Below are positions 1 through 64,000 of a stretch of 64,000 nt of DNA, piece after piece (position 1 is the first letter of the stretch; every line of letters begins with the position of its first letter). Source of the DNA: Azolla caroliniana (taxonomy: Eukaryota; Plantae; Polypodiophyta); contig JBHGNT010000014.1 of assembly GCA_043228905.1 (NCBI GenBank), positions 1,054,001 through 1,118,000 of the forward strand, read 5' to 3'. The notes below the pieces were generated by a model. It was not told where the DNA came from. It searched no databases and saw only the letters and a program-made list of their open reading frames with translations. Position numbers and translations under genes: made by a program.

Positions 1-157
1 ACAACTTAAGGCGCACGTGCATGAAGAGTCGGTTTCTACGCTCCGGTGCACGGATTCCGCTCGTGGACGGTTTTCTTCATGACATCCGCCCCCACCTAAC
101 CGCGCATCCACCGGCATCCGCCAAATTGTGTTGGGACGGAGAAAACCGGTCCAGCCT

Positions 158-1240
158 TCATTCCCCGCCCGTCGGTTCTTCCTCGGTTTCGGATCGTTCG
201 TCGTCCCGGTCTAGGCTAACCGGATCCGTCTCGTTGTCATGACGCTTCTTGAACGCTTTGATCCGCTTCCCAGCTACCGGTATCGCTATTCTTGTGCCGT
301 CGAGTTCCGCCAAATGGTACGTCCCGTTGTCGTTGGCGCTTTGTACCACGTAAGGCCCGAACCACCTTCTTGCGAACTTCCGTGTCGCTCGGTGCTGGTT
401 GTCGAGGCTGCTGTCGTAGACTAGCACCCAGTCGCCTTCCTCGATCCGCTTCGGTCGGAGCCGGTGCGTTTGGTCGAACCGGGCTTTGTTCCTCGTCCTT
501 GCCACTCGAAGCTTTCCCGCGGCCTGCTCCACGTCCTCCGGTCTTCGCTCGAGCTGTCGTATGTGCGCCGCCAACAGTTCCTCCCGGCTCATCTCGTCTC
601 TCCAGTCCACGGTTGCCCAAGAGGAGATCGTGCGTTCCATCGGCATGATCGACTTCTGCCCAAACATCAGCTCTGCCGGCATGAATCCGGTTACCGAACT
701 ATGCGTAGTTCGGTTTGCCCACAACGCGTAAGGCAACAGCCGCGGCCAGTTCCCGACTTGACCTCCGCATGCCCGAACTAACGCCTTGACGATCGGTCCG
801 TGTCCGCGCTCCACCTTTCCATTCGCCTCCGGATTGTACGCAGTGGTAAGCGAGAGCTTGACTCCTAGCCGGTCGAACAACTCCTCGGCCTCTTCGGCGT
901 CTAGCTCCCCGCGATCGGCCACGATCTTCCCGACGCACCCGTACCGGCATATCACGTCCTCGATCAGGAACCGACATACGGCCGCGGTCGTTTTGTTCTG
1001 AAGGGCTCGGCCTTCCACCTGGTTCGTCAGATCTTCCCGAGCCAGGACCAGATACCGCATCTGTTCGACTCCCATCGGCATCGTCACCAGATCTACCATC
1101 CATTTGAAGTGGATGGTCGGAGGGTACGTAGGGTGAAGCTCGTCCCGATGTCGGACTATGGAGTGCATTTGACAGCTCTCGCAAGTTGTCACGAACTGAT
1201 GCACGTCCCGGTACAGTCCCGGCCACCAGTACTTCCCCTC
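158..1240 (-). pseudogene. Integrase of element A, frameshifted from the RNase H ORF near 1240
   Basis: YWWPGLYRDV..CESCQ zinc finger; VDL / ADRGE / NGKVERG (DDE); WFGPY (GPY/F). Confidence 0.9.
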
Positions 1241-3648
1241 TCGAACGTGGCCCACGTTCCACGGTGTCCAGCCCAAGGGCTGTCGTGGTAGGCCGTCAGC
1301 AGCTCTTCCTGTTCTTCCTTCATCGCCACCACCCGGAGCGGGACGCGGTTCCTCTTCTTTGGGTGCTTCCATAAGTATCCGTCCTGGAGAAAGAATCGAT
1401 ATGCTTTCTTCCGGATCCGGTTGGCCTCGTCCTTCGTCCATGACGCATCCGGCGTCATTGTCCTCAAAAATCCACCGATTTGTAGCCACTCGCCGTCGTA
1501 CTTGCTCTCGTCGAAGCCGTTAAGTGCCGGAGTGCTCGCCCCGTCAGTCGTCACGTACACCGCCTCGAAGAAGTCCACGCCGACTTCTTTGTCCTCCGAA
1601 ACCATGCCGCCCTCGTCATCAAACCTCGCCCTCGAAAGCATGTCGGCCATGGCGTTGTCTTTTCCGGAAATGTGTCGTATTTCCGGGTCCAGGGACTTGA
1701 TGTACGCTATCCACCTGAGCATCGCCTGGTCCGGTGTCGCGCATCCGGAAACCATGCCGAGAATCGGCAGGCAATCCGTCTCGATAACCACTTCCGTCCC
1801 GATCAGGTAATCTTTGTCGGCCTTTACTGCCGAAACGATACCCCAGAGTTCGCGTTTAACCTGGGCGTACCCTCGATGTCGTTCACTGAGGACCTTCGCG
1901 CCGAATCGGATCGGGAACCAAATGCCGTTCTTGTCCTCTTGGTTGACGACCCATCCGATCCCGGTCGGACTTGTATCCACTGTTATGTATACCGGGGTAC
2001 CCTTCCCGTAGACAGCCTTCTGGAGCGCCGGTGCTGCCGCAAGAGCTTCCTTCAGCTTCCAGACCGACTCCGTGTGCTCGTCTCGCCACTCGAATTTTCG
2101 CCCTTTCTTCAGCAACCCATATAGCGGCTCCGCAACGTGGGCGTAATGCGGGATCCATATGTGGTAGAATGCGCATGCCCCCAGGAACCTCCGAACTTCC
2201 GTAACCGAGCTACAGTCGGTCTTCATCACGGAGATGGCTTCTACCTTTGCTGGAGACGGCTTCCGGCCATATGGTCCACATAGGTGTCCGACCACCAGGA
2301 TTTCCGATTGCCCGAAGGCCGATTTCTCCCCGGAGAAGGTGAGCCTCGCATCCTCTAGCCTCTACAGCACCTTCTCGCAGTCGTCGATGTGTGTTGCCAC
2401 GAATCGCCGGCATCCATCCGGCCCGACTGTCTCGTCCTTCTCCTCCACCGGGCACCCCTTTATCGGAATGTCGTCTAGAAATGGCATGGTGATGTCTGGG
2501 ATGCAATCCCTCAGTAACTTGTTCATTGCATTCACCATGTGGGCCACCGAGTTGGTCCCTCCTTGTGGCAGGGTACACATTCGCACTAGGCCGAGGGGAG
2601 TTCGCATCGTCGTAATATCTCTGCTCTCCACGGCTAGCTGGAACTGGTCGTACCCCGAGTACAGATCACCGACCGAGTAAATCGACCTTCCGGCGAAGGC
2701 CTCCACGAACTCGTCTATGGTCGGTCCTATTCCTGCGTTCCGAATGGTCACTTTGTTGACCGGCTGCAGGTCTTGAATGAAGCGCATCGTTCCGTTTTTC
2801 TTTGGTACGGTAAACCATCGGTTCGAGTATGGGGCACTCGACGGTTCGAGAATGCCCATATCTACTTTCTGCCTCAATAGCTCCATCAACTTCGGGATGT
2901 GAGCTCTCGGTACCGGGATCGGCTTGAGATTCCACGGCACATGCGGTACCGTGAATATCACCATCGGCTCCAGGATCGTTGGGTCTACGCACCCGATCTC
3001 TTCCGGTGAGAATGCGAAGGCTTTCCCGTGCCTTCCGAGCATCCTCCGAAACCGGTCTTCCTCCGCCGGCAGTAGGAACCCGCCCCCACCGATTTTGAGC
3101 TCCCGGAGCGTCCCGTCGGTGAAGTTGTGTCCTATGCAGGTCGGATCTCGTAAACTGGGGTCCGACGCAACCCCTCTGATCCGGGACTCGCTGCCCTCCG
3201 GTAAGGGTGCCGCGACTGGCCTTACCTTCCAGTCCACAGCCTTGTACTTTGTGCTAACTCGGGCCGTCCGATCCGACCCGAGCCCCCGACTGAAGTTCAC
3301 GATGACTTCGTACATCTCTTCGGAACATACCGGTATCGTCCGGTCTTCGTTAAGGTCTTCTTTGGCAACCTTCCTCAGCATCCCCAAGGTGTCGTCGAAG
3401 GAGACCGCCTCAACGGCTCCGCTGATTTCCTCGTCCGGGCCGAGAACTCCGCACGCTCGAAGTCGCACTTCCGCCCTTGTCTTTTCTCGCCCAACGATGC
3501 CGACTATCATGCACCCTCCGTTGCCGGAGAAGCAGAATTTTCTACCTATCGTACAAGGTTTCTTCGGTTTCTGTTCTATCGTACAGTTGTGGGGTCTTTC
3601 CCGAGTGTCCGGACTGTCTCGGCCCCATGCCTTGGCAGCCCTCTCTAA
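1189..3648 (-). pseudogene. RT and RNase H of element A, with an in-frame TAG at 2362-2364
   Basis: DLYSGYDQF, LPQG, FLDD; RNase H VDTS, RELWG, ETDC, NAMADMLSR; frame open from the slippery site at 3648. Confidence 0.92.
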
Positions 3649-5716
3649 AAATCCTCCCGGTTCTCGCCACCGAGGGATTCGCGGTTCCTCTCGTGGTTCG
3701 GTCTCACGGTCAGAAATTGGACCGAATGGCGCCTGTCCTGGCTTTTGACCCTTGCGTAGGCCGAACCGTTGTCTAGCACCTTGGTCTCCATTCGAGCCGC
3801 CGTGATGTATGGTTCCCCTAATATGACCGGGTGCGAGGACGTCTCCTGTACGAAGAAGTGTTGGTCAATCTCGACGTCGCCGATCTTGACTCGCACGTTC
3901 GGGCAGGCCCCATGCAGTTGCTCGGTGGTGCGCGTCGCCGCCCGTATCTTCCACCCGTGCTTGGTGTTGATCGGCCACTTCCCCTTCTTATAGAAGTCCA
4001 TGGACATCAGGTTTATTTCTGAACCGTGGTCCACCAGTGCCACCACCGGTTCCTGAACCTCTCCGATCTTTACCGGGGTCTCCGTGGTCGCTCGGGCCCA
4101 GTGTGGCCTCGAATAGTGGCTCTCCGCCCACTCATCTGCCAGCGCCGAGTCGTCGATGTGCGTCGTCCGCACCTCTACCGGTCTTTCTGGATCCGTCTCC
4201 ATCGACAGCGTCTTCCGTTTCACAAAGTCTACAATGGAGTCGTGGAACTCCTTCTTGGCGATCCCTAACACCTCTCGCAATGTCAGCTCCACTTTGCTGT
4301 CGAGGATCCGTTCTTCTAGGACCTTTCGTAGGTCCGTAGTCCTTTCTATCTCCGTCCCCAGTCGGTATCCGCCCTTCCTGGGGTTATCTTGCGAGCTGGA
4401 CCCGCCGGCATCGTTCCGTCGTTGCCCGAATCGGGTCTCGTATCGTTGTGAGGGCCCGACCGCTCCGGCTTTCCCCACTCGCTTGTCTTCTACCAGAGCC
4501 TCGTAGTTCTGGCAGGCGGCTTCTACGAAGCCCGTCTTCTCCTCGACCGGATTGCTCCACCCGGTTATTTCCCGGACCCGTCTCTCAGCGCGGTCCGTTT
4601 CATCCTTCTTCAACCGTGCGCCGGCAAGACCTTCCAGCATTGCCGACCAAAATCCGTCTTTGCCCTCCTTTCGGGCCTCGCTGCCCCCGACCCGAATGCC
4701 GGCCGACGCCGAGTAGTGGATGGCCTCCACGTGTCGGGCCGCTGCCTCTTCCATCAGTCTCTTCATACCTCCTCGTCCGTCGTTTCGGTTTAGGGCCCTT
4801 CTAGTGTCGCCGGCATGCACCCGGCCTTCCCACAGGTACACCACCCGGTTCCTCAACGCTTCTGCGAAATCGCCGCAGTCCTTCCGGATGTGGCTGACCT
4901 CGTCGCACCACATGCACCTGTTCCCTACTGCCGGCCATCGGTCACGAGCCGGTTCACCGCCTTCCCTTTGAGTCTGGGCGATCTGGAGATCCTTTATCGC
5001 CCGCGTCAACTCCTCCAGCGCTGCTCCTCCGAACGAGCCATTGACCATGCCGGTCGAAGCCGAACCGGTTTCGAGCCATTCCCGGGTCTCTTCCCTTCCC
5101 CGTTGTCAGCCCATTCTCGCCGTTTATCGAAACGGCCACAGACTCTCTTAACCGCAGCCCAGTCGGTTGTCAACCCGTCCTCGGTTTCCAGCAAGGAGCC
5201 GACTTGGTCCCGGTCCCGCTCGTCCACCGACTTGACGAACAGTAGGACCCGGCTCGTATCCAGAACGGTTCGGTCAAGCGCCGAAAGGCGCGCAAAGCGT
5301 TCTTCGAACTCCCGGAGGAGTGCCGTCGCGTTTCTTCCCTTGCCGGGGAACTCCACCCATTCCATGAAGTCCCTTTTCGAAAGCCGGAGCGCGTCATCCA
5401 GCCCGTATTTTTCTAGGAGTCGGCCTTCAAACTCCTCCCAGGTACGGCTCTCCGCCCGCACCTCGAGCACCTCCGCATGGATGCTCGGCATCGCCACTCG
5501 AGGAAACCCGGCAAGACTCCTCTCTTCCGGAATGTCCCGCATCAACATTTCTGCCCCGTAGGACGCCAACTACTTCGTGGCATCCTTTCCGCTGAACCGG
5601 CTGATCGTACCGACGACCGCCTCAATGGCTCTGTCAAGGGCGCCGGAGCCCTCGTGTGCGCTCAGTATCCGATCCACGGCCGAAGCCATGGCCTCTGCAA
5701 GATCCGACCCTTTCAT
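3645..5716 (-). pseudogene. Gag and aspartic protease of element A (stop near 5570, frameshift near 5050-5100)
   Basis: RFSGKDATK Gag N-terminus; CMWCDEVSHIRKDC zinc knuckle; ALVDHGSEINL protease; VILGEPYI. Confidence 0.85.
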
Positions 5717-5738
5717 CTTCTGCTCTTCTGCCGCCTCC

Positions 5739-5756
5739 TTCACGTCGGGTTCACCA
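5739..5756 (-). promoter_or_regulatory. Primer-binding site complementary to the tRNA-Trp 3' end
   Basis: TGGTGAACCCGACGTGAA on minus, 3 nt inside the 5' LTR; identical copies at 18086-18103 (+) and 51509-51526 (-). Confidence 0.88.
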
Positions 5757-5759
5757 AGA

Positions 5760-6381
5760 TGTCGAGGTTTTCCTCGCGGATACGTGGAATGAGGCGGGAC
5801 CTCGGGGGTCCTGTACCAAAGAGCAAGAGAGAAAGGAGAAGATGCCCACTACGTGCAAGAGTGGATTCACAGGGACACGGCCCTTCGACGCAAGGACGCG
5901 AGTGGGACAGCGACACAGGAAGACACAAACGTATGTATGTATTAACAAACGACAAACAACACAACACAGAGTCGGTTACAACCGAACAGGCCGGCGAACA
6001 GATGCCGATACCTGTTCGTAAACGCACAGAAAGGCAGGAGCAGGCTGGAGGTGCTGCCGGAAGCACTCGAGCATTCCTCAGAGCAGCGCGAGCCTCCCGA
6101 AACCTGCACAGAAGGAAGCTATGGAGTTTGCGAACCAGAGAGAGAGAGAGAGAAGCCTTCGCACGCAAACCGACAACACTTCGTCCTCAACTCTCCGCGA
6201 TCCCTCTACCCTCCTCGTCTCCCTCCTTTTATAGGCAAGGAAGGAGCCGTTTCCCCTTTACTCCCTACCTACCGAATCTACCTAGGATCTCCTATGTACA
6301 ACTTAAGGCGCACGTGCATGAAGAGTTGGTTTCTACGCTCTGGTGCACGGATTCCGCTCGTGGACGGTTTTCTTCATGACA
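5760..6381 (-). repeat. 5' LTR of element A (622 bp)
   Basis: TG...CA ends; homologous to 1-84 and 63768-64000. Confidence 0.93.
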
Positions 6382-9300
6382 ACGCTTTATGTCAATTGCA
6401 TGAAGTGTATATAGACGAGAAACAACGACGCACGGATGATGCGGCCAGAGCATCGAAGACACCGAAAAGCTGGAACTCCTAAGGGAAGGGAAAAGAAAAG
6501 ATGATTCCGACATTCAAGCTCGCCTTGGACATAGAACAACAAAAGGACTTGAAAAAGGTTTTCGAGGAGAGAATCCTCGATAGCCGGGTAGAATTTTCGC
6601 TTCGAGAATTACTCGGAATAGAGAAGAAGGAGTTCCACGATTTTCTTATGGATCTCGTGAAGAGAAAAAGACAAAGTACGGAGGAAAATGCTCCAAGGAT
6701 GAATGCAAATACCGTTTTGATGAATGACACCAAAGTGGGAGACGAAATTCTGAACTCCCACTACACAAGGCCACACTGGGCACGTGCAACTACGGAGACT
6801 CCGGTCTGAATCGGCAACATCAAAGAGCCCATGCTAGCATTGATTGATCACGGATCGGAGATCAATTTGATGTCCAAGGAGTTCTACCGGAAGGGGAAGT
6901 GGCCTATAAACACTAACCATGGATGGAAGATCCGGGTAGCCACTAAAGCAATGGAAGATCTATTTGCGGCTTGTCCGGATGTGACGGTGAAGATTGGGGA
7001 TGTCGATATCGACCAAAATTTCTTCGTACAAGACGAGGTCTCACATTCCGTGATCCTCAGGCAACCCTTTATCACGACTTCACGGATGGAGACAAAGGTG
7101 CTCGATAGCGGTGTGGCTTTCGCACGAATTCGGAGCCAAAGCGGAGGGAAATCTGTCCAATTCCTAACAGTGCCAACAAATCATGAAAGGAACAAGAGAG
7201 AGCTCTTGTCCCAAACAAGGATAAATTTTTAGAGCGGACTGTTGTGGAGTGGGGAAGTGATAGTCCGAGAAGCCCTGATACCCCACATAGGAAGAAAACT
7301 ATCGGAGCAAAACAAGTACGAATCGATCCGGATGGGGCATCTACGTACACGGCCGTAACCGGACGAAAGAAGAAAGAATACCGAAGAGTAGAGGATAAGT
7401 TGCAATTAGCATCAATAATAAAAGAAGACGAAGAAATCGTGGGGGTAGTCGAAGAAGTGTTCTATGGGAGCACACTACAATGGCTTGAAGAGCTTGTGGA
7501 GGATAAAAGCCAAGGAGACCGGGTAGTCCCAATGGAATCGGTCGAGATGTACGACATCATTGCGAAAATGGGGCCGGATGCGCTCCGCAAAGAAGAAGCA
7601 ATGGTAAGTACGAAATACAAGACTATGGAGAAGAAAGTGAAACCGGTCGCGGGACCGTTACCCGCCGATAGAGAGCAAAAGAAGAAAGAAGTCTCGGGAG
7701 ATCCGACACTTCGGAATTCCGTGGATATTGGACATGCCTTCACGGATGAGACCCGGAAGAAACTTCGGATCAGTGGAGGTGGTTTCCTTTTGCAAAATGA
7801 AGAAGAACGATTCCGTGGGATGTTGGAACAGCATGGGAAAGCATTTGCATTCACATCGAAGGAGATAGGGTGCGTTGATCCGAAGATAGTGGAGCTGATG
7901 GTGATCTTCACAATTGACCGTGTGCCGTGGAACCTGAAGTTGATTCCGGTGCCGTGGGTGCATATTCCCAAAATCATCGACTTGCTCAAGGAGAAGGTGG
8001 CAATGGGGATTCTAGAGCCATCAAACGCTTCGTACTCAAATCGATGGTTTACGGTTCCGAAGAAGAATGGGTCACTGCGATTTATCCAAGACTTGCAACC
8101 GGTGAACAAGGTCACGATTCGGAACTCCAGAGTCGGTCTGATAGTGGACGAATTTGCGGAAGCATTTTCCGGTCGTGCGATATACTCCATCGGAGACCTA
8201 TACTAGGGGTATGACCAATTCCAACTAGCCGTAGAGAGCCGAGACATCACTACCATGCGAACACCAATAGGATTAGTCTGAATGTGCACACTACCACAAG
8301 GAGTGACAAACTCGGTAGCACATATGATGAACGTGATGAACAAGGTGCTTCGAGATTGCATTCCCGAGATAATGATGCCATTCCTAGATGACATTCCGAT
8401 GAAAGGGTGCGCGGTAGAAGAAAAAGATGAAACTATGGATGATCGGGGATGCCGAAAGTTCGTTGTCGACCATATTTGTGATTGCGAGAAAGTGCTTTGA
8501 AAGTTAGAAGATGTGCACCTAACACTTTCTGGGGAGAAATCGGCATTCGGGCAAGAAGAGATATTGGTGGTTGGAGATCTATGTGGGCCCTACGGCCGAA
8601 GACCGTCACCAACCAAGATCAATGCGATTCAAGCTATGAAAGAAGTATGCGAGTCACAATCCGAAGTCCGAAGGTTTCTTGGAGCTTGTGCATTTTATCA
8701 CATATGATTCCGCACTATGCACATATTGCGAACCCACTCTATCACTTATTGCGGAAGGGGAAGAAGTTCGAATGGAAACCGGAACACACCAAAGCCAGCA
8801 AGAAGCTCAAGAAAACACTACGGAGGGCTGAAGCACTTAAGAAGCTAAGCTACGAGAGACCAATCATAGTAACAGTTGATACAAGTCCAACCGGGATCGG
8901 ATGGGTCATCAATCAAGCTGACTCAAATGGGTCGATATCCGATCCGATTCGGAGCAAAGGTTCTCAACGAAAGGCAACACGGATATGCACAAGTCAAAAG
9001 AGAATTATGGGGATTCGTGTCGGTAATCAAATCGGATCGAGATTATTTGATCGGAGCCGAAGTAGTGATCGAAACGAATTGTCTTCCGATACTCGGGATG
9101 ATGCGGTGTTGCACGATACCGGATGTGGCTATGCTAAGGTTGATTGCATATGTTAAGTCACTTAATCCGGAGGTACGACACATCTCTGGAAAAGACAACA
9201 CGGTAGTGGATATGCTATCAAGGGCTCGGTTTGGAGACGACATAGCCGAATTCGATAATGAAGAAGTTTCTGAAGACTACTTTGCTTCGGAGCACATATG

Positions 9301-9382
9301 CCGAGTAAACGTAATCCGAGAATTCCGAGAAGAAGAATACGAGGGGGAAAGCTTGATGATCGGGAAGGTGCTACAAGAGATT

Positions 9383-10740
9383 TTTCACGGACATACCAAG
9401 CACAGACTAAGACGGAGCACGGATGATGAGGCTATGACGAAGCGATGACGGAATGACACAAGAGCATAAAGATAGAGATGAATATTAAGGAGAGAAGATG
9501 GGCGAAATGAGAATACTAGATTGATATGTCCATGACTGGCGTTGTTCACCTTGAATTACTTCAAGGTGAACTCAACTATTTATACTAAGTGGCATGCATA
9601 CTTGTTGCACATATGTGATACAATAGAGCATGTCGGCAGTAGGTACGCATGCATATGCCAAGTGTTAATAATAGAAGGGAGAAATTATGCACATGATGCT
9701 AGCTAAAACCTACAATGAGGAAGTATGTACATGATTATATGCTAGATGTGTGGTTAACACATAACACTCGATTATAACATGGTTATGCCAAGAGTTTAAA
9801 TCTTGACATTATCCCCCCTCCAACGATGCCTTCCCAAATCGTTTGTTGGCTTAAGGGGATATTGTTGATGAAAATCTTAGATCACCTCCAAAGTATTTTG
9901 TAAATCCTAGACAATGAGTAACCCTTCCACAAGACGAGGTATTTAACACCAACGGGCATGAGCGACCATGTGCGGTCCTCACGGGGAGCATGAACACCAA
10001 GGGGCATGAGTAACCATGTGGGGTCCTTGCCGGGAACTGGAACGGTTCTCGTTGAGAGTTGGAACACGAACACCAATAGGCTTGAGCAACCATGTTGACC
10101 TCATCGAGAAATGCAACATGAACGAGTGAGCGACCATGTGGCTCTCACCGGGAACACGAACACGAACGGGAGTAATCGACCATGTGTGGTCCTCATCGGG
10201 AACTGGAACATGAACAACAACGGGCATGAGCGACCATGTCGGTCCTCACCGGGATCTGGAACACGAACGGGAGTGAGCGACCATGCGGCCCTCACCGGGA
10301 ACAGGAACACGAACGGGAGTGAGCGGCCATGTGCGGCCCTCACCGGGAACAGGAACACCAACGGGAGTGAGTGGCCATGTGTGGCCCTCACCGGGAACAG
10401 GAACACGAACGGGCATGAGCGACCATGCGGCCCTCACCGGGAACTTGAACACGAACAGGCGTGAGCGACCATGCGGTCCTCACCAGGAACTCAAACATGA
10501 ACGTGTGTGAGTGACCATGCGGCCCTCACCGGGAACTAGAACACATGTGATACAATAGAGCATGTAGGCAGTAGGTACGCATGCATGTGCCAAGTGTTAA
10601 TAATACAATGGAGAAATTATGCACATGATGCTAGCTAAAACCTACAATGAGGAAGTATATACATGATTATATTCTAGATGTGTGGTTAACACATAACACT
10701 CGATTATAACATGGTTATGCCAAGAGTTAGAATCTTGACA
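9383..10740 (-). mobile_element. Internally deleted chromovirus-like LTR element C nested in pol of B
   Basis: TSD AGATT (9378-9382 / 10741-10745); 3' LTR 9808-9383; partial 5' LTR 10740-~10543; PPT GAGGGGGGATAA; chromodomain-like remnant KYLVLWKGY near 9915-9945. Confidence 0.88.
9945..10543. repeat. Tandem array of 46-48-bp units (about 12 copies)
   Basis: Unit GAGTGAGCGGCCATGTGCGGCCCTCACCGGGAACAGGAACACCAACGG. Confidence 0.92.
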
Positions 10741-12133
10741 AGATTGAGGAATCATCGGACGATAAAGAGAAGAGAGCCGAGATCCGAAGGAAGAAGAGGC
10801 AAGTCAAAAAATTCTTCTTGAAAAATGGATTAATATGGAGGGAGCAATGAAACCGGATAATGTCTGAGTTTCACGAATCTGATTGGGCTGGACATCGAGG
10901 GACATGGGAAACTTTTGTGAAAATCAAACAAAAATATTGGTGGAAGAATATGTAGAAAGATATAGCGGAGTTCATGGAAAGCTGTGAGAAGTGTCAAATC
11001 TACTCCGGAGTTCGACACCGAGATGAGTTACATCCGACATTATCACCAACAATCAACTTCAAATGGATGGTCGACATTGTAGCCATGCCAACCGGGATCG
11101 GACGAAAGAAGTACTTGGTGTTAGCTCGGGAAGATCTCATAAATCAAGTAGAAGGTCGAGCGCTATGAAGGAAAATGTGTTCTGCGGTATGCCAATTTCT
11201 TTTGGAGGAGGAGTTTTGCAGGTACGGGTGCATAGGACAAGTGATTGTGGATCGAGGAGAACTCGACTCTGATAAAGCTAGGGAATTCTTCACCAAACAT
11301 GGAGTTCGGTTAACACTAACAACGACATACAATCCCGAAGCCAACATGAAAATCGAACGAGGACATAGTCCGATCGTCAAAGCACTTGCCAAAGCATGCA
11401 ACGGAAGGGTGATGGATTGGCCGCAGATGCTCTTGTACACACTATGGGTGGATCGGACGACGCATAGCTCCGTAACCGGTTATATGCCGACAGAACTTAT
11501 GACCGGACAAGCACCGATAATGTTGATGGAAACCGCGATCGTGACATGGACAATGCTACCGTGGAAGGAAGAGATGAGTTGGGAAGAACTACTAGCGGTC
11601 TGGATACGACAACTAGAGGGAAGACCGGAAGACATAGCGGAAGCAACACACCGACAACAAGAAGTGCGATTCCGGAACAAAAGCCGGTTCGACACAAAGC
11701 ACTGACTACGACCACGGAAGATTGAAGAAGGAGATTGGGTGATTGTCTATGACAGTAGTTTGGATCATCAACATACAATGATACGGAAGTTCGCAAAAAG
11801 GTGATTTGGGCCATACGAGGTTCGGAAAGTTTTTGACAACAGAACTTACACAATATGCGAGTTGGATGGAACGATACTACGAGTGCCTATAGCAGGGAAA
11901 CGGGTAAAGATCTTCAAGAAGCGGACTGCCGACGAACCCTATGTAACCCTAGACAAGACCGACAACGAGTAGCAACTGGACAAAGATCGCGGTGATGCGA
12001 AAAGCGAAGAAAGTGGACTTCAACTCGTAGTCGACATAAGGGGAGAATCGGAGAGTGCTACGGATGAAGGCGAATAATGAGCATCGGGAACTTCGACACA
12101 TACCGGAGGATGTGCAGGTTTGGAGGGGGCGAG

Positions 12134-12950
12134 TGTCATAGTGTAATTCGCACACTACGTGAAAATTGCATTTTGGTTCCTCCGGATGGGGCAAGGAGGA
12201 CCCGGTAAGGAGACCCGGTAAAAACCGGATCAAGCAGAACCGGCAAGAGCTGGATAAAGAAGGCCGGTGAGAGTCTCTCACCGGATGAAGAGACAAATTT
12301 ATAAATAGAAGAAAAGATTGTTATATCCATAGGACAAGATTCGAACCCTATACCTCCACGTAGACAAACCCCAACCTTACCATTGTACTAACTTATCCTA
12401 AATATTTTAAATATAGATTTAATACTTATAACACCTTTATTTACGCCTACCTTTATTAAAAGGTAAGTCATGCATTTTTAGAATGCGTGAATACTTTATT
12501 TATAAGAAAAATGTATACCAATAAAAAATTACTCGTGCACATCTAGCGAGCATGAGCACTATATTTAGGAAATAAAAGCATAGTGTAAAAGGCAACTCAT
12601 GCACATTTAGTGCGCATGAACACTTTAGAGAAAAGCATGAAACTATGCTTGGCCTCTGCCATCCTTATATAAGGAGGAGAGAAAGATGTATGGGGTTGTT
12701 GATTATTTTACAAGGATTGATCAATCTAATATATTTGTGGGATTCACGAGTTTATCATAAAAATTCTCCTTCTTACAATCTAAATATTGATTAAATACAC
12801 TAAACACGTGGGATTCATAAGTTTTTATTTCTTACTTCTCTTTCTACCTATTCATAACTAGGCTTATATTGTATTCTTCTTTCTCCTAGTCCAAAACCTT
12901 AGTGGTTCCCACCCTACTCACGCAACAATCCGGAACGGAAAGGCACGACA
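12134..12950 (+). repeat. 3' LTR of element B (817 bp)
   Basis: TGTCATAG directly after the PPT; ends GGCACGACA; U5 resembles the other Trp-lineage LTRs. Confidence 0.82.
12330..12400 (-). other. tRNA-like Pol III A/B-box cassette inside the LTR of B
   Basis: TAGGATAAGTTAGTACAATGGTAAG...GGTTCGAATCTTGTCCTA: A box TAGTACAATGG, B box GGTTCGAATC, TAGGATA/TGTCCTA acceptor-like pairing, 71 nt. Confidence 0.65.
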
Positions 12951-14231
12951 ACGTTGTCGGGGCTTGGTGGAACTCATCGGCGAGTTCGTGGTGTCGGGTT
13001 TGTTCAGCAATCAGTTCTTTCTTGAGGAGGTTGTAGGCGGCGGCTTGGCACTCGTTGGTATGGTGGGCGTTCCTCACTTCGGCGGCCAAGACCTCGTTCC
13101 TTGTAGAGGCCTCTCGTTGTTCAGTGGTGGTTTGTTGGGCCTGTGCGTGGACTTGGTGTAGGCGTCAATTCACAACTAAAGTCATCTTGAGGATGTCTGT
13201 CACCATGTCGGCTAAGGGCTTGGTGGTGGTGGAGGGGGTTGGGTTAGGGCAGGCAGTTGTGGTAGTGGATGGGTTAGTGCGGGGAACAGGGGCTAGTAGG
13301 AGTGCTAGTGGGGTGGTCGTCCGGGTGGTATCAGGGGTGGGTTGGGAGGTGACAACCCGGCTTGGAGACATTGGTGGGTTGGGATTCTCAAGAGGAGGAA
13401 GGGGGGTTTCGACCCCTGGGGCGTTGTGGCGGGCTAGCTTATGGGGTCGAGGTTGCAGGGTGTCGTCAGTAGGCATGGGGGGTGGTGGCTGGGTGGTCGT
13501 GCAAGGGGAGGCAAGCGGGGATGCACCGAGGAGAGAGGTTGGCGAGGTGGGGAGGGTAGGGCCACCGGGTTCTGTAGGTCGTGAAGGATTGATTCGGTGG
13601 TGCCGCTGCGAGTACAAGGGGTCGTGGCCATGGTTTGATGGGACACGTAGTGGAATGTGGTAGACAATGCCTGGATTTCTGCAGGGTGAATTCGTGTGTC
13701 TGGAATTCTTTGACGCGATGGGTGATATCCTTAGGTGTATCGAGGGTATCTTTGGCCGTCACATGGGTGATTTGGGGTTGTTTGTGCGCCGGTGGGCATT
13801 CACATTCACCTTGGTGGACTTTCCTTAAGATGTCACGTTCTGGAATGCGGAGACGCTCGGGTTGACCTAATATAGTTATCTTGAGATGTCATTCCTGGCA
13901 GCGTATGAAGGGAGGGGTTGGAGGGCTGATGTTGAATTTTGCGCATAGGTAACGAGTGAGGAACCAAGCAAAATTGGCTACCGATTTGGGTCATGTTTGC
14001 CATCCCCTAACCCGTCGAACGAGTTGGTGGGCCCACTGGACTGGTTGAGGATCGTGTGCCCACTTGAGGAAGTTGTCGGTGATGCGTGTTAGGAAACAAG
14101 TCTCTCCGGATGGGAAGTGAGAAGTACCCGGCAAGAGCCGGATGGTGAAGACCCGGTGAGAACCGGATCAAGAGTACCCGGCAACGGAAAACCCGGTGAG
14201 AACTGGATGAGAAGTACCCGGCAAGAGCCGG

Positions 14232-15515
14232 ATGGTGCTGAGTATAGCGGCAAGCATGAACCTCAAGGTAGAGCAACTGGACGTGAAGACGGCATTCCTT
14301 CACGATGACCTCAAAGAGGAGATCTACATGCAGCAACCGAAAGGATTCGTCGAGAAAGGGAAGCAACACATGGTATGCCGGTTGAAGAAGAGCCTGTATG
14401 GACTGAAGCAGGCTCCCCGACAATGGTACCGGAAGTTCGACTCCTTCATGACCGATCAAGGGTACCACAAGACACAGGCTGACCACTGTGTGTTTGTGAA
14501 GAAGTTCGAAGGAGGTGACTTCCTGATACTCCTTCTATACATGGACGACATGTTGATCGTCGGACGGGACCAAGCCAAAATACGGATGCTGAAGAAGGCT
14601 CTCAACTGGACCTTCTCAATGAAAGACTTGGGTCCGGCAAGACAGATGTTGGGGATGCATATCATCCGGAACCGGCCAACGAAGCAATTGTGGCTGTCAC
14701 AAGAGAAGTACGTGACAAAGGTGCTTCAGCGGTTCAACATGTTAGAAGCGAAACCGATCGGATCGACACTCCCGGCAAACTGCAGATTATCCGGTAAGCA
14801 AAGCCCGAAGACGAAAGCAGAGAAGGCTGATATGATGAAGGTTCCATATGCCTCTACCGTCGGAAGCTTAATGTACGCAATGGTGTGTACCCGACCGAAT
14901 ATAGGATACGCAGTCGGAGTGGTGAGCCGGTTTATGAGCAATCCTGGCAAGGAGCACTGGAACGCGGTCAAATGGATACTCCGGTACTTGAAGGGAACTT
15001 CAAGTATGTGTCTCCGATTCGGCTCCGGAAAACCTCAACTTGACGGTTTTACCGATTCGGACATGTCGGTTGATGTGGATACCAGCCGGTCTACATCCGG
15101 GTATGTAATGACATATGTAGGGGGAGCTGTTTCGTGGCAGTCGAGGCTGCAGAAGACGGTTGCGTTGTCAACCACGGAGGCGGAGTACATGGCGGCTGTG
15201 GAAGCCGACAAGGAAATATTATGGATGAAGGACTTCATCGGAGAGCTCGGTATCCGGCAAGATGAACACCGGCTCTATTGCGACAGTCAAAGTGCCATCC
15301 ACCTTGCTAAGAATGCGGCCTACCATTCCCGGACGAAGCATATCCAACGAAGGTATCACTGGATCTGGGAAAGAGTAGATGACCAGGAGTTCGCGCTGAC
15401 GAAGATCCACACGGCCGAGAATGGGTCAGATATGCTGACCAAAGTACTGATACCCGACAAGCTGGATGCATGGCGGAAGCGGATCGGACTAGTAAGACAT
15501 CCAATGCCGGAGTGA
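14232..15515 (+). CDS. Copia RT-RNase H fragment (open, N-terminally truncated)
   Basis: QLDVKTAFLH, SLYGLKQAPRQW, LYMDDM, STTEAEY, RTKHI. Confidence 0.9.
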   Translation: MVLSIAASMNLKVEQLDVKTAFLHDDLKEEIYMQQPKGFVEKGKQHMVCRLKKSLYGLKQAPRQWYRKFDSFMTDQGYHKTQADHCVFVKKFEGGDFLILLLYMDDMLIVGRDQAKIRMLKKALNWTFSMKDLGPARQMLGMHIIRNRPTKQLWLSQEKYVTKVLQRFNMLEAKPIGSTLPANCRLSGKQSPKTKAEKADMMKVPYASTVGSLMYAMVCTRPNIGYAVGVVSRFMSNPGKEHWNAVKWILRYLKGTSSMCLRFGSGKPQLDGFTDSDMSVDVDTSRSTSGYVMTYVGGAVSWQSRLQKTVALSTTEAEYMAAVEADKEILWMKDFIGELGIRQDEHRLYCDSQSAIHLAKNAAYHSRTKHIQRRYHWIWERVDDQEFALTKIHTAENGSDMLTKVLIPDKLDAWRKRIGLVRHPMPE

Positions 15516-15554
15516 AGGGGGAGTTTGTTAGGAAACAGGTCTCTCCGGATGGGA

Positions 15555-15845
15555 AGTGAGAAGTACCCGGCAAGAGCCGGATGGTGAAGACCCGGTGAGA
15601 ACCGGATGAGAAGTACCCGGCAAGAGCTGGATGGTGAAGACCTGGTGAGAACCGGATCAGGAGTACCCGACAACGGAAGACCCGGTGAGAACCGGATGAG
15701 AAGTACCCGGCAAGAGCCGGATGGTGAAGACCTGATGAGAACCGGATGAAGAGTACCCGATAACGGAAGACCCGGTGAGAATCGGATGACAAGTGCCCGG
15801 CAAGCACCGGATGATGGAGGCCCGGTGAGGAGTGTTCACCGGATG
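15555..15845 (+). repeat. CCGG-rich tandem repeats of about 51 bp in the Copia H U3
   Basis: GAGAAGTACCCGGCAAGAGCCGGATGGTGAAGACCCGGTGAGAACCGGAT, about 5 copies. Confidence 0.88.
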
Positions 15846-16001
15846 AAGGGACATATTCGTAAATATGTTTTTGAGAGCCCATCGGGGCTATATTTGTAAA
15901 TAGCCGAAAAGTCATATTAGTATAAATATGACTTAGGGCAAACAGAGAAAGCGTGTTGTTGTCATTCTTGTTGGCGCAAGACTAGAGAGCGCGTAACAGT
16001 G

Positions 16002-16047
<46 letters not shown>

Positions 16048-18098
16048 GAGGTTGTTGCCTTTGTTGTAACCGCCGCCTGTGGCGAAGATCGTGAGCACGA
16101 GGTCGTTGCCTTCGTGAGCTCACTGTTGTAATCATTGTGATATAGTGATAGTTTGGAGTCTGTGGACTCCCGTGGTTTTTCCCTCTCAGGGTTTTCCACG
16201 TTAAACATCCTGTGTACTCTTCTCTCCTTTGTGTCGTGTTTTTTTTTATTCCCCGTTTTCTGTGTTTGATTCTAAGCTCGGTTGTGGCCGAGCGGTGTTC
16301 ATCGGAGCGTGTAGTTCCTGACAATGCGGGCGATGGCGTCAATGGAGGCGGTGTCACCGATTTGGGCGATGGCACCACAACGAGTGTGGAGGGGATGGGG
16401 GATTTCGGTGAAACGCCAACCTTCGCGTCCGGAATACTCGGTGTAGGTGACGGGGATGATCTGGAGGATGACGCTAGGGGCCTTCTAGTGCGGAAGGGGA
16501 TGCCATCCACTAGCAAATGTAGCGTAGCATAGACGTTGGCAACATTGAATTGGAATTCCACATAGGTGGTATCCGCGAAGGCGTTCTTCCGAACGTGGCC
16601 GGTGTCGAGGTTGTATCCTGTGAGGAATCGGTTGACCAGCTCGGAAAGTACACCCCATGGGCCAATCCCAAGGAAGAACTTGAGGTTGAGTCGGGAAAGG
16701 GTGTCGAAGACGTCAGGCTCGAGGTACTTGAGTTGTCTGGCGGCAGTGGGTACCCAATAGGTACAACGGGTATTGTTGAACTTGACTTGAATTACCAAGG
16801 AGCCACAACCAGCGTCAGGGTAGTATGTGTCGAGGAGTTTGGTGAATGGGGCGAACGCCATCGGGGATAACCTGCTAGGAAAAAGATTAGTATGGCCGTA
16901 AGGGGGTGTACCAATTCTTATACTGCCCTGCCTGTGTCTTCGCGGTAATACTACTAACGGTATTGAATTTACGGGTTGGTGGCTAGGTTGTGTCGGAACC
17001 CTCTCCTCGAACCAGGGGGTTCGAAGGGTACCTCTCTTCGAATTGGGACGGAGTTCAAAGAGGACCTCTCTCTAGAGGGTTTGAAGAGGACCTCTCTCTG
17101 GGTTGAAAGAGAATCGCTCGTCGAACCGGAACGGTGTCGTGAAGATTTTCGGCAACGGGGAGAAAATTGCATGGAATGTACAAAATCGAGTGTGGTTCTT
17201 CACACACAATATGAAACAATAATAGTGAAGATATTGTTTTATATTAGTTTAATATCTTGGTATGAAAAGATGGATGTCTTCAAGAGCTTTCGAATGCATT
17301 TACTTACATGTGAAACAGACAACTTAGTGTCAAGTTATGTGGGTATTAAGTTTGCGAAGAAGAAGAGAAAAAACAAAACTACGAGATATCCCACATAGAC
17401 AAGACAAATAAGGATCCCAGAGTATATAAGTAGGGCCAAAATCTATTGCTTTGTGTTTATGAGTGGATTATATAATGTTCAAGGTGACTTGAGCTAAACT
17501 AATTGGATGAATGGGTGTGGCCTAGCTAATTGTAAAGGTTTTGGCTGGACGGAGCCGACGAGACGACGAGTATTTTGTGTTTTAAAAAGGATGTGAGCAA
17601 GGCTTGAACCTTGCACCTTCAAGATAAGAAACAATATACTTACCACTAAGCCAAGTCATTTCCTTAAAAGCTATATTTTTATCATTATACTTTTACATGG
17701 AAATTCTCATACATGAGAGCTTAGATGATGACATGGAAGGCATGCATTACGTGCATGTCTTGCACCCTCACATGCACCAAATGCATGGGAGCATATATAA
17801 AAGAGTGGAGTAATCAAGCAAATGAAACTATGAAAAATTTGGGAAAAATAAAAAACTTGTAATCCTATTGTTGATGTATCTTCTCTCTTAAATCTAAAAG
17901 TTAAAAGTTCAATCTTTATCTCAATATCTCTCTTTCTTCATATCAATCTCTCTCAATCTCTCTCAATCTATCTTAAATACTTTCTCTCTAAAATTAGTGC
18001 AAACTTTGAATCCTTCTGATCCAGAACCCCAGTGGTTTCGCCTCACGATCCGCACGTAGTGACGGATTTTCGCAACATAATTATGTGGTGAACCCGAC

Positions 18099-19351
18099 GT
18101 GAAAGAGGCGGTAGGAAGGATCAAGTCGAGGATCGACCGATACTTGGAGATGGCGTCCTCAAGCAATCAAGTGGGAGAATTCAAAAGGATGATGCTAATC
18201 GTCGAACAAATGATGAGATCTCGAGACAACGATGCGAGCGTGGAAAAGGCCATAGATCGTGTCGTGGAGCTCGAGGGACAATTTGATGGAAGGAACATTA
18301 CGAAGTTCCTTGATGCATACAAAAGGGAGATGAATCAAAGGGACATGTCCGAAGCACGTCAAATCAAAAGCTTCAAGAGAGTTGTTGCCAACAACATCCA
18401 AAGACGCGTCATCGAGCTTCAAGAAGGCAAGACAACGTGGTCAGAGTTTGAGAGATCAATATTAGCGGAATTCCGGAGTTCTACAACTGCACAAGTCTCC
18501 GGAACTCTGACTCGATCAATTGCACAAGTCTCCAGAATCCTCTGCCATTAATTCTTCCATAGCCACCTTCCATCGAGTCAGAGTTCCGGAGACTTGTGCA
18601 GTTGTAGAAAGCCAACGTGAGACCCAAGAGATGGAAGGTGGTAGTAAGGGGAAGGACCAAGAAGGTGTGCACAACATCGAGGTGAAGATAGATGTGGACG
18701 AATCAATGGTGAATGATGGCAGTGACAAGACTTTTACCCACATTGGTTCTAGAGACTTGGGCAGTTGCGTCCGAGAATCAACAGAAGACCCAAGAGACGG
18801 AATGTGGCAACAAGGGGGAGTTCAAATCTAATGTGAAAGATGACATCAAGTCAAAGGTGTCGAAGGAAATTGACCAAAGACAAACGGATTCCTTCGAACA
18901 TGTTCTAGAGACTTGGGCAGTTGCATTTCAAAGCCAACGTGAGACCCAAGAGACAAAAGATGATGGCGGGGAAGCAAAGGTCCAAGCTGCTGCTAATAAC
19001 GATGTTGGGGAGTGGCTGACAAATACATATGGATCTCTCCACACTCATTCTGGAGACTTGGGCATTAACCGATGTAAGACCCAAGAGAAGGACAATGACG
19101 ACGAAAAAGCAAGGGTTGAAGATTATGTGTGGGAGGAAGAGGTCAAGCAAAGCATAGAGACAAAAGTTGATGCGTACAACAAAGAGTCCGAGCAAAGAAT
19201 GACAAGGGATGACGATGGCCAAGCAAGACATCAGGATCCGAAGGATGTGATCAAAACATCTAGCAAAGACGCTAGTGTGAAGATTTTCAACTCTAACATG
19301 AGATTGTATCATGAAACTCGACAAAGTGAGAAACATAGAGCATGGTCATGA
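18099..19351 (+). pseudogene. Gag N-terminal domain plus repeat tail of E, disrupted
   Basis: AIDRVVELEGQFDGRNITKFLDAYKREM aligns with Gag of A and F; repeated VLETWAVA..Q.ETQE modules. Confidence 0.75.
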
Positions 19352-19427
19352 AAGGATCTCAAATTGGGCATGAATTTGAAGGTACCACATGGGGTAGTCT
19401 ATGTCATTATTCAGATAAAGGCTTGGG

Positions 19428-21295
19428 TGTCACAGACATGACAACAAGTCATGTCAAGATTTGAACTCTTGACCTCTTATATATAGTCAAGTGTTTTCTC
19501 TCATCCTTTGTATCTGTGTATTTGTGTTTCTTCAGAACCTCAACATCTCAATCTCTATGTTTCTTATCAGCCATCTCTTTCTCTACTTCCATCATTGCCA
19601 TGGTCAAAGTCGTTGCTTCCAAAGTCACTTAGTCAAAATCATTGCCTTCTTTGCTTCGTCTTCGACATCATCATCTTCAACCCTCTTGTTGTCGTCATCA
19701 ACACTACTTTGTTTAGCCTTCATTGTTGTCAAGTGTTCCAGTTCCAGGTGAGGACTGTGCAAGGTCGCTCACACATCCGTTGGTGTTCGTGTCTCAGTTG
19801 AAGAAGACCACATATGATCACTCACGCCCATTGGTGTTCACATCTCTGGTGAGGACCGCACAAGGTCTCTCACACTCATTGGTGTTCCCGTTCCCGATGA
19901 GGACCACACATGGTTGCTCACGCCCGTTGGTGTTCCCATTCCTGGTGAGGACCGCACATGGTCGCTCATTTCCGTTGGAATTTGTGTCTCCGGTGAGGAC
20001 CACACATGGTCTCTCACGCCCTTGGTGTTCGTGTCTTTGGTGAGGATCACACATGGTCGCTCACGTCCGTTGGTGTTCCAATCCCCGGTGAGGACCGCAA
20101 ATGGTTGCTCACGTCCGTTGTTGTTCGTGTCTCCGGTGAGGACCGCACATGGTCGCTCACGTCCGTTGGTGTTCGTGTCTCCGGTGAGGACCGCACATGG
20201 TCGCTCACGTCCGTTGGTGTTCGTGTCTCCAGTGAGGACCACACATGGTCGCTCACGCCTGTTGGTGTTCATGTCTCCGGTGAGGACCGCACATGGTCGC
20301 TCACATCCGTTGATGTTCTTGTCTCAGGTGAGGACCGCACATGGTCACTCACGTTGGTGTTCAATCTCCGATGAGGACCGTACATGGTCGCTCATGCCTA
20401 TTGGTGTTCCAGTCTCCGATGAGGACCATACATGGTCACTCGCGTTCACCTGTGCTCCTATTTCTAGTGAGGACTGCTCATGGTCACGTTCTTTGATTTT
20501 CTCATTCAACTCACCCCTACACCATGCTTTCAAAAAGGCAGCCGTAAAGGGGAGGATAATGGCACAGACATGACTTGTTGCTCCTATTTCTAGTGAGGAC
20601 TGCTCATCGTCACGTTCTTTGATTTTCTCTTTCAACTCACCCCTACACCATGCTTTCGAAAAGACGGTCGTAAAGGGGAGGATAATGTCACAGACATGAC
20701 AACAAGTCATGTCAAGATTTGAACTCTTGCCCTCTTACACATAGTCAAGTGTTGTGTTCTAACCAACACGTCCAAATATATTATCATGTTATGTATATCT
20801 TAGTAGATTATCTATTTCAAGTTCTAGGAGTTTTTAGAAAGTTCTAGAACTAGAAGGTTCTAGAGGGTTCTAGAATATTCTCCTGAATATTCTAATGCAT
20901 GTACTTCGACTCATAATATAAATACTTGTAACTTCCTTGGTCCCTTTCAAGGGATTCAACACCAGTCATTGACACATCAATCTAGTATTCTTGTTTAGCC
21001 CCATCTTCTCTCCTTAATTTACATCTCTATCTTTATGCTCTTGTATTTGTTCCTAGTGTCTTAATTTCCTCATCTCATTGATCCCAACTTCCCGAGTTTC
21101 TAGCCTCATTACATCAAGTTCCACGTTCGTAACCTTATCTTTGTCTCCTTGATCTTTATTTTTGTCTTCAAGCCCTCATGTCGCTCACAACATCTAGAGT
21201 TCCTAGCCTCGTCACATCAAGATCCAAACTCATCCGTCGCTCGTAGCCTCATCATCTGTGCTCCGTCCTAGTCCGTGCTTAATGTGTCCGTGACA
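19428..21295 (+). mobile_element. Non-coding LTR element D (related to C) nested in E
   Basis: TSD TTGGG on both sides; 3' LTR 20686-21295; only about 66 bp of 5' LTR; PPT AAAGGGGAGGATAA; LTR end TGTCCGTGACA matches C. Confidence 0.88.
19740..20450. repeat. Tandem array of 48-bp units (about 14 copies), homologous to 9945-10543
   Basis: GGTGAGGACCGCACATGGTCGCTCACGTCCGTTGGTGTTCGTGTCTCC. Confidence 0.93.
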
Positions 21296-24004
21296 TTGGG
21301 GAGAAAAACATAAAACAAAAATGTGTGACAGGTCAAAGTGCCTTGAGAAAGGAGACGATCGGGAAAAAGGTGGAACATGCATAAAGCCTAAACAATTATG
21401 TTCAGAAGGAGAAAAAGGGGCCTTGACAACTGGTCATAGTAAATAAAAGAATGAGCGAATAATATGGTGGATTGGGTGGTGACAATGGTTCGAGTGAAGG
21501 GAATTGACATGCTCAAAAAATAAAAATAAAAATGACGTACTAATCACCGTAGCCAAAATCTCACACTCTCTCTTCTTGGCACCTACCGGAGGACGTATGG
21601 TTTGGTGGGGGTGGATGTCGTGAAGATTTTCGGCAACGGTGAGAAAATTGCATGGAATGTACAAAATCGAGTGTGGTTCTTCACACACAATATGAAACAA
21701 TAATAGTGAAGATATTGTTTTATATTAGTTTTATATCTTGGTATGAAAAGATAGATGTCTTCAAGAGCTTTCGAATGCATTTTACTACATGTGAAACAGA
21801 CAACTTAGTGTCAAGTTATGTGGGTATTAAGTTTGCGAAGAAAAAGAGAAAAAAAACTACGAGATATCCCACATAGACAGGACAAATAAGGATCCCAGAT
21901 TATATAAGCAAGGCCAAATTCTATTACTTTGTGTTTATGAGTGAATTATAGAATGTTTAAGGTGACTTGAGCTAAACTAACCGGATGAATGGGTGTGGCT
22001 TAACTACTTGTAATGGTTTTAGCCAATCGAGACCGGGACCGGATGGCGATGGGCAAGATCGGATTGAACCGGTTAGCACAAACGGATCGGTCGGTTAATC
22101 ACGGTGCATGGTGTTTTGAAGATTTTTGATATAACTACAAGATCAAAAGCCTAGTAGTATTTTGTGTTTTAAAAGGTATATGAGCAAGGCTTGAACCTTA
22201 CACCTCCAAGGTAAGAAGCCATATACTTACGACTAAGCCAAGTCATTTCCTTAGAAGTTAAAGTTTTATCATTATAGTTTTACATGTAAATTCTCATACA
22301 TGAGAGCTTAGATGATGACATGGCAAGCATGCATTTCATGCATTACGTGCATGTCTTGCACCCTCACATGCACCATATGCATGGGGGCATATATAAAAGA
22401 GTGGAGGAATCAAGCAAATGAAACTAATGAAAATTTTGGGAAAAATAAGAAACTTGTAATCCAATTGTTTATGTATCTTCTCTCTTAAATCTAAAAGTTA
22501 AAAGTTCAATCTTTATCTCAATATCTCTCTTTCGTCATATCAATCTCTCTCAATCTATCTTAAATACTTTCTCGCTAAAGTTAGTGCAAACTTTGAATCC
22601 TTCCAGTCCAGGACCCCGGTGGTTCCGCATCATGATCCGCACGTAGTGACAGATCTTCACGACAACGGGGTTTGAAGACGACTGCTCTTTGAACCGGGGG
22701 GTTCAAAGAGGACCTCTCTTCGAACAAGGGGGTTCAAAGAGAACTACACTTCGAACCAGAACGTGGTTCAACGAGTTGGGGTTCGAAGGGGAAAGGAGGC
22801 AAAAGGAAAGAGTTGTGAGGGAGAAAAAGGGGGGGTGGGGAAAGGAAAGCAAAAGAGAGAGAACCCGCCTACCATGCAAAATTATACGTAAAAGAAAGAG
22901 TTGAACCAAAATAGATTGACCACAAGCAAAAATAATCACCCGCGGTGCCCCTAAAATTAAAGGGTAACTCTGAGATTGTAAATACTAATACTTATACTGA
23001 AAAAATGTAAGATTGCGGGCGTGGATTATTGTCGACCGAGCACAATAACAGAGGTCGAGGGAGAAGACGGGTTGAGTAGTTGCTGAGCGAAGTGACATAA
23101 GATAGGGGGAGGGGTTAACAGGGTGTGGGGTGGGCCAAGATTTATATGCGGACGGTAGAGTGGGACAGGAGTCCACCGGGGGTTTCGTGAGGGTTTGGGA
23201 AATTTAGGGGTTTTTGGGAGGAATTGAGGGGGCGGGTGTGGGGGGTGTGTTGTTCGAGTGTTGCCCGAGGATCTTTGTATACCTTTAAGGACCTAGACCC
23301 GTGACATCCTTTCCAAAGGGAAAAGGGGGGCTTGTGAGGTGGTTTCATGGGGCATTTGACCTCCTAGTTGTTGAGTCCGGTCGGGGTCTATGGCCTTAAC
23401 CTGGGCGGGGTATTTAGCCGATGTGTGTAGTTGTCGGGTGTCTCGTACAGTCGTGGTATGGTCGTGGGTGGGAAGTCGGCTTCGTTTCGGGACCCAGAAG
23501 CTAGTGGCACCTTTGTGCCAACCTTGGGCGTTTGTGAGTGTTTTTCTGACTCGCCAAATAGCACGTTCTCCGCGGCGTGGTCCTTCAGCGAAAATCGCGT
23601 GGACGTTCACCCATTTGTGTGGCGGGGTTGTCCTTGTTCTGATGTTGGTGTTTCTCTTAAATTATCATCAAGAAATCTCCAAACTCCTTAAGTGAATTTG
23701 TTTTTACAAATATGCTAAAGTTGCCCATCCATGTTATTTGGAATCATCCAAAGCACATGATTTACAAATCTCTTGGAAATGAGCAAGTCATGAACTCTCA
23801 AAAATAAAAAATAACATTAAGTTCATGAAGAAATAAAATCAAGATCAAATTAGTTTTACAAAAATTAAACCTTTTTACATTAAGTGTGCGAGAGATTAAG
23901 ATGATAATAATAATAATAATACATTCATATCCTTGATTCAAGGTGGAGTGTCTACGATTAATGGCAGTGTTGCCTTGTTTGTTGTAGGTCTCCCATTATC
24001 GCCT

Positions 24005-24360
24005 TCATGATTCTCTACACCATGATATCCCATTTGTCAAGAAAGATTGAGCATTTGATTCCCAAATTCTGTAAACATGAGAATGAGCTCTCATCCTCAT
24101 TCCATAGTTTTGAGGAGTTCTTTTTCCTCGACAAAAATAGAGTTCCTCTTTTAGTATGCAACAATGCGTTTTCTTTTAGTATTTTCTTATCCTCACATGT
24201 GCATTTATCCCATACGTTAAGAAAGATTAGCAGTTGATTCTCAAATGTTGAGAGTTTCAAATGAGCTCTCATCCTCACTATATAACTTTGACGAGTTCTT
24301 TTGCTGGATAAAAACAATGTTCCATCTTTTAGTGTGCACCATTTTTTTTTCTTTTAGTAT
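24005..24360. repeat. Diverged tandem duplication, unit about 178 bp
   Basis: AATGAGCTCTCATCCTCA at 24082 and 24260; both copies end TTCTTTTAGTAT. Confidence 0.75.
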
Positions 24361-27300
24361 ATGATGAATGAGAGTTGGTGATGAGAGTACATGGAGTCAC
24401 CACTTTCAAAATAAAACACGACCACTCGACTACAAACAAAGAAAATAGTATAGATGGATGAAGGAGTAAAACAAACAGAAAAGTCTAAATATTAGGACCT
24501 AGGAATTGGAATGGGATATAGATGTAAGAAGATGTAGGAATTGGAATGGGATATATGCAAGAAGATATAAAGATAACAAGAATGAGGTAATTGTCAACAG
24601 AGCAAACAATGCGATAGGGAGAGTTGAAGAACAAATGAATTCTTTGTGATACAAAAATGCTATCTATAAGCATTGAGACAACTAGAATATGGAATAAGGA
24701 TTCAAACATGATAAACGGGAAGAGATTCTAACACCAATTAACCTCAGAATTGTCAAAAAAACTGAGACTTCTTATTTAACAACTGTCAATCTTGTAGGGC
24801 TTATATGTACCTCGCTACAATTCCGATTAGAGTGAAATAAAGTTCAATAGATTGACTCACAGAGAGGAATCCAAAGACACCTTAAAATACAAGAAACCAA
24901 CTTTATATGCATCCGCTAGAGCCTTCTGAAGTTTTCAATTAATATATGTCGTTCTTTTACATAGCCTACGCAACCACTGCTTCCATAAGCCAAGTGGTCG
25001 CCTGTTTTTTTTCATGGGAGGAGCTTCATATACCTTCCTCTATTATTATCATGGCGTCTCACGTATATTTTGCTTTTTCTTTTTCGTCTTTAGGTATCCC
25101 ATCTTTATCTTCTTTTGTGCCCATCTCATAAAAAACACCAGTCTTAATTACAAATATAGCCTAAGCCATTATGCCAAGTACTTAAACCCAACACCTCCAC
25201 ACCTATTGTGTCATTATTTTAAAAACTAAAAACAATGACACAATATGCACTTAATCTTATCCTCACATGGGCATTGATACTAGCATAAGGTTTACATTTA
25301 CCACCTATTTCATTGTTTTTCCTTTGCATTGGGGCTCACCTTGCAAGGTTTAGAACTCATAACCCTTTATGCTACTTGCTAGCTCTTACCATTTGACATG
25401 TGATTTTTATTGCCTTAATTTTCATTTCACCTCTTTCCTACCTTAATCTCTTCGTCTAGAATCTTTACCTATTGTAAACCTTGGCATTTAGGAGATTTTC
25501 CCCTTTTGCACCCATCACATCATGAAAGATCATTCCGCTATCTAACCTTGTTAAGAATCTCTGAGGTTTGAGGTACAATGTTAACATCAATGAGAAAACC
25601 ATCTATTGATGCGTCAAACTTGATACAAAAGTGAGCAAGTGAGAGAGAGCTCTAAGGAAAATTTAACTTAAGAGAGAATATCTTCAAAAGACTCACAAAT
25701 GTGCATTTGGTATTTCTCTTACATTTTTTTCCATTTGCTAGTGAAACTGCCGACACATTTAAATCAAGCTTTTAGCGTTGATGCCCACCTAGGTTTGGGT
25801 AGGTTACTAATATTTACAAAACATAAGTGAAGGGTATCTTCACTAATTTTGGGAAGGGACTAATGTGATTGGATAAAAGGAATGATAGATGCATGTGCAC
25901 TATCATTATATTGACAACCAATAAATGGAGAGGCTTCTAGAAAAGCACGTCTACTCACGAGACCTAGGAAGAAGTGTAAATATGAGGCCTAACTACCCTC
26001 ATAAAACACATTACATCGAAAGGTTGAAGTGTCACAACACCAATGATGCAACCTAGGCTTTCGTTTCAACGATCATATTACCTATTCTAAGGTGTCATCA
26101 CAATATCCGTTGATATGGGACGTCAATGGTAGGATGGCTACATCTTGATCATAGTTGGATGGGAGGATCGGGTTCGTCTATCCAATCTATTCACTTTCTT
26201 TTACTTTTATTTGATTTATTGATTAGTAATGGACTCTTTTACACAAGGGGCACATGGAATGTGGTGGCCTATTGGTACTTAGCATTATCTAACCTTCAAA
26301 TTAGTCATCATGATGTCAATGAGCTATCTCAAAGCTAATATTCAAAGGTTCCTTGCGGATAAGGTTATAGAACATGAGATATTAATGCAACAAGGCCAAT
26401 AGGTATTAGGAACAAGACCCATTTTATGGTGGTGGAACCATAGACTAGTAATGTAGAATCTATTACAACACTTTCTTATTTGTTGAGTCTAACATTTGCC
26501 ATTGAAATTCTAATGAAAAAACTATTTTAAGTGAGACATTAATGCAAATAAGTTTGAAATGAGTTGTACTCATCGTGACATCTTTAAATAATTAACAAGG
26601 TGAAATAGAAGATATGGCCTAGAGTCATTCATGGTAGGACATTTAATGACATTGCAATTTAAATGTCAATGTCAACGCTGAAATAAATTAAACGACAAAG
26701 AGGGAGAGATTAAAACAAAAGAACCACATGAGGGTTATGACAAGATGAAGCAAGATGACAGATGAGGACACAAACATATATTCAGAAATGAAATGCTTAT
26801 GTGCGATACCTCCAAGGCTAATGCCTAATAGAAACAAAACCTCCCCTAAGAAATGTTTATATGTGAAATCAATAGTTGATGGAAGTCGTGACGTGGATGA
26901 TGGCAAAGGAGGAACACGCTCAATCAAAGGAAAACAAGAATAATGGGAATCACATAGGTATTTAAGCCAAAAGAATATGGAAAATAGAAATTTCCTAAGG
27001 ATTAGTATGTGAAAAGTAAGAAAACTATAAAAAAAAAAGCATGAACCATTGCACAAAAGTATAGAAGAGATTCATGCACAAGAACAAACCAATCATATAG
27101 AAGGTTGAACAATCGTATGAATCTAAAAATTGATCCACCTATCTATATTTTTAGAAAGAAAAAAATCGAAACATTATAGATCCCTATATAACAAGAAAAG
27201 AAGAATAGTGAATTCATTAGCTTTTAGTAAGAAAAGAACTATGCACATAGACTTGAAAAACACACAATATTTATTAAGGTTTTTCATATATAGATCTCAC

Positions 27301-28187
27301 ATAACCAAGGAGTCCCTTTATAATTGAATGATAAGTTGAGAGGGTTTATTCTTTGAAAACCTTTTGTTTTGTTTGAAAACAATACCTAGGTAGAGGGTGT
27401 AATCTCAATTTTCTTAGATATTCTAAAATCGTCTTGATTACATTGCGTCATATTGCAATGATAAGATACATAATGAAATAGAGGAAGGCAAGGAATCACA
27501 TTAGTATGACCGTCCTTGGCTTTTATAGAGTCATTTCTGATGTAAATAGGTTAACCCATTTGGTTTGTCGTCGACAAAACAAAAGGTGAAGTAATCACGT
27601 AATGTGTCTTGTAGAGAGCGGATGCAAACAAAGTCTTGAAACAATTTCCAAAATGCTGGCCTTTTCTCATCCCAAAGGATGGCTACTAAGAAAACATATC
27701 ATGTGCCATGTTCAATAAAATGAGACTTCAGATTGCTAAAGTCACTTACTTTTTGCATGATATTGTGATCATAAAATTCCGATTGTTCAAAAGTATAGAC
27801 TAATAGTTCTCTTTTCTGTTCTTGCAAGTGCACACAACATGTTAAAATTACATGAATCCCATGTTGTGGGTTAGGATAGTACAACACGACGAATGAGGTT
27901 TTAGACATGTTTCCACTACTAATATCCATTGTGCACAATGCGAAGACACTCATGAAACATATACATGTTATGTACAATGCCAAGTAAGCTGATAAGTTAC
28001 ATGCCCTCATAGAGGGCGAATTTTTGTTCTAAATCTTGCAGATTTCGCATTTACATGCCTTTGATTTAGTTCATTTCAACCTTGCATGTTTTCCGTTTGT
28101 GCATCTTCGGTTAACATCAAAACCTAGTTGCATGTATTTTTCTTTGCCAGATTCGCTTCTCTTTTACAGGCTATCACATTTATTGAA

Positions 28188-28206
28188 ATACATACATGCA
28201 TATACA

Positions 28207-28257
<51 letters not shown>
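28188..28257. repeat. (TACA)n(TA)n microsatellite upstream of the host-like gene
   Basis: Direct reading. Confidence 0.9.
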
Positions 28258-28258
<1 letters not shown>

Positions 28259-28691
28259 CGATTTACTTGATTTCAATCTTGGAACTTTTTTCGTTTATGT
28301 ATTGTTCACCCAACAATGTCAAGCCAAATTGCATGTCATATTTCATTCTTCGCAAGCATCAATACTTCCCCTTTCATGTCACGTCATATCACATCGATAC
28401 CCGACAACCTTCTCCACAGACAACATCATCGTGCATCCTCGCATTGGGTGTCAGACCCTCGACACAAGCAAAAAGCAAAAAGCAAAAAGCAAAAACAAAA
28501 CGCAAAAGTCAAAAGCAAAAAGCAACAAATCTTGTTCCATGTCTTGGGAGCATTGGGGAAAACAATAAGAAGCAGGGCAAATTCTGTTCATTTCATTTCT
28601 CCATGGCTGGGAAAACACAGAAAATTCCCCTGCTTCAATCCGAGAAACCCTAATCCCAAAACCTTTGATCCAGAAAACCCTGACTCCTCAA

Positions 28692-29669
28692 ATGCAGAGA
28701 TCCATGCCCCCAAAACTTTCCTTCTTTTCCACCCATTCAGACGCCAGGCTGAAGAGGGTCACCTGTGAAACCCTAAATTCAGTGGACTGGTATAGCAGAA
28801 GAACCTACAATGGAGCAGAGAGCTATCGCTATTACAGTAGTGATGAAGAGGTGGATCAATGGCAAGGAGCACCTCCAACAGAAGAAGAAAGGGAAGAAGA
28901 AGAAGACGAAGGAGGCCAAGCTACTTATGACTCTGATTCTGAGAGTGGTCAAGGTCAAGGTCAAGGCCAGAGTTTTCTCCAAGGTCAAGGACAACGCCAT
29001 GGTCAAGGACAATGTCAAGGTCAAGGTCAATGGTATGCCAATTATCATAGTTTTTGTAGAAATAGTTATTGTCACACTTACCGTCAATGGCGAGGTCAAG
29101 GTCAAGGTCAAGGTCAAGGTCAATATCGTGGTCAAGGCTATGGGCATGTCCACCACCTTGTTCGAGCCAAGATAAGAGGAGAGGACAAAAGGGAGATGAA
29201 CACTAGGCCATGGCTTCATGATGATAATGGCAATGATAGTGCTATGTCTCTCCCCTGGCACCATCACATCAGCAAGCGAATGCCTATTATGTCAAGCCGA
29301 GGTCACAAACTAGAGATGAGTTGCGCCAGGAAAGAGATGCTCGCCCGCCCGATAACTTTGTTAACACATTTTGCACCTAACACCACACAAATTAGTGGGC
29401 ATTCCTCGTCCTATGGTAGCACCCTCGTGATGCCCCCGTTTGTCACTAGAGCAACAAATGTGATGATGTCACCCCGTCGGCATCGATATGATGCCATGAT
29501 CTTTCGTGATCAGATCAAACATGGTAGATTCATGCCTGCCTCTAGCTATGATGAGCCGTGTTCGCCTCAAGTGACATGTTTTGGGAAGGTTAAAGTCAAG
29601 GAGAGATATCATAAAAAACTCGGAAAAATTGCTTGTGTTACAAGAGGCCAATTTTTTGCCCTTCCTTGA
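28692..29669 (+). CDS. Probable host gene: single-exon uncharacterised protein with an acidic tract, GQ repeats and a C-terminal EPxSPxVTCxGxV motif
   Basis: About 325 open codons in AT-rich non-TE DNA; EPCSPQVTCFGKVKVK resembles the plant EP(T/S)SPKV(T/S)CxGQV motif; first ATG at 28692. Confidence 0.65.
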   Translation: MQRSMPPKLSFFSTHSDARLKRVTCETLNSVDWYSRRTYNGAESYRYYSSDEEVDQWQGAPPTEEEREEEEDEGGQATYDSDSESGQGQGQGQSFLQGQGQRHGQGQCQGQGQWYANYHSFCRNSYCHTYRQWRGQGQGQGQGQYRGQGYGHVHHLVRAKIRGEDKREMNTRPWLHDDNGNDSAMSLPWHHHISKRMPIMSSRGHKLEMSCARKEMLARPITLLTHFAPNTTQISGHSSSYGSTLVMPPFVTRATNVMMSPRRHRYDAMIFRDQIKHGRFMPASSYDEPCSPQVTCFGKVKVKERYHKKLGKIACVTRGQFFALP

Positions 29670-30861
29670 AGGTTCTCTTGTCCTATCTTGCAAGAGTGGC
29701 ACTATTATAGCTCATCTCTGATCTCATCTTATCTTATTGCTCGAAGTATGAGAGACAATACAATAGTTAACTCTCTTAACTCGACAAATTGTGTATCATA
29801 TCGAATAAAATTAGATCGTGTTGTGCATAGGCTATATATTTTGCTGGTATGTACAAAAGTTAGTAGATGAAAGTGTATTTACTCCATAAAGTCCAACGTT
29901 TTGAGCTCAATGTTGGAAGAAGTAGCCATTACCAAATTAAGTGAGAGAAAAAAACTATATAATGGATCACATTAACTTGTGCAAAAGTGTCATCATGTAA
30001 GTGAATTATGGGGATTTAAGGACAAATTGATCTTCTACTTAACAATATATAAGAGTTTTGAATTGCCTATGTCTAACCACAGACATACAAGTCATATAAG
30101 ATCACATTACTGCTAAAGTTAGCAAAGATTACTCTTAAACATGTATAATTAGTAGATTTATATTCCATGTTAGATTGTGTTTAGTGACGGAGAAGTCTAG
30201 AGTCACATGTAACATGTGAATTCAACATCATGCATACTAGATTTAAATGAAAACAATGAGATTAATGTTTATTGAAGTTAATAGTCTCCACATATTAAAA
30301 GCATAATTGATAAATGTGAAGTACAAGCAATATTATTGGTTGGTTATGACATAAATGGTTCACTTTTGATCATCTCCTCCTTTTTGTCTATTTATTTCTC
30401 AAGGTGGCCAAGAGATCACTTTGTTCAACCATCATTAATTACGTTGGACAACTAGACATCATCAACATACATTTGTATGGGCAAATGCGCGATAAGTGGA
30501 TTGAATATTTGTGTCTCAAACATTGGTGATAAATTGGGATTTTCTTAATTTAGAAAAAATGCCCTCATACTCATCTTGAATATAATAGAGAAGGAACATG
30601 CTAACAATATTGTGCCTTTCAATTGCAATGCATACAAAGCTTTTACCTAGGGTGTGCGACTACCCAATATTCTCAACATGTAAGTTTTACTACCACAAGG
30701 AAATTGTGGCAACTTGGATATTGGTATGGGTCATAGTTTTGTCAACCAATTCTAAAGGCTAATGTTAATGGTTTTAAGGGTGTGAAATTGGTTATCATAG
30801 GTTTTTGTTGACCTCTCGGCCGGTACAAGGAGTGCGGAACAGTGAAAACATTAGTGGGTTG

Positions 30862-33800
30862 TGTTGAAGACAAAGGCCGTCAATGCGGAAGATCGAGAAG
30901 CATTCGATTGGGGTTGAGTACCTGCGTATGACAGTTTTCAAGATTTTGCACAGAGATAGAGAGAGAGAGAGAGAGGAGGCACAAAAGACTCTTTCTATTT
31001 CATAGAAACAATAATACAACCAACCTTACAAAAAGGTTACTAGGTCACTTTATATAGTGACAAACTTAGGGCAACTACCATTTATGCTAATTACACAAAT
31101 GGCCCAGACTTGAGCTATACAAAGGGATAGTGTGAATACGTCCATTATACACTTGTATTCGACACTCCCCCGTAATGGGCGTATACATGAGTTATCTAAG
31201 ATTACAGGTATAAACCTAGGTTCTCGGACATATCAGTTTTGTTCGAGTCGGCAGGGTCCGAAGGCAGAAGACCGGACTGGTCGGGTCGGAAGAGTTGAAG
31301 CCGATCATTAAGGAACTGATGTCGGTTGTCTGAAACCATCCTGCGCTGTGTCCGGCTCTAACCGAACTGGTTTGTCGTTACGCCCATCTGATGCCGAAGG
31401 GACCGAAAGCGGTCTGCCGAAAGACACTTGGTCATTCCATCTGCGACATTGTCGGTTGTGGATATTTTCTCTAGACTGATTTTCCCTGAAATGACGCAGT
31501 CCCGAACGAAGTGATATCGAACGTCGATATGTTTGGAGGCGTTGTGGTGAACCGGATTTTTCGACAAGGCAACAACACCTTGACTGTCGCTATAGACAAC
31601 TGGGGCCGAGTCGTGGTCGACTTGTCGAAACGTGTGCGCCAGCCGGCCGAGCCACAAAGCTTCTTTTGCAGCGTCGGACGCAGCTACATATTCTGCTTCG
31701 GTCGTTGAGGTCGCTGTGCACTCCTGAAGTTTCGACTTCCACGAAATTGCTCCATTGCCGAATTTGAAGCAGTATCCAGTTGTTGATTTCCGACTGTTTA
31801 TACAGCCGGCGAAGTCCGAGTCGGTGTAACCGACTACGCCTGAGGTTGAGTTCGGACCGAAAAGAATGCCGTGGTCTTTTGTGCCAGCCAGATATTTGAA
31901 CACATGCTTGACTGCGTTCCAATGCGATCGGCCAGGATTGTGCATAAATCTGCTAACGACTCCTACGGCATGAGAAATATCAGGCCGTGTCGCGACCATC
32001 AGGTACATAAGGGAGCCGACTGCCGGTGCATACGGTACCGACTTCATATCTTCCCCCTCCGGACCGGATGTCGGGCAGTCTCGCTGAGAGAGCCGAAGAT
32101 TCATGGGGAGCGGGGTTGAAGCAGATTTGGCTGATTGCATGTTGAAGCGTTCCAAGACATGTCCGATATAGTCGGTCTGAGACAGAAAAAGATGTCGTTT
32201 ATCGCGATGCCGACTAATCTTCATGCCAAGTATGTGTCGTGCCGGACCGAGGTCCTTCATGGCAAACTTCAACCGCAGTTGCCGAATGAGATCGGCAAGT
32301 TCGCCCGCGTGGCGTCCAGAAATCAGCATGTCGTCCACGTAAATGATGAGGAAGATGGGTGATCCATCTTGAGCTGTGTTGGTAAAAAGACAATGGTCCT
32401 CATCGCTTTTGGAGAAGCCGATCGATTGGATGAAGTCGTCGAACTTCTTGTACCATTGTCGCGGTGCCTGTTTGAGGCCGTATAGACTCTTCCTGAGTCG
32501 GCAGACTAGATGTTCTTGGCCAGTTGCCACGAAGCCTTTTGGCTGCTCCATATAGATTTCCTCTTCAAGATCACCATGGAGGAAGGCTGTTTTGACATCT
32601 AGCTGAATCAGCTCCAAGTTGTCGGCTGCCACTATGCCGAGTAGAAAACGAAGGGTTGTCATTTTCACCACTGGTGAAAAAATCTCGTCGAAGTCGACGC
32701 CATATTCTTGTCGGAAGCCCTTCGCAACTAATCTGGCCTTGTACTTTGGGGTGGTCGAATCAGACGTCTCTTTCAGTCGATAAACCCACTTGCAAGGAAG
32801 AGCACGTCGATTCTTAGGTAATTCGACCAGATCCCAAGTCTTGTTTGCCCGAATGGAGTGCATTTCCGACTCCATCGCCAGATGCCAGGTGGCTGAATCG
32901 ACAGATGTCGATGCTTCTTCGTAAGACGTCGGTTCGCCGGCGTCGGTGAAGAAAATTCCAGGAGAATACCTCTCCGGAGGTTGCGACAGTCTCTCGGATC
33001 GTCGAGGTATGATCGGACTGGTCGTATCGGGTATCGAGGTCGGATGGTCCGAAAGCGAATTATTCTGCTGTGCCGAGTCAGAGTTGTCCGAGTCGGTAGT
33101 GTAAGGTTCAGCTACCCGTGAAGCTGACCGTGTGTTAGGAGCGGGGCCTTCTTGAAGGGTCGGCACATCGGAAAATGTTACCCTTCGGACTTCGATCGGT
33201 GTTTTGACTGATGGATTCATAGCCGACTCGTTGAACACAACGTCCGAACTTCGAACGATTTGTCTGCGTTCGGGGTCCCAGAGTCGGTATCCCATTTCGC
33301 CGTCTGATCCATATCCAAGGAAAATGCATTTCCTGGATCGAGGTGCAAGTTTTCGGCGATCATCTTTCGGAATAAGGGCGTACGCCTCGCATCCGAAGAT
33401 CCTCAGCTTGTCATAATTCGGCTTACTGCCGATCCATAGTTCCTGAGGAATTTGAAGTCCTAGAGGTCTGCTTGGCGACATATTGATTATGTGTACTGCC
33501 GTGAGTAGAGCCTCTGCCCAGAAGCCATCCGACAGTCCGGAGTGTTGGAGCATGGAAACTATCCGTTCTTGGATTGTCCGATTCATGCGTTCTGCAATCC
33601 CGTTTTGCTCCGGACTGTGTGGTGCCATAAATTCACGTCGGATGCCGCGTTGTCGGCAGAATTTGACGAATTCTTCTGATTTGAACTCTCCCCCATTGTC
33701 TGTCCGAAAGCATTTCAGTTTTCGGTCAGTTTGATTTTCGACCATCGCGAGCCAATCGGAGAAGATCGAGAAGACACGATCTTTGGTGCGAATTGGATAA

Positions 33801-36233
33801 GCCCACACCTTTCGAGTCGAATCGTCAATAAAACTGACGAAGTAAGAGGCACCGCCGAGAGACTGATGCGGCATTGGGCCACAGACGTCCGAGTGGACTA
33901 AATCGAGAGGCCTCGTTTCTCTTGGTGCTGATGTCGGGTGTGATGCGGCTGCTTGTTTGCCATACTGGCAATGTTCGCAGAATTGATGGTCCGAGAAGGA
34001 GAGTTTAGGGATGTATCCGGCTCTAGATAGGTGCGTAATGCCGGCCTTGCTGAGGTGTCCTAATCTTCTGTGCCATAGTGATGACACAGGAATATCCACC
34101 AAAAACAGGTTACCCTCTCTGAGCGTAACATGTAACGGATACAGTGAGTGTATCTTGGGTCCTCTAGCAAGCAGGAGGTTCCCCCTGTGGAGTGTCCACC
34201 CTCCCGAAGAAAAACCGGCACGAATGCCGTCTTCATCTAGTTGTCCGACTGAGATCAATGGCCTTGAGAGCTCGGGTACATGTCGGACATTGTGAAGTAC
34301 AAGTGTAGAGCCACCTGCAAGGTTGAGCTCTACTGTGCCGATTCCAATGATGTCACAGTGTTGCGAGTTGCCGACTCGAACTGAGTCGGAGTGACGGATC
34401 GTATATTGCCGAAATTGGGATCGATGAGGAGTCACGTGAAATGACGCGCCCGAATCTAAGAGCCATGTGCTCGATTCTTCAGTCGTGAGCAGAACTTCTG
34501 ATCCGACTGGATTTTCGATTGATAGTATATTCGGGTTGTTTGGTAGCACATCAGCTGAGAAGTTGACGTAATTGATCTCCTCATACCGGCCACTCTTCTT
34601 GTCTGATTTCTGAGACTTGTCGTTCTTGTTCTTGAGTGCGCGGCAGTCGGCTTTGATGTGTCCGGGTTTCTTGCAATAGTTGCAGATTCGATTGTCCCGT
34701 GACTGGCTCCGTCTTCTCTGATTGTTCGGCTGCCGTGAGGAATCTCTTCCTCGTATGTTCGATCGTTCTGTCGAACCTTGTACTACATAAGCGTCGTCTG
34801 TTGAGTCTTTGGCGAAAGACTTTCTCCGAGCTGCTTCGGTCAGGATTGCGCTCGTGACTTCGGAGTATTTAACAGCCGTGGTTGACGCGTTGCACACGGT
34901 TGTGACGAAAGTTTCCCATGATGAGGGAAGGCTGCTCATGAGTATCATTGCTCTGAGTTCATCCTCGATTGCCGTCCCCTGGGATGAGATTTGGGAGCTT
35001 ATGCTTTCGTACTCATTGAGATGTGCTTGAACCGAATCCGATTCTTTCATCCGCAAGTTGTAGAGGCGCCGGATCAGAAACATCTTCGTTGCAGCGACCT
35101 TCTTTTCGTAGGTGTCCGACAGTGTTTTCCACAGTTCGAATGCTGTCGTACACGATTGCACCGTAAAGTATACCGATTCCGATAGGTGCATCCGAATCGT
35201 GGCGCGGACGATTCTGTCCAGCTTCTGCCACTCAATTGGTTTGTATCCTTCTGGAGGTTCTTCATTTTCGATGGGATCAATTTGCCCCTTGACTATGAGG
35301 TAGTCCTGCATTTGCTCCTTCCAGAAGTTGAAGTTCGATCCATCGAACTTTCGTAGACTCATTTCTGACGAGCCGGATGTTGATGTCATGACTCTGCCCT
35401 AAGTCGGCTACGAACTTTGGTGAAGTGCAGCGGTTTGGCCCACTCAGTGTCGTTCTAGCCGAAGTTGGACACAAGTGATGTTGATTACGGAGAGTCGGGG
35501 ATTTGGTTCGGATTGACTACCGACAACTGTCTTAGTCGAGTTGAACCTAGATTTAACGATCCGACAGTACTTCAAGCCGATTCGGTTTCGGTTGACTGCA
35601 ACAGTGAGAGCAATGGAACCGACTGGTCCTTCCGATTATTGTCCAATCGAATGAAACACGAACTGGGGTTGTCCTTGAAGTCGTCGTTGTGCAGGAAGCC
35701 CACCTCAAGCAGTTACGATCAAGGAAGTAGAGTACAGCCGACTGGTTTACTCCGAGTGATGATCTAACGCAGCGAGATTCAAGCTTGTGTTTGCCTACTT
35801 TCTTCTCTGTTTCTTCGAATGACGCAGGAAACCGAATGCTTTGTAGACTAGGATGAAGCGAAAAACCGAATACTGTGCAGGCTGTGATGACGGCCGACAG
35901 CGGGTTGAGGAACCTTGCTCTGATACCAAATGTTGAAGACAAAGGCCGTCAATGCGGAAGATCGAGAAGCATTCGATTGGGGTTGAGTACCTGCGTATGA
36001 CAGTTTTCAAGATTTTGCACAGAGATAGAGAGAGAGAGAGAGAGGAGGCACAAAAGACTCTTTCTATTTCATAGAAACAATAATACAACCAACCTTACAA
36101 AAAGGTTACTAGGTCACTTTATATAGTGACAAACTTAGGGCAACTACCATTTATGCTAATTACACAAATGGCCCAGACTTGAGCTATACAAAGGGATAGT
36201 GTGAATACGTCCATTATACACTTGTATTCGACA
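30862..36233 (-). mobile_element. Intact Ty1/Copia element I
   Basis: 303-bp LTRs 30862-31164 and 35931-36233, identical by eye; TSD GGTTG; PBS TGGTATCAGAGC (tRNA-iMet) ending at 35928; PPT GGGGAG. Confidence 0.97.
31358..35389 (-). CDS. Copia Gag-Pol polyprotein, 1343 aa, uninterrupted
   Basis: CNYCKKPGHIKADC; WLLDSGAS; HSDVCGP, RTDNGGEF, NGIAERMN; LDVKTAFLHG, YVDD; ADGMTK. Confidence 0.97.
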   Translation of the reverse strand: MTSTSGSSEMSLRKFDGSNFNFWKEQMQDYLIVKGQIDPIENEEPPEGYKPIEWQKLDRIVRATIRMHLSESVYFTVQSCTTAFELWKTLSDTYEKKVAATKMFLIRRLYNLRMKESDSVQAHLNEYESISSQISSQGTAIEDELRAMILMSSLPSSWETFVTTVCNASTTAVKYSEVTSAILTEAARRKSFAKDSTDDAYVVQGSTERSNIRGRDSSRQPNNQRRRSQSRDNRICNYCKKPGHIKADCRALKNKNDKSQKSDKKSGRYEEINYVNFSADVLPNNPNILSIENPVGSEVLLTTEESSTWLLDSGASFHVTPHRSQFRQYTIRHSDSVRVGNSQHCDIIGIGTVELNLAGGSTLVLHNVRHVPELSRPLISVGQLDEDGIRAGFSSGGWTLHRGNLLLARGPKIHSLYPLHVTLREGNLFLVDIPVSSLWHRRLGHLSKAGITHLSRAGYIPKLSFSDHQFCEHCQYGKQAAASHPTSAPRETRPLDLVHSDVCGPMPHQSLGGASYFVSFIDDSTRKVWAYPIRTKDRVFSIFSDWLAMVENQTDRKLKCFRTDNGGEFKSEEFVKFCRQRGIRREFMAPHSPEQNGIAERMNRTIQERIVSMLQHSGLSDGFWAEALLTAVHIINMSPSRPLGLQIPQELWIGSKPNYDKLRIFGCEAYALIPKDDRRKLAPRSRKCIFLGYGSDGEMGYRLWDPERRQIVRSSDVVFNESAMNPSVKTPIEVRRVTFSDVPTLQEGPAPNTRSASRVAEPYTTDSDNSDSAQQNNSLSDHPTSIPDTTSPIIPRRSERLSQPPERYSPGIFFTDAGEPTSYEEASTSVDSATWHLAMESEMHSIRANKTWDLVELPKNRRALPCKWVYRLKETSDSTTPKYKARLVAKGFRQEYGVDFDEIFSPVVKMTTLRFLLGIVAADNLELIQLDVKTAFLHGDLEEEIYMEQPKGFVATGQEHLVCRLRKSLYGLKQAPRQWYKKFDDFIQSIGFSKSDEDHCLFTNTAQDGSPIFLIIYVDDMLISGRHAGELADLIRQLRLKFAMKDLGPARHILGMKISRHRDKRHLFLSQTDYIGHVLERFNMQSAKSASTPLPMNLRLSQRDCPTSGPEGEDMKSVPYAPAVGSLMYLMVATRPDISHAVGVVSRFMHNPGRSHWNAVKHVFKYLAGTKDHGILFGPNSTSGVVGYTDSDFAGCINSRKSTTGYCFKFGNGAISWKSKLQECTATSTTEAEYVAASDAAKEALWLGRLAHTFRQVDHDSAPVVYSDSQGVVALSKNPVHHNASKHIDVRYHFVRDCVISGKISLEKISTTDNVADGMTKCLSADRFRSLRHQMGVTTNQFG

Positions 36234-36443
36234 GGTTGTAGATAGACCAAGCGGGGAAAGGAGTGGCTATGGAGGGGAGAGGGAGACGAAACCACCAAGA
36301 ACGATTTGGGCACACCCGAATCGTAGACATAACTTGGTGTAAGCGAGGATTAGAAGAGATAGGGGGAGGGGAGAGGGAGATGAGGAATCAAACACTAATA
36401 ATAAACTCTACATAAGATTAAGGATTAAAACATACCCATAAGC

Positions 36444-36480
<37 letters not shown>

Positions 36481-37690
36481 AAAGCAAAACTAATATTCAT
36501 TAAGAGAGGGTTTACAATGAGATAGGGGAAATGAGAATGGCCACGAGCAAACTAGTTTCGCTCCCTACGGGGCTCATTAGTGCTAAAATGATTATTAGGG
36601 GTGGATAGGTTTATATAAGGAGTTTTAGGAGAGGCTTTAGAGAAATGACAATAGGGAGTGGGGGTGTGTGCTTATGGATATGATTGAAAAGGGGAAGATT
36701 TGGAGAAGAAGGGGGTGGATTTTATGGGCTTTAATGTGATCAGAGGGAGGATGTGCAACAAACCCATAAGATTGTAAGGCACATGGGAACACATAGTGGG
36801 TTATATAGATAGGTAAATAGATAGATGTTTTTAGTGTCCATAGAGAAGCCAATATTGACCCATGGGACCTAAGCACAAACGTTATCTTGATGTGTGTATC
36901 CTTCATAAAAAGGGACATTCATACTTTGAAGCACCAAGTCTCAATGTGTGAATAAAGCATACCCAAATGAGTTCAACCTTCTAGGTGTTCTCTTTAGTGT
37001 GGCACTCAAGTCATCACCCTCGCTTAATATATCATCATAGCTTTCACAAATTGCACTATATGTAGAGCATGTAAAAAGCAAGTGATACTCATGGTCTACT
37101 AACCCTTCCTTGCATACCTAACACGCCTTTATGTTTGGCTGACTTTGATTCCATAATGCCACTTCAATACTAGGTCGAGAGCCTTAGGATGGAACTAGCT
37201 ACTATCATCAACATGGGACTCTCAATAAAATTATTGAGACTCTCAATGGGGCAAAAATGTTAAGGTCATGGGCATTTGAGCTAATTTTAGTGGTTTCCAA
37301 GGTACGACAAAAGGGAGATTGGTTATGATAGGACAAGTCACACATGACAATCTGAGAGCGTAAGGAGTTCAACTATAAAATAAGATTGGCTACACCCTGG
37401 ACATGACATCTTGGAGACATTGTGGATACTTTTTATGTGAGGCAAAGCTTTTGTGCTTTCACTTGTATAATTTAAGGCTATATTCGGTGGTATGGGATGC
37501 CAATGGGTTTTATACTTATATCTTTTTCTTTGCTCAAAAGTGGTGGTTATGGCTAAGCGCAATCCATTTTTCATTAATTTCTTATCATTAAATATAATGT
37601 CATAATATTTGATATTAGAGAAAAGGACACAAAACGAAAAGAGCATCCCATTAAGTTCGTCCTATATCACTAAATATAGCCATATATATT

Positions 37691-38521
37691 ATACCTTGGG
37701 TCTAAACATGAGAGATTTACTTCATCCACAAAGAGTGAACAATTTCTTTGACGTGTTGTGTTGAAGGCGATGATTAATTCTCTTTATATAACTAAACTTT
37801 GAGGCTCCAATCCACCACATGTCCTAGAAGAGTCAATTCCCACTTATCTTACTCTTAAAACCTTTACAATTAGGCTTTAAAATTGTTTCATAAAGCTATG
37901 CTTGTGGCAAATATCCATCATGCTCACACATGTCTACCAATCTGGCACATGAAATGTACATACTATATGTCTATAAAATATGTGCATGCATACTAGTACA
38001 ATTATTGTAATTACTCAAATGTCATATAATAATACTAAAGTAAGTCAAAATACCTTGGGTCTAAAACATGAGAGATTTACCTCATTGACAAAGAGTGAAC
38101 AATTTCTTTGGCGTGTTGTGTTGAAGGCGATGATTAGTCCTCTTTATATAACAACTCTGAGGTTCCAATCCACCACATGTCCTAGAAGAGTCAATTCCCA
38201 CTTATCTTACTCTTAGAACCTTTACAATTAGGCTTTAAAATTGTTTCATAAAGCTAAACTAAACTCTAAGGCTCCAATCCACCACACGTCCTAGAAGAGT
38301 CAATTCCCACTTATCTTACTCGTAGAACCTTTACAATTAGGCTTTAAAATTGTTTCATAAAGCTATGCTTGTGACAAATATCCATCATGCTCAAACATGT
38401 CTACCAATCTAGCACATGAAATATACATACTATATGTCTATAAAATATGGGCATGCATACTAGTACAATTATTGTAATTGCTCAAATGCCATATAATAAT
38501 AATAATAAAGTAGGTCAAAAT
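37691..38521. repeat. Tandem duplication of about 360 bp; the second copy has an extra internal duplication of about 115 bp
   Basis: ATACCTTGGGTCTAAA at 37691 and 38050; TCCAATCCACCACAYGTCCTAGAAGAG occurs three times. Confidence 0.88.
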
Positions 38522-40499
38522 ATTACAATTTTCTAATGTTAAGCATTTTCCTATTGAGAATAAAAACACGACTACTTAATAGGTCATTTCTTATAGGAAT
38601 TTGTACATATGAGTTTAATGAAAATAAAATTGAGGGATGCAATTTGTTTAATTTTCGACCTTGTCAAATGTGTACTTTTTTTCCAAGATGTTGAAAAAAT
38701 GGATGGCAAGATTGTCCCTAAGGACCCTACATATGCTTGTGATTGGATGGCATGATGGGGTTGTCCATTCTTAGTTTCTCAACATTGATTTGTATCAGTT
38801 CTATAGTGATGATCTTTATTAGTAAAAAGAAGCTTTCGGTGATATCAATGTCTAACTGCGTTCAAAGCTTGCTAGTTGTGTCTTGAGGCTTGTTGAAAAA
38901 TAACAGGTTTTGTTAGGCAGACATTTGTTGTTATGTGGATAGTGATTGCCCCACCTTTCTTTATCTAAGGTCACAAACAATAGCCAAATCTAAATGAAAG
39001 CAACATGTAAATAATCGAGTATCTATAGATACTTAAGCGTGTACATAGATTGATTCACCTAACTGATGGGAAGCAGTTTCCTCTTGGAAAATAAAGAATG
39101 AAAAATTTCCCTCATTTATCTCTAAAAAGATTCTCTCTACAAATACAATTTCCCTCTCTAGAGTATAGGTTGTGCTTTATGGTTACATGTTCAACCGAGT
39201 TCATTCATTAGATTTCAATGCGATAACAACCCAAAGCAAGCGTTTTGAATGGCACAATGGTTTGCTATAATTCCACTCCTAAATTCCTAAAACACAACAA
39301 AAGTTTACTATTAGATTTGTGTGGGAGTGAGGAATCACAAAATAGAAGCACAAACAAGAGTGACGAAGTAGATCACACGAAGAAGAAGAAAGAGGATAGT
39401 CGGAAGAGATCTTTATTCACTATGATGAACAACGTTTTTGTAAGTATGAGTGAAGCGAGAGCTATATATGAAATAATGAAACCGTAACTTCCATGAGTAT
39501 TATGTACTACCACATATATGAGTATATCATATACTTGTGGTTACATGGGAAAAAACCTCTAGCCAGCTCTAGAGTAAAAAGTACCCATGTATAGGGAAAT
39601 GCTTCACATCAAAGTTATTCGAGGGACACATAAGTGTAACAAAATCTTTGTGTAACTTCAAATAGTTGGTGCTACACCGAGTATACGTGTAAAACTTGGC
39701 TAGAGTTATGCCTTCTCTTCCAAAGTTGTATGGAAGACTAGATCAATGCCTCTCCTTATTGTTGGAAAGATGGGTAAGAGTGATCACCAATGGCTCTTAT
39801 GCTATGCATGAATGTGTGAATGATTTGAACAAAACCCTCACTTTCTCAACAAACTAGCTTCTTAATTAAGGACGGATGGTGCTAGAGCTCTACCCACCCC
39901 ATCATATCCACTATTGTTTGACTACTCTAGATATTGGGTGATGTGTTTTACCTGGAGAATGAGAAATGGGTTCTTGTTTGATGGATTTCATGGGGGCATC
40001 ACAACGATTCCCTAGGTTGAAAGTAAAGTCAATTTGGCAAATTTCACAAATATGTTGTATGGGGATGTTGTTTGAAGACGAGGTAGATTTATGTCATCTA
40101 GTATTAGAACACTTGAGAAGATTTACCTTGGCATATCACTATTAATGAAGTAGTGGTGATAGGAAGGGTTGTATTATCATCTTGTTTTAATAATAAACAT
40201 AGATTTACGAAAATAAAAAGGGAGAGTATATTATAGTCCTTGGAGGTCAAGTAACTAATGGAACCAAAAGTGAAATATTTTTATATAGCACGTGTAGGAT
40301 TGAGTAGTGATTCTCGATGTTTAAGAGTTGTAATAAATTATAATAAATATTGTCATGAACATGTGTGAAAATGAGAGCAGGGCCACTTGAAGCTGTGCAT
40401 GCAATTCAATACATGTATGCTCTTGATTATCATGTGTCTCAGTATAATAAAATAAAATAAAATTTGCACTTCTTGTCACAGTCGTGAATGTATGTGTAT

Positions 40500-40874
40500 C
40501 ATAGTTGTTAAAAAACACGTATTCTACGTTTTAGAACTGTCGTTTTTAAAAATTTGACGTATTCAACGTATTTAACAAGTATTTATCATTTCAAAAAATA
40601 TTTTCTTATTTTGAAAAAAAAACTTTAAATTTAAGAAGTATTTAACGTATTTTACAAATATTCTACATGTATTCTAAGTATTCTAAACGTATTCTACATG
40701 TATTCTAAGTATTCTAAACGTATTCTACATGTATTCTAAGTATTTAACGTATTTAACGTACTTTATCTATAAAATACGTATTCTAAGTATTTAAAAAAAT
40801 AAAGTTAGAATACTTGTAGAATACTTAGAATACGTATTGTACGCGTATTTTTTGCTAAGTATTTTACAACAATG
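40500..40874. mobile_element. hAT-type MITE (375 bp)
   Basis: 8-bp TSD ATGTGTAT; imperfect TIRs CATAGTTGTTAAAA / TTTTACAACAATG; internal GTATTCTA repeats in both orientations. Confidence 0.82.
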
Positions 40875-41059
40875 ATGTGTATGCATGGGTGAGTACACAT
40901 GTGTTTGTAAATATGAACTTGTATGTGTATTTGTGTGAAGGAGTGTGAAAAAATGTATATTTATGCATAAGTGTAGTTATAAGAATGGTTATGCACATGT
41001 GTAAATGTGTGTAGGTGCAAATGTGTATGTGTATTTTTGGAAGTGTGCATAGATGTGAG

Positions 41060-42422
41060 TCTCTAAGGGGTTCAATGCGATTCTAACGGTGGTCAATCGA
41101 TACACGAAGATGGCTCATTTCTTGCCATGTACTAAGGAGATCTCCAGTGAAGACACTGCCGAAATTGTCATGCGTGAAGTATGTCGGCATCATGGACTTC
41201 CCGATAGTATCATCAGCGACCGTGGACCCCAGTTCGTGTCAAAATTCTAGAAGCACCTTTTTAACATGCTCAAGGTCTCTTGTAACCTCTCCTCCGGCTA
41301 CCACCCACAAACCGACGGCCAAGCTGAACGAACAAATCAAACGCTGGAGCAGTATCTGCGGTGCTTTCTCAGTTATCATCAGGACGACTGGGCAGATATT
41401 CTCCACTTCGCCGAATTTGCCTATAACAACTCTATCCACACATCCACTAAAGTTACGCCATTTTATGCTTATATGGGATGTCATCCCCGGTGGAGTGTAC
41501 TTGAAACCCCAGAGGTGTCCACAAATCCGTGCGCGGAGGATCGTTTGGAGCGGTTACGCAAGATACAAGCGGATTTATCTACTCATCTCCAGCAAGCTCA
41601 ACAAACACACAAGGTCTACGCGGATCGTCATCGACTTCCATCCAGTTTTAATATTGGAGATCGAGTGTGGCTGCTACGACGACACATCAAGACTACTCAC
41701 CCATGTGAGAAGTTGGATTATCGGCGATTAGGTCCTTTTCGTATTTTCTGACAGATTAATGATGTCGCTTTTCATCTCGATCTACCTCCTCAACTTCGGA
41801 TACATCCAGTGTTTCATAGTTCTCTCCTTGAACCCTACCACGAGAGCACCATCCCAGGACGTCTTATCCAACCTCCACCCCCGATCGAGCTTGAAGATGG
41901 GCCGGAGTACGAGGTTGCCGCCATCCTTGATTCCAAGATTGTTCGCAACAAGCTCTACTATCTAGTCGATTGGCTAGGCTATAGTCCCAACGAACGTACT
42001 TGGGAACCGATCGAGAATGTGACCAATGCTCGTGCTCTTCTTGAAGACTTCCATCGTCAATATCCACACAAACCGGGTCCTCAATCCAAGACGACTCGTG
42101 ACACTAGTCGTTTTAAAGGGGGGATAGTGTCATGATATGGCAAGACTCGAACCCATGACCTTAGGTTATATGGGTCGAGCTCTTTACCATTAGACCATCT
42201 ATTGGAATACGTAGGATATTATTTTCATTTACATTTTATTATAGGAAATTAGTGTATATTCCAGATTTCTCTGGGACATTCTAGAAGCTTCAAGATTACT
42301 CCTGAAAACACTATAAAAGAGGGCACTAGGCATTATGTTGAACCAAATTGGTTCAACGCCAGTCTTAAGCCTTTTAGCCACCATTGTATATTCTCTTCAT
42401 ATAATACATATCTTTCTTATCA

Positions 42423-42484
<62 letters not shown>

Positions 42485-42588
42485 GTCTCGCTCACTCCTT
42501 CCTTCTCTCGAAGAAGTTCTACACCTCTCATAGTACTAATCCTTCGTTTAGTACTAATTCCTTCTCTGTCTCAGTATTGTTCCTGACA
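41060..42588 (+). mobile_element. 5'-truncated chromovirus Gypsy L: integrase, chromodomain and 3' LTR (42128-42588)
   Basis: SDRGPQF, YHPQTDGQAER, LGPF, YEVAAILDS..YYLVDWLGY..TWEP; PPT AAAGGGGGGATAG. Confidence 0.92.
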
Positions 42589-44325
42589 GCTCCTCGGCCA
42601 TATGAGCGGCGGCAGTTACTTGGGCGTGCGTGAGGAAATCCATTAACTCATATGTTATGCCCAGTCGAAGTAGTGCACTGAACTCATATGCCTCTGCGGG
42701 AAGATCTTTGTAACCGAGGACTTCCTCCTCTGATATCTGTGTGGTTTGTCCATGCTCGATCCTTCCGACTTGGAGCCATGACTCCGCTAATACCATGGTC
42801 GTGGAGGTTGGGCTGGCCTCTTTTGATTTCTGATGATGGTCACCCTCAGTTCTTGTGGTTGACTCACGAATGATGCGGCGTCGTTTTGGCGGCTGATCCT
42901 GCGTGTCTGGGGCCGATGGTGTTGACTCCTCAACTTGTTTCCTCTTTTGTTGTCGTATGGCCGAGGGCTACTAGCTTGTGGGCCGTGGGCTCGGTTGTGG
43001 AGAGGTCATTGATATCCTTGGCGTTTTCTGGCGTATGGTTACATCCTCGGTGATGGGCTCCTCGGCTTCATCCCATTCGACACGGGTCGTTGTTAACGCC
43101 CGTTCTTTCTGTGTTTTTGGTGGGGGTGGTGGGGGTGGTGCCGAGGCGGAAGTAGGGTTCCGAACGGCTGAGGGAGGTGGAGAAGGCGAGTAGGGAAACC
43201 GAAGGAGGTGGGTAGAGGACTATGAGGAAGTGATTAATCACAGGCAACAAACGCTGACCGGTTTGAAAAGATTCGAGCGCCGCACGAACTCCTTCGCCGG
43301 TGATGATTCCCCAATCGATTTTGTCGCCTTCATACGCCGGGATGATGATAGCAGCTTTGTTCTGTGGCATACTCATGGGATTGGTATGCACAAAGGCGTA
43401 TTCCATCAAAATCCGAGTGATCTCCCCAAAAGCTTTGTTTGGCCCTCCGTAAGTGCGGTAAGCTTTACATCCCAAAATATTCCTTGATGATCGAGTGGGG
43501 AGGGATTTCGACCTCATGGTCTCCGCCCAACGCAAAGTCCAAAGCCGCGCCAATCATGTTGTTGGATACTGTATCAGGGTGGATTCTGCGTGCTATCGAT
43601 GGGGCGTCTGGGTGCGCTGGAGCGTCGATGACCCGCAAGTACCCACCCAATCCTCGTTGTTGTAGCCAAGAACGGGTTTCCTGCGATGCGGTGAGAGGCA
43701 TTGTGGGTGCAAAGGTTTGCTGGCAGGAGGCGTGGGAGGAAGCGATGAGACGAGGGCGAGACAGAGAGTTGGGGGAACGTTGTTGGTCTATGCAAGGGCT
43801 ACGAGGGCGAGAGGTAGGGGTCCATTTGCAGGGGCGATGAGAACGAGATAGAGCTGCGGAGCTTGTAGATGGTGAAGGCAAGAACGCATCTGAGTGAGTG
43901 GGCGCGTTGTGTGTGAGGTAGTTTCTTTTATGAGACTGCCTAGGGTTTTGTGCAAGGAGAAGATCTTTGAGATTCCTAGTTGTGGCTACCATAATAAGGT
44001 ATTATGGCCACACGTCCCAGGAGTGCTAGTCTGGTGTGCATGCTTCTTAAATATTCTATTTTAAAGTGGATGTGACTAGTTGGTGAACCTAAAAAAATCT
44101 CGTGATTTGGGGTGATTAGTCAGGTAATTCTAGGTAATACTAATTTAACTACTAAAAATCATTCCTACTATATACATTTGGTGGGTAGGTCATGATTTTA
44201 CCGATGGGGACACGTGGCCTAGTTTGAGGCGTCGTCCGGGAGCTGGTCCGTGTCGTCGGTCTCGGCAAAAGGATTAACTGGGGTCGTCCCGAGGTCCCGA
44301 GGGCTCCACTATGTTTAAAGAGGTT
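42589..44325 (-). pseudogene. TE remnant with a decayed accessory ORF (possibly plant-mobile-domain-like)
   Basis: WLQQRGLGGYL...IIKEYFG, then AYEGDKIDWGII...HFLIVLYPPP, then a Pro-rich region; family is inference. Confidence 0.45.
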
Positions 44326-45808
44326 GTATCACATGTGTTCACAAACCTTTTATAAACCCCTTATACATATATTTTTTACTATTTTAGATACCCTTCTATG
44401 AAAAAATAGCTAATAAAAATAACCCTTAGTATGAATATATATTTTGACAACAACCTCATTTTAAATGCCCTTACATAGAAGATATATGTATGTTTTATAA
44501 ATCGGTGTATGTATGTGTTGTGTGTATGTATGTATGTGTTATTTGTGCATGTGTTTGTTCATATGTATGTATTGTATTCCATGTTTATTTATGTACGTAT
44601 TATATTGTATGTGTTGTATATCCTAGTTGTATGACATGTGTATGTATCTATGGGTCATGTGTATGTGTGTGTAGTGGGAAGGCATCCATTTGCACCTAAA
44701 TTATAAATATTCTTTTACTAATAAAGACTCATGACTTAATTATTTGGTTTGATAGATATTCTATATTTAAACTTTATGAAATTTCATCAACAATCATCAT
44801 CAATATGCCATCACTACAAGAAGTTCCTTCAAATGCTCAATAATTTCTCACATCACAACATTATTTAACAAGGAAGAGATTAATATATGACTAATTCAAT
44901 ATGCAAAGCTTATTAAGCAATATATGTGCTACATGGGTCAAGCCACATTTGACATATATATCAATCACAGTATTGGCTATATAACATCTCTTTGTAGTAC
45001 ACCTTTAACTTAGAGTATATCGTTTACAACAAACAAACACATGTAAAACCAACTTGCTATAATAATGAAATACCCAGGGTTCAAATAATGTTTCAAACAA
45101 ACAATGATTCATTATATGAGAGGAAAGTAATGACAACAATTCCATATTACAATACATACAATTATTTACAACAAGTAGAAATCAGGACCGTGCATTCTCA
45201 TAATGATGTAGCATATTTTACAACAATAAAATAACATTTTATTGGGATATATACCTACATTTACACATTACATCCATGAATATAGCGCCATTAGTTCTGC
45301 GTTTTCTTCTTCGGGGTCATTCCAGAGCAATAAAATGATGTACATATTCCAATAAAATGTTTTTTTATTGTTGTAAACTCATCCAAATTAGATCCTAAGT
45401 GTTGGAATTATTACTGGTCTTTTCATGGTTGTAGATTTCATGTTGGTGACTTCTTCAGTTTCAGCCTCCTTCCATCAGGAGACTCCCCTCGAGGAAGCAC
45501 TTGTTTTCTTGTTGGATATGCTTTACTCCTTGGAAAAAGATATTATCATGACAAATGCTTTCTTTCTTTGTAACTATAAAGGAAATCTAGTTGTTAGCAG
45601 ACATCATCTCTAGATTTTTAATTGAAGGAAAATGATTTCACTACATTAATTGTTTCAAAAATCAAGGGAACTCTACACGAAGAATGTGAATTGTGAGGTT
45701 GTATAGCAAATACACAACAAATACAAAAATTAACATGGAAAAAAAAAACATGAGGGAATGTTGCAAACGCATGTGTGCATGCATACAAACACAACCATGC
45801 ATATGCAA

Positions 45809-45839
<31 letters not shown>

Positions 45840-46431
45840 ATACACAATACACAATACAAACATGGTTAAAAACTAATATGATATTAAACCAAGAACCAAG
45901 AACAAAACATGGATTCAACCAAATAGACATGACCCCACCTGAACCGGAGATCGATGAAGAATTACGGGCTAGAAGAGCTTAGGGCTCTTGAGTTTGAAGG
46001 AGCACAATTTCGAGATGAGGGAGACAGTCGAGGAGGCGGTAGTGGGGCTTGTGATGACCACACTGCAATCGACCCGGACAACACAAGTGCCCAAGGTCAT
46101 TGCCCTGAGGCAGCCAAGAGGGTGGAGTTGAGAGAGGAGGAGATGGCGGTGCGAGTGAGATGTCTGAGCCCTCCCTCCATGGCGCCTTCTCTCTCTCTCT
46201 CACTAATTGTACAAATTCAAGCTAACTTCACATTTATTCTCCCCACATTAGATCATTGCCCATATGAATCAAGAGTACTTTTAAATGATGGAAACAAACG
46301 AAAGGGCTTCCTACAACACAACTTACACAACTTCAAAATCAATGCCCTTGATACAAATTCCATTTTGTAAGCAATGAATGTGTGATGTATGTTTAGTTGA
46401 TTCACATTCAGTCATGAAAATGTTTTCTAAC

Positions 46432-46969
46432 TTTTCATTCAGTATCTTGATATGCTGATAGTTTCTCGAATGCACAAAAGCGCTTGCAAAGCTTCTCCAA
46501 TGTTGCCGGTGAGTGTTGCATTTATTCAACTTCAAGTTCCTTGACATTGCCTGGTAATCTTCACTGTGCTTGGATATTAATTGGATCATGTAAATTCTTT
46601 GCACCTTTGTAAGTCATTGTATAGGAGCATGATCACCATCTCATCTTTTCTTCCCTAGGGCAGATTTCAAATCATCACTTTTGACATCGCTACCATCATC
46701 AACAATCATATCTTGAACTCCATTAGGAACTTGCAAACTCTTTGAGATCATTGTGTCCCTCGTACTCGATCAAGCACCCAAGAAGTTAGGCAAGATCCCT
46801 AATGACTTATAATTCCACAAAAGGCTTGCATGCCCATCCCATTTAATGCCAGCTATTACTGCTTTTGGAGGTACGAAGTTGTAGGTTTGGGTTTGAAGGT
46901 CTTTTCCTGTGGCATTCCCACTTTCGCTTTAGGTTTCGATTTCTTGAACGAACGCCTCGATCTTGCCAT
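46432..46969 (-). pseudogene. NOP16: Intronless, disabled copy of nucleolar protein 16 (ribosome biogenesis)
   Basis: MARSRRSFKKSKPKAKVGMP / KWDGHASLLWNYKSLG / DDLKSALGKKR*DG..APIQ*LTKVQR / EDYQAMSRNLKLN / QHSPATLEKLCKRF matches recalled plant Nop16; at least 3 stops and 2 frameshifts. Confidence 0.85.
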
Positions 46970-47008
46970 GGCTACCTTGTTTCTGTTTCTCTGCAAAAAA
47001 CCTTTAGA

Positions 47009-47050
<42 letters not shown>

Positions 47051-47808
47051 CTCCGTTTCCTCTCTATCTCTCCCTTCTTTCCCCACATCCAATCCCCTAC
47101 CCCTTTCTTTCCTTCTTTCCTTCTTTCTCTCTTTCTCTCTTTCCCCCCTTTCTTCTTTTCCCTCCACATTTTTTCTAAAACATAACACACATATTTGTAA
47201 TCTCCCTCCATTTCTTCCCCCATTTTTTTAAAACAACTACGTCGATTGTATGTATTGTATGTATGGCATGTGTGTATGTGCTATGTGTGTATGTATGTTG
47301 TATATATGTATGTGTTGTGTGTGTATATATATGTACATATTGTATTGTATTGTATGTATGGCATGTGTGTATGTATGTACATATTGTATTGTGTGTATGG
47401 CATGTGAGTATGTAAGTATGTGTTATGTGCTTGTGTGTATGTTCTATGTATGTATTGTATTGTATGGATGGATATATGGATGTAATTTTGTAACATTTAT
47501 ACATGTATCATGGAAGGCATGTGTACATATATACGTGTAACAATGGACGGATGTATATATATATATATGCACATGTATTTGTCTATGTATATTTTCAAGG
47601 AATGGTGTATGTTTGTAAAATTGATACATCATTGTAGGCATAGTGTGTATATACGTGTAGCAATTTATGAATGAATATATGTATATCCATATACGAATGT
47701 ACATATGTGTATGCATATATGCATATGTAATGAATGTATGCATGTGTATGGATGTATGTTTGTAAAATTTATATGTATATCACTGTAGGCATATGTACGT
47801 ATATACGT

Positions 47809-50800
47809 TGTCGCGTTGTTACGCGCGTGCGTGGAGAAGGGCGGAACCACGGGGGTCTCGGACTAAGGAGAAGGGGAGAAGGAATAGGACTTCGGAATGG
47901 AGCTTAGCACAAGAAGAGGAAGAATGAACAAGATATATTAGAAACGAAAACCGATTACAAAATGGCGGCCGCGTAGGCCGCACCGAACGACTATGATAAA
48001 CCCGAAACCCTAATCCGACGAAGAAGAAAAGAAACCCTAACTAAGGAACCCTAAACGAAATGGTATACCTTACTCACACTCAAAAATAAGGCAACCCCCA
48101 CAATGGTGCTCTTCCTCTCCCTTTATAGCACAAGGAGGGAAGACCGTTACATAAAAGGGTGCTACAAAATATCCCCTTTCAATCAATGGGGATATTTCCC
48201 TTGATTTTAGGGGAGGTGGGAAGGATGGGTCTTAACTCCCACCTCTACACGAACTACTATGTACCTATCTCTCTCTCTCACGTGGATGTGCGCGCAAAAG
48301 CACATCACCTTTACACTTTACAAATCCTATGGTGCATTTCTAGCACCATACTTATCACTATCGATAAATAGAAATACAACATGTTGATGTGCAACGTTGC
48401 ACATCGCGGGTTTGCTTGCTTCGCTCGGTTTTCCGCCTATGGACGAAAATCTTCACGACATCCGCCCCCACCTAACCGCACATCCACCGGTATGTGCCAA
48501 AAGGGGAACAAAACGCGAGATTTTCGGCCAAGGCGGCCAACCGAGCCCTTGACAACCTCGTGGGCTTGCCCGGCTTTGTCTTCCACTTCGAGCAAGTCCA
48601 CCCCGTCCACACGAACCACCGTCACCTTCCGGCCCACCATCTCCGCCGAATGGTCTCGAACCGTCGGCTCCATCCGATTCGCCACATCCACCGTGTTTTC
48701 TCGAACCACCGTCTACATCCGGACCGCCGTTTCCGATGCCCGCGCTTTCTTCCCCGATCGGTCCTCCCGAACGCCGTTGCCGACCCGGTTGCTCTTCTTT
48801 TGTCTGCCTCGTATAGCCTCCGGATGCTCTCCCGATCTCTCCGGCTGCACGCCGGATTCCGCCTTTCCCGTGCCGCACACCTCGGCGTGCCGACTCTTCT
48901 CGCTCCGCGCTTGCCTTCCGTAGGCTTCCCCGTACGTCGGTGTCGTCCTCCGAATGCGTGCTCGTGCTTCGGTCCTTCGATGACCCCATCACGCATTTTT
49001 CGCCTTCCCTTTGCTTGCCGTGCTCTCTCGCCGTAGAGCATACCATCGTTCCCGTGCTCGTTGCTTGGCCCTCATGCGACCGCATTGCACGTTTCGCATT
49101 CCGCTCCTCTTCGCGTACCCTTTCGGAAAGGTACCTTTCTTCCCCGACCTCCGTTTCGCTCGGAGGAACACCCTCTTGGCCCTCTTGGCCCGCTCGACCG
49201 CACACATCCTTCGTGATGTCGTGTTCGTTCTTTTGGGCGCATACATCTTCGTTCTCCGCGACATTTTGTTTGCCCGCCTTGCCGCCGCCACCGCCCGTCG
49301 TTCTAGGTCTCGTGCCGGCACTCGGGCCGACCGCCGAAGCCTCTAGGGCCGGTGTGTGGAAGGTCGCGGCACCACCGCTCGCCTCCTCTCCGCTCGATGT
49401 TTTGGGCCGCCGTGCCCCGAATCTTCCGCCCACTTTCGAAGTGGCGCTCTCCGCTTTGTAGTCACCGGCCTCATCCTTGGCCGTCCATTCGCCGCAAGAC
49501 GAGAGGGTTGCTCGCTCCGCACCCTCTCCCATGTCGTCGTCGTTTCGGTTGCCCGCCTTGCCGCCGCCACCGTCCGTCACTCTAGGCCTCTCGCCGGCTC
49601 TCGGGCCGGGTGCCGGAGTCTCTAGGACCGGTGTGTGGAAGGTCGCGACACCACCACTCCTCTCGTCCGTAGCCACCTCCATTCGGACATCGTCGTCCGT
49701 GGCTACCCCGTCTTCGGTTTCGCAAGCATCGAGTATGCTTGCCGCCGCCTCTTCTTCGCCGGTCTCGTCCTCATCGCGGTTGTCCGCCTTGCCGCCGCCA
49801 CCGTCCGTAGCTCTAGGTCTCGTGCCGGCACTCGGGCCGACCGCCGAAGCCTCTAGGGCCGGTGTGTGGAAGTTCGCGACACCATCGCTCGTTTCGTCTT
49901 CCTCCTCCATTTCGCAAGCCTCGAGTATGCTCGCGAAATCCTCGTAGAACGTTTCGGGCAACCGCGTCCCGAAACTTCCGCCCACTCTCGAAGTGGCGTC
50001 CATCGCTCCGTAGATATCGGCCTCGTCCATGGCCGTTCTTTTTCCCCGAGATGAGAGGGTCGCTTGCTCCGCACCTTCTCTCGTGTCGACGCCGTGGTCG
50101 CCCGCCTTGCCACCGCCACCGCCTTTCACCATAGGTCTTACGCGGGCACTCGGGCCGGCCGCCGTGATCTCTAGGAATGACGCGTGTAAGGTCGCGGGAC
50201 CGCCGCTCGTCGATGTAATGTCCGTAGCCACCTCCGCTCGGACGTCGTTGTCCGTGGCTACCCCGCCTCCGTATATGCAAGCATCGGTTATGCTTGCCGC
50301 CGCCTCTTCCGCGGTCTCCTTACCGTTGTCTCGGTTGCCCGCCTTGCCGCCACCACCGTTCTTCTCCCTCGGTCTCACGCGGGCGCTCGGGCCGGCCGCC
50401 GTGGTCTCTTGAACCGGTGCGTGGAAGGTTGCGGTACCGCCGCTTGTCTCCTCCGTACTCGATGATTCGGGCCACCGTGTCCCGAATCCGCCATGTCCGC
50501 TCGAATAGGCGATCGCCGCCTCACCGTCCCCGACCTCGTCCCCGGTCGTTCTTTTCCCCCATGTCGAGAGGGCGGTTCGCTCCGCACCCTCTCCCGTGGT
50601 ACCGATGTACCATTCTCTTTCGGCCTCCGCATAGGCCCCGTCCTCCGTGTGTGAGGAAGCTCCTTCCTCCGCGTCCTCCGATCCGCTCGGGCCCGACCCC
50701 GCAATAAGCCATTCTTCGGCTTCGATTTTCGCCATTACGAGCCCGCACGCCTCCCGTATTAGCGCTTGTAGGTCGAGCCCCTCCAAACCGGTTCGCGATG

Positions 50801-52182
50801 AGCTCTCGTCCGGCGGCATGGCGTAGTCGGTCGTCGCTCTCTCTTCTCCCCCGCTCGCGGGCCGTGTTGTGACCGACCGCCTCGCCTCATGTTGCCGACA
50901 CACCCATTCCACTTCGGGCCACTCCTCGGTGAGACCATGCGCCCCATAATCGTCTTGAAGCTCGAACATGATGTCCGTCCTCTCCTCATGATGGACCGTC
51001 TCCAAAAATAGGAGGACTTTGTCCGCCCCCACCGATCTTCGTTCCCACTCCGAGAGTTGAGAGAAACGACGCTCGAACTCTCGGAATGCCTCTATTGCGC
51101 TCCGATGGCGCCTCGCCGACGCCATCCACCGATCGAACTCTCGCCGACCTCTTACCTCCGATTCCGCGCACCCGTATGCCTCCATTAGAGCCCCTTCAAA
51201 GGACTCCCACGATTCGTGAGCTTCTTGGAGCTCCTTGACCTCCTCGTACTTTGATGCGGCCGCCGCTCGACGAAAGAACTCTAGCCTCGTCGCTTCGTCC
51301 ACGCCCATCCCCGTCATTTCCGCATCGTAGGCTCTCAAAAATTTTGGGACCTCCTTCCCATCGAACCGGCCGACTAGACGGACCACCCTTTCGACCGCTT
51401 GTTGAGCCGCCTCTCGCCTCGCCCTCTTCCGTCCGGCGTCCATCAAGATCTTTGTCATCATCTCCTCGAAGTCGAAGCCTTCTTCCATCTCTTTCTCCCT
51501 TGCCGCCCTTCACGTCGGGTTCACCAAAGATGTCGCGTTGTTACGCGCGTGCGTGGAGAAGGGCGGAACCACGGGGGTCTCGGACTAAGGAGAAGGGGAG
51601 AAGGAATAGGACTTCGGAATGGAGCTTAGCACAAGAAGAGGAAGAATGAACAAGATATATTAGAAACGAAAACCGATTACAAAATGGCGGCCGCGTAGGC
51701 CGCACCGAACGACTATGATAAACCCGAAACCCTAATCCGACGAAGAAGAAAAGAAACCCTAACTAAGGAACCCTAAACGAAATGGTATACCTTACTCACA
51801 CTCAAAAATAAGGCAACCCCCACAATGGTGCTCTTCCTCTCCCTTTATAGCACAAGGAGGGAAGACCGTTACATAAAAGGGTGCTACAAAATATCCCCTT
51901 TCAATCAATGGGGATATTTCCCTTGATTTTAGGGGAGGTGGGAAGGATGGGTCTTAACTCCCACCTCTACACGAACTACTATGTACCTATCTCTCTCTCT
52001 CACGTGGATGTGCGCGCAAAAGCACATCACCTTTACACTTTACAAATCCTATGGTGCATTTCTAGCACCATACTTATCACTATCGATAAATAGAAATACA
52101 ACATGTTGATGTGCAACGTTGCACATCGCGGGTTTGCTTGCTTCGCTCGGTTTTCCGCCTATGGACGAAAATCTTCACGACA
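47809..52182 (-). mobile_element. Young non-autonomous Gag-only LTR element F (Trp-primed lineage)
   Basis: 652-bp LTRs 47809-48460 and 51531-52182, identical by eye; PBS-Trp; PPT identical to A; 4-bp TSD ACGT. Confidence 0.95.
48453..51488 (-). CDS. 1011-aa Gag-like protein with a long repetitive, acidic and Gly/Ala-rich tail; no pol
   Basis: First ~200 aa align with Gag of A (RFDGKEVPKFL..Y..EM, FREFERRFSQLS, VLLFL, LTEEW); stop lies in the 3' LTR. Confidence 0.85.
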   Translation of the reverse strand: MEEGFDFEEMMTKILMDAGRKRARREAAQQAVERVVRLVGRFDGKEVPKFLRAYDAEMTGMGVDEATRLEFFRRAAAASKYEEVKELQEAHESWESFEGALMEAYGCAESEVRGRREFDRWMASARRHRSAIEAFREFERRFSQLSEWERRSVGADKVLLFLETVHHEERTDIMFELQDDYGAHGLTEEWPEVEWVCRQHEARRSVTTRPASGGEERATTDYAMPPDESSSRTGLEGLDLQALIREACGLVMAKIEAEEWLIAGSGPSGSEDAEEGASSHTEDGAYAEAEREWYIGTTGEGAERTALSTWGKRTTGDEVGDGEAAIAYSSGHGGFGTRWPESSSTEETSGGTATFHAPVQETTAAGPSARVRPREKNGGGGKAGNRDNGKETAEEAAASITDACIYGGGVATDNDVRAEVATDITSTSGGPATLHASFLEITAAGPSARVRPMVKGGGGGKAGDHGVDTREGAEQATLSSRGKRTAMDEADIYGAMDATSRVGGSFGTRLPETFYEDFASILEACEMEEEDETSDGVANFHTPALEASAVGPSAGTRPRATDGGGGKADNRDEDETGEEEAAASILDACETEDGVATDDDVRMEVATDERSGGVATFHTPVLETPAPGPRAGERPRVTDGGGGKAGNRNDDDMGEGAERATLSSCGEWTAKDEAGDYKAESATSKVGGRFGARRPKTSSGEEASGGAATFHTPALEASAVGPSAGTRPRTTGGGGGKAGKQNVAENEDVCAQKNEHDITKDVCGRAGQEGQEGVPPSETEVGEERYLSERVREEERNAKRAMRSHEGQATSTGTMVCSTAREHGKQREGEKCVMGSSKDRSTSTHSEDDTDVRGSLRKASAEREESARRGVRHGKGGIRRAAGEIGRASGGYTRQTKEEQPGRQRRSGGPIGEESAGIGNGGPDVDGGSRKHGGCGESDGADGSRPFGGDGGPEGDGGSCGRGGLARSGRQSRASPRGCQGLGWPPWPKISRFVPLLAHTGGCAVRWGRMS

Positions 52183-52800
52183 ACGTGTAGCAATGTATGA
52201 ATGCATATATGTATGTCCATGTACGAATGCACATATGTATATGCATATGTAATGTATGTGATGTATGCAATGTGTGTATGTGTATGTGTATGCATATATA
52301 CATATGCCAATGTATATGATTCAATGTGTATGGATATGTGATTGTAATATGTGCATAACATATATGTGTATATCTAATGTAATGTATACATTTACTATTG
52401 TTGATGTATGTATATATGTATATATGTAATTTATGGAACATATATGTATGTATGTATGTATGTGTATGGATGTATGTTTCTAAAATTTATATGTGTATCA
52501 TTGTAGGCATATGTACGTATATATGTGTAGCAATGTATGAATGAATATATGTATGTCCATGTACAAATGTACGAATGTGTATGCATATGTAATGTATGTG
52601 ATGCATGGAATGTGTGTATGTGTATGCATATGTAATGTATGTGATGCATGCAATGTGTGTATGTGTATGCATATATACATATGTCAATATATATGATTCA
52701 AAGTGTATGGATGTGTGATTGTAATATGTGCATAATATCCATCCATGTATATATCTAATGTATGTATGGCTATGTATATATGCACTATTGTAGTGTGTAT

Positions 52801-52849
<49 letters not shown>

Positions 52850-52900
52850 CAATGCTATCTATGTACATATGTAATGTATGTATGTATGTATGTGTATGCA

Positions 52901-55900
52901 TTGTTGTTGGCGTTGCTCCAGGTGAGCCATGCTGGCCACTCGTTGTTCGCCAAGTTCAAGGAGTTGTTCGAGCCGATATTGCTCTGATTGAGCCTCAAGT
53001 AGCCTTTCCTTAACCTGAACTCGGAGACTTGGAACTTGGAACTCGATCGGCATGACTGCTTCCAAACCAAAGGCCAACTGAAAGGGTGTAGACTGAATGC
53101 TAGTTTTGAATGTGGTGCGATACACCCATAATGCACTCTGGAGCTTGTCATCCCAATCGGTGCGGTTCTCATTGACGATCTTTTTCAGGATTGTCTACAA
53201 AATTTTATTAGTCAACTCTGCCAATCCGTTTGCCTGTGGATAGTACGACGTACTTTTCTTATGTACGACCGCGTAGTGTGTAGTGAGTTGGCGAATTATG
53301 TGGTTTAGAAAATGCCCGCCTTGGTCACTAGTGAGCTCGATTGGGGATCCATATCAACACCATAGATGTTCGTATACGAAATTTGCCGTGGATGCAGTGG
53401 TATTGTCCTGTAGTGCCTTAGCCTCGACCCATTTTGTGCAATAGTCCATGGCCATGATGATGTATTTGTTACCGGTGCGGGCCGCGGCTGGTTTAAAAGG
53501 TCCTACAAAATCTAACCCCCACTTTTGAAAGGGCTCTAACGGAAGAATGGGTTAGTGCGGCATCCGGCCTTGCTCGGTCGGTTGTCCCATGCATTGACAT
53601 AGATCGCATTGTCGACAAAATTCATGAGCATCTTTTTTTGTTGTGGGCCACCACAAGCCACTCTGCCATATTTTTCTTGTTGTGGCCTCTCCAACGTAAT
53701 GTACCCCCGCGATTCCGTGATGTGCCTCCTGGAGGATTGCGGATTTCTCAAATTGACGGATTGCATGGCGCCAGATGCCATCCGAGCCTTTGTGGTAAAG
53801 GGTCTCGGAAACAGAAATTTCGGCTTCTGACAGCTAGTCGTTTCCGAGTGTTGAGGGTCAAGTGGTCAGGAGGAAGGCCGGTGCTGAGAAAATGGGTCAT
53901 CTCTACGGACCATTCATCCTCATTTGCTTCTGGCACCGTTGCGAGACTGAAAAGGGCGGCATCGGGTGATTCATCGTACGTGAACGCGGCTGGTTCGCCT
54001 AACTCGAGGCGATTGAAGTAGTCAGCTACGACGTGTTGGATGTCGGGCTGGTGTTGGATCTGAAAATCAAACTCCTGTAGCAGGAGCATCCATCGGGCCA
54101 GGCGACCTGTGAGGGCCTTCTTATTAACCAAGTAGAGGAGGGTCGAGTGGTCGACGTGGAATGTGAAGTTCCGGTCCAAGAGATAATGCCGGAATTTGTT
54201 GATGTTGTAAACCATACCGAGGGCCTCGCGTTCAGTGGTTGAGTAGTTGTTTTCCGCGGCCGAGAGTCGTCGACTAGCGTAATACACTGGCCGATACCAA
54301 TTTGGTGGTGTGCATTGCATGAGCGCGCTGCTGATGGCTATATCTAATGTGTCTACGAAGATGTGAAAAGGTTCCGACCATACCGGTGGCTGTACCACAG
54401 GGGCATGGGAGAGCATTAACTTCAAGGCTTGGTACACTTCGTCTTCTATTGAAGACCACTAAAATGGGAGTCTATGTACCGCCACGTGCAAAGGGGTCGC
54501 GAAATCGACCAGGTGTCACAACATCCAGCTATGCCATCTAATTTGGCCCAAGAATCTGCTGAGAGTCTTCGCGGTAGAGGGCGCGGGGGCATTCAGAATG
54601 GCCTGCACTTTATCCGGGTCCATGGCGATACCTTCCTGGCTTACTATATGGCCGAGCAGGTTGCCGCTTGTCACCAAGAACGCGCATTTTGCCGGATTTA
54701 AGCTCAAGCGAGCGTGTCAGCATCGTTCGAGATAGAGCCGTAGCTGGGTCATATGCTCTAGCCGCTGGCCATACACGGCAAGTCGTCGAAGAACACTTGC
54801 ATGAACGCCGGAATATACTCGTTGAAAATCTCTGAGATGATGCGTTGGAACGTGGCCGGTGCCATCTTTAATCCGAACATCATTACCTCGGCCACGAAGA
54901 CACCCCAGTCCGTGACAAACGTCGTTTTCTCCTGATTGTCCGGGTGCATTCGGATTTGATCATAGCCACTGAACCCATCGAGGAAACTGCAGCATTCATG
55001 ACCAACCATCGTGTTGAGGACACTATCCATTGTCGAGTTGTTATGCGCGTGCGTGTAGAAAGAGGTGGGACCACGGGGGCCTTGAACCGAGGAGCGAGAG
55101 AGAGAGAGAGAGAGAGAGAAGAGAAGAGAAGACTTGCAGATACGCAAAAGGGAGAAGGAAAGAGAAAGAAACGGCACACTTAATTACAGTGACAATCGAT
55201 TACAATATCCAGAGATTGCAAACTCTGACGATTACAACCAGCAAGGCGGCGATGGACCCGACACGGGGATCCTAGTCACGCACACAGACAGAACACACTC
55301 GACTCAAAGAAACAAAAAGGGGAGAGCCTCTACTGGAAGCACAACGGCTGTCAATGAAGCAGAGGCAGCGAACTCCTGACACCCACAGAGACCGACGATC
55401 GGAGGAGAAGAGAGAGCTCGGCACTAAGTTCTGCAGCAGCACTTCGTCCTCGCCAACGCGCGATCCCCTTTCTTTCTTTTCTCCCTCCTTAAATAGTTCA
55501 CAAAAGGGGGACTGTTCTTCCCTAGTCAAATCGCTTTATTCCCTATCCCTTTTGACAGAGATACACACCAATCTTCTAATAAATATGTACTACCTAGTAT
55601 TTACATCAACCGACCTAATTAAGACTTATGTCCACAATATCAATTCTCGCGTCCACCTATGTGAGCGCCGGTTCATGCACCCTTTTTCTCTGATTCCGCC
55701 TATCGCCAGTTTTCTTCACGACACCATGAACGGAGGAGGGAACCCATCCGTGACTGTCGCAACATTGAGTTTGCGGTAATCAACGCAAACGCAGATTTTC
55801 CCGTTTTCCTTGGGGACCACAACGATTGGGCTTAACCATGTGGCTCTTTTTACTGGGCGTATAAAGCCTACTCGAAGGAGTTTGTCGATTTCCTCTTTGA

Positions 55901-58900
55901 CCTTAGCCGTGTAGTTGGGGTTCATACGGTACCGTCGTTGTTGGATTGGCCGAGTGTCCAGTAGGAGGTGTACTTGGTGTTGGTAAAATTGGGGATCCCA
56001 TCCCTTCATATCCGTGTAAGACCAGGCGAATACATCATGATATTTCGTGAGCAGGTGTATCAGGGCTGGCCATTCATCGGCTCGTAAGTTATTAGCGATT
56101 TGAAGTGTCCACGGGTTCTCATCTGAGCTGAGGTTCAGTGACTCAGGCGTTGATGCGTTTACCTACTAGGAAATGGCGAGTTCTCGTTCGAACGCGTCCC
56201 ACGCTTGTCGTAGTTCCGCGATAGTGGTGGGATCAGCGTCATCCTAGGGAAGGGAATCTGTCGTGCCATCCTCGTCCAGTGGTGTGCCAACACCACCGAA
56301 ATGACGTTTATTTCGAAGAGGGGTACGATAGTGGGGTGATCTTCTCAGAAGTCATCCACCTCTTCGTCAGCTAAGCCGTCGAGCATGTGGACCCCTTCTA
56401 CGTATAAGGGCGTAGTGTTGTGAGGCGTGGTTAGGGGTTCTTCAGTTATTACCTGTACCTTGGACTTCCCCCAACGGAAGGAGATCATATTCCACTGCCA
56501 ATGTTGTTTAATATTTTTTGTGCGTAGCTAGGGTCGGCCAAGCAGCATTGGGTAAGCGTCCGGAGCTTCGAGGCGTAACACGACTGCCGAGATAGTGAAC
56601 AGGTGGCCGCCTAACGTGAAATCAAGGTGGCGGATTAACCCAATGGGGCGAACCGATCGCGTATTGGTCATCCGCAGCCAAAAGGGGCAAGGCTCCCATT
56701 GGTTTATGTCGAGGGTGTGACATGTGGCCTCACTGATGACATTCACACCGGAGCCACCGTTGATTATGCACCCATGAAGGTCGCGTCCTTTAATCATGAT
56801 TTTCACGGCTGGATTCTGGGAATTCATGAGGGGTGGGCCCGTCCCTGGCTCTGTCAGGTTAACAAGGGGTACGACCGATTTGTCGTTAGCCGTGAGCTTA
56901 GCCAAGGTATCCCGAAAGCGCGGCATGAGCGGTAACAACTTATGTAATGGCAACGAGATCCTAGCGCTTGTAAGGGCTTCCCATAGATGGTCATCTTCTG
57001 CCGTGGTGGATGGTCCTGCGGCCAGTGGTGCGTCCATGGTCACGTCCTGCATCTCTGTGTGCATCCGTGCCACGTTGCTTTTGTTGGCGGTTTCAATCCA
57101 TTCCTTGGCTACTTGTCAGACGTCATCTTGTTCTTGCCATTGGCTGGCGTGGGTCTTGCTACGTGTAGTGACATGTTGGACGTCGGCCATAATAGTATTC
57201 ACAGCCAGGGCCTTGTCGCGGTCCGTGGTTGGGCATTGGGTAGCGTAGTGGCCGGGTTGGTTACAATTAAAGTAGATAACGGATGCCGAGTTGTTGGTGT
57301 CACCGTGCTCAGTATGTGGGAAGGGTTGTGATTGGTTCCCGGCCGCTTGGGTAGGCGTGTTGGCCCATGGCGCGGTGTGCGGGGCGTTTGGAGGGGGGTC
57401 CCGACGATGATTGTTGTTCGGACGTCGATTGTTCCGCGGACCTCTATAAGAGTTTCGTCGGTCGTTTCGTGTATACCGCTGATCGTACCGGTCCTCCCGA
57501 TCATCGCCGTACCGATCGTACTCATCGTTCGCTCTATATTGGTCGTCGTGGTACTGGTCATGTTCGTCTGATCTCCTGCGATTGTCGTGGCGGTACCAGT
57601 CGTCATGGCGACGATAGTCGTCGTCGTGGCGCTGGCGATCCGGGGATCGTGGTCGCTTGTTTGCCCGATGTCGGTATGACTGACGTTCATCATGTCGGGA
57701 GTATGTATTGCGCAGCTCAAGCTGGCGAACCGGAGCCGCCATTGTGCGGTTGAGCATGTTGTACTGACATTGTTCGATCGTGTGAGCTCGGGACTGACAT
57801 ATTGGGCAGTGTGGCCGATGAGGGCACTCAAGAGCCAGATGGCCTGAGCCTGAGCAGGCCGTGCATTGAAGGGCTTGTTGGAAACGATTGTCCTCCTGCA
57901 GAAGGGAACTTTGCAAAGAGCCCATGGAGAAAACCGGGTTATGCTACGTGCGATGACTTGCTCAATAGTCAGGTTGGAGAAATTTGTAAGTGCGAGAGTT
58001 GTTCGTAGAGGCTCCCGTAGGCTGGACAGGAAGGTATCCGGAATGTGATGAGCGGAGACATCGTCGGCTAGTTGTCGGTAGAGATCCTGAAATTGGATCG
58101 TGAACTGAGCGACCATCTCGTGAGGTTCTTGGCTCATGGAAAAGAATTGTCGGAGTAGTTCCCGCTTCAGAACTTGGCGGTGAAATAACTGTAGAAACTT
58201 TGTCCGGACGTCCTGGAACGTTGTGACCTCTCCCATGTCAAGGCGGGAGTACCATCAAGCAGTCGGGCCATCGAGGGAAAAAACAAATTCTGCGAGTTTG
58301 GAGGCCTCGATTTCGGCAGCCGATAACCGCTGCGTCGAGTGGTTGGCCTGCCATGTGGACACAAACGCCCGGGTGTGTGATTCCGCGTCGAGGCCTTCAG
58401 TATACCATGGGTAAGGGTAAGGCATGGTATCAAGATCTGGGTCCTCGGGTAAAGCCGGAAAAGGGTTAGGGTTAGGTTGGGTGACCTCTGGAGGGCTCGG
58501 CGGCGAGGTTGGTGTGGAATCAACTCGCGACTGGGTATCGGGTGGCAAGGATTGCAACCGATGAGCCTTCGATAGTTCCTGGAACGATTGGTCAGTAACC
58601 GCCGAGACGGAAGTTCCTTCGACTGGTTCAGGGCGTCAGGCAGGTGGCCGAGACCACGTGATGCGATTGGGTGCCGTAATGGCGGCTGGAGTTTGCTTCC
58701 AATGTAGTTCATTGTGACCTTACAGTTGTAACTGGGCGTGCCAAATTGTGTTAACCATTTCTGGGAAAACACCTTCAATGAGCCCACAGGCTTTCATTGT
58801 CAAGGGATCGTGTTACGTGGAAGTCTCTTCTACACGGGGAAAAGAAAGGAGAACGAGGAGCGTACACGGCTACAACCCGTTAGGCATAAACGTAGCTTGA

Positions 58901-59237
58901 TTTACGAGTATGGGGAGAATACATAGATAGAAGAATAAAAACGAAACTTATATTAATGATGAAGCTCACAGTGATTACAGTACTCGGCCTCAGCCGGAAA
59001 TAGTTCGTACAGAGCTTGTTGTTGTGATATTACTCTCGCTAAGAACGATCTACCTCCTCCCCCCTTGAGGTATGCATAACTCGGGTTATATAGTTTTCCC
59101 CTTCAGAGAGAGCCGAGCCATCGGCTGATTGTGAGGGCTAAACACGGCTATTTCTGGTCTTACCTATTTCCTCACCTACTCTTCTACCTAACGACGAGTT
59201 TACATAATATATTTATATTTCTGGCCTATGGACAACA
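52901..59237 (-). mobile_element. Decayed Gypsy element J (tRNA-Arg-type PBS), 3'-truncated in integrase
   Basis: 5' LTR ~58749-59237; PBS TGGCACGCCCAG; Gag zinc knuckles CTACSGSGHLALEC and NCNQPGHYATQC; protease MLLGRP; RT LDGFSGY, FFDD; RNase H YYASR..TEREAL; integrase 53800-52905. Confidence 0.9.
55031..55723 (-). mobile_element. Solo LTR of the Trp-primed lineage inserted in the RT of J
   Basis: TGTCGAG...TTCACGACA; 4-bp TSD CCAT; RT reads FPPPFM|DSVLNT across the site. Confidence 0.9.
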
Positions 59238-61288
59238 TTGAATCCCACGATCCGGCCTTCATTCTTCCTCAAAAATGTCTAGAATGTTCCAATGGTTCCT
59301 CGGGAAGTTGTTCTGTCGTCTGTTGCTGCTGTTGTTCCTCCTCCTGTTGTTGCCCCTGCTTCTATTGTTCCTACGGTTGTGGCTGCTCTTGTTGTTGCTC
59401 CGGCTCCAGTTGTGGCTGCTTCTGCTTGTCTTTAGTTTCCTGTGGCTCTGTTGGTCTTACCGGCTCCACTGGTTGCTCCGATTCCACTGGGCCCTCCGGT
59501 TCTGCTGGTCTCTCCGGTTCTGGTTCTAGTGGTTTGGGCTCCTCTCGTTGATGGTTTCCCGTGTGCTGGTTTCCATCCTTCGGCTGCTCCTCCGAAGTTA
59601 TGTTCTTCTTCTCCTCTTGAGTTACATATGGTTGGCTTCCCCCCATTTCGGCTTCATTCGGCGCCTACTCTGAAGACTGCTCTTCATCACTGATGTTGAT
59701 TGCCGTAGTTCTTCCAACCACTTCGTGGTGTCACCGTTCTCATTCATACCGCTCGAGCTGGAGTTGTGTATCCAGCTGGTCATCGTCCAGCTGCTCCACT
59801 AATCACCTCACCACCACCAATTGGTCCCCTGCTAATGATAGGAAGTCATCCGACAATTCCTCCCTTATGGCAACAATGTTTTCCTTGTCCAATTTATAGA
59901 AATTGTTGTCGTTCTTCCACCGGTTCTCCGCATCCGATCGCAACAATTGTAACTCCGCCGCCTGCTTAGCCCATTGAGACCACCATTGAACCGAACTTTC
60001 TTCTACCAGTCTTTTCGTCCAATCTCTCCATGCCAATACGATGTCCCGGATCCGCCCCAACCCCATCCTCGACTTGTTCTCTACGGCCTGTTTTTCGTCC
60101 TTCAATTGTTTGATCAGGCTCGCAGTTGCCATTTCTTGGCTTCTGTAGTGCATGAGCTAGGTCTGATAGGTCGTCTGCACTTTGTTCAAAGCCATTGTAG
60201 CACGCTCCGTTGCCTCTAAGTGTTGCCGGGTCAGCTCTACCCGTTCTTTCGCCACTTCTGCAAGTTGTTTTCCTGCTTCAGCCCCCTTCGACCATTCCTC
60301 TACCTAGGTTGCCATGGTCCGGTTAATTTCCTCCCGGAGTTCCCTGCACTTTTCCTATTGCCGGTCACTTTCAGTGATCAATTTCTTATGATTAGCATCC
60401 AAATGGTTATAATCCTGGTGCAGTCGGTCAAAGTCATCGGTTTTCTGTTTTAGCTTTTGATTGATTAGCCGGCGAGCATGGTCCTCACGGTTTTTTTGTT
60501 GCCGGAGCTCCTCTTTGAGGCACTCAATCTCCATTTCTACCGTTCATCGGAGTTTCTATTTCTCTTCTTTCAGCCAGTCATACACTTGATGACCTTTTCT
60601 CAAGCTTTCCTCTGCTCAGCGGAGGCTATCGGTCGTCTTTCTTTGTTCCTCCTCCGCCACTTGGCTCGTAAGGCTTCTTGTGCTGCCAAGTCTTCCCGTA
60701 ATGTGGCAAGCTCTTGTGTTGGCGTTTTATTAGTATCCGGGCCTGCTTCAGTCACTTGGGTCTTATTGTTCTGTAAAGTTACCGCAGCCACCGGTTCCGA
60801 TTGCTGTGGTCCTTCTATTACCCACTTGGTCATTTCTGTTCTGGCCTTCTCTATGTCTTCCTCCATGCTCTGGATTCTTGACCGGGCCTTCTCTAAATTC
60901 TCAGTTGTGGCTAACAACCAGTCTTCATGCGCTCTCTCTTCCGCTTCTAACTGGCAGACGACCCCGGTCACTTGTTCTGCTATCCATCGTAGCCATTGAC
61001 TGCCAATGCCCTGTTGTCGTGCATGTTCTAGTCGTGGGATGGCTTCTTCACTGGCCATGAGCCTACTATGGAAGGTTACGTCAAGCGGCCACTCTGGTTC
61101 TGGCTATTGCTACTGCGGCGGCAACACCGGCAATTCAATGGCCGGTTCTTGATCCACCGGTACTGTCGTGTCCTAGCCCGCTGATTCTGCTATGTCCTGC
61201 CCCACCGATTGCTCTGCCACCGATTCTTGTTGAATCAGTTCTAACGCCTTCCTTGGTTGCAGCTCCTCAGGGAGGGGTTCCAGTATAA
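59238..61288 (-). pseudogene. Decayed coiled-coil / E-Q-P-rich ORF of an unidentified TE
   Basis: Collinear fragments 61058-60600, 60153-59803 and 59646-59371 with heptad-like and EPE repeats. Confidence 0.4.
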
Positions 61289-61291
61289 TGT

Positions 61292-63767
61292 TGTTGAGAG
61301 ACAAGCTCAACATCGGCCGGATCGGTTGAAGAAGCCGAGGACTGGATCGGTTGGGACTGATCGGTTAGGCCGAGTGCGTAAACCAGGAGGCCGTTAGGAA
61401 AGATATTCCGTGAGGAATTTATTTGGGAGTTAGTGTAGGAGCTCTTAAAGAGCATTGAAGTACGGTCAGTACTTCAGTCAGTCCTTCGAGGACTTGTATA
61501 AAAGTGTTCATGGAACACATGTATGTATATAGTAGTGAATCGAGATTTTGTTGTTGTTGAATATAGTTCTTGTGTTCTCTCTCACTCTCTCTCTCTGTCT
61601 CTCCCGCGTATACTGCGTAAGCTCAAGCTCTCCATTAAACCTGAGTTTTCTTCCTTCTGTTCCGTCTTCATACCTGCTTCCGCACGCTACTTTCTACATG
61701 GTATCAAAGTGCGAGGGTTAAGAACCTCTCTGCAGCCGACACAGCTTGACGAAGAAGAACAAGAAGAACGATGGATAGAGGCATGGCGAGCTCGCTTCCA
61801 ACAAAGAAGCTCGACAGAACCAACTACGCGACTTGGTCTTACAAGATGCACCAGTACCTGCTCGGGCACAGCTACTGGAGTTATGTCAAAGGAGCTAATG
61901 ACGCGGCACCCGAATCGACACACAGAGACTTCCCGTCGTGGGAGCAATCGGCGAGCAGGGTATTGTACTGCTTCGCGTCGTGTGTGGGCGAACAGCTATT
62001 GAGCTATGTTCGGGATGCAAAGACGCCGAAGGGTGCGTGGGAAAATTTGAAGAAGATTTTCGCCGCGAGCACCACAGCCAGGAAGCTTCAGCTCCGACAG
62101 GAGTTGAGCAACCTACGACAACGCGACTTGTCGGTGGCGGACTATACCTCGAAGATCAAGGATATCTGCGACTCCCTCGCCTCCATAGAGGTGAACATCG
62201 AGGAGAGCGAGATGGTCCAGATCTGTCTCGGAGGTTTGGCGTCGAAGTTCGGAGCGTTCCGAACGGCAGTGTGTACCCGGGAGAATACGTCGTCCTTTTT
62301 CGACTTACAGTCAATGCTCCTGGTGGAGGAGAACCACGCAGGTGCGTCTACAAGCACGCACACCGACAGCAGAATGTTGTACACAGAGGGAGATAGGCCC
62401 CGTGGACGTCGAGGACCAGGCGAGTCGGCGCGCAATGGAGGCGGCCGACGAGATCAAGGAAGAAGGCACCGAAGTGATGCCGACAACAACTCCGGACCCT
62501 CTGGAAACAGTGGGAGTCGAAGCGATGAGAACCGGTAAGGGAAGGCCATCGCGGAGTGCTGGTACTGTGGCAAGAAAGGCCATAGGGAAAGTGAGTGCTG
62601 GAAGAAGCACGCCGATTCGGAGAGAACCGGTTACGGAAACGGCTCCGGACATACCGACAAGGGAAATCGGTAGCGATCGCACTACGCCGAAGACTCCGGG
62701 AGAGCCGGAGAAGGGTCTGCTTTCGTGACGAGACACGAAGCAAACTCGATGAAACGGACCACCCCGAGATCGGACGAGGTGTGGTACATAGACTCCGGCG
62801 CGTCAAACCACATGACGAGCCATAAGGAGTGGTTCTCGTACCTCGAAAAACCGATACACCCTGGAGTAGTCGCAACTGGAGCCGACACTTCGCATCCGAT
62901 CGCGAATGTCGGAGAACTTCCCCTTAGCCATGTTGGGCAGAAAGGGAAACTCATGAACGTGTTGCACGTTCCGACAATCACGAAGAACTTGGTCTCGGTC
63001 GGACAGATCGTCGACCAAGGGATGGAGGTTCGGTTTACACACTTCGGGTGCTTCATTGAGGAAGAAGGTCGTGTGATTGCGCAAGGGCGCAGAGACGGGA
63101 GGATGTTCATCCTCGACTCCACTGACGGCGGCACCGCAATGTTCGCGAAGGGACAAAAACCTGAGTCGGACATCGACTTGTGGCACAAGCAGATAGGCCA
63201 CATCAACTACCAGCGGCTTCAAGATCTGCAATCGAAACAGGTAGTGTTCGGATTGCCCAAATTTAGTGGCCGAAAGGCACAAATTTGTGAAGCCTGCCAG
63301 CTCGGGAAGCAACACTGACTTCCTTTCCCCAACAAGCAAAACCGGAGCCGGAATAAGCCTGAACCTATACACTCCGATGTATGGGGGCCGGCACAAAACG
63401 TTAGTCTTGGCAGGAGTCGATATTTCGTCTCCTTCATCGACGACCACACGCGGCACACGTGGATCTACCTCATTGAGAGGAAGAGCGAAGTCTTCGACTG
63501 TTTCCGGGACCTCAAAGGGTTCGTGGAAACGGAAACGGGACGAAAGATCAAGTGTTTGCGGTCGGATGGCGGGAAAGAGTACTTTTCCGGTCAATTCAAC
63601 GGTTATCTACAACAAATGGGAATTCGGCGCGAATTCAGTTGTAGATACACGCCGGAGCAGAACGGCGTGGCCGAGAGGAAGAATCGGTCAATTGTGGAAG
63701 CGGCACGGGCAATGCTGGAGGAGAACATCTTGCCCAAGTTCTACTGGGCTGAGGCGGTAAGGACCGC
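61292..63767 (+). mobile_element. Ty1/Copia element K (5' part), disabled and interrupted in integrase
   Basis: 5' LTR ~61292-61698; PBS TGGTATCA; Gag 61783-62538; CWYCGKKGHRESEC; WYIDSGASNHM; HSDVWGP, RSDGGKEY, NGVAERKN; stops near 62536, 62671 and 63316. Confidence 0.92.
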
Positions 63768-64000
63768 TGTCGAGGTATTCCTCGCGGACGCGTGGAATGA
63801 GGCGGGACCTCGGGGGTCCTGTACCGAAGAGCAAGAGAGAAAAGAGAAGAGACCCACTACGTGCGAGAGTAGATTCACAGGGACACGGCCCTTCGACACA
63901 AAGACGCGAGTGGGATAGCGACACAGAGAGACACGAAGGTATGTATGTACTAACAAAGACAAACGACAAAACGCGAAGTCGATTACAACCGAACAAGCCG
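63768..64000 (-). mobile_element. LTR of an element-A family copy inserted in K, running off the window
   Basis: TGTCGAGGTATTCCTCGCGGACGCGTGGAATGAGGCGGGACC aligns with 5760 onward. Confidence 0.93.

Follow-up and report, generated by a model that had tools for sequence, protein, structure and literature searches.

Candidate tRNA-type Pol III units lie antisense in the U3 of long LTR elements of Azolla caroliniana

Host elements of the units

The window analysed comprises 64,000 nt of contig JBHGNT010000014.1 and contains five elements, termed B, E, L, D and C, whose unit-bearing LTRs span 426-1049 nt. B is a decayed non-chromovirus Gypsy element with an internal part (6382-12133) that displays 49-61% amino-acid identity to element A, and a 3' LTR at 12134-12950 on the forward strand, with a TATA box at 12666. 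E is a non-autonomous derivative of 5.5 kb that retains a gag fragment; its 5' LTR (17135-18077, forward strand, TATA box at 17794) and 3' LTR (21616-22664, forward strand) have diverged by 8%, while its primer-binding site (PBS; 18086-18103) is common to elements A and M. L is a Tcn1-like chromovirus, an assignment made on its domains, with an integrase and a chromodomain (41087-42126) upstream of a 3' LTR at 42128-42588 (forward strand, TATA box at 42312). The chromodomain matches Chromo (PF00385) with an E value of 3.7e-15 and displays the aromatic-cage residues; the relative P0002, at 85% identity, carries RT, RNase H, integrase and chromodomain. D is a non-coding element of 1868 bp (19428-21295) located inside E and flanked by a 5-bp target-site duplication, with a 3' LTR at 20686-21295 (forward strand, TATA box at 20917). 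C, also non-coding (1358 bp, 9383-10740), lies inside B with a 5-bp target-site duplication and has its 3' LTR on the minus strand (9808-9383, TATA box at 9584). Both D and C have a truncated 5' LTR and internal parts built of 46-48 nt tandem arrays, in which neither pol nor PBS was seen. The original prediction of five Gypsy elements was thus too broad, since Gypsy pol is present in B and L only.

Position and layout of the units

Eight unit sites were located, all in U3 and all antisense relative to PPT, PBS or pol. The B unit (12312-12397, minus strand), with an A box from 12390, a B box ending at 12337 and a T4 run from 12315, is a predicted Pol III unit of ~83 nt. In the 5' LTR of E, the unit E5 (17584-17660, minus strand) comprises an A box at 17653-17643, a B box at 17609-17599 and a T5 run at 17588-17584, measuring ~73 nt up to the T run, while E3, its counterpart in the 3' LTR (22171-22247, minus strand), carries a copy-specific A-box change at 22231. 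The L unit (42141-42204, minus strand) occupies the left end of its LTR and is predicted to form a single long hairpin (z = -4.0). The D unit (20713-20781, minus strand) is located 25-89 nt inside the LTR, and D's truncated 5' LTR holds an eighth site that had escaped earlier notice, a half unit restricted to the B-box half (19452-19497, minus strand). The two C units lie on the forward strand, one at the end of its 3' LTR with a degenerate B box (9736-9808) and the other in the truncated 5' LTR (10668-10740; LTR 10740-10541). Coordinates, strands and motifs originally given for seven units all read as written with one exception: the motif quoted for E is found in its first copy, but the second (22240-22187) has lost one A-box G. 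This G, at 22231, is kept by the E family (93-99% of depth in 4/4 runs); D has similarly lost the tRNA-type variable-loop letter at 20730, which the family majority holds (98-100% of depth), so that in both cases the family restores the tRNA-type letter from which the window copy departs.

Measured from start to start, the A and B boxes are separated by 43-49 nt. In 5/5 families the A box is positioned upstream of the LTR TATA box, by 115, 141, 143, 159 or 276 nt, and points away from it. A run of at least four T lies 12-22 nt downstream of the B, E5 and E3 units, and the T4-T5 runs of B and E are 73-83 nt from the tRNA-equivalent start, which is the distance found in tRNA genes. In D and C the run is 53-180 nt downstream; within 50 nt, T4 runs are absent from L, C and D, and L lacks one up to 200 nt. 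The predicted antisense bias is observed in 5/5 families, although these represent only ~3 independent lineages (B/E, C/D and L) and the strand bias is therefore not significant on its own. L025 and L101 may hold similar units in a putative sense orientation. A unit is absent from 8 of the 13 LTRs scored, including that of A, which belongs to B's lineage, and those of H and M, the two youngest elements, each with an identical LTR pair.

Recognisability and folding

The window was scanned with a generic A/B-box consensus, taken from general knowledge and not fitted to the units, with a gap of 28-45 nt. E5, L and B took the first three ranks over the two strands (2 mismatches each), and each scored above 150/150 dinucleotide shuffles of its own LTR. 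The expected excess of box pairs over shuffled LTRs thus holds for B, E and L and is marginal for D (P = 0.027), while C by itself does not exceed chance (P = 0.15), its candidate unit being identifiable solely by its relationship to D. Searching with a profile of 105 unrelated tRNAs, mostly bacterial, placed L (E 0.0024), B (0.17) and two D sites (0.82 and 0.85) in the top five; E3 ranked 12th, with E5 and C outside the top 25. When the profile was built from four outside units belonging to other families, the top four sites were L, E5, E3 and B (E 1e-4 to 0.04). A motif combining the B box with CTTG has 8 matches in the window against 1.33 expected, 8/8 in unit LTRs and antisense, a count that is partly circular because the motif was derived from the units; no free-standing copy was found outside LTRs in the window.

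ARAGORN returned 0 tRNA genes at default settings, and at relaxed settings 248 calls (-ps70) or 391 lines (-ps60) without usable scores, which are uninformative. The Rfam tRNA model gave no match for the B or L stretch at E values up to 10, and on the whole window Rfam produced low-complexity matches only, below gathering scores. The 7-bp acceptor-like stem proposed for B corresponds to a real helix, to which the minimum-energy fold (z = -0.2) assigns 9 bp, but it is out of tRNA register, using the 3' strand of the T stem, and the acceptor pairs 2/7 in register. With acceptor pairs of 2-4/7 and T-stem pairs of 3-4/5 in register, together with the empty ARAGORN result, a tRNA gene or fresh pseudogene was rejected. 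Fold and register tests likewise rejected a tRNA mimic in the sense of a folded cloverleaf.

Conservation and origin

Contigs from four runs, representing four organisms (367, 481, 138 and 169 contigs), were aligned on E5, a position being scored as variable at a change of 15% or more; this comparison was not built on the unit search pattern. The boxes are completely constant (0/11 A-box and 0/11 B-box positions variable), in contrast with 9/19 spacer positions (0/22 vs 9/19, Fisher p = 2.6e-4) and 9/25 in the first 25 nt upstream, in agreement with the prediction that boxes would be more constant than spacer. The boxes are not the sole constant part of E, because the upstream block 17680-17709 is equally invariant (0/30), contigs having been placed at 80% likeness, which favours matching ones and can overstate the constancy of blocks that are shared. 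In the variable loop and T-stem 2/25 positions vary, one of them private to the window copy, and this constancy exceeds the need of box binding.

B, E5 and the outside units L065 and L048 have equal spacer length, with a spacer identity of 38% and a flank identity of 35-36%; since the search pattern forces box identity, only spacer, spacing and context count for L065 and L048. L065 also preserves the terminus of B's LTR (84% over 38 nt). In other samples, related LTRs retain the unit with different spacers. The A box is conserved to the same degree as the B box. The spacer of L-type units does not vary freely, presenting 83% identity among three close copies. In the read sets of organisms C and D (distinct from the elements so named), the B-box half is ~20x deeper than E's own upstream flank (~29,600 and 23,000 vs ~1,400 and 1,000, respectively), and loose contig ends at the B-box half are similar to the flank of L048, which belongs to a different LTR family. 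Viral contigs contained 0 matches to the unit pattern. A protein-based search for relatives gave one 22-residue match in viral contigs, one Tcn1-like fragment (L153, 48% identical) without a unit in 232 nt of LTR-side sequence, and nothing for A's integrase.

The unit behaves as a recurrent part of the LTR, occurring family-wide in four organisms, and not as a copy-specific SINE: none of the 7/7 full units has a target-site duplication above chance, the longest flanking direct repeats being of 6-8 nt (chance 0.14-0.96). An A6 run is found downstream at 1/7 units, within host pol sequence. Insertion of a tRNA-derived SINE was rejected on the lack of a duplication or tail above chance and of copies outside LTRs; an ancient SINE insertion with eroded marks may nevertheless be the origin of the unit.

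Comparison with known LTR Pol III modules

Known LTR modules of this kind (Cassandra, Helenus and Ajax) are explained as the promoter of a miniature element. Kojima (2024; PMC10886601) describes Helenus/TRIMp3 as having tRNA-derived LTR sequence that is conserved around boxes A and B, is not a working tRNA and probably originated from a SINE; one plant family is known, from Selaginella, with a 120-bp LTR. The Helenus units are proposed there to serve as promoters for elements of 311-1263 bp, and it is argued that autonomous partners should lack such LTR sequence. The same text notes that part of a tRNA is found in 'not a few LTRs' of Repbase, the non-TRIM cases being left there without description. 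The likeness to Helenus, namely tRNA-derived A and B boxes within an LTR, is clear for B, E and L and weak for C and D. Orientation differs: Helenus units are sense, as judged by the PBS/PPT strand in the examples examined, with two B-box words occurring 206 times forward vs 13 reverse in the supplement, whereas the units described here are antisense at 8/8 sites and cannot make genomic RNA. Helenus, as there described, is a short non-coding TRIM with two LTRs, a PBS and a PPT, in contrast with B and L, which carry pol, with the 5.5-kb E and with the long, TATA-bearing LTRs found here; C and D, although non-coding, show truncated 5' LTRs and no visible PBS. Among the hosts of the present units are coding Gypsy elements from two lineages that are far apart. 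Membership of Helenus/TRIMp3 was rejected on size, coding content and orientation. Cassandra and Ajax TRIMs are, in that account, 5S-derived rather than of tRNA type and are non-coding miniatures, the Cassandra promoter starting the element's own RNA.

Foamy viruses, according to Kincaid et al. (2014; PMC3993851), offer a coding retroelement whose LTR holds Pol III genes with A and B boxes and T terminators, separate from the Pol II promoter. They differ in being retroviruses with tested miRNA products from stem-loop miRNA genes, while the units described here have a predicted tRNA gene layout and no common precursor fold. The original statement that no description was known is overstated, given the tRNA-derived LTR modules of Helenus/TRIMp3 and the retroviral LTR genes of foamy viruses. 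For Gypsy or moss LTRs, no published account of a tRNA-derived unit in antisense was found, in a search with partial coverage of subscription papers and Repbase; the accessible parts of PMC3601003 and PMC7175516 contain nothing on such units. What appears new, judged from sequence, is a candidate tRNA-type Pol III module lying antisense in U3, in LTR elements that are long, have a TATA box and in part carry coding sequence.

Candidate roles of the units

As the E boxes are constant while the spacer changes, the unit likely recruits Pol III factors. An antisense U3 module in long, TATA-bearing, partly coding elements cannot be the element promoter, and the E boxes look selected, which suggests that transposons employ the Pol III machinery for a further purpose. 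Our preferred reading, held tentatively and falling somewhat short of probable, is that the units are selected, divergent mini Pol III genes that act as a chromatin boundary. The antisense A and B boxes stand head-to-head with the LTR TATA box; bound TFIIIC and TFIIIB would hold the LTR open at its outer edge, and this open edge would protect the Pol II promoter of the element against silencing spreading in from the flanks. The backward orientation would send Pol III away from the Pol II promoter and would leave only the complement in genomic RNA, without a tRNA-like fold for tRNA-processing nucleases. The module is optional, close relatives being without it and single copies decaying after insertion. 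In yeasts, tRNA genes occupied by TFIIIC serve as chromatin barriers; the proposed action is the same, exerted there by host loci and here by a sequence that the transposon carries. A boundary of this type would constitute a cis-acting, protein-free defence against silencing, and abundant LTRs would scatter TFIIIC sites and outward promoters genome-wide.

It is possible, though rather doubtful, that unrelated LTR lineages (non-chromovirus Gypsy, a Tcn1-like chromovirus and non-coding dependants) repeatedly acquired or exchanged this portable, outward mini Pol III gene, placed at the U3 edge, as a self-carried insulator against silencing by the host. With each insertion the host genome would then gain a TFIIIC site and an outward promoter, and the tandem units of seed-plant-type LTRs (L025, L101) would turn this into a general plant LTR strategy.

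Alternatively, the unit could matter for the RNA it makes, tuning element or host through small or antisense RNAs, which we consider unlikely. B and E would give RNAs of ~75-85 nt ending in a hairpin, as their T runs at tRNA-gene distance would allow, while L, C and D, having no near terminator, would read outward from a 5' or solo LTR, or antisense into the element from a 3' LTR. A 9-pair hairpin over the B box of five B/E-type units pairs in 45/45 cells on the unit strand, compared with 7/35 cells broken on the opposite strand; the L unit folds well, as does L090 (z = -2.6), and the Pol III genes of foamy-virus LTRs provide a precedent (PMC3993851). Against an RNA product, the predicted stem covariation across copies did not reach significance in these five sequences, two of them from one element (72/500 shuffles attain it, with one compensatory change). 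The three L-type copies display 0 compensatory changes, T-stem covariation is not clear in either register across 14 units, and no fold recurs from one lineage to another.

About equally unlikely is that the units are roleless passengers, descended from SINE heads or tRNA pseudogenes that entered ancestral U3 regions on one or a few occasions and have been copied along ever since. Absence from 8/13 LTRs, decay in E3, C and D's 5' LTR, and the presence of the motif in SINE-like and other repeat contexts among 20 non-tRNA loci are consistent with passengers, as is the SINE insertion that Kojima proposes for Helenus (PMC10886601). Neutral decay, however, does not predict constant boxes beside a variable E spacer, nor a spacer length that stays fixed despite near-random spacer identity, and the 7/7 full units lack both a target-site duplication above chance and a free-standing copy in the window.

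A role in reverse transcription is distinctly improbable: the complement of the unit, in the 3' U3 of genomic RNA, would base-pair with the primer tRNA at its D and T arms and so connect the two ends. Such bridging would directly explain antisense orientation and U3 position, and the constant parts are indeed D arm, variable loop and T arm. tRNA-like sequence is present in the U3-R of HIV-1. In Ty3, according to PMC5371799, the T and D arms of the primer pair with U3, the U3 boxes matching the element's own primer. The PBS of E, A and M fixes the last 18 bases of the primer and, by pairing, its T-stem, but agreement of the B and E units with the implied sequence is limited to 1-2/5 at positions 49-53 and 3-7/15 at positions 59-73; a Ty3-type split primer-binding site was rejected on this mismatch, for which the T arm only was compared. 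Unlike the Ty3 case, the units occur also in the Tcn1-like L, of a clade mostly predicted to self-prime without a tRNA (PMC6317226). When 15 PBS bases were used to look for the primer tRNA gene, 31 viral loci matched, 0 of them with a tRNA-Trp call.

That the units are chance resemblances picked by eye is scarcely credible, for although the shuffle values of C and D and the silence of the Rfam tRNA model and ARAGORN would fit it, the 150/150 shuffles surpassed by B, E and L and the first four ranks of L, E5, E3 and B with the outside-unit profile already refute it for B, E and L.

Nested retrotransposons of the window

The window consists of nested LTR retrotransposons in which both Gypsy and Copia domains were identified by Pfam, and its elements were mapped from their termini, polypurine tracts, primer-binding sites (PBS) and target-site duplications. 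Element B, a decayed Gypsy on the plus strand with its 3′ LTR at 12134-12950, is interrupted by A (minus strand, ending at 6381), to which the principal parts of its pol and gag are 49-61% identical, and encloses C (9383-10740, minus strand), a non-coding tandem-array element. E (17135-22664, plus strand) retains a gag fragment only, has the same PBS as A and M, and contains a second non-coding tandem-array element, D (19428-21295, plus strand). Both C and D have truncated 5′ LTRs, and their internal regions, 9941-10544 and 19733-20485, are related arrays of 46-48 nt repeats with 70-83% identity. L, also on the plus strand, has its terminal LTR at 42128-42588, while F, H and O are Copia elements and M, N (Gypsy) and Q complete the map. 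One element terminates in a chromodomain with aromatic-cage residues (Pfam). DUF4100 is a Physcomitrella family. Among plants, Tcn1 elements of this kind are placed only in mosses and club-mosses by Neumann et al. (PMC6317226), and on this distribution a moss was taken as the probable host.

Detection and layout of the tRNA-like units

All tRNA-gene-like units quoted in the original prediction were found in the window. Their assignment to five Gypsy elements holds for L and for B, a Gypsy if a decayed one, but not as such for E, with its gag fragment, nor for the non-coding C and D. With a generic A/B-box consensus, the units of L, of B and of the 5′ LTR of E (E5) are the top three sites on both window strands. 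Each of these three outscores 150/150 shuffles of its own LTR, with P = 0.027 for D and P = 0.15 for C, so that the expected excess of box pairs over shuffled LTRs is borne out for B, E5 and L, is marginal for D and fails for C. C, with 5 mismatches to the consensus, is counted as a carrier solely on the strength of 71% identity between its first 80 nt and the unit of D. The unit is thus present in five of the 13 LTRs scored (ends approximate for two of them), and in the remaining eight no site on either strand has fewer than 5 mismatches. A profile of 105 tRNAs, none matching the unit pattern, placed L, B and two D sites within the top five and missed E5 and C, while a profile built from four outside units of other families ranked L, E5, the unit of the 3′ LTR of E (E3) and B first. 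A B-box-plus-CTTG word, itself derived from the units, occurs eight times in the window (expected 1.33), always in unit LTRs and always antisense; the eighth occurrence falls in the truncated 5′ LTR of D and belongs to a half unit.

The unit lies in U3 in 5/5 families, with its A box 115-276 nt upstream of the TATA box and facing away from it, and the A and B boxes are separated by 43-49 nt from start to start. T4-T5 runs are located 83 nt (B) and 73 nt (E) from the tRNA-equivalent start; none was found nearby in L, C or D. The antisense orientation was observed in all five families but, as these represent about three lineages, the bias is only suggestive.

The units are not tRNA genes, since ARAGORN calls none and the Rfam tRNA model misses B and L. 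Neither do they form a tRNA cloverleaf, only 2-4 of 7 acceptor pairs being formed in the tRNA register, and the acceptor-like stem previously claimed for B proved to be out of that register. No fold common to the unit lineages was found. The possibility that the units are copy-specific SINE insertions was also considered, and no marks of recent SINE insertion were found at them.

Constancy of the boxes in family E

Contigs from four runs representing four organisms (2,910-8,916 placed per run) cover the LTRs carrying the D and E3 units. At positions 22231 and 20730, among the 40 of 444 variant rows listed, the window copies deviate from the tRNA pattern, whereas most family members carry the base expected of a tRNA. 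When contigs of the same runs were placed on the 150 nt surrounding E5, variants at 15% or more occupied 20 positions, in a complete list of 25 rows. As predicted, the boxes of E are more conserved than the spacer, with variable positions numbering 0/11 in the A box, 0/11 in the B box and 9/19 in the spacer (Fisher p = 2.6e-4 for boxes versus spacer, with the caveats that neighbouring letters do not vary independently and that dissimilar contigs are clipped, which favours matching blocks). This test covers E alone, the three L-type copies being too similar for boxes and spacer to be separated. Nine of the next 25 upstream bases are variable. Two further constant stretches weigh against selection specific to the boxes: the variable loop and T stem of E, and the block at 17680-17709 described below.

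In two of the organisms, C and D (unrelated to the elements so named), the B-box half is covered ~20 times more deeply than the upstream flank of E, although depth does not equal copy number, and loose ends there look like the flank of L048, an outside locus with an E-like terminus. The block is thus common to other LTR families. The spacers of B, E5, L048 and a B-like outside locus, L065, are equal in length and 38% identical. A retained type-2 Pol III promoter would account for A and B boxes that stay constant around a spacer free in sequence but fixed in length, and the B/E lineage probably carries a real, selected tRNA-derived promoter module.

None of the 30 positions at 17680-17709, ~20-50 nt upstream of the unit of E, is variable at 15% in the four organisms. 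This block contains a TATA-like word, at the distance seen in plant tRNA genes, and could be part of a Pol III or Pol II promoter.

Related units outside the window

A metagenome scan with the unit pattern identified at least 120 loci; the total is estimated at 5,700. An ARAGORN tRNA underlies the match in 100 of the 120 loci listed, and four of the other 20 are LTRs of the kinds found in the window. L036 and L090 match the left end of L at 88-92%, L065 matches the left end of B, and L048 has an E-like terminus, from which its orientation is inferred; in 4/4 the unit is near the matched LTR end and points outward. The remaining listed non-tRNA loci comprise three within another long repeat (L025, L087, L101), four in AT-rich repeats (including a near-identical pair), seven that look SINE-like or are unplaced, and two that resemble bacterial tRNAs, either truncated or atypical.

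At L022:153-208, L024:3993-4048, L096 and L081, comparable tRNA-like units sit in AT-rich repeats that have inverted-repeat arms but show no sign of an LTR. The LTR-like long repeat (L101:121-348, L025:1329-3557) holds two tandem tRNA-like units on the same strand, the first decayed in L025. It resembles seed-plant Tekay/Del LTRs, by whose layout its units are probably sense; neither PBS nor polypurine tract is present. L090:235-360 is a mini element of 126 bp, bounded by TG...CA and flanked by a 5-bp target-site duplication, that consists of the unit of L together with a second, inverted A-box arm. It matches in size the LTR of Helenus, a miniature LTR element, and could be a donor to, or a derivative of, the LTR end of L.

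Possible functions of the units

The units are a real feature; selection on them is supported in one family, and any function is putative. Because it faces backward, the unit cannot produce genomic RNA. Its most likely use, advanced tentatively, is as a putative mini gene, divergent from the TATA box, that would bind factors able to keep the LTR edge open and form a barrier, for which a precedent exists in yeasts. It seems unlikely that the unit is kept for its RNA product: the B-box hairpin, paired in 45/45 cells on the unit strand versus 28/35 on the opposite strand, is a weak hint in that direction, but its covariation was matched by 72/500 shuffles. A neutral passenger, equally unlikely, would account for the patchy distribution of the unit, which A and the youngest elements, H and M, lack, but not for the box-versus-spacer contrast. 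A primer bridge like that of Ty3 (PMC5371799) would explain the orientation but is improbable: the units do not match the primer T arm deduced from the PBS, and the clade of L is mostly predicted to be self-priming (PMC6317226).

The closest known kind is Helenus (TRIMp3; PMC10886601), which shares the same raw material, a tRNA-derived sequence in the LTR, but has the opposite orientation and miniature, non-coding hosts; size and orientation thus rule out membership for the window elements. The role proposed there for the Helenus unit is making the genomic RNA of the element, and Kojima also mentions unnamed non-TRIM LTRs holding tRNA parts. In the portion of its supplement retrieved, B-box words number 206 forward versus 13 reverse; four reverse passages, among those listed, adjoined sense units, and the supplement may hold antisense cases. 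Pol III genes are also present in foamy-virus LTRs, where they were tested (PMC3993851). Within the literature searched, which lacks most subscription papers, no account of antisense units in LTRs of Gypsy elements or of mosses was found.

Other features of the window

M (47809-52182) is a young element with identical 652-nt LTRs and the PBS of A and E. It carries one ORF of 1018 aa, gag-like at its start but without a Pfam match, and has neither pol nor unit. Q (55036-55723), solo-LTR-like and without a unit, lies inside N and shares its 3′ end with the LTRs of A and M (79%). A tandem CCGG-rich block adjoining the outer side of the unit of B is common to the LTRs of B (12196-12307) and F (15751-15865), with 75% identity, and may reflect U3 exchange between the Gypsy and Copia superfamilies. 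Outside the mapped elements, an open frame of 366 aa at 28569-29669 contains Gly/Gln-rich repeats and matches no Pfam family. AT-rich DNA at 37691-38522 contains recent local duplications of 100-260 nt with 92-96% identity.
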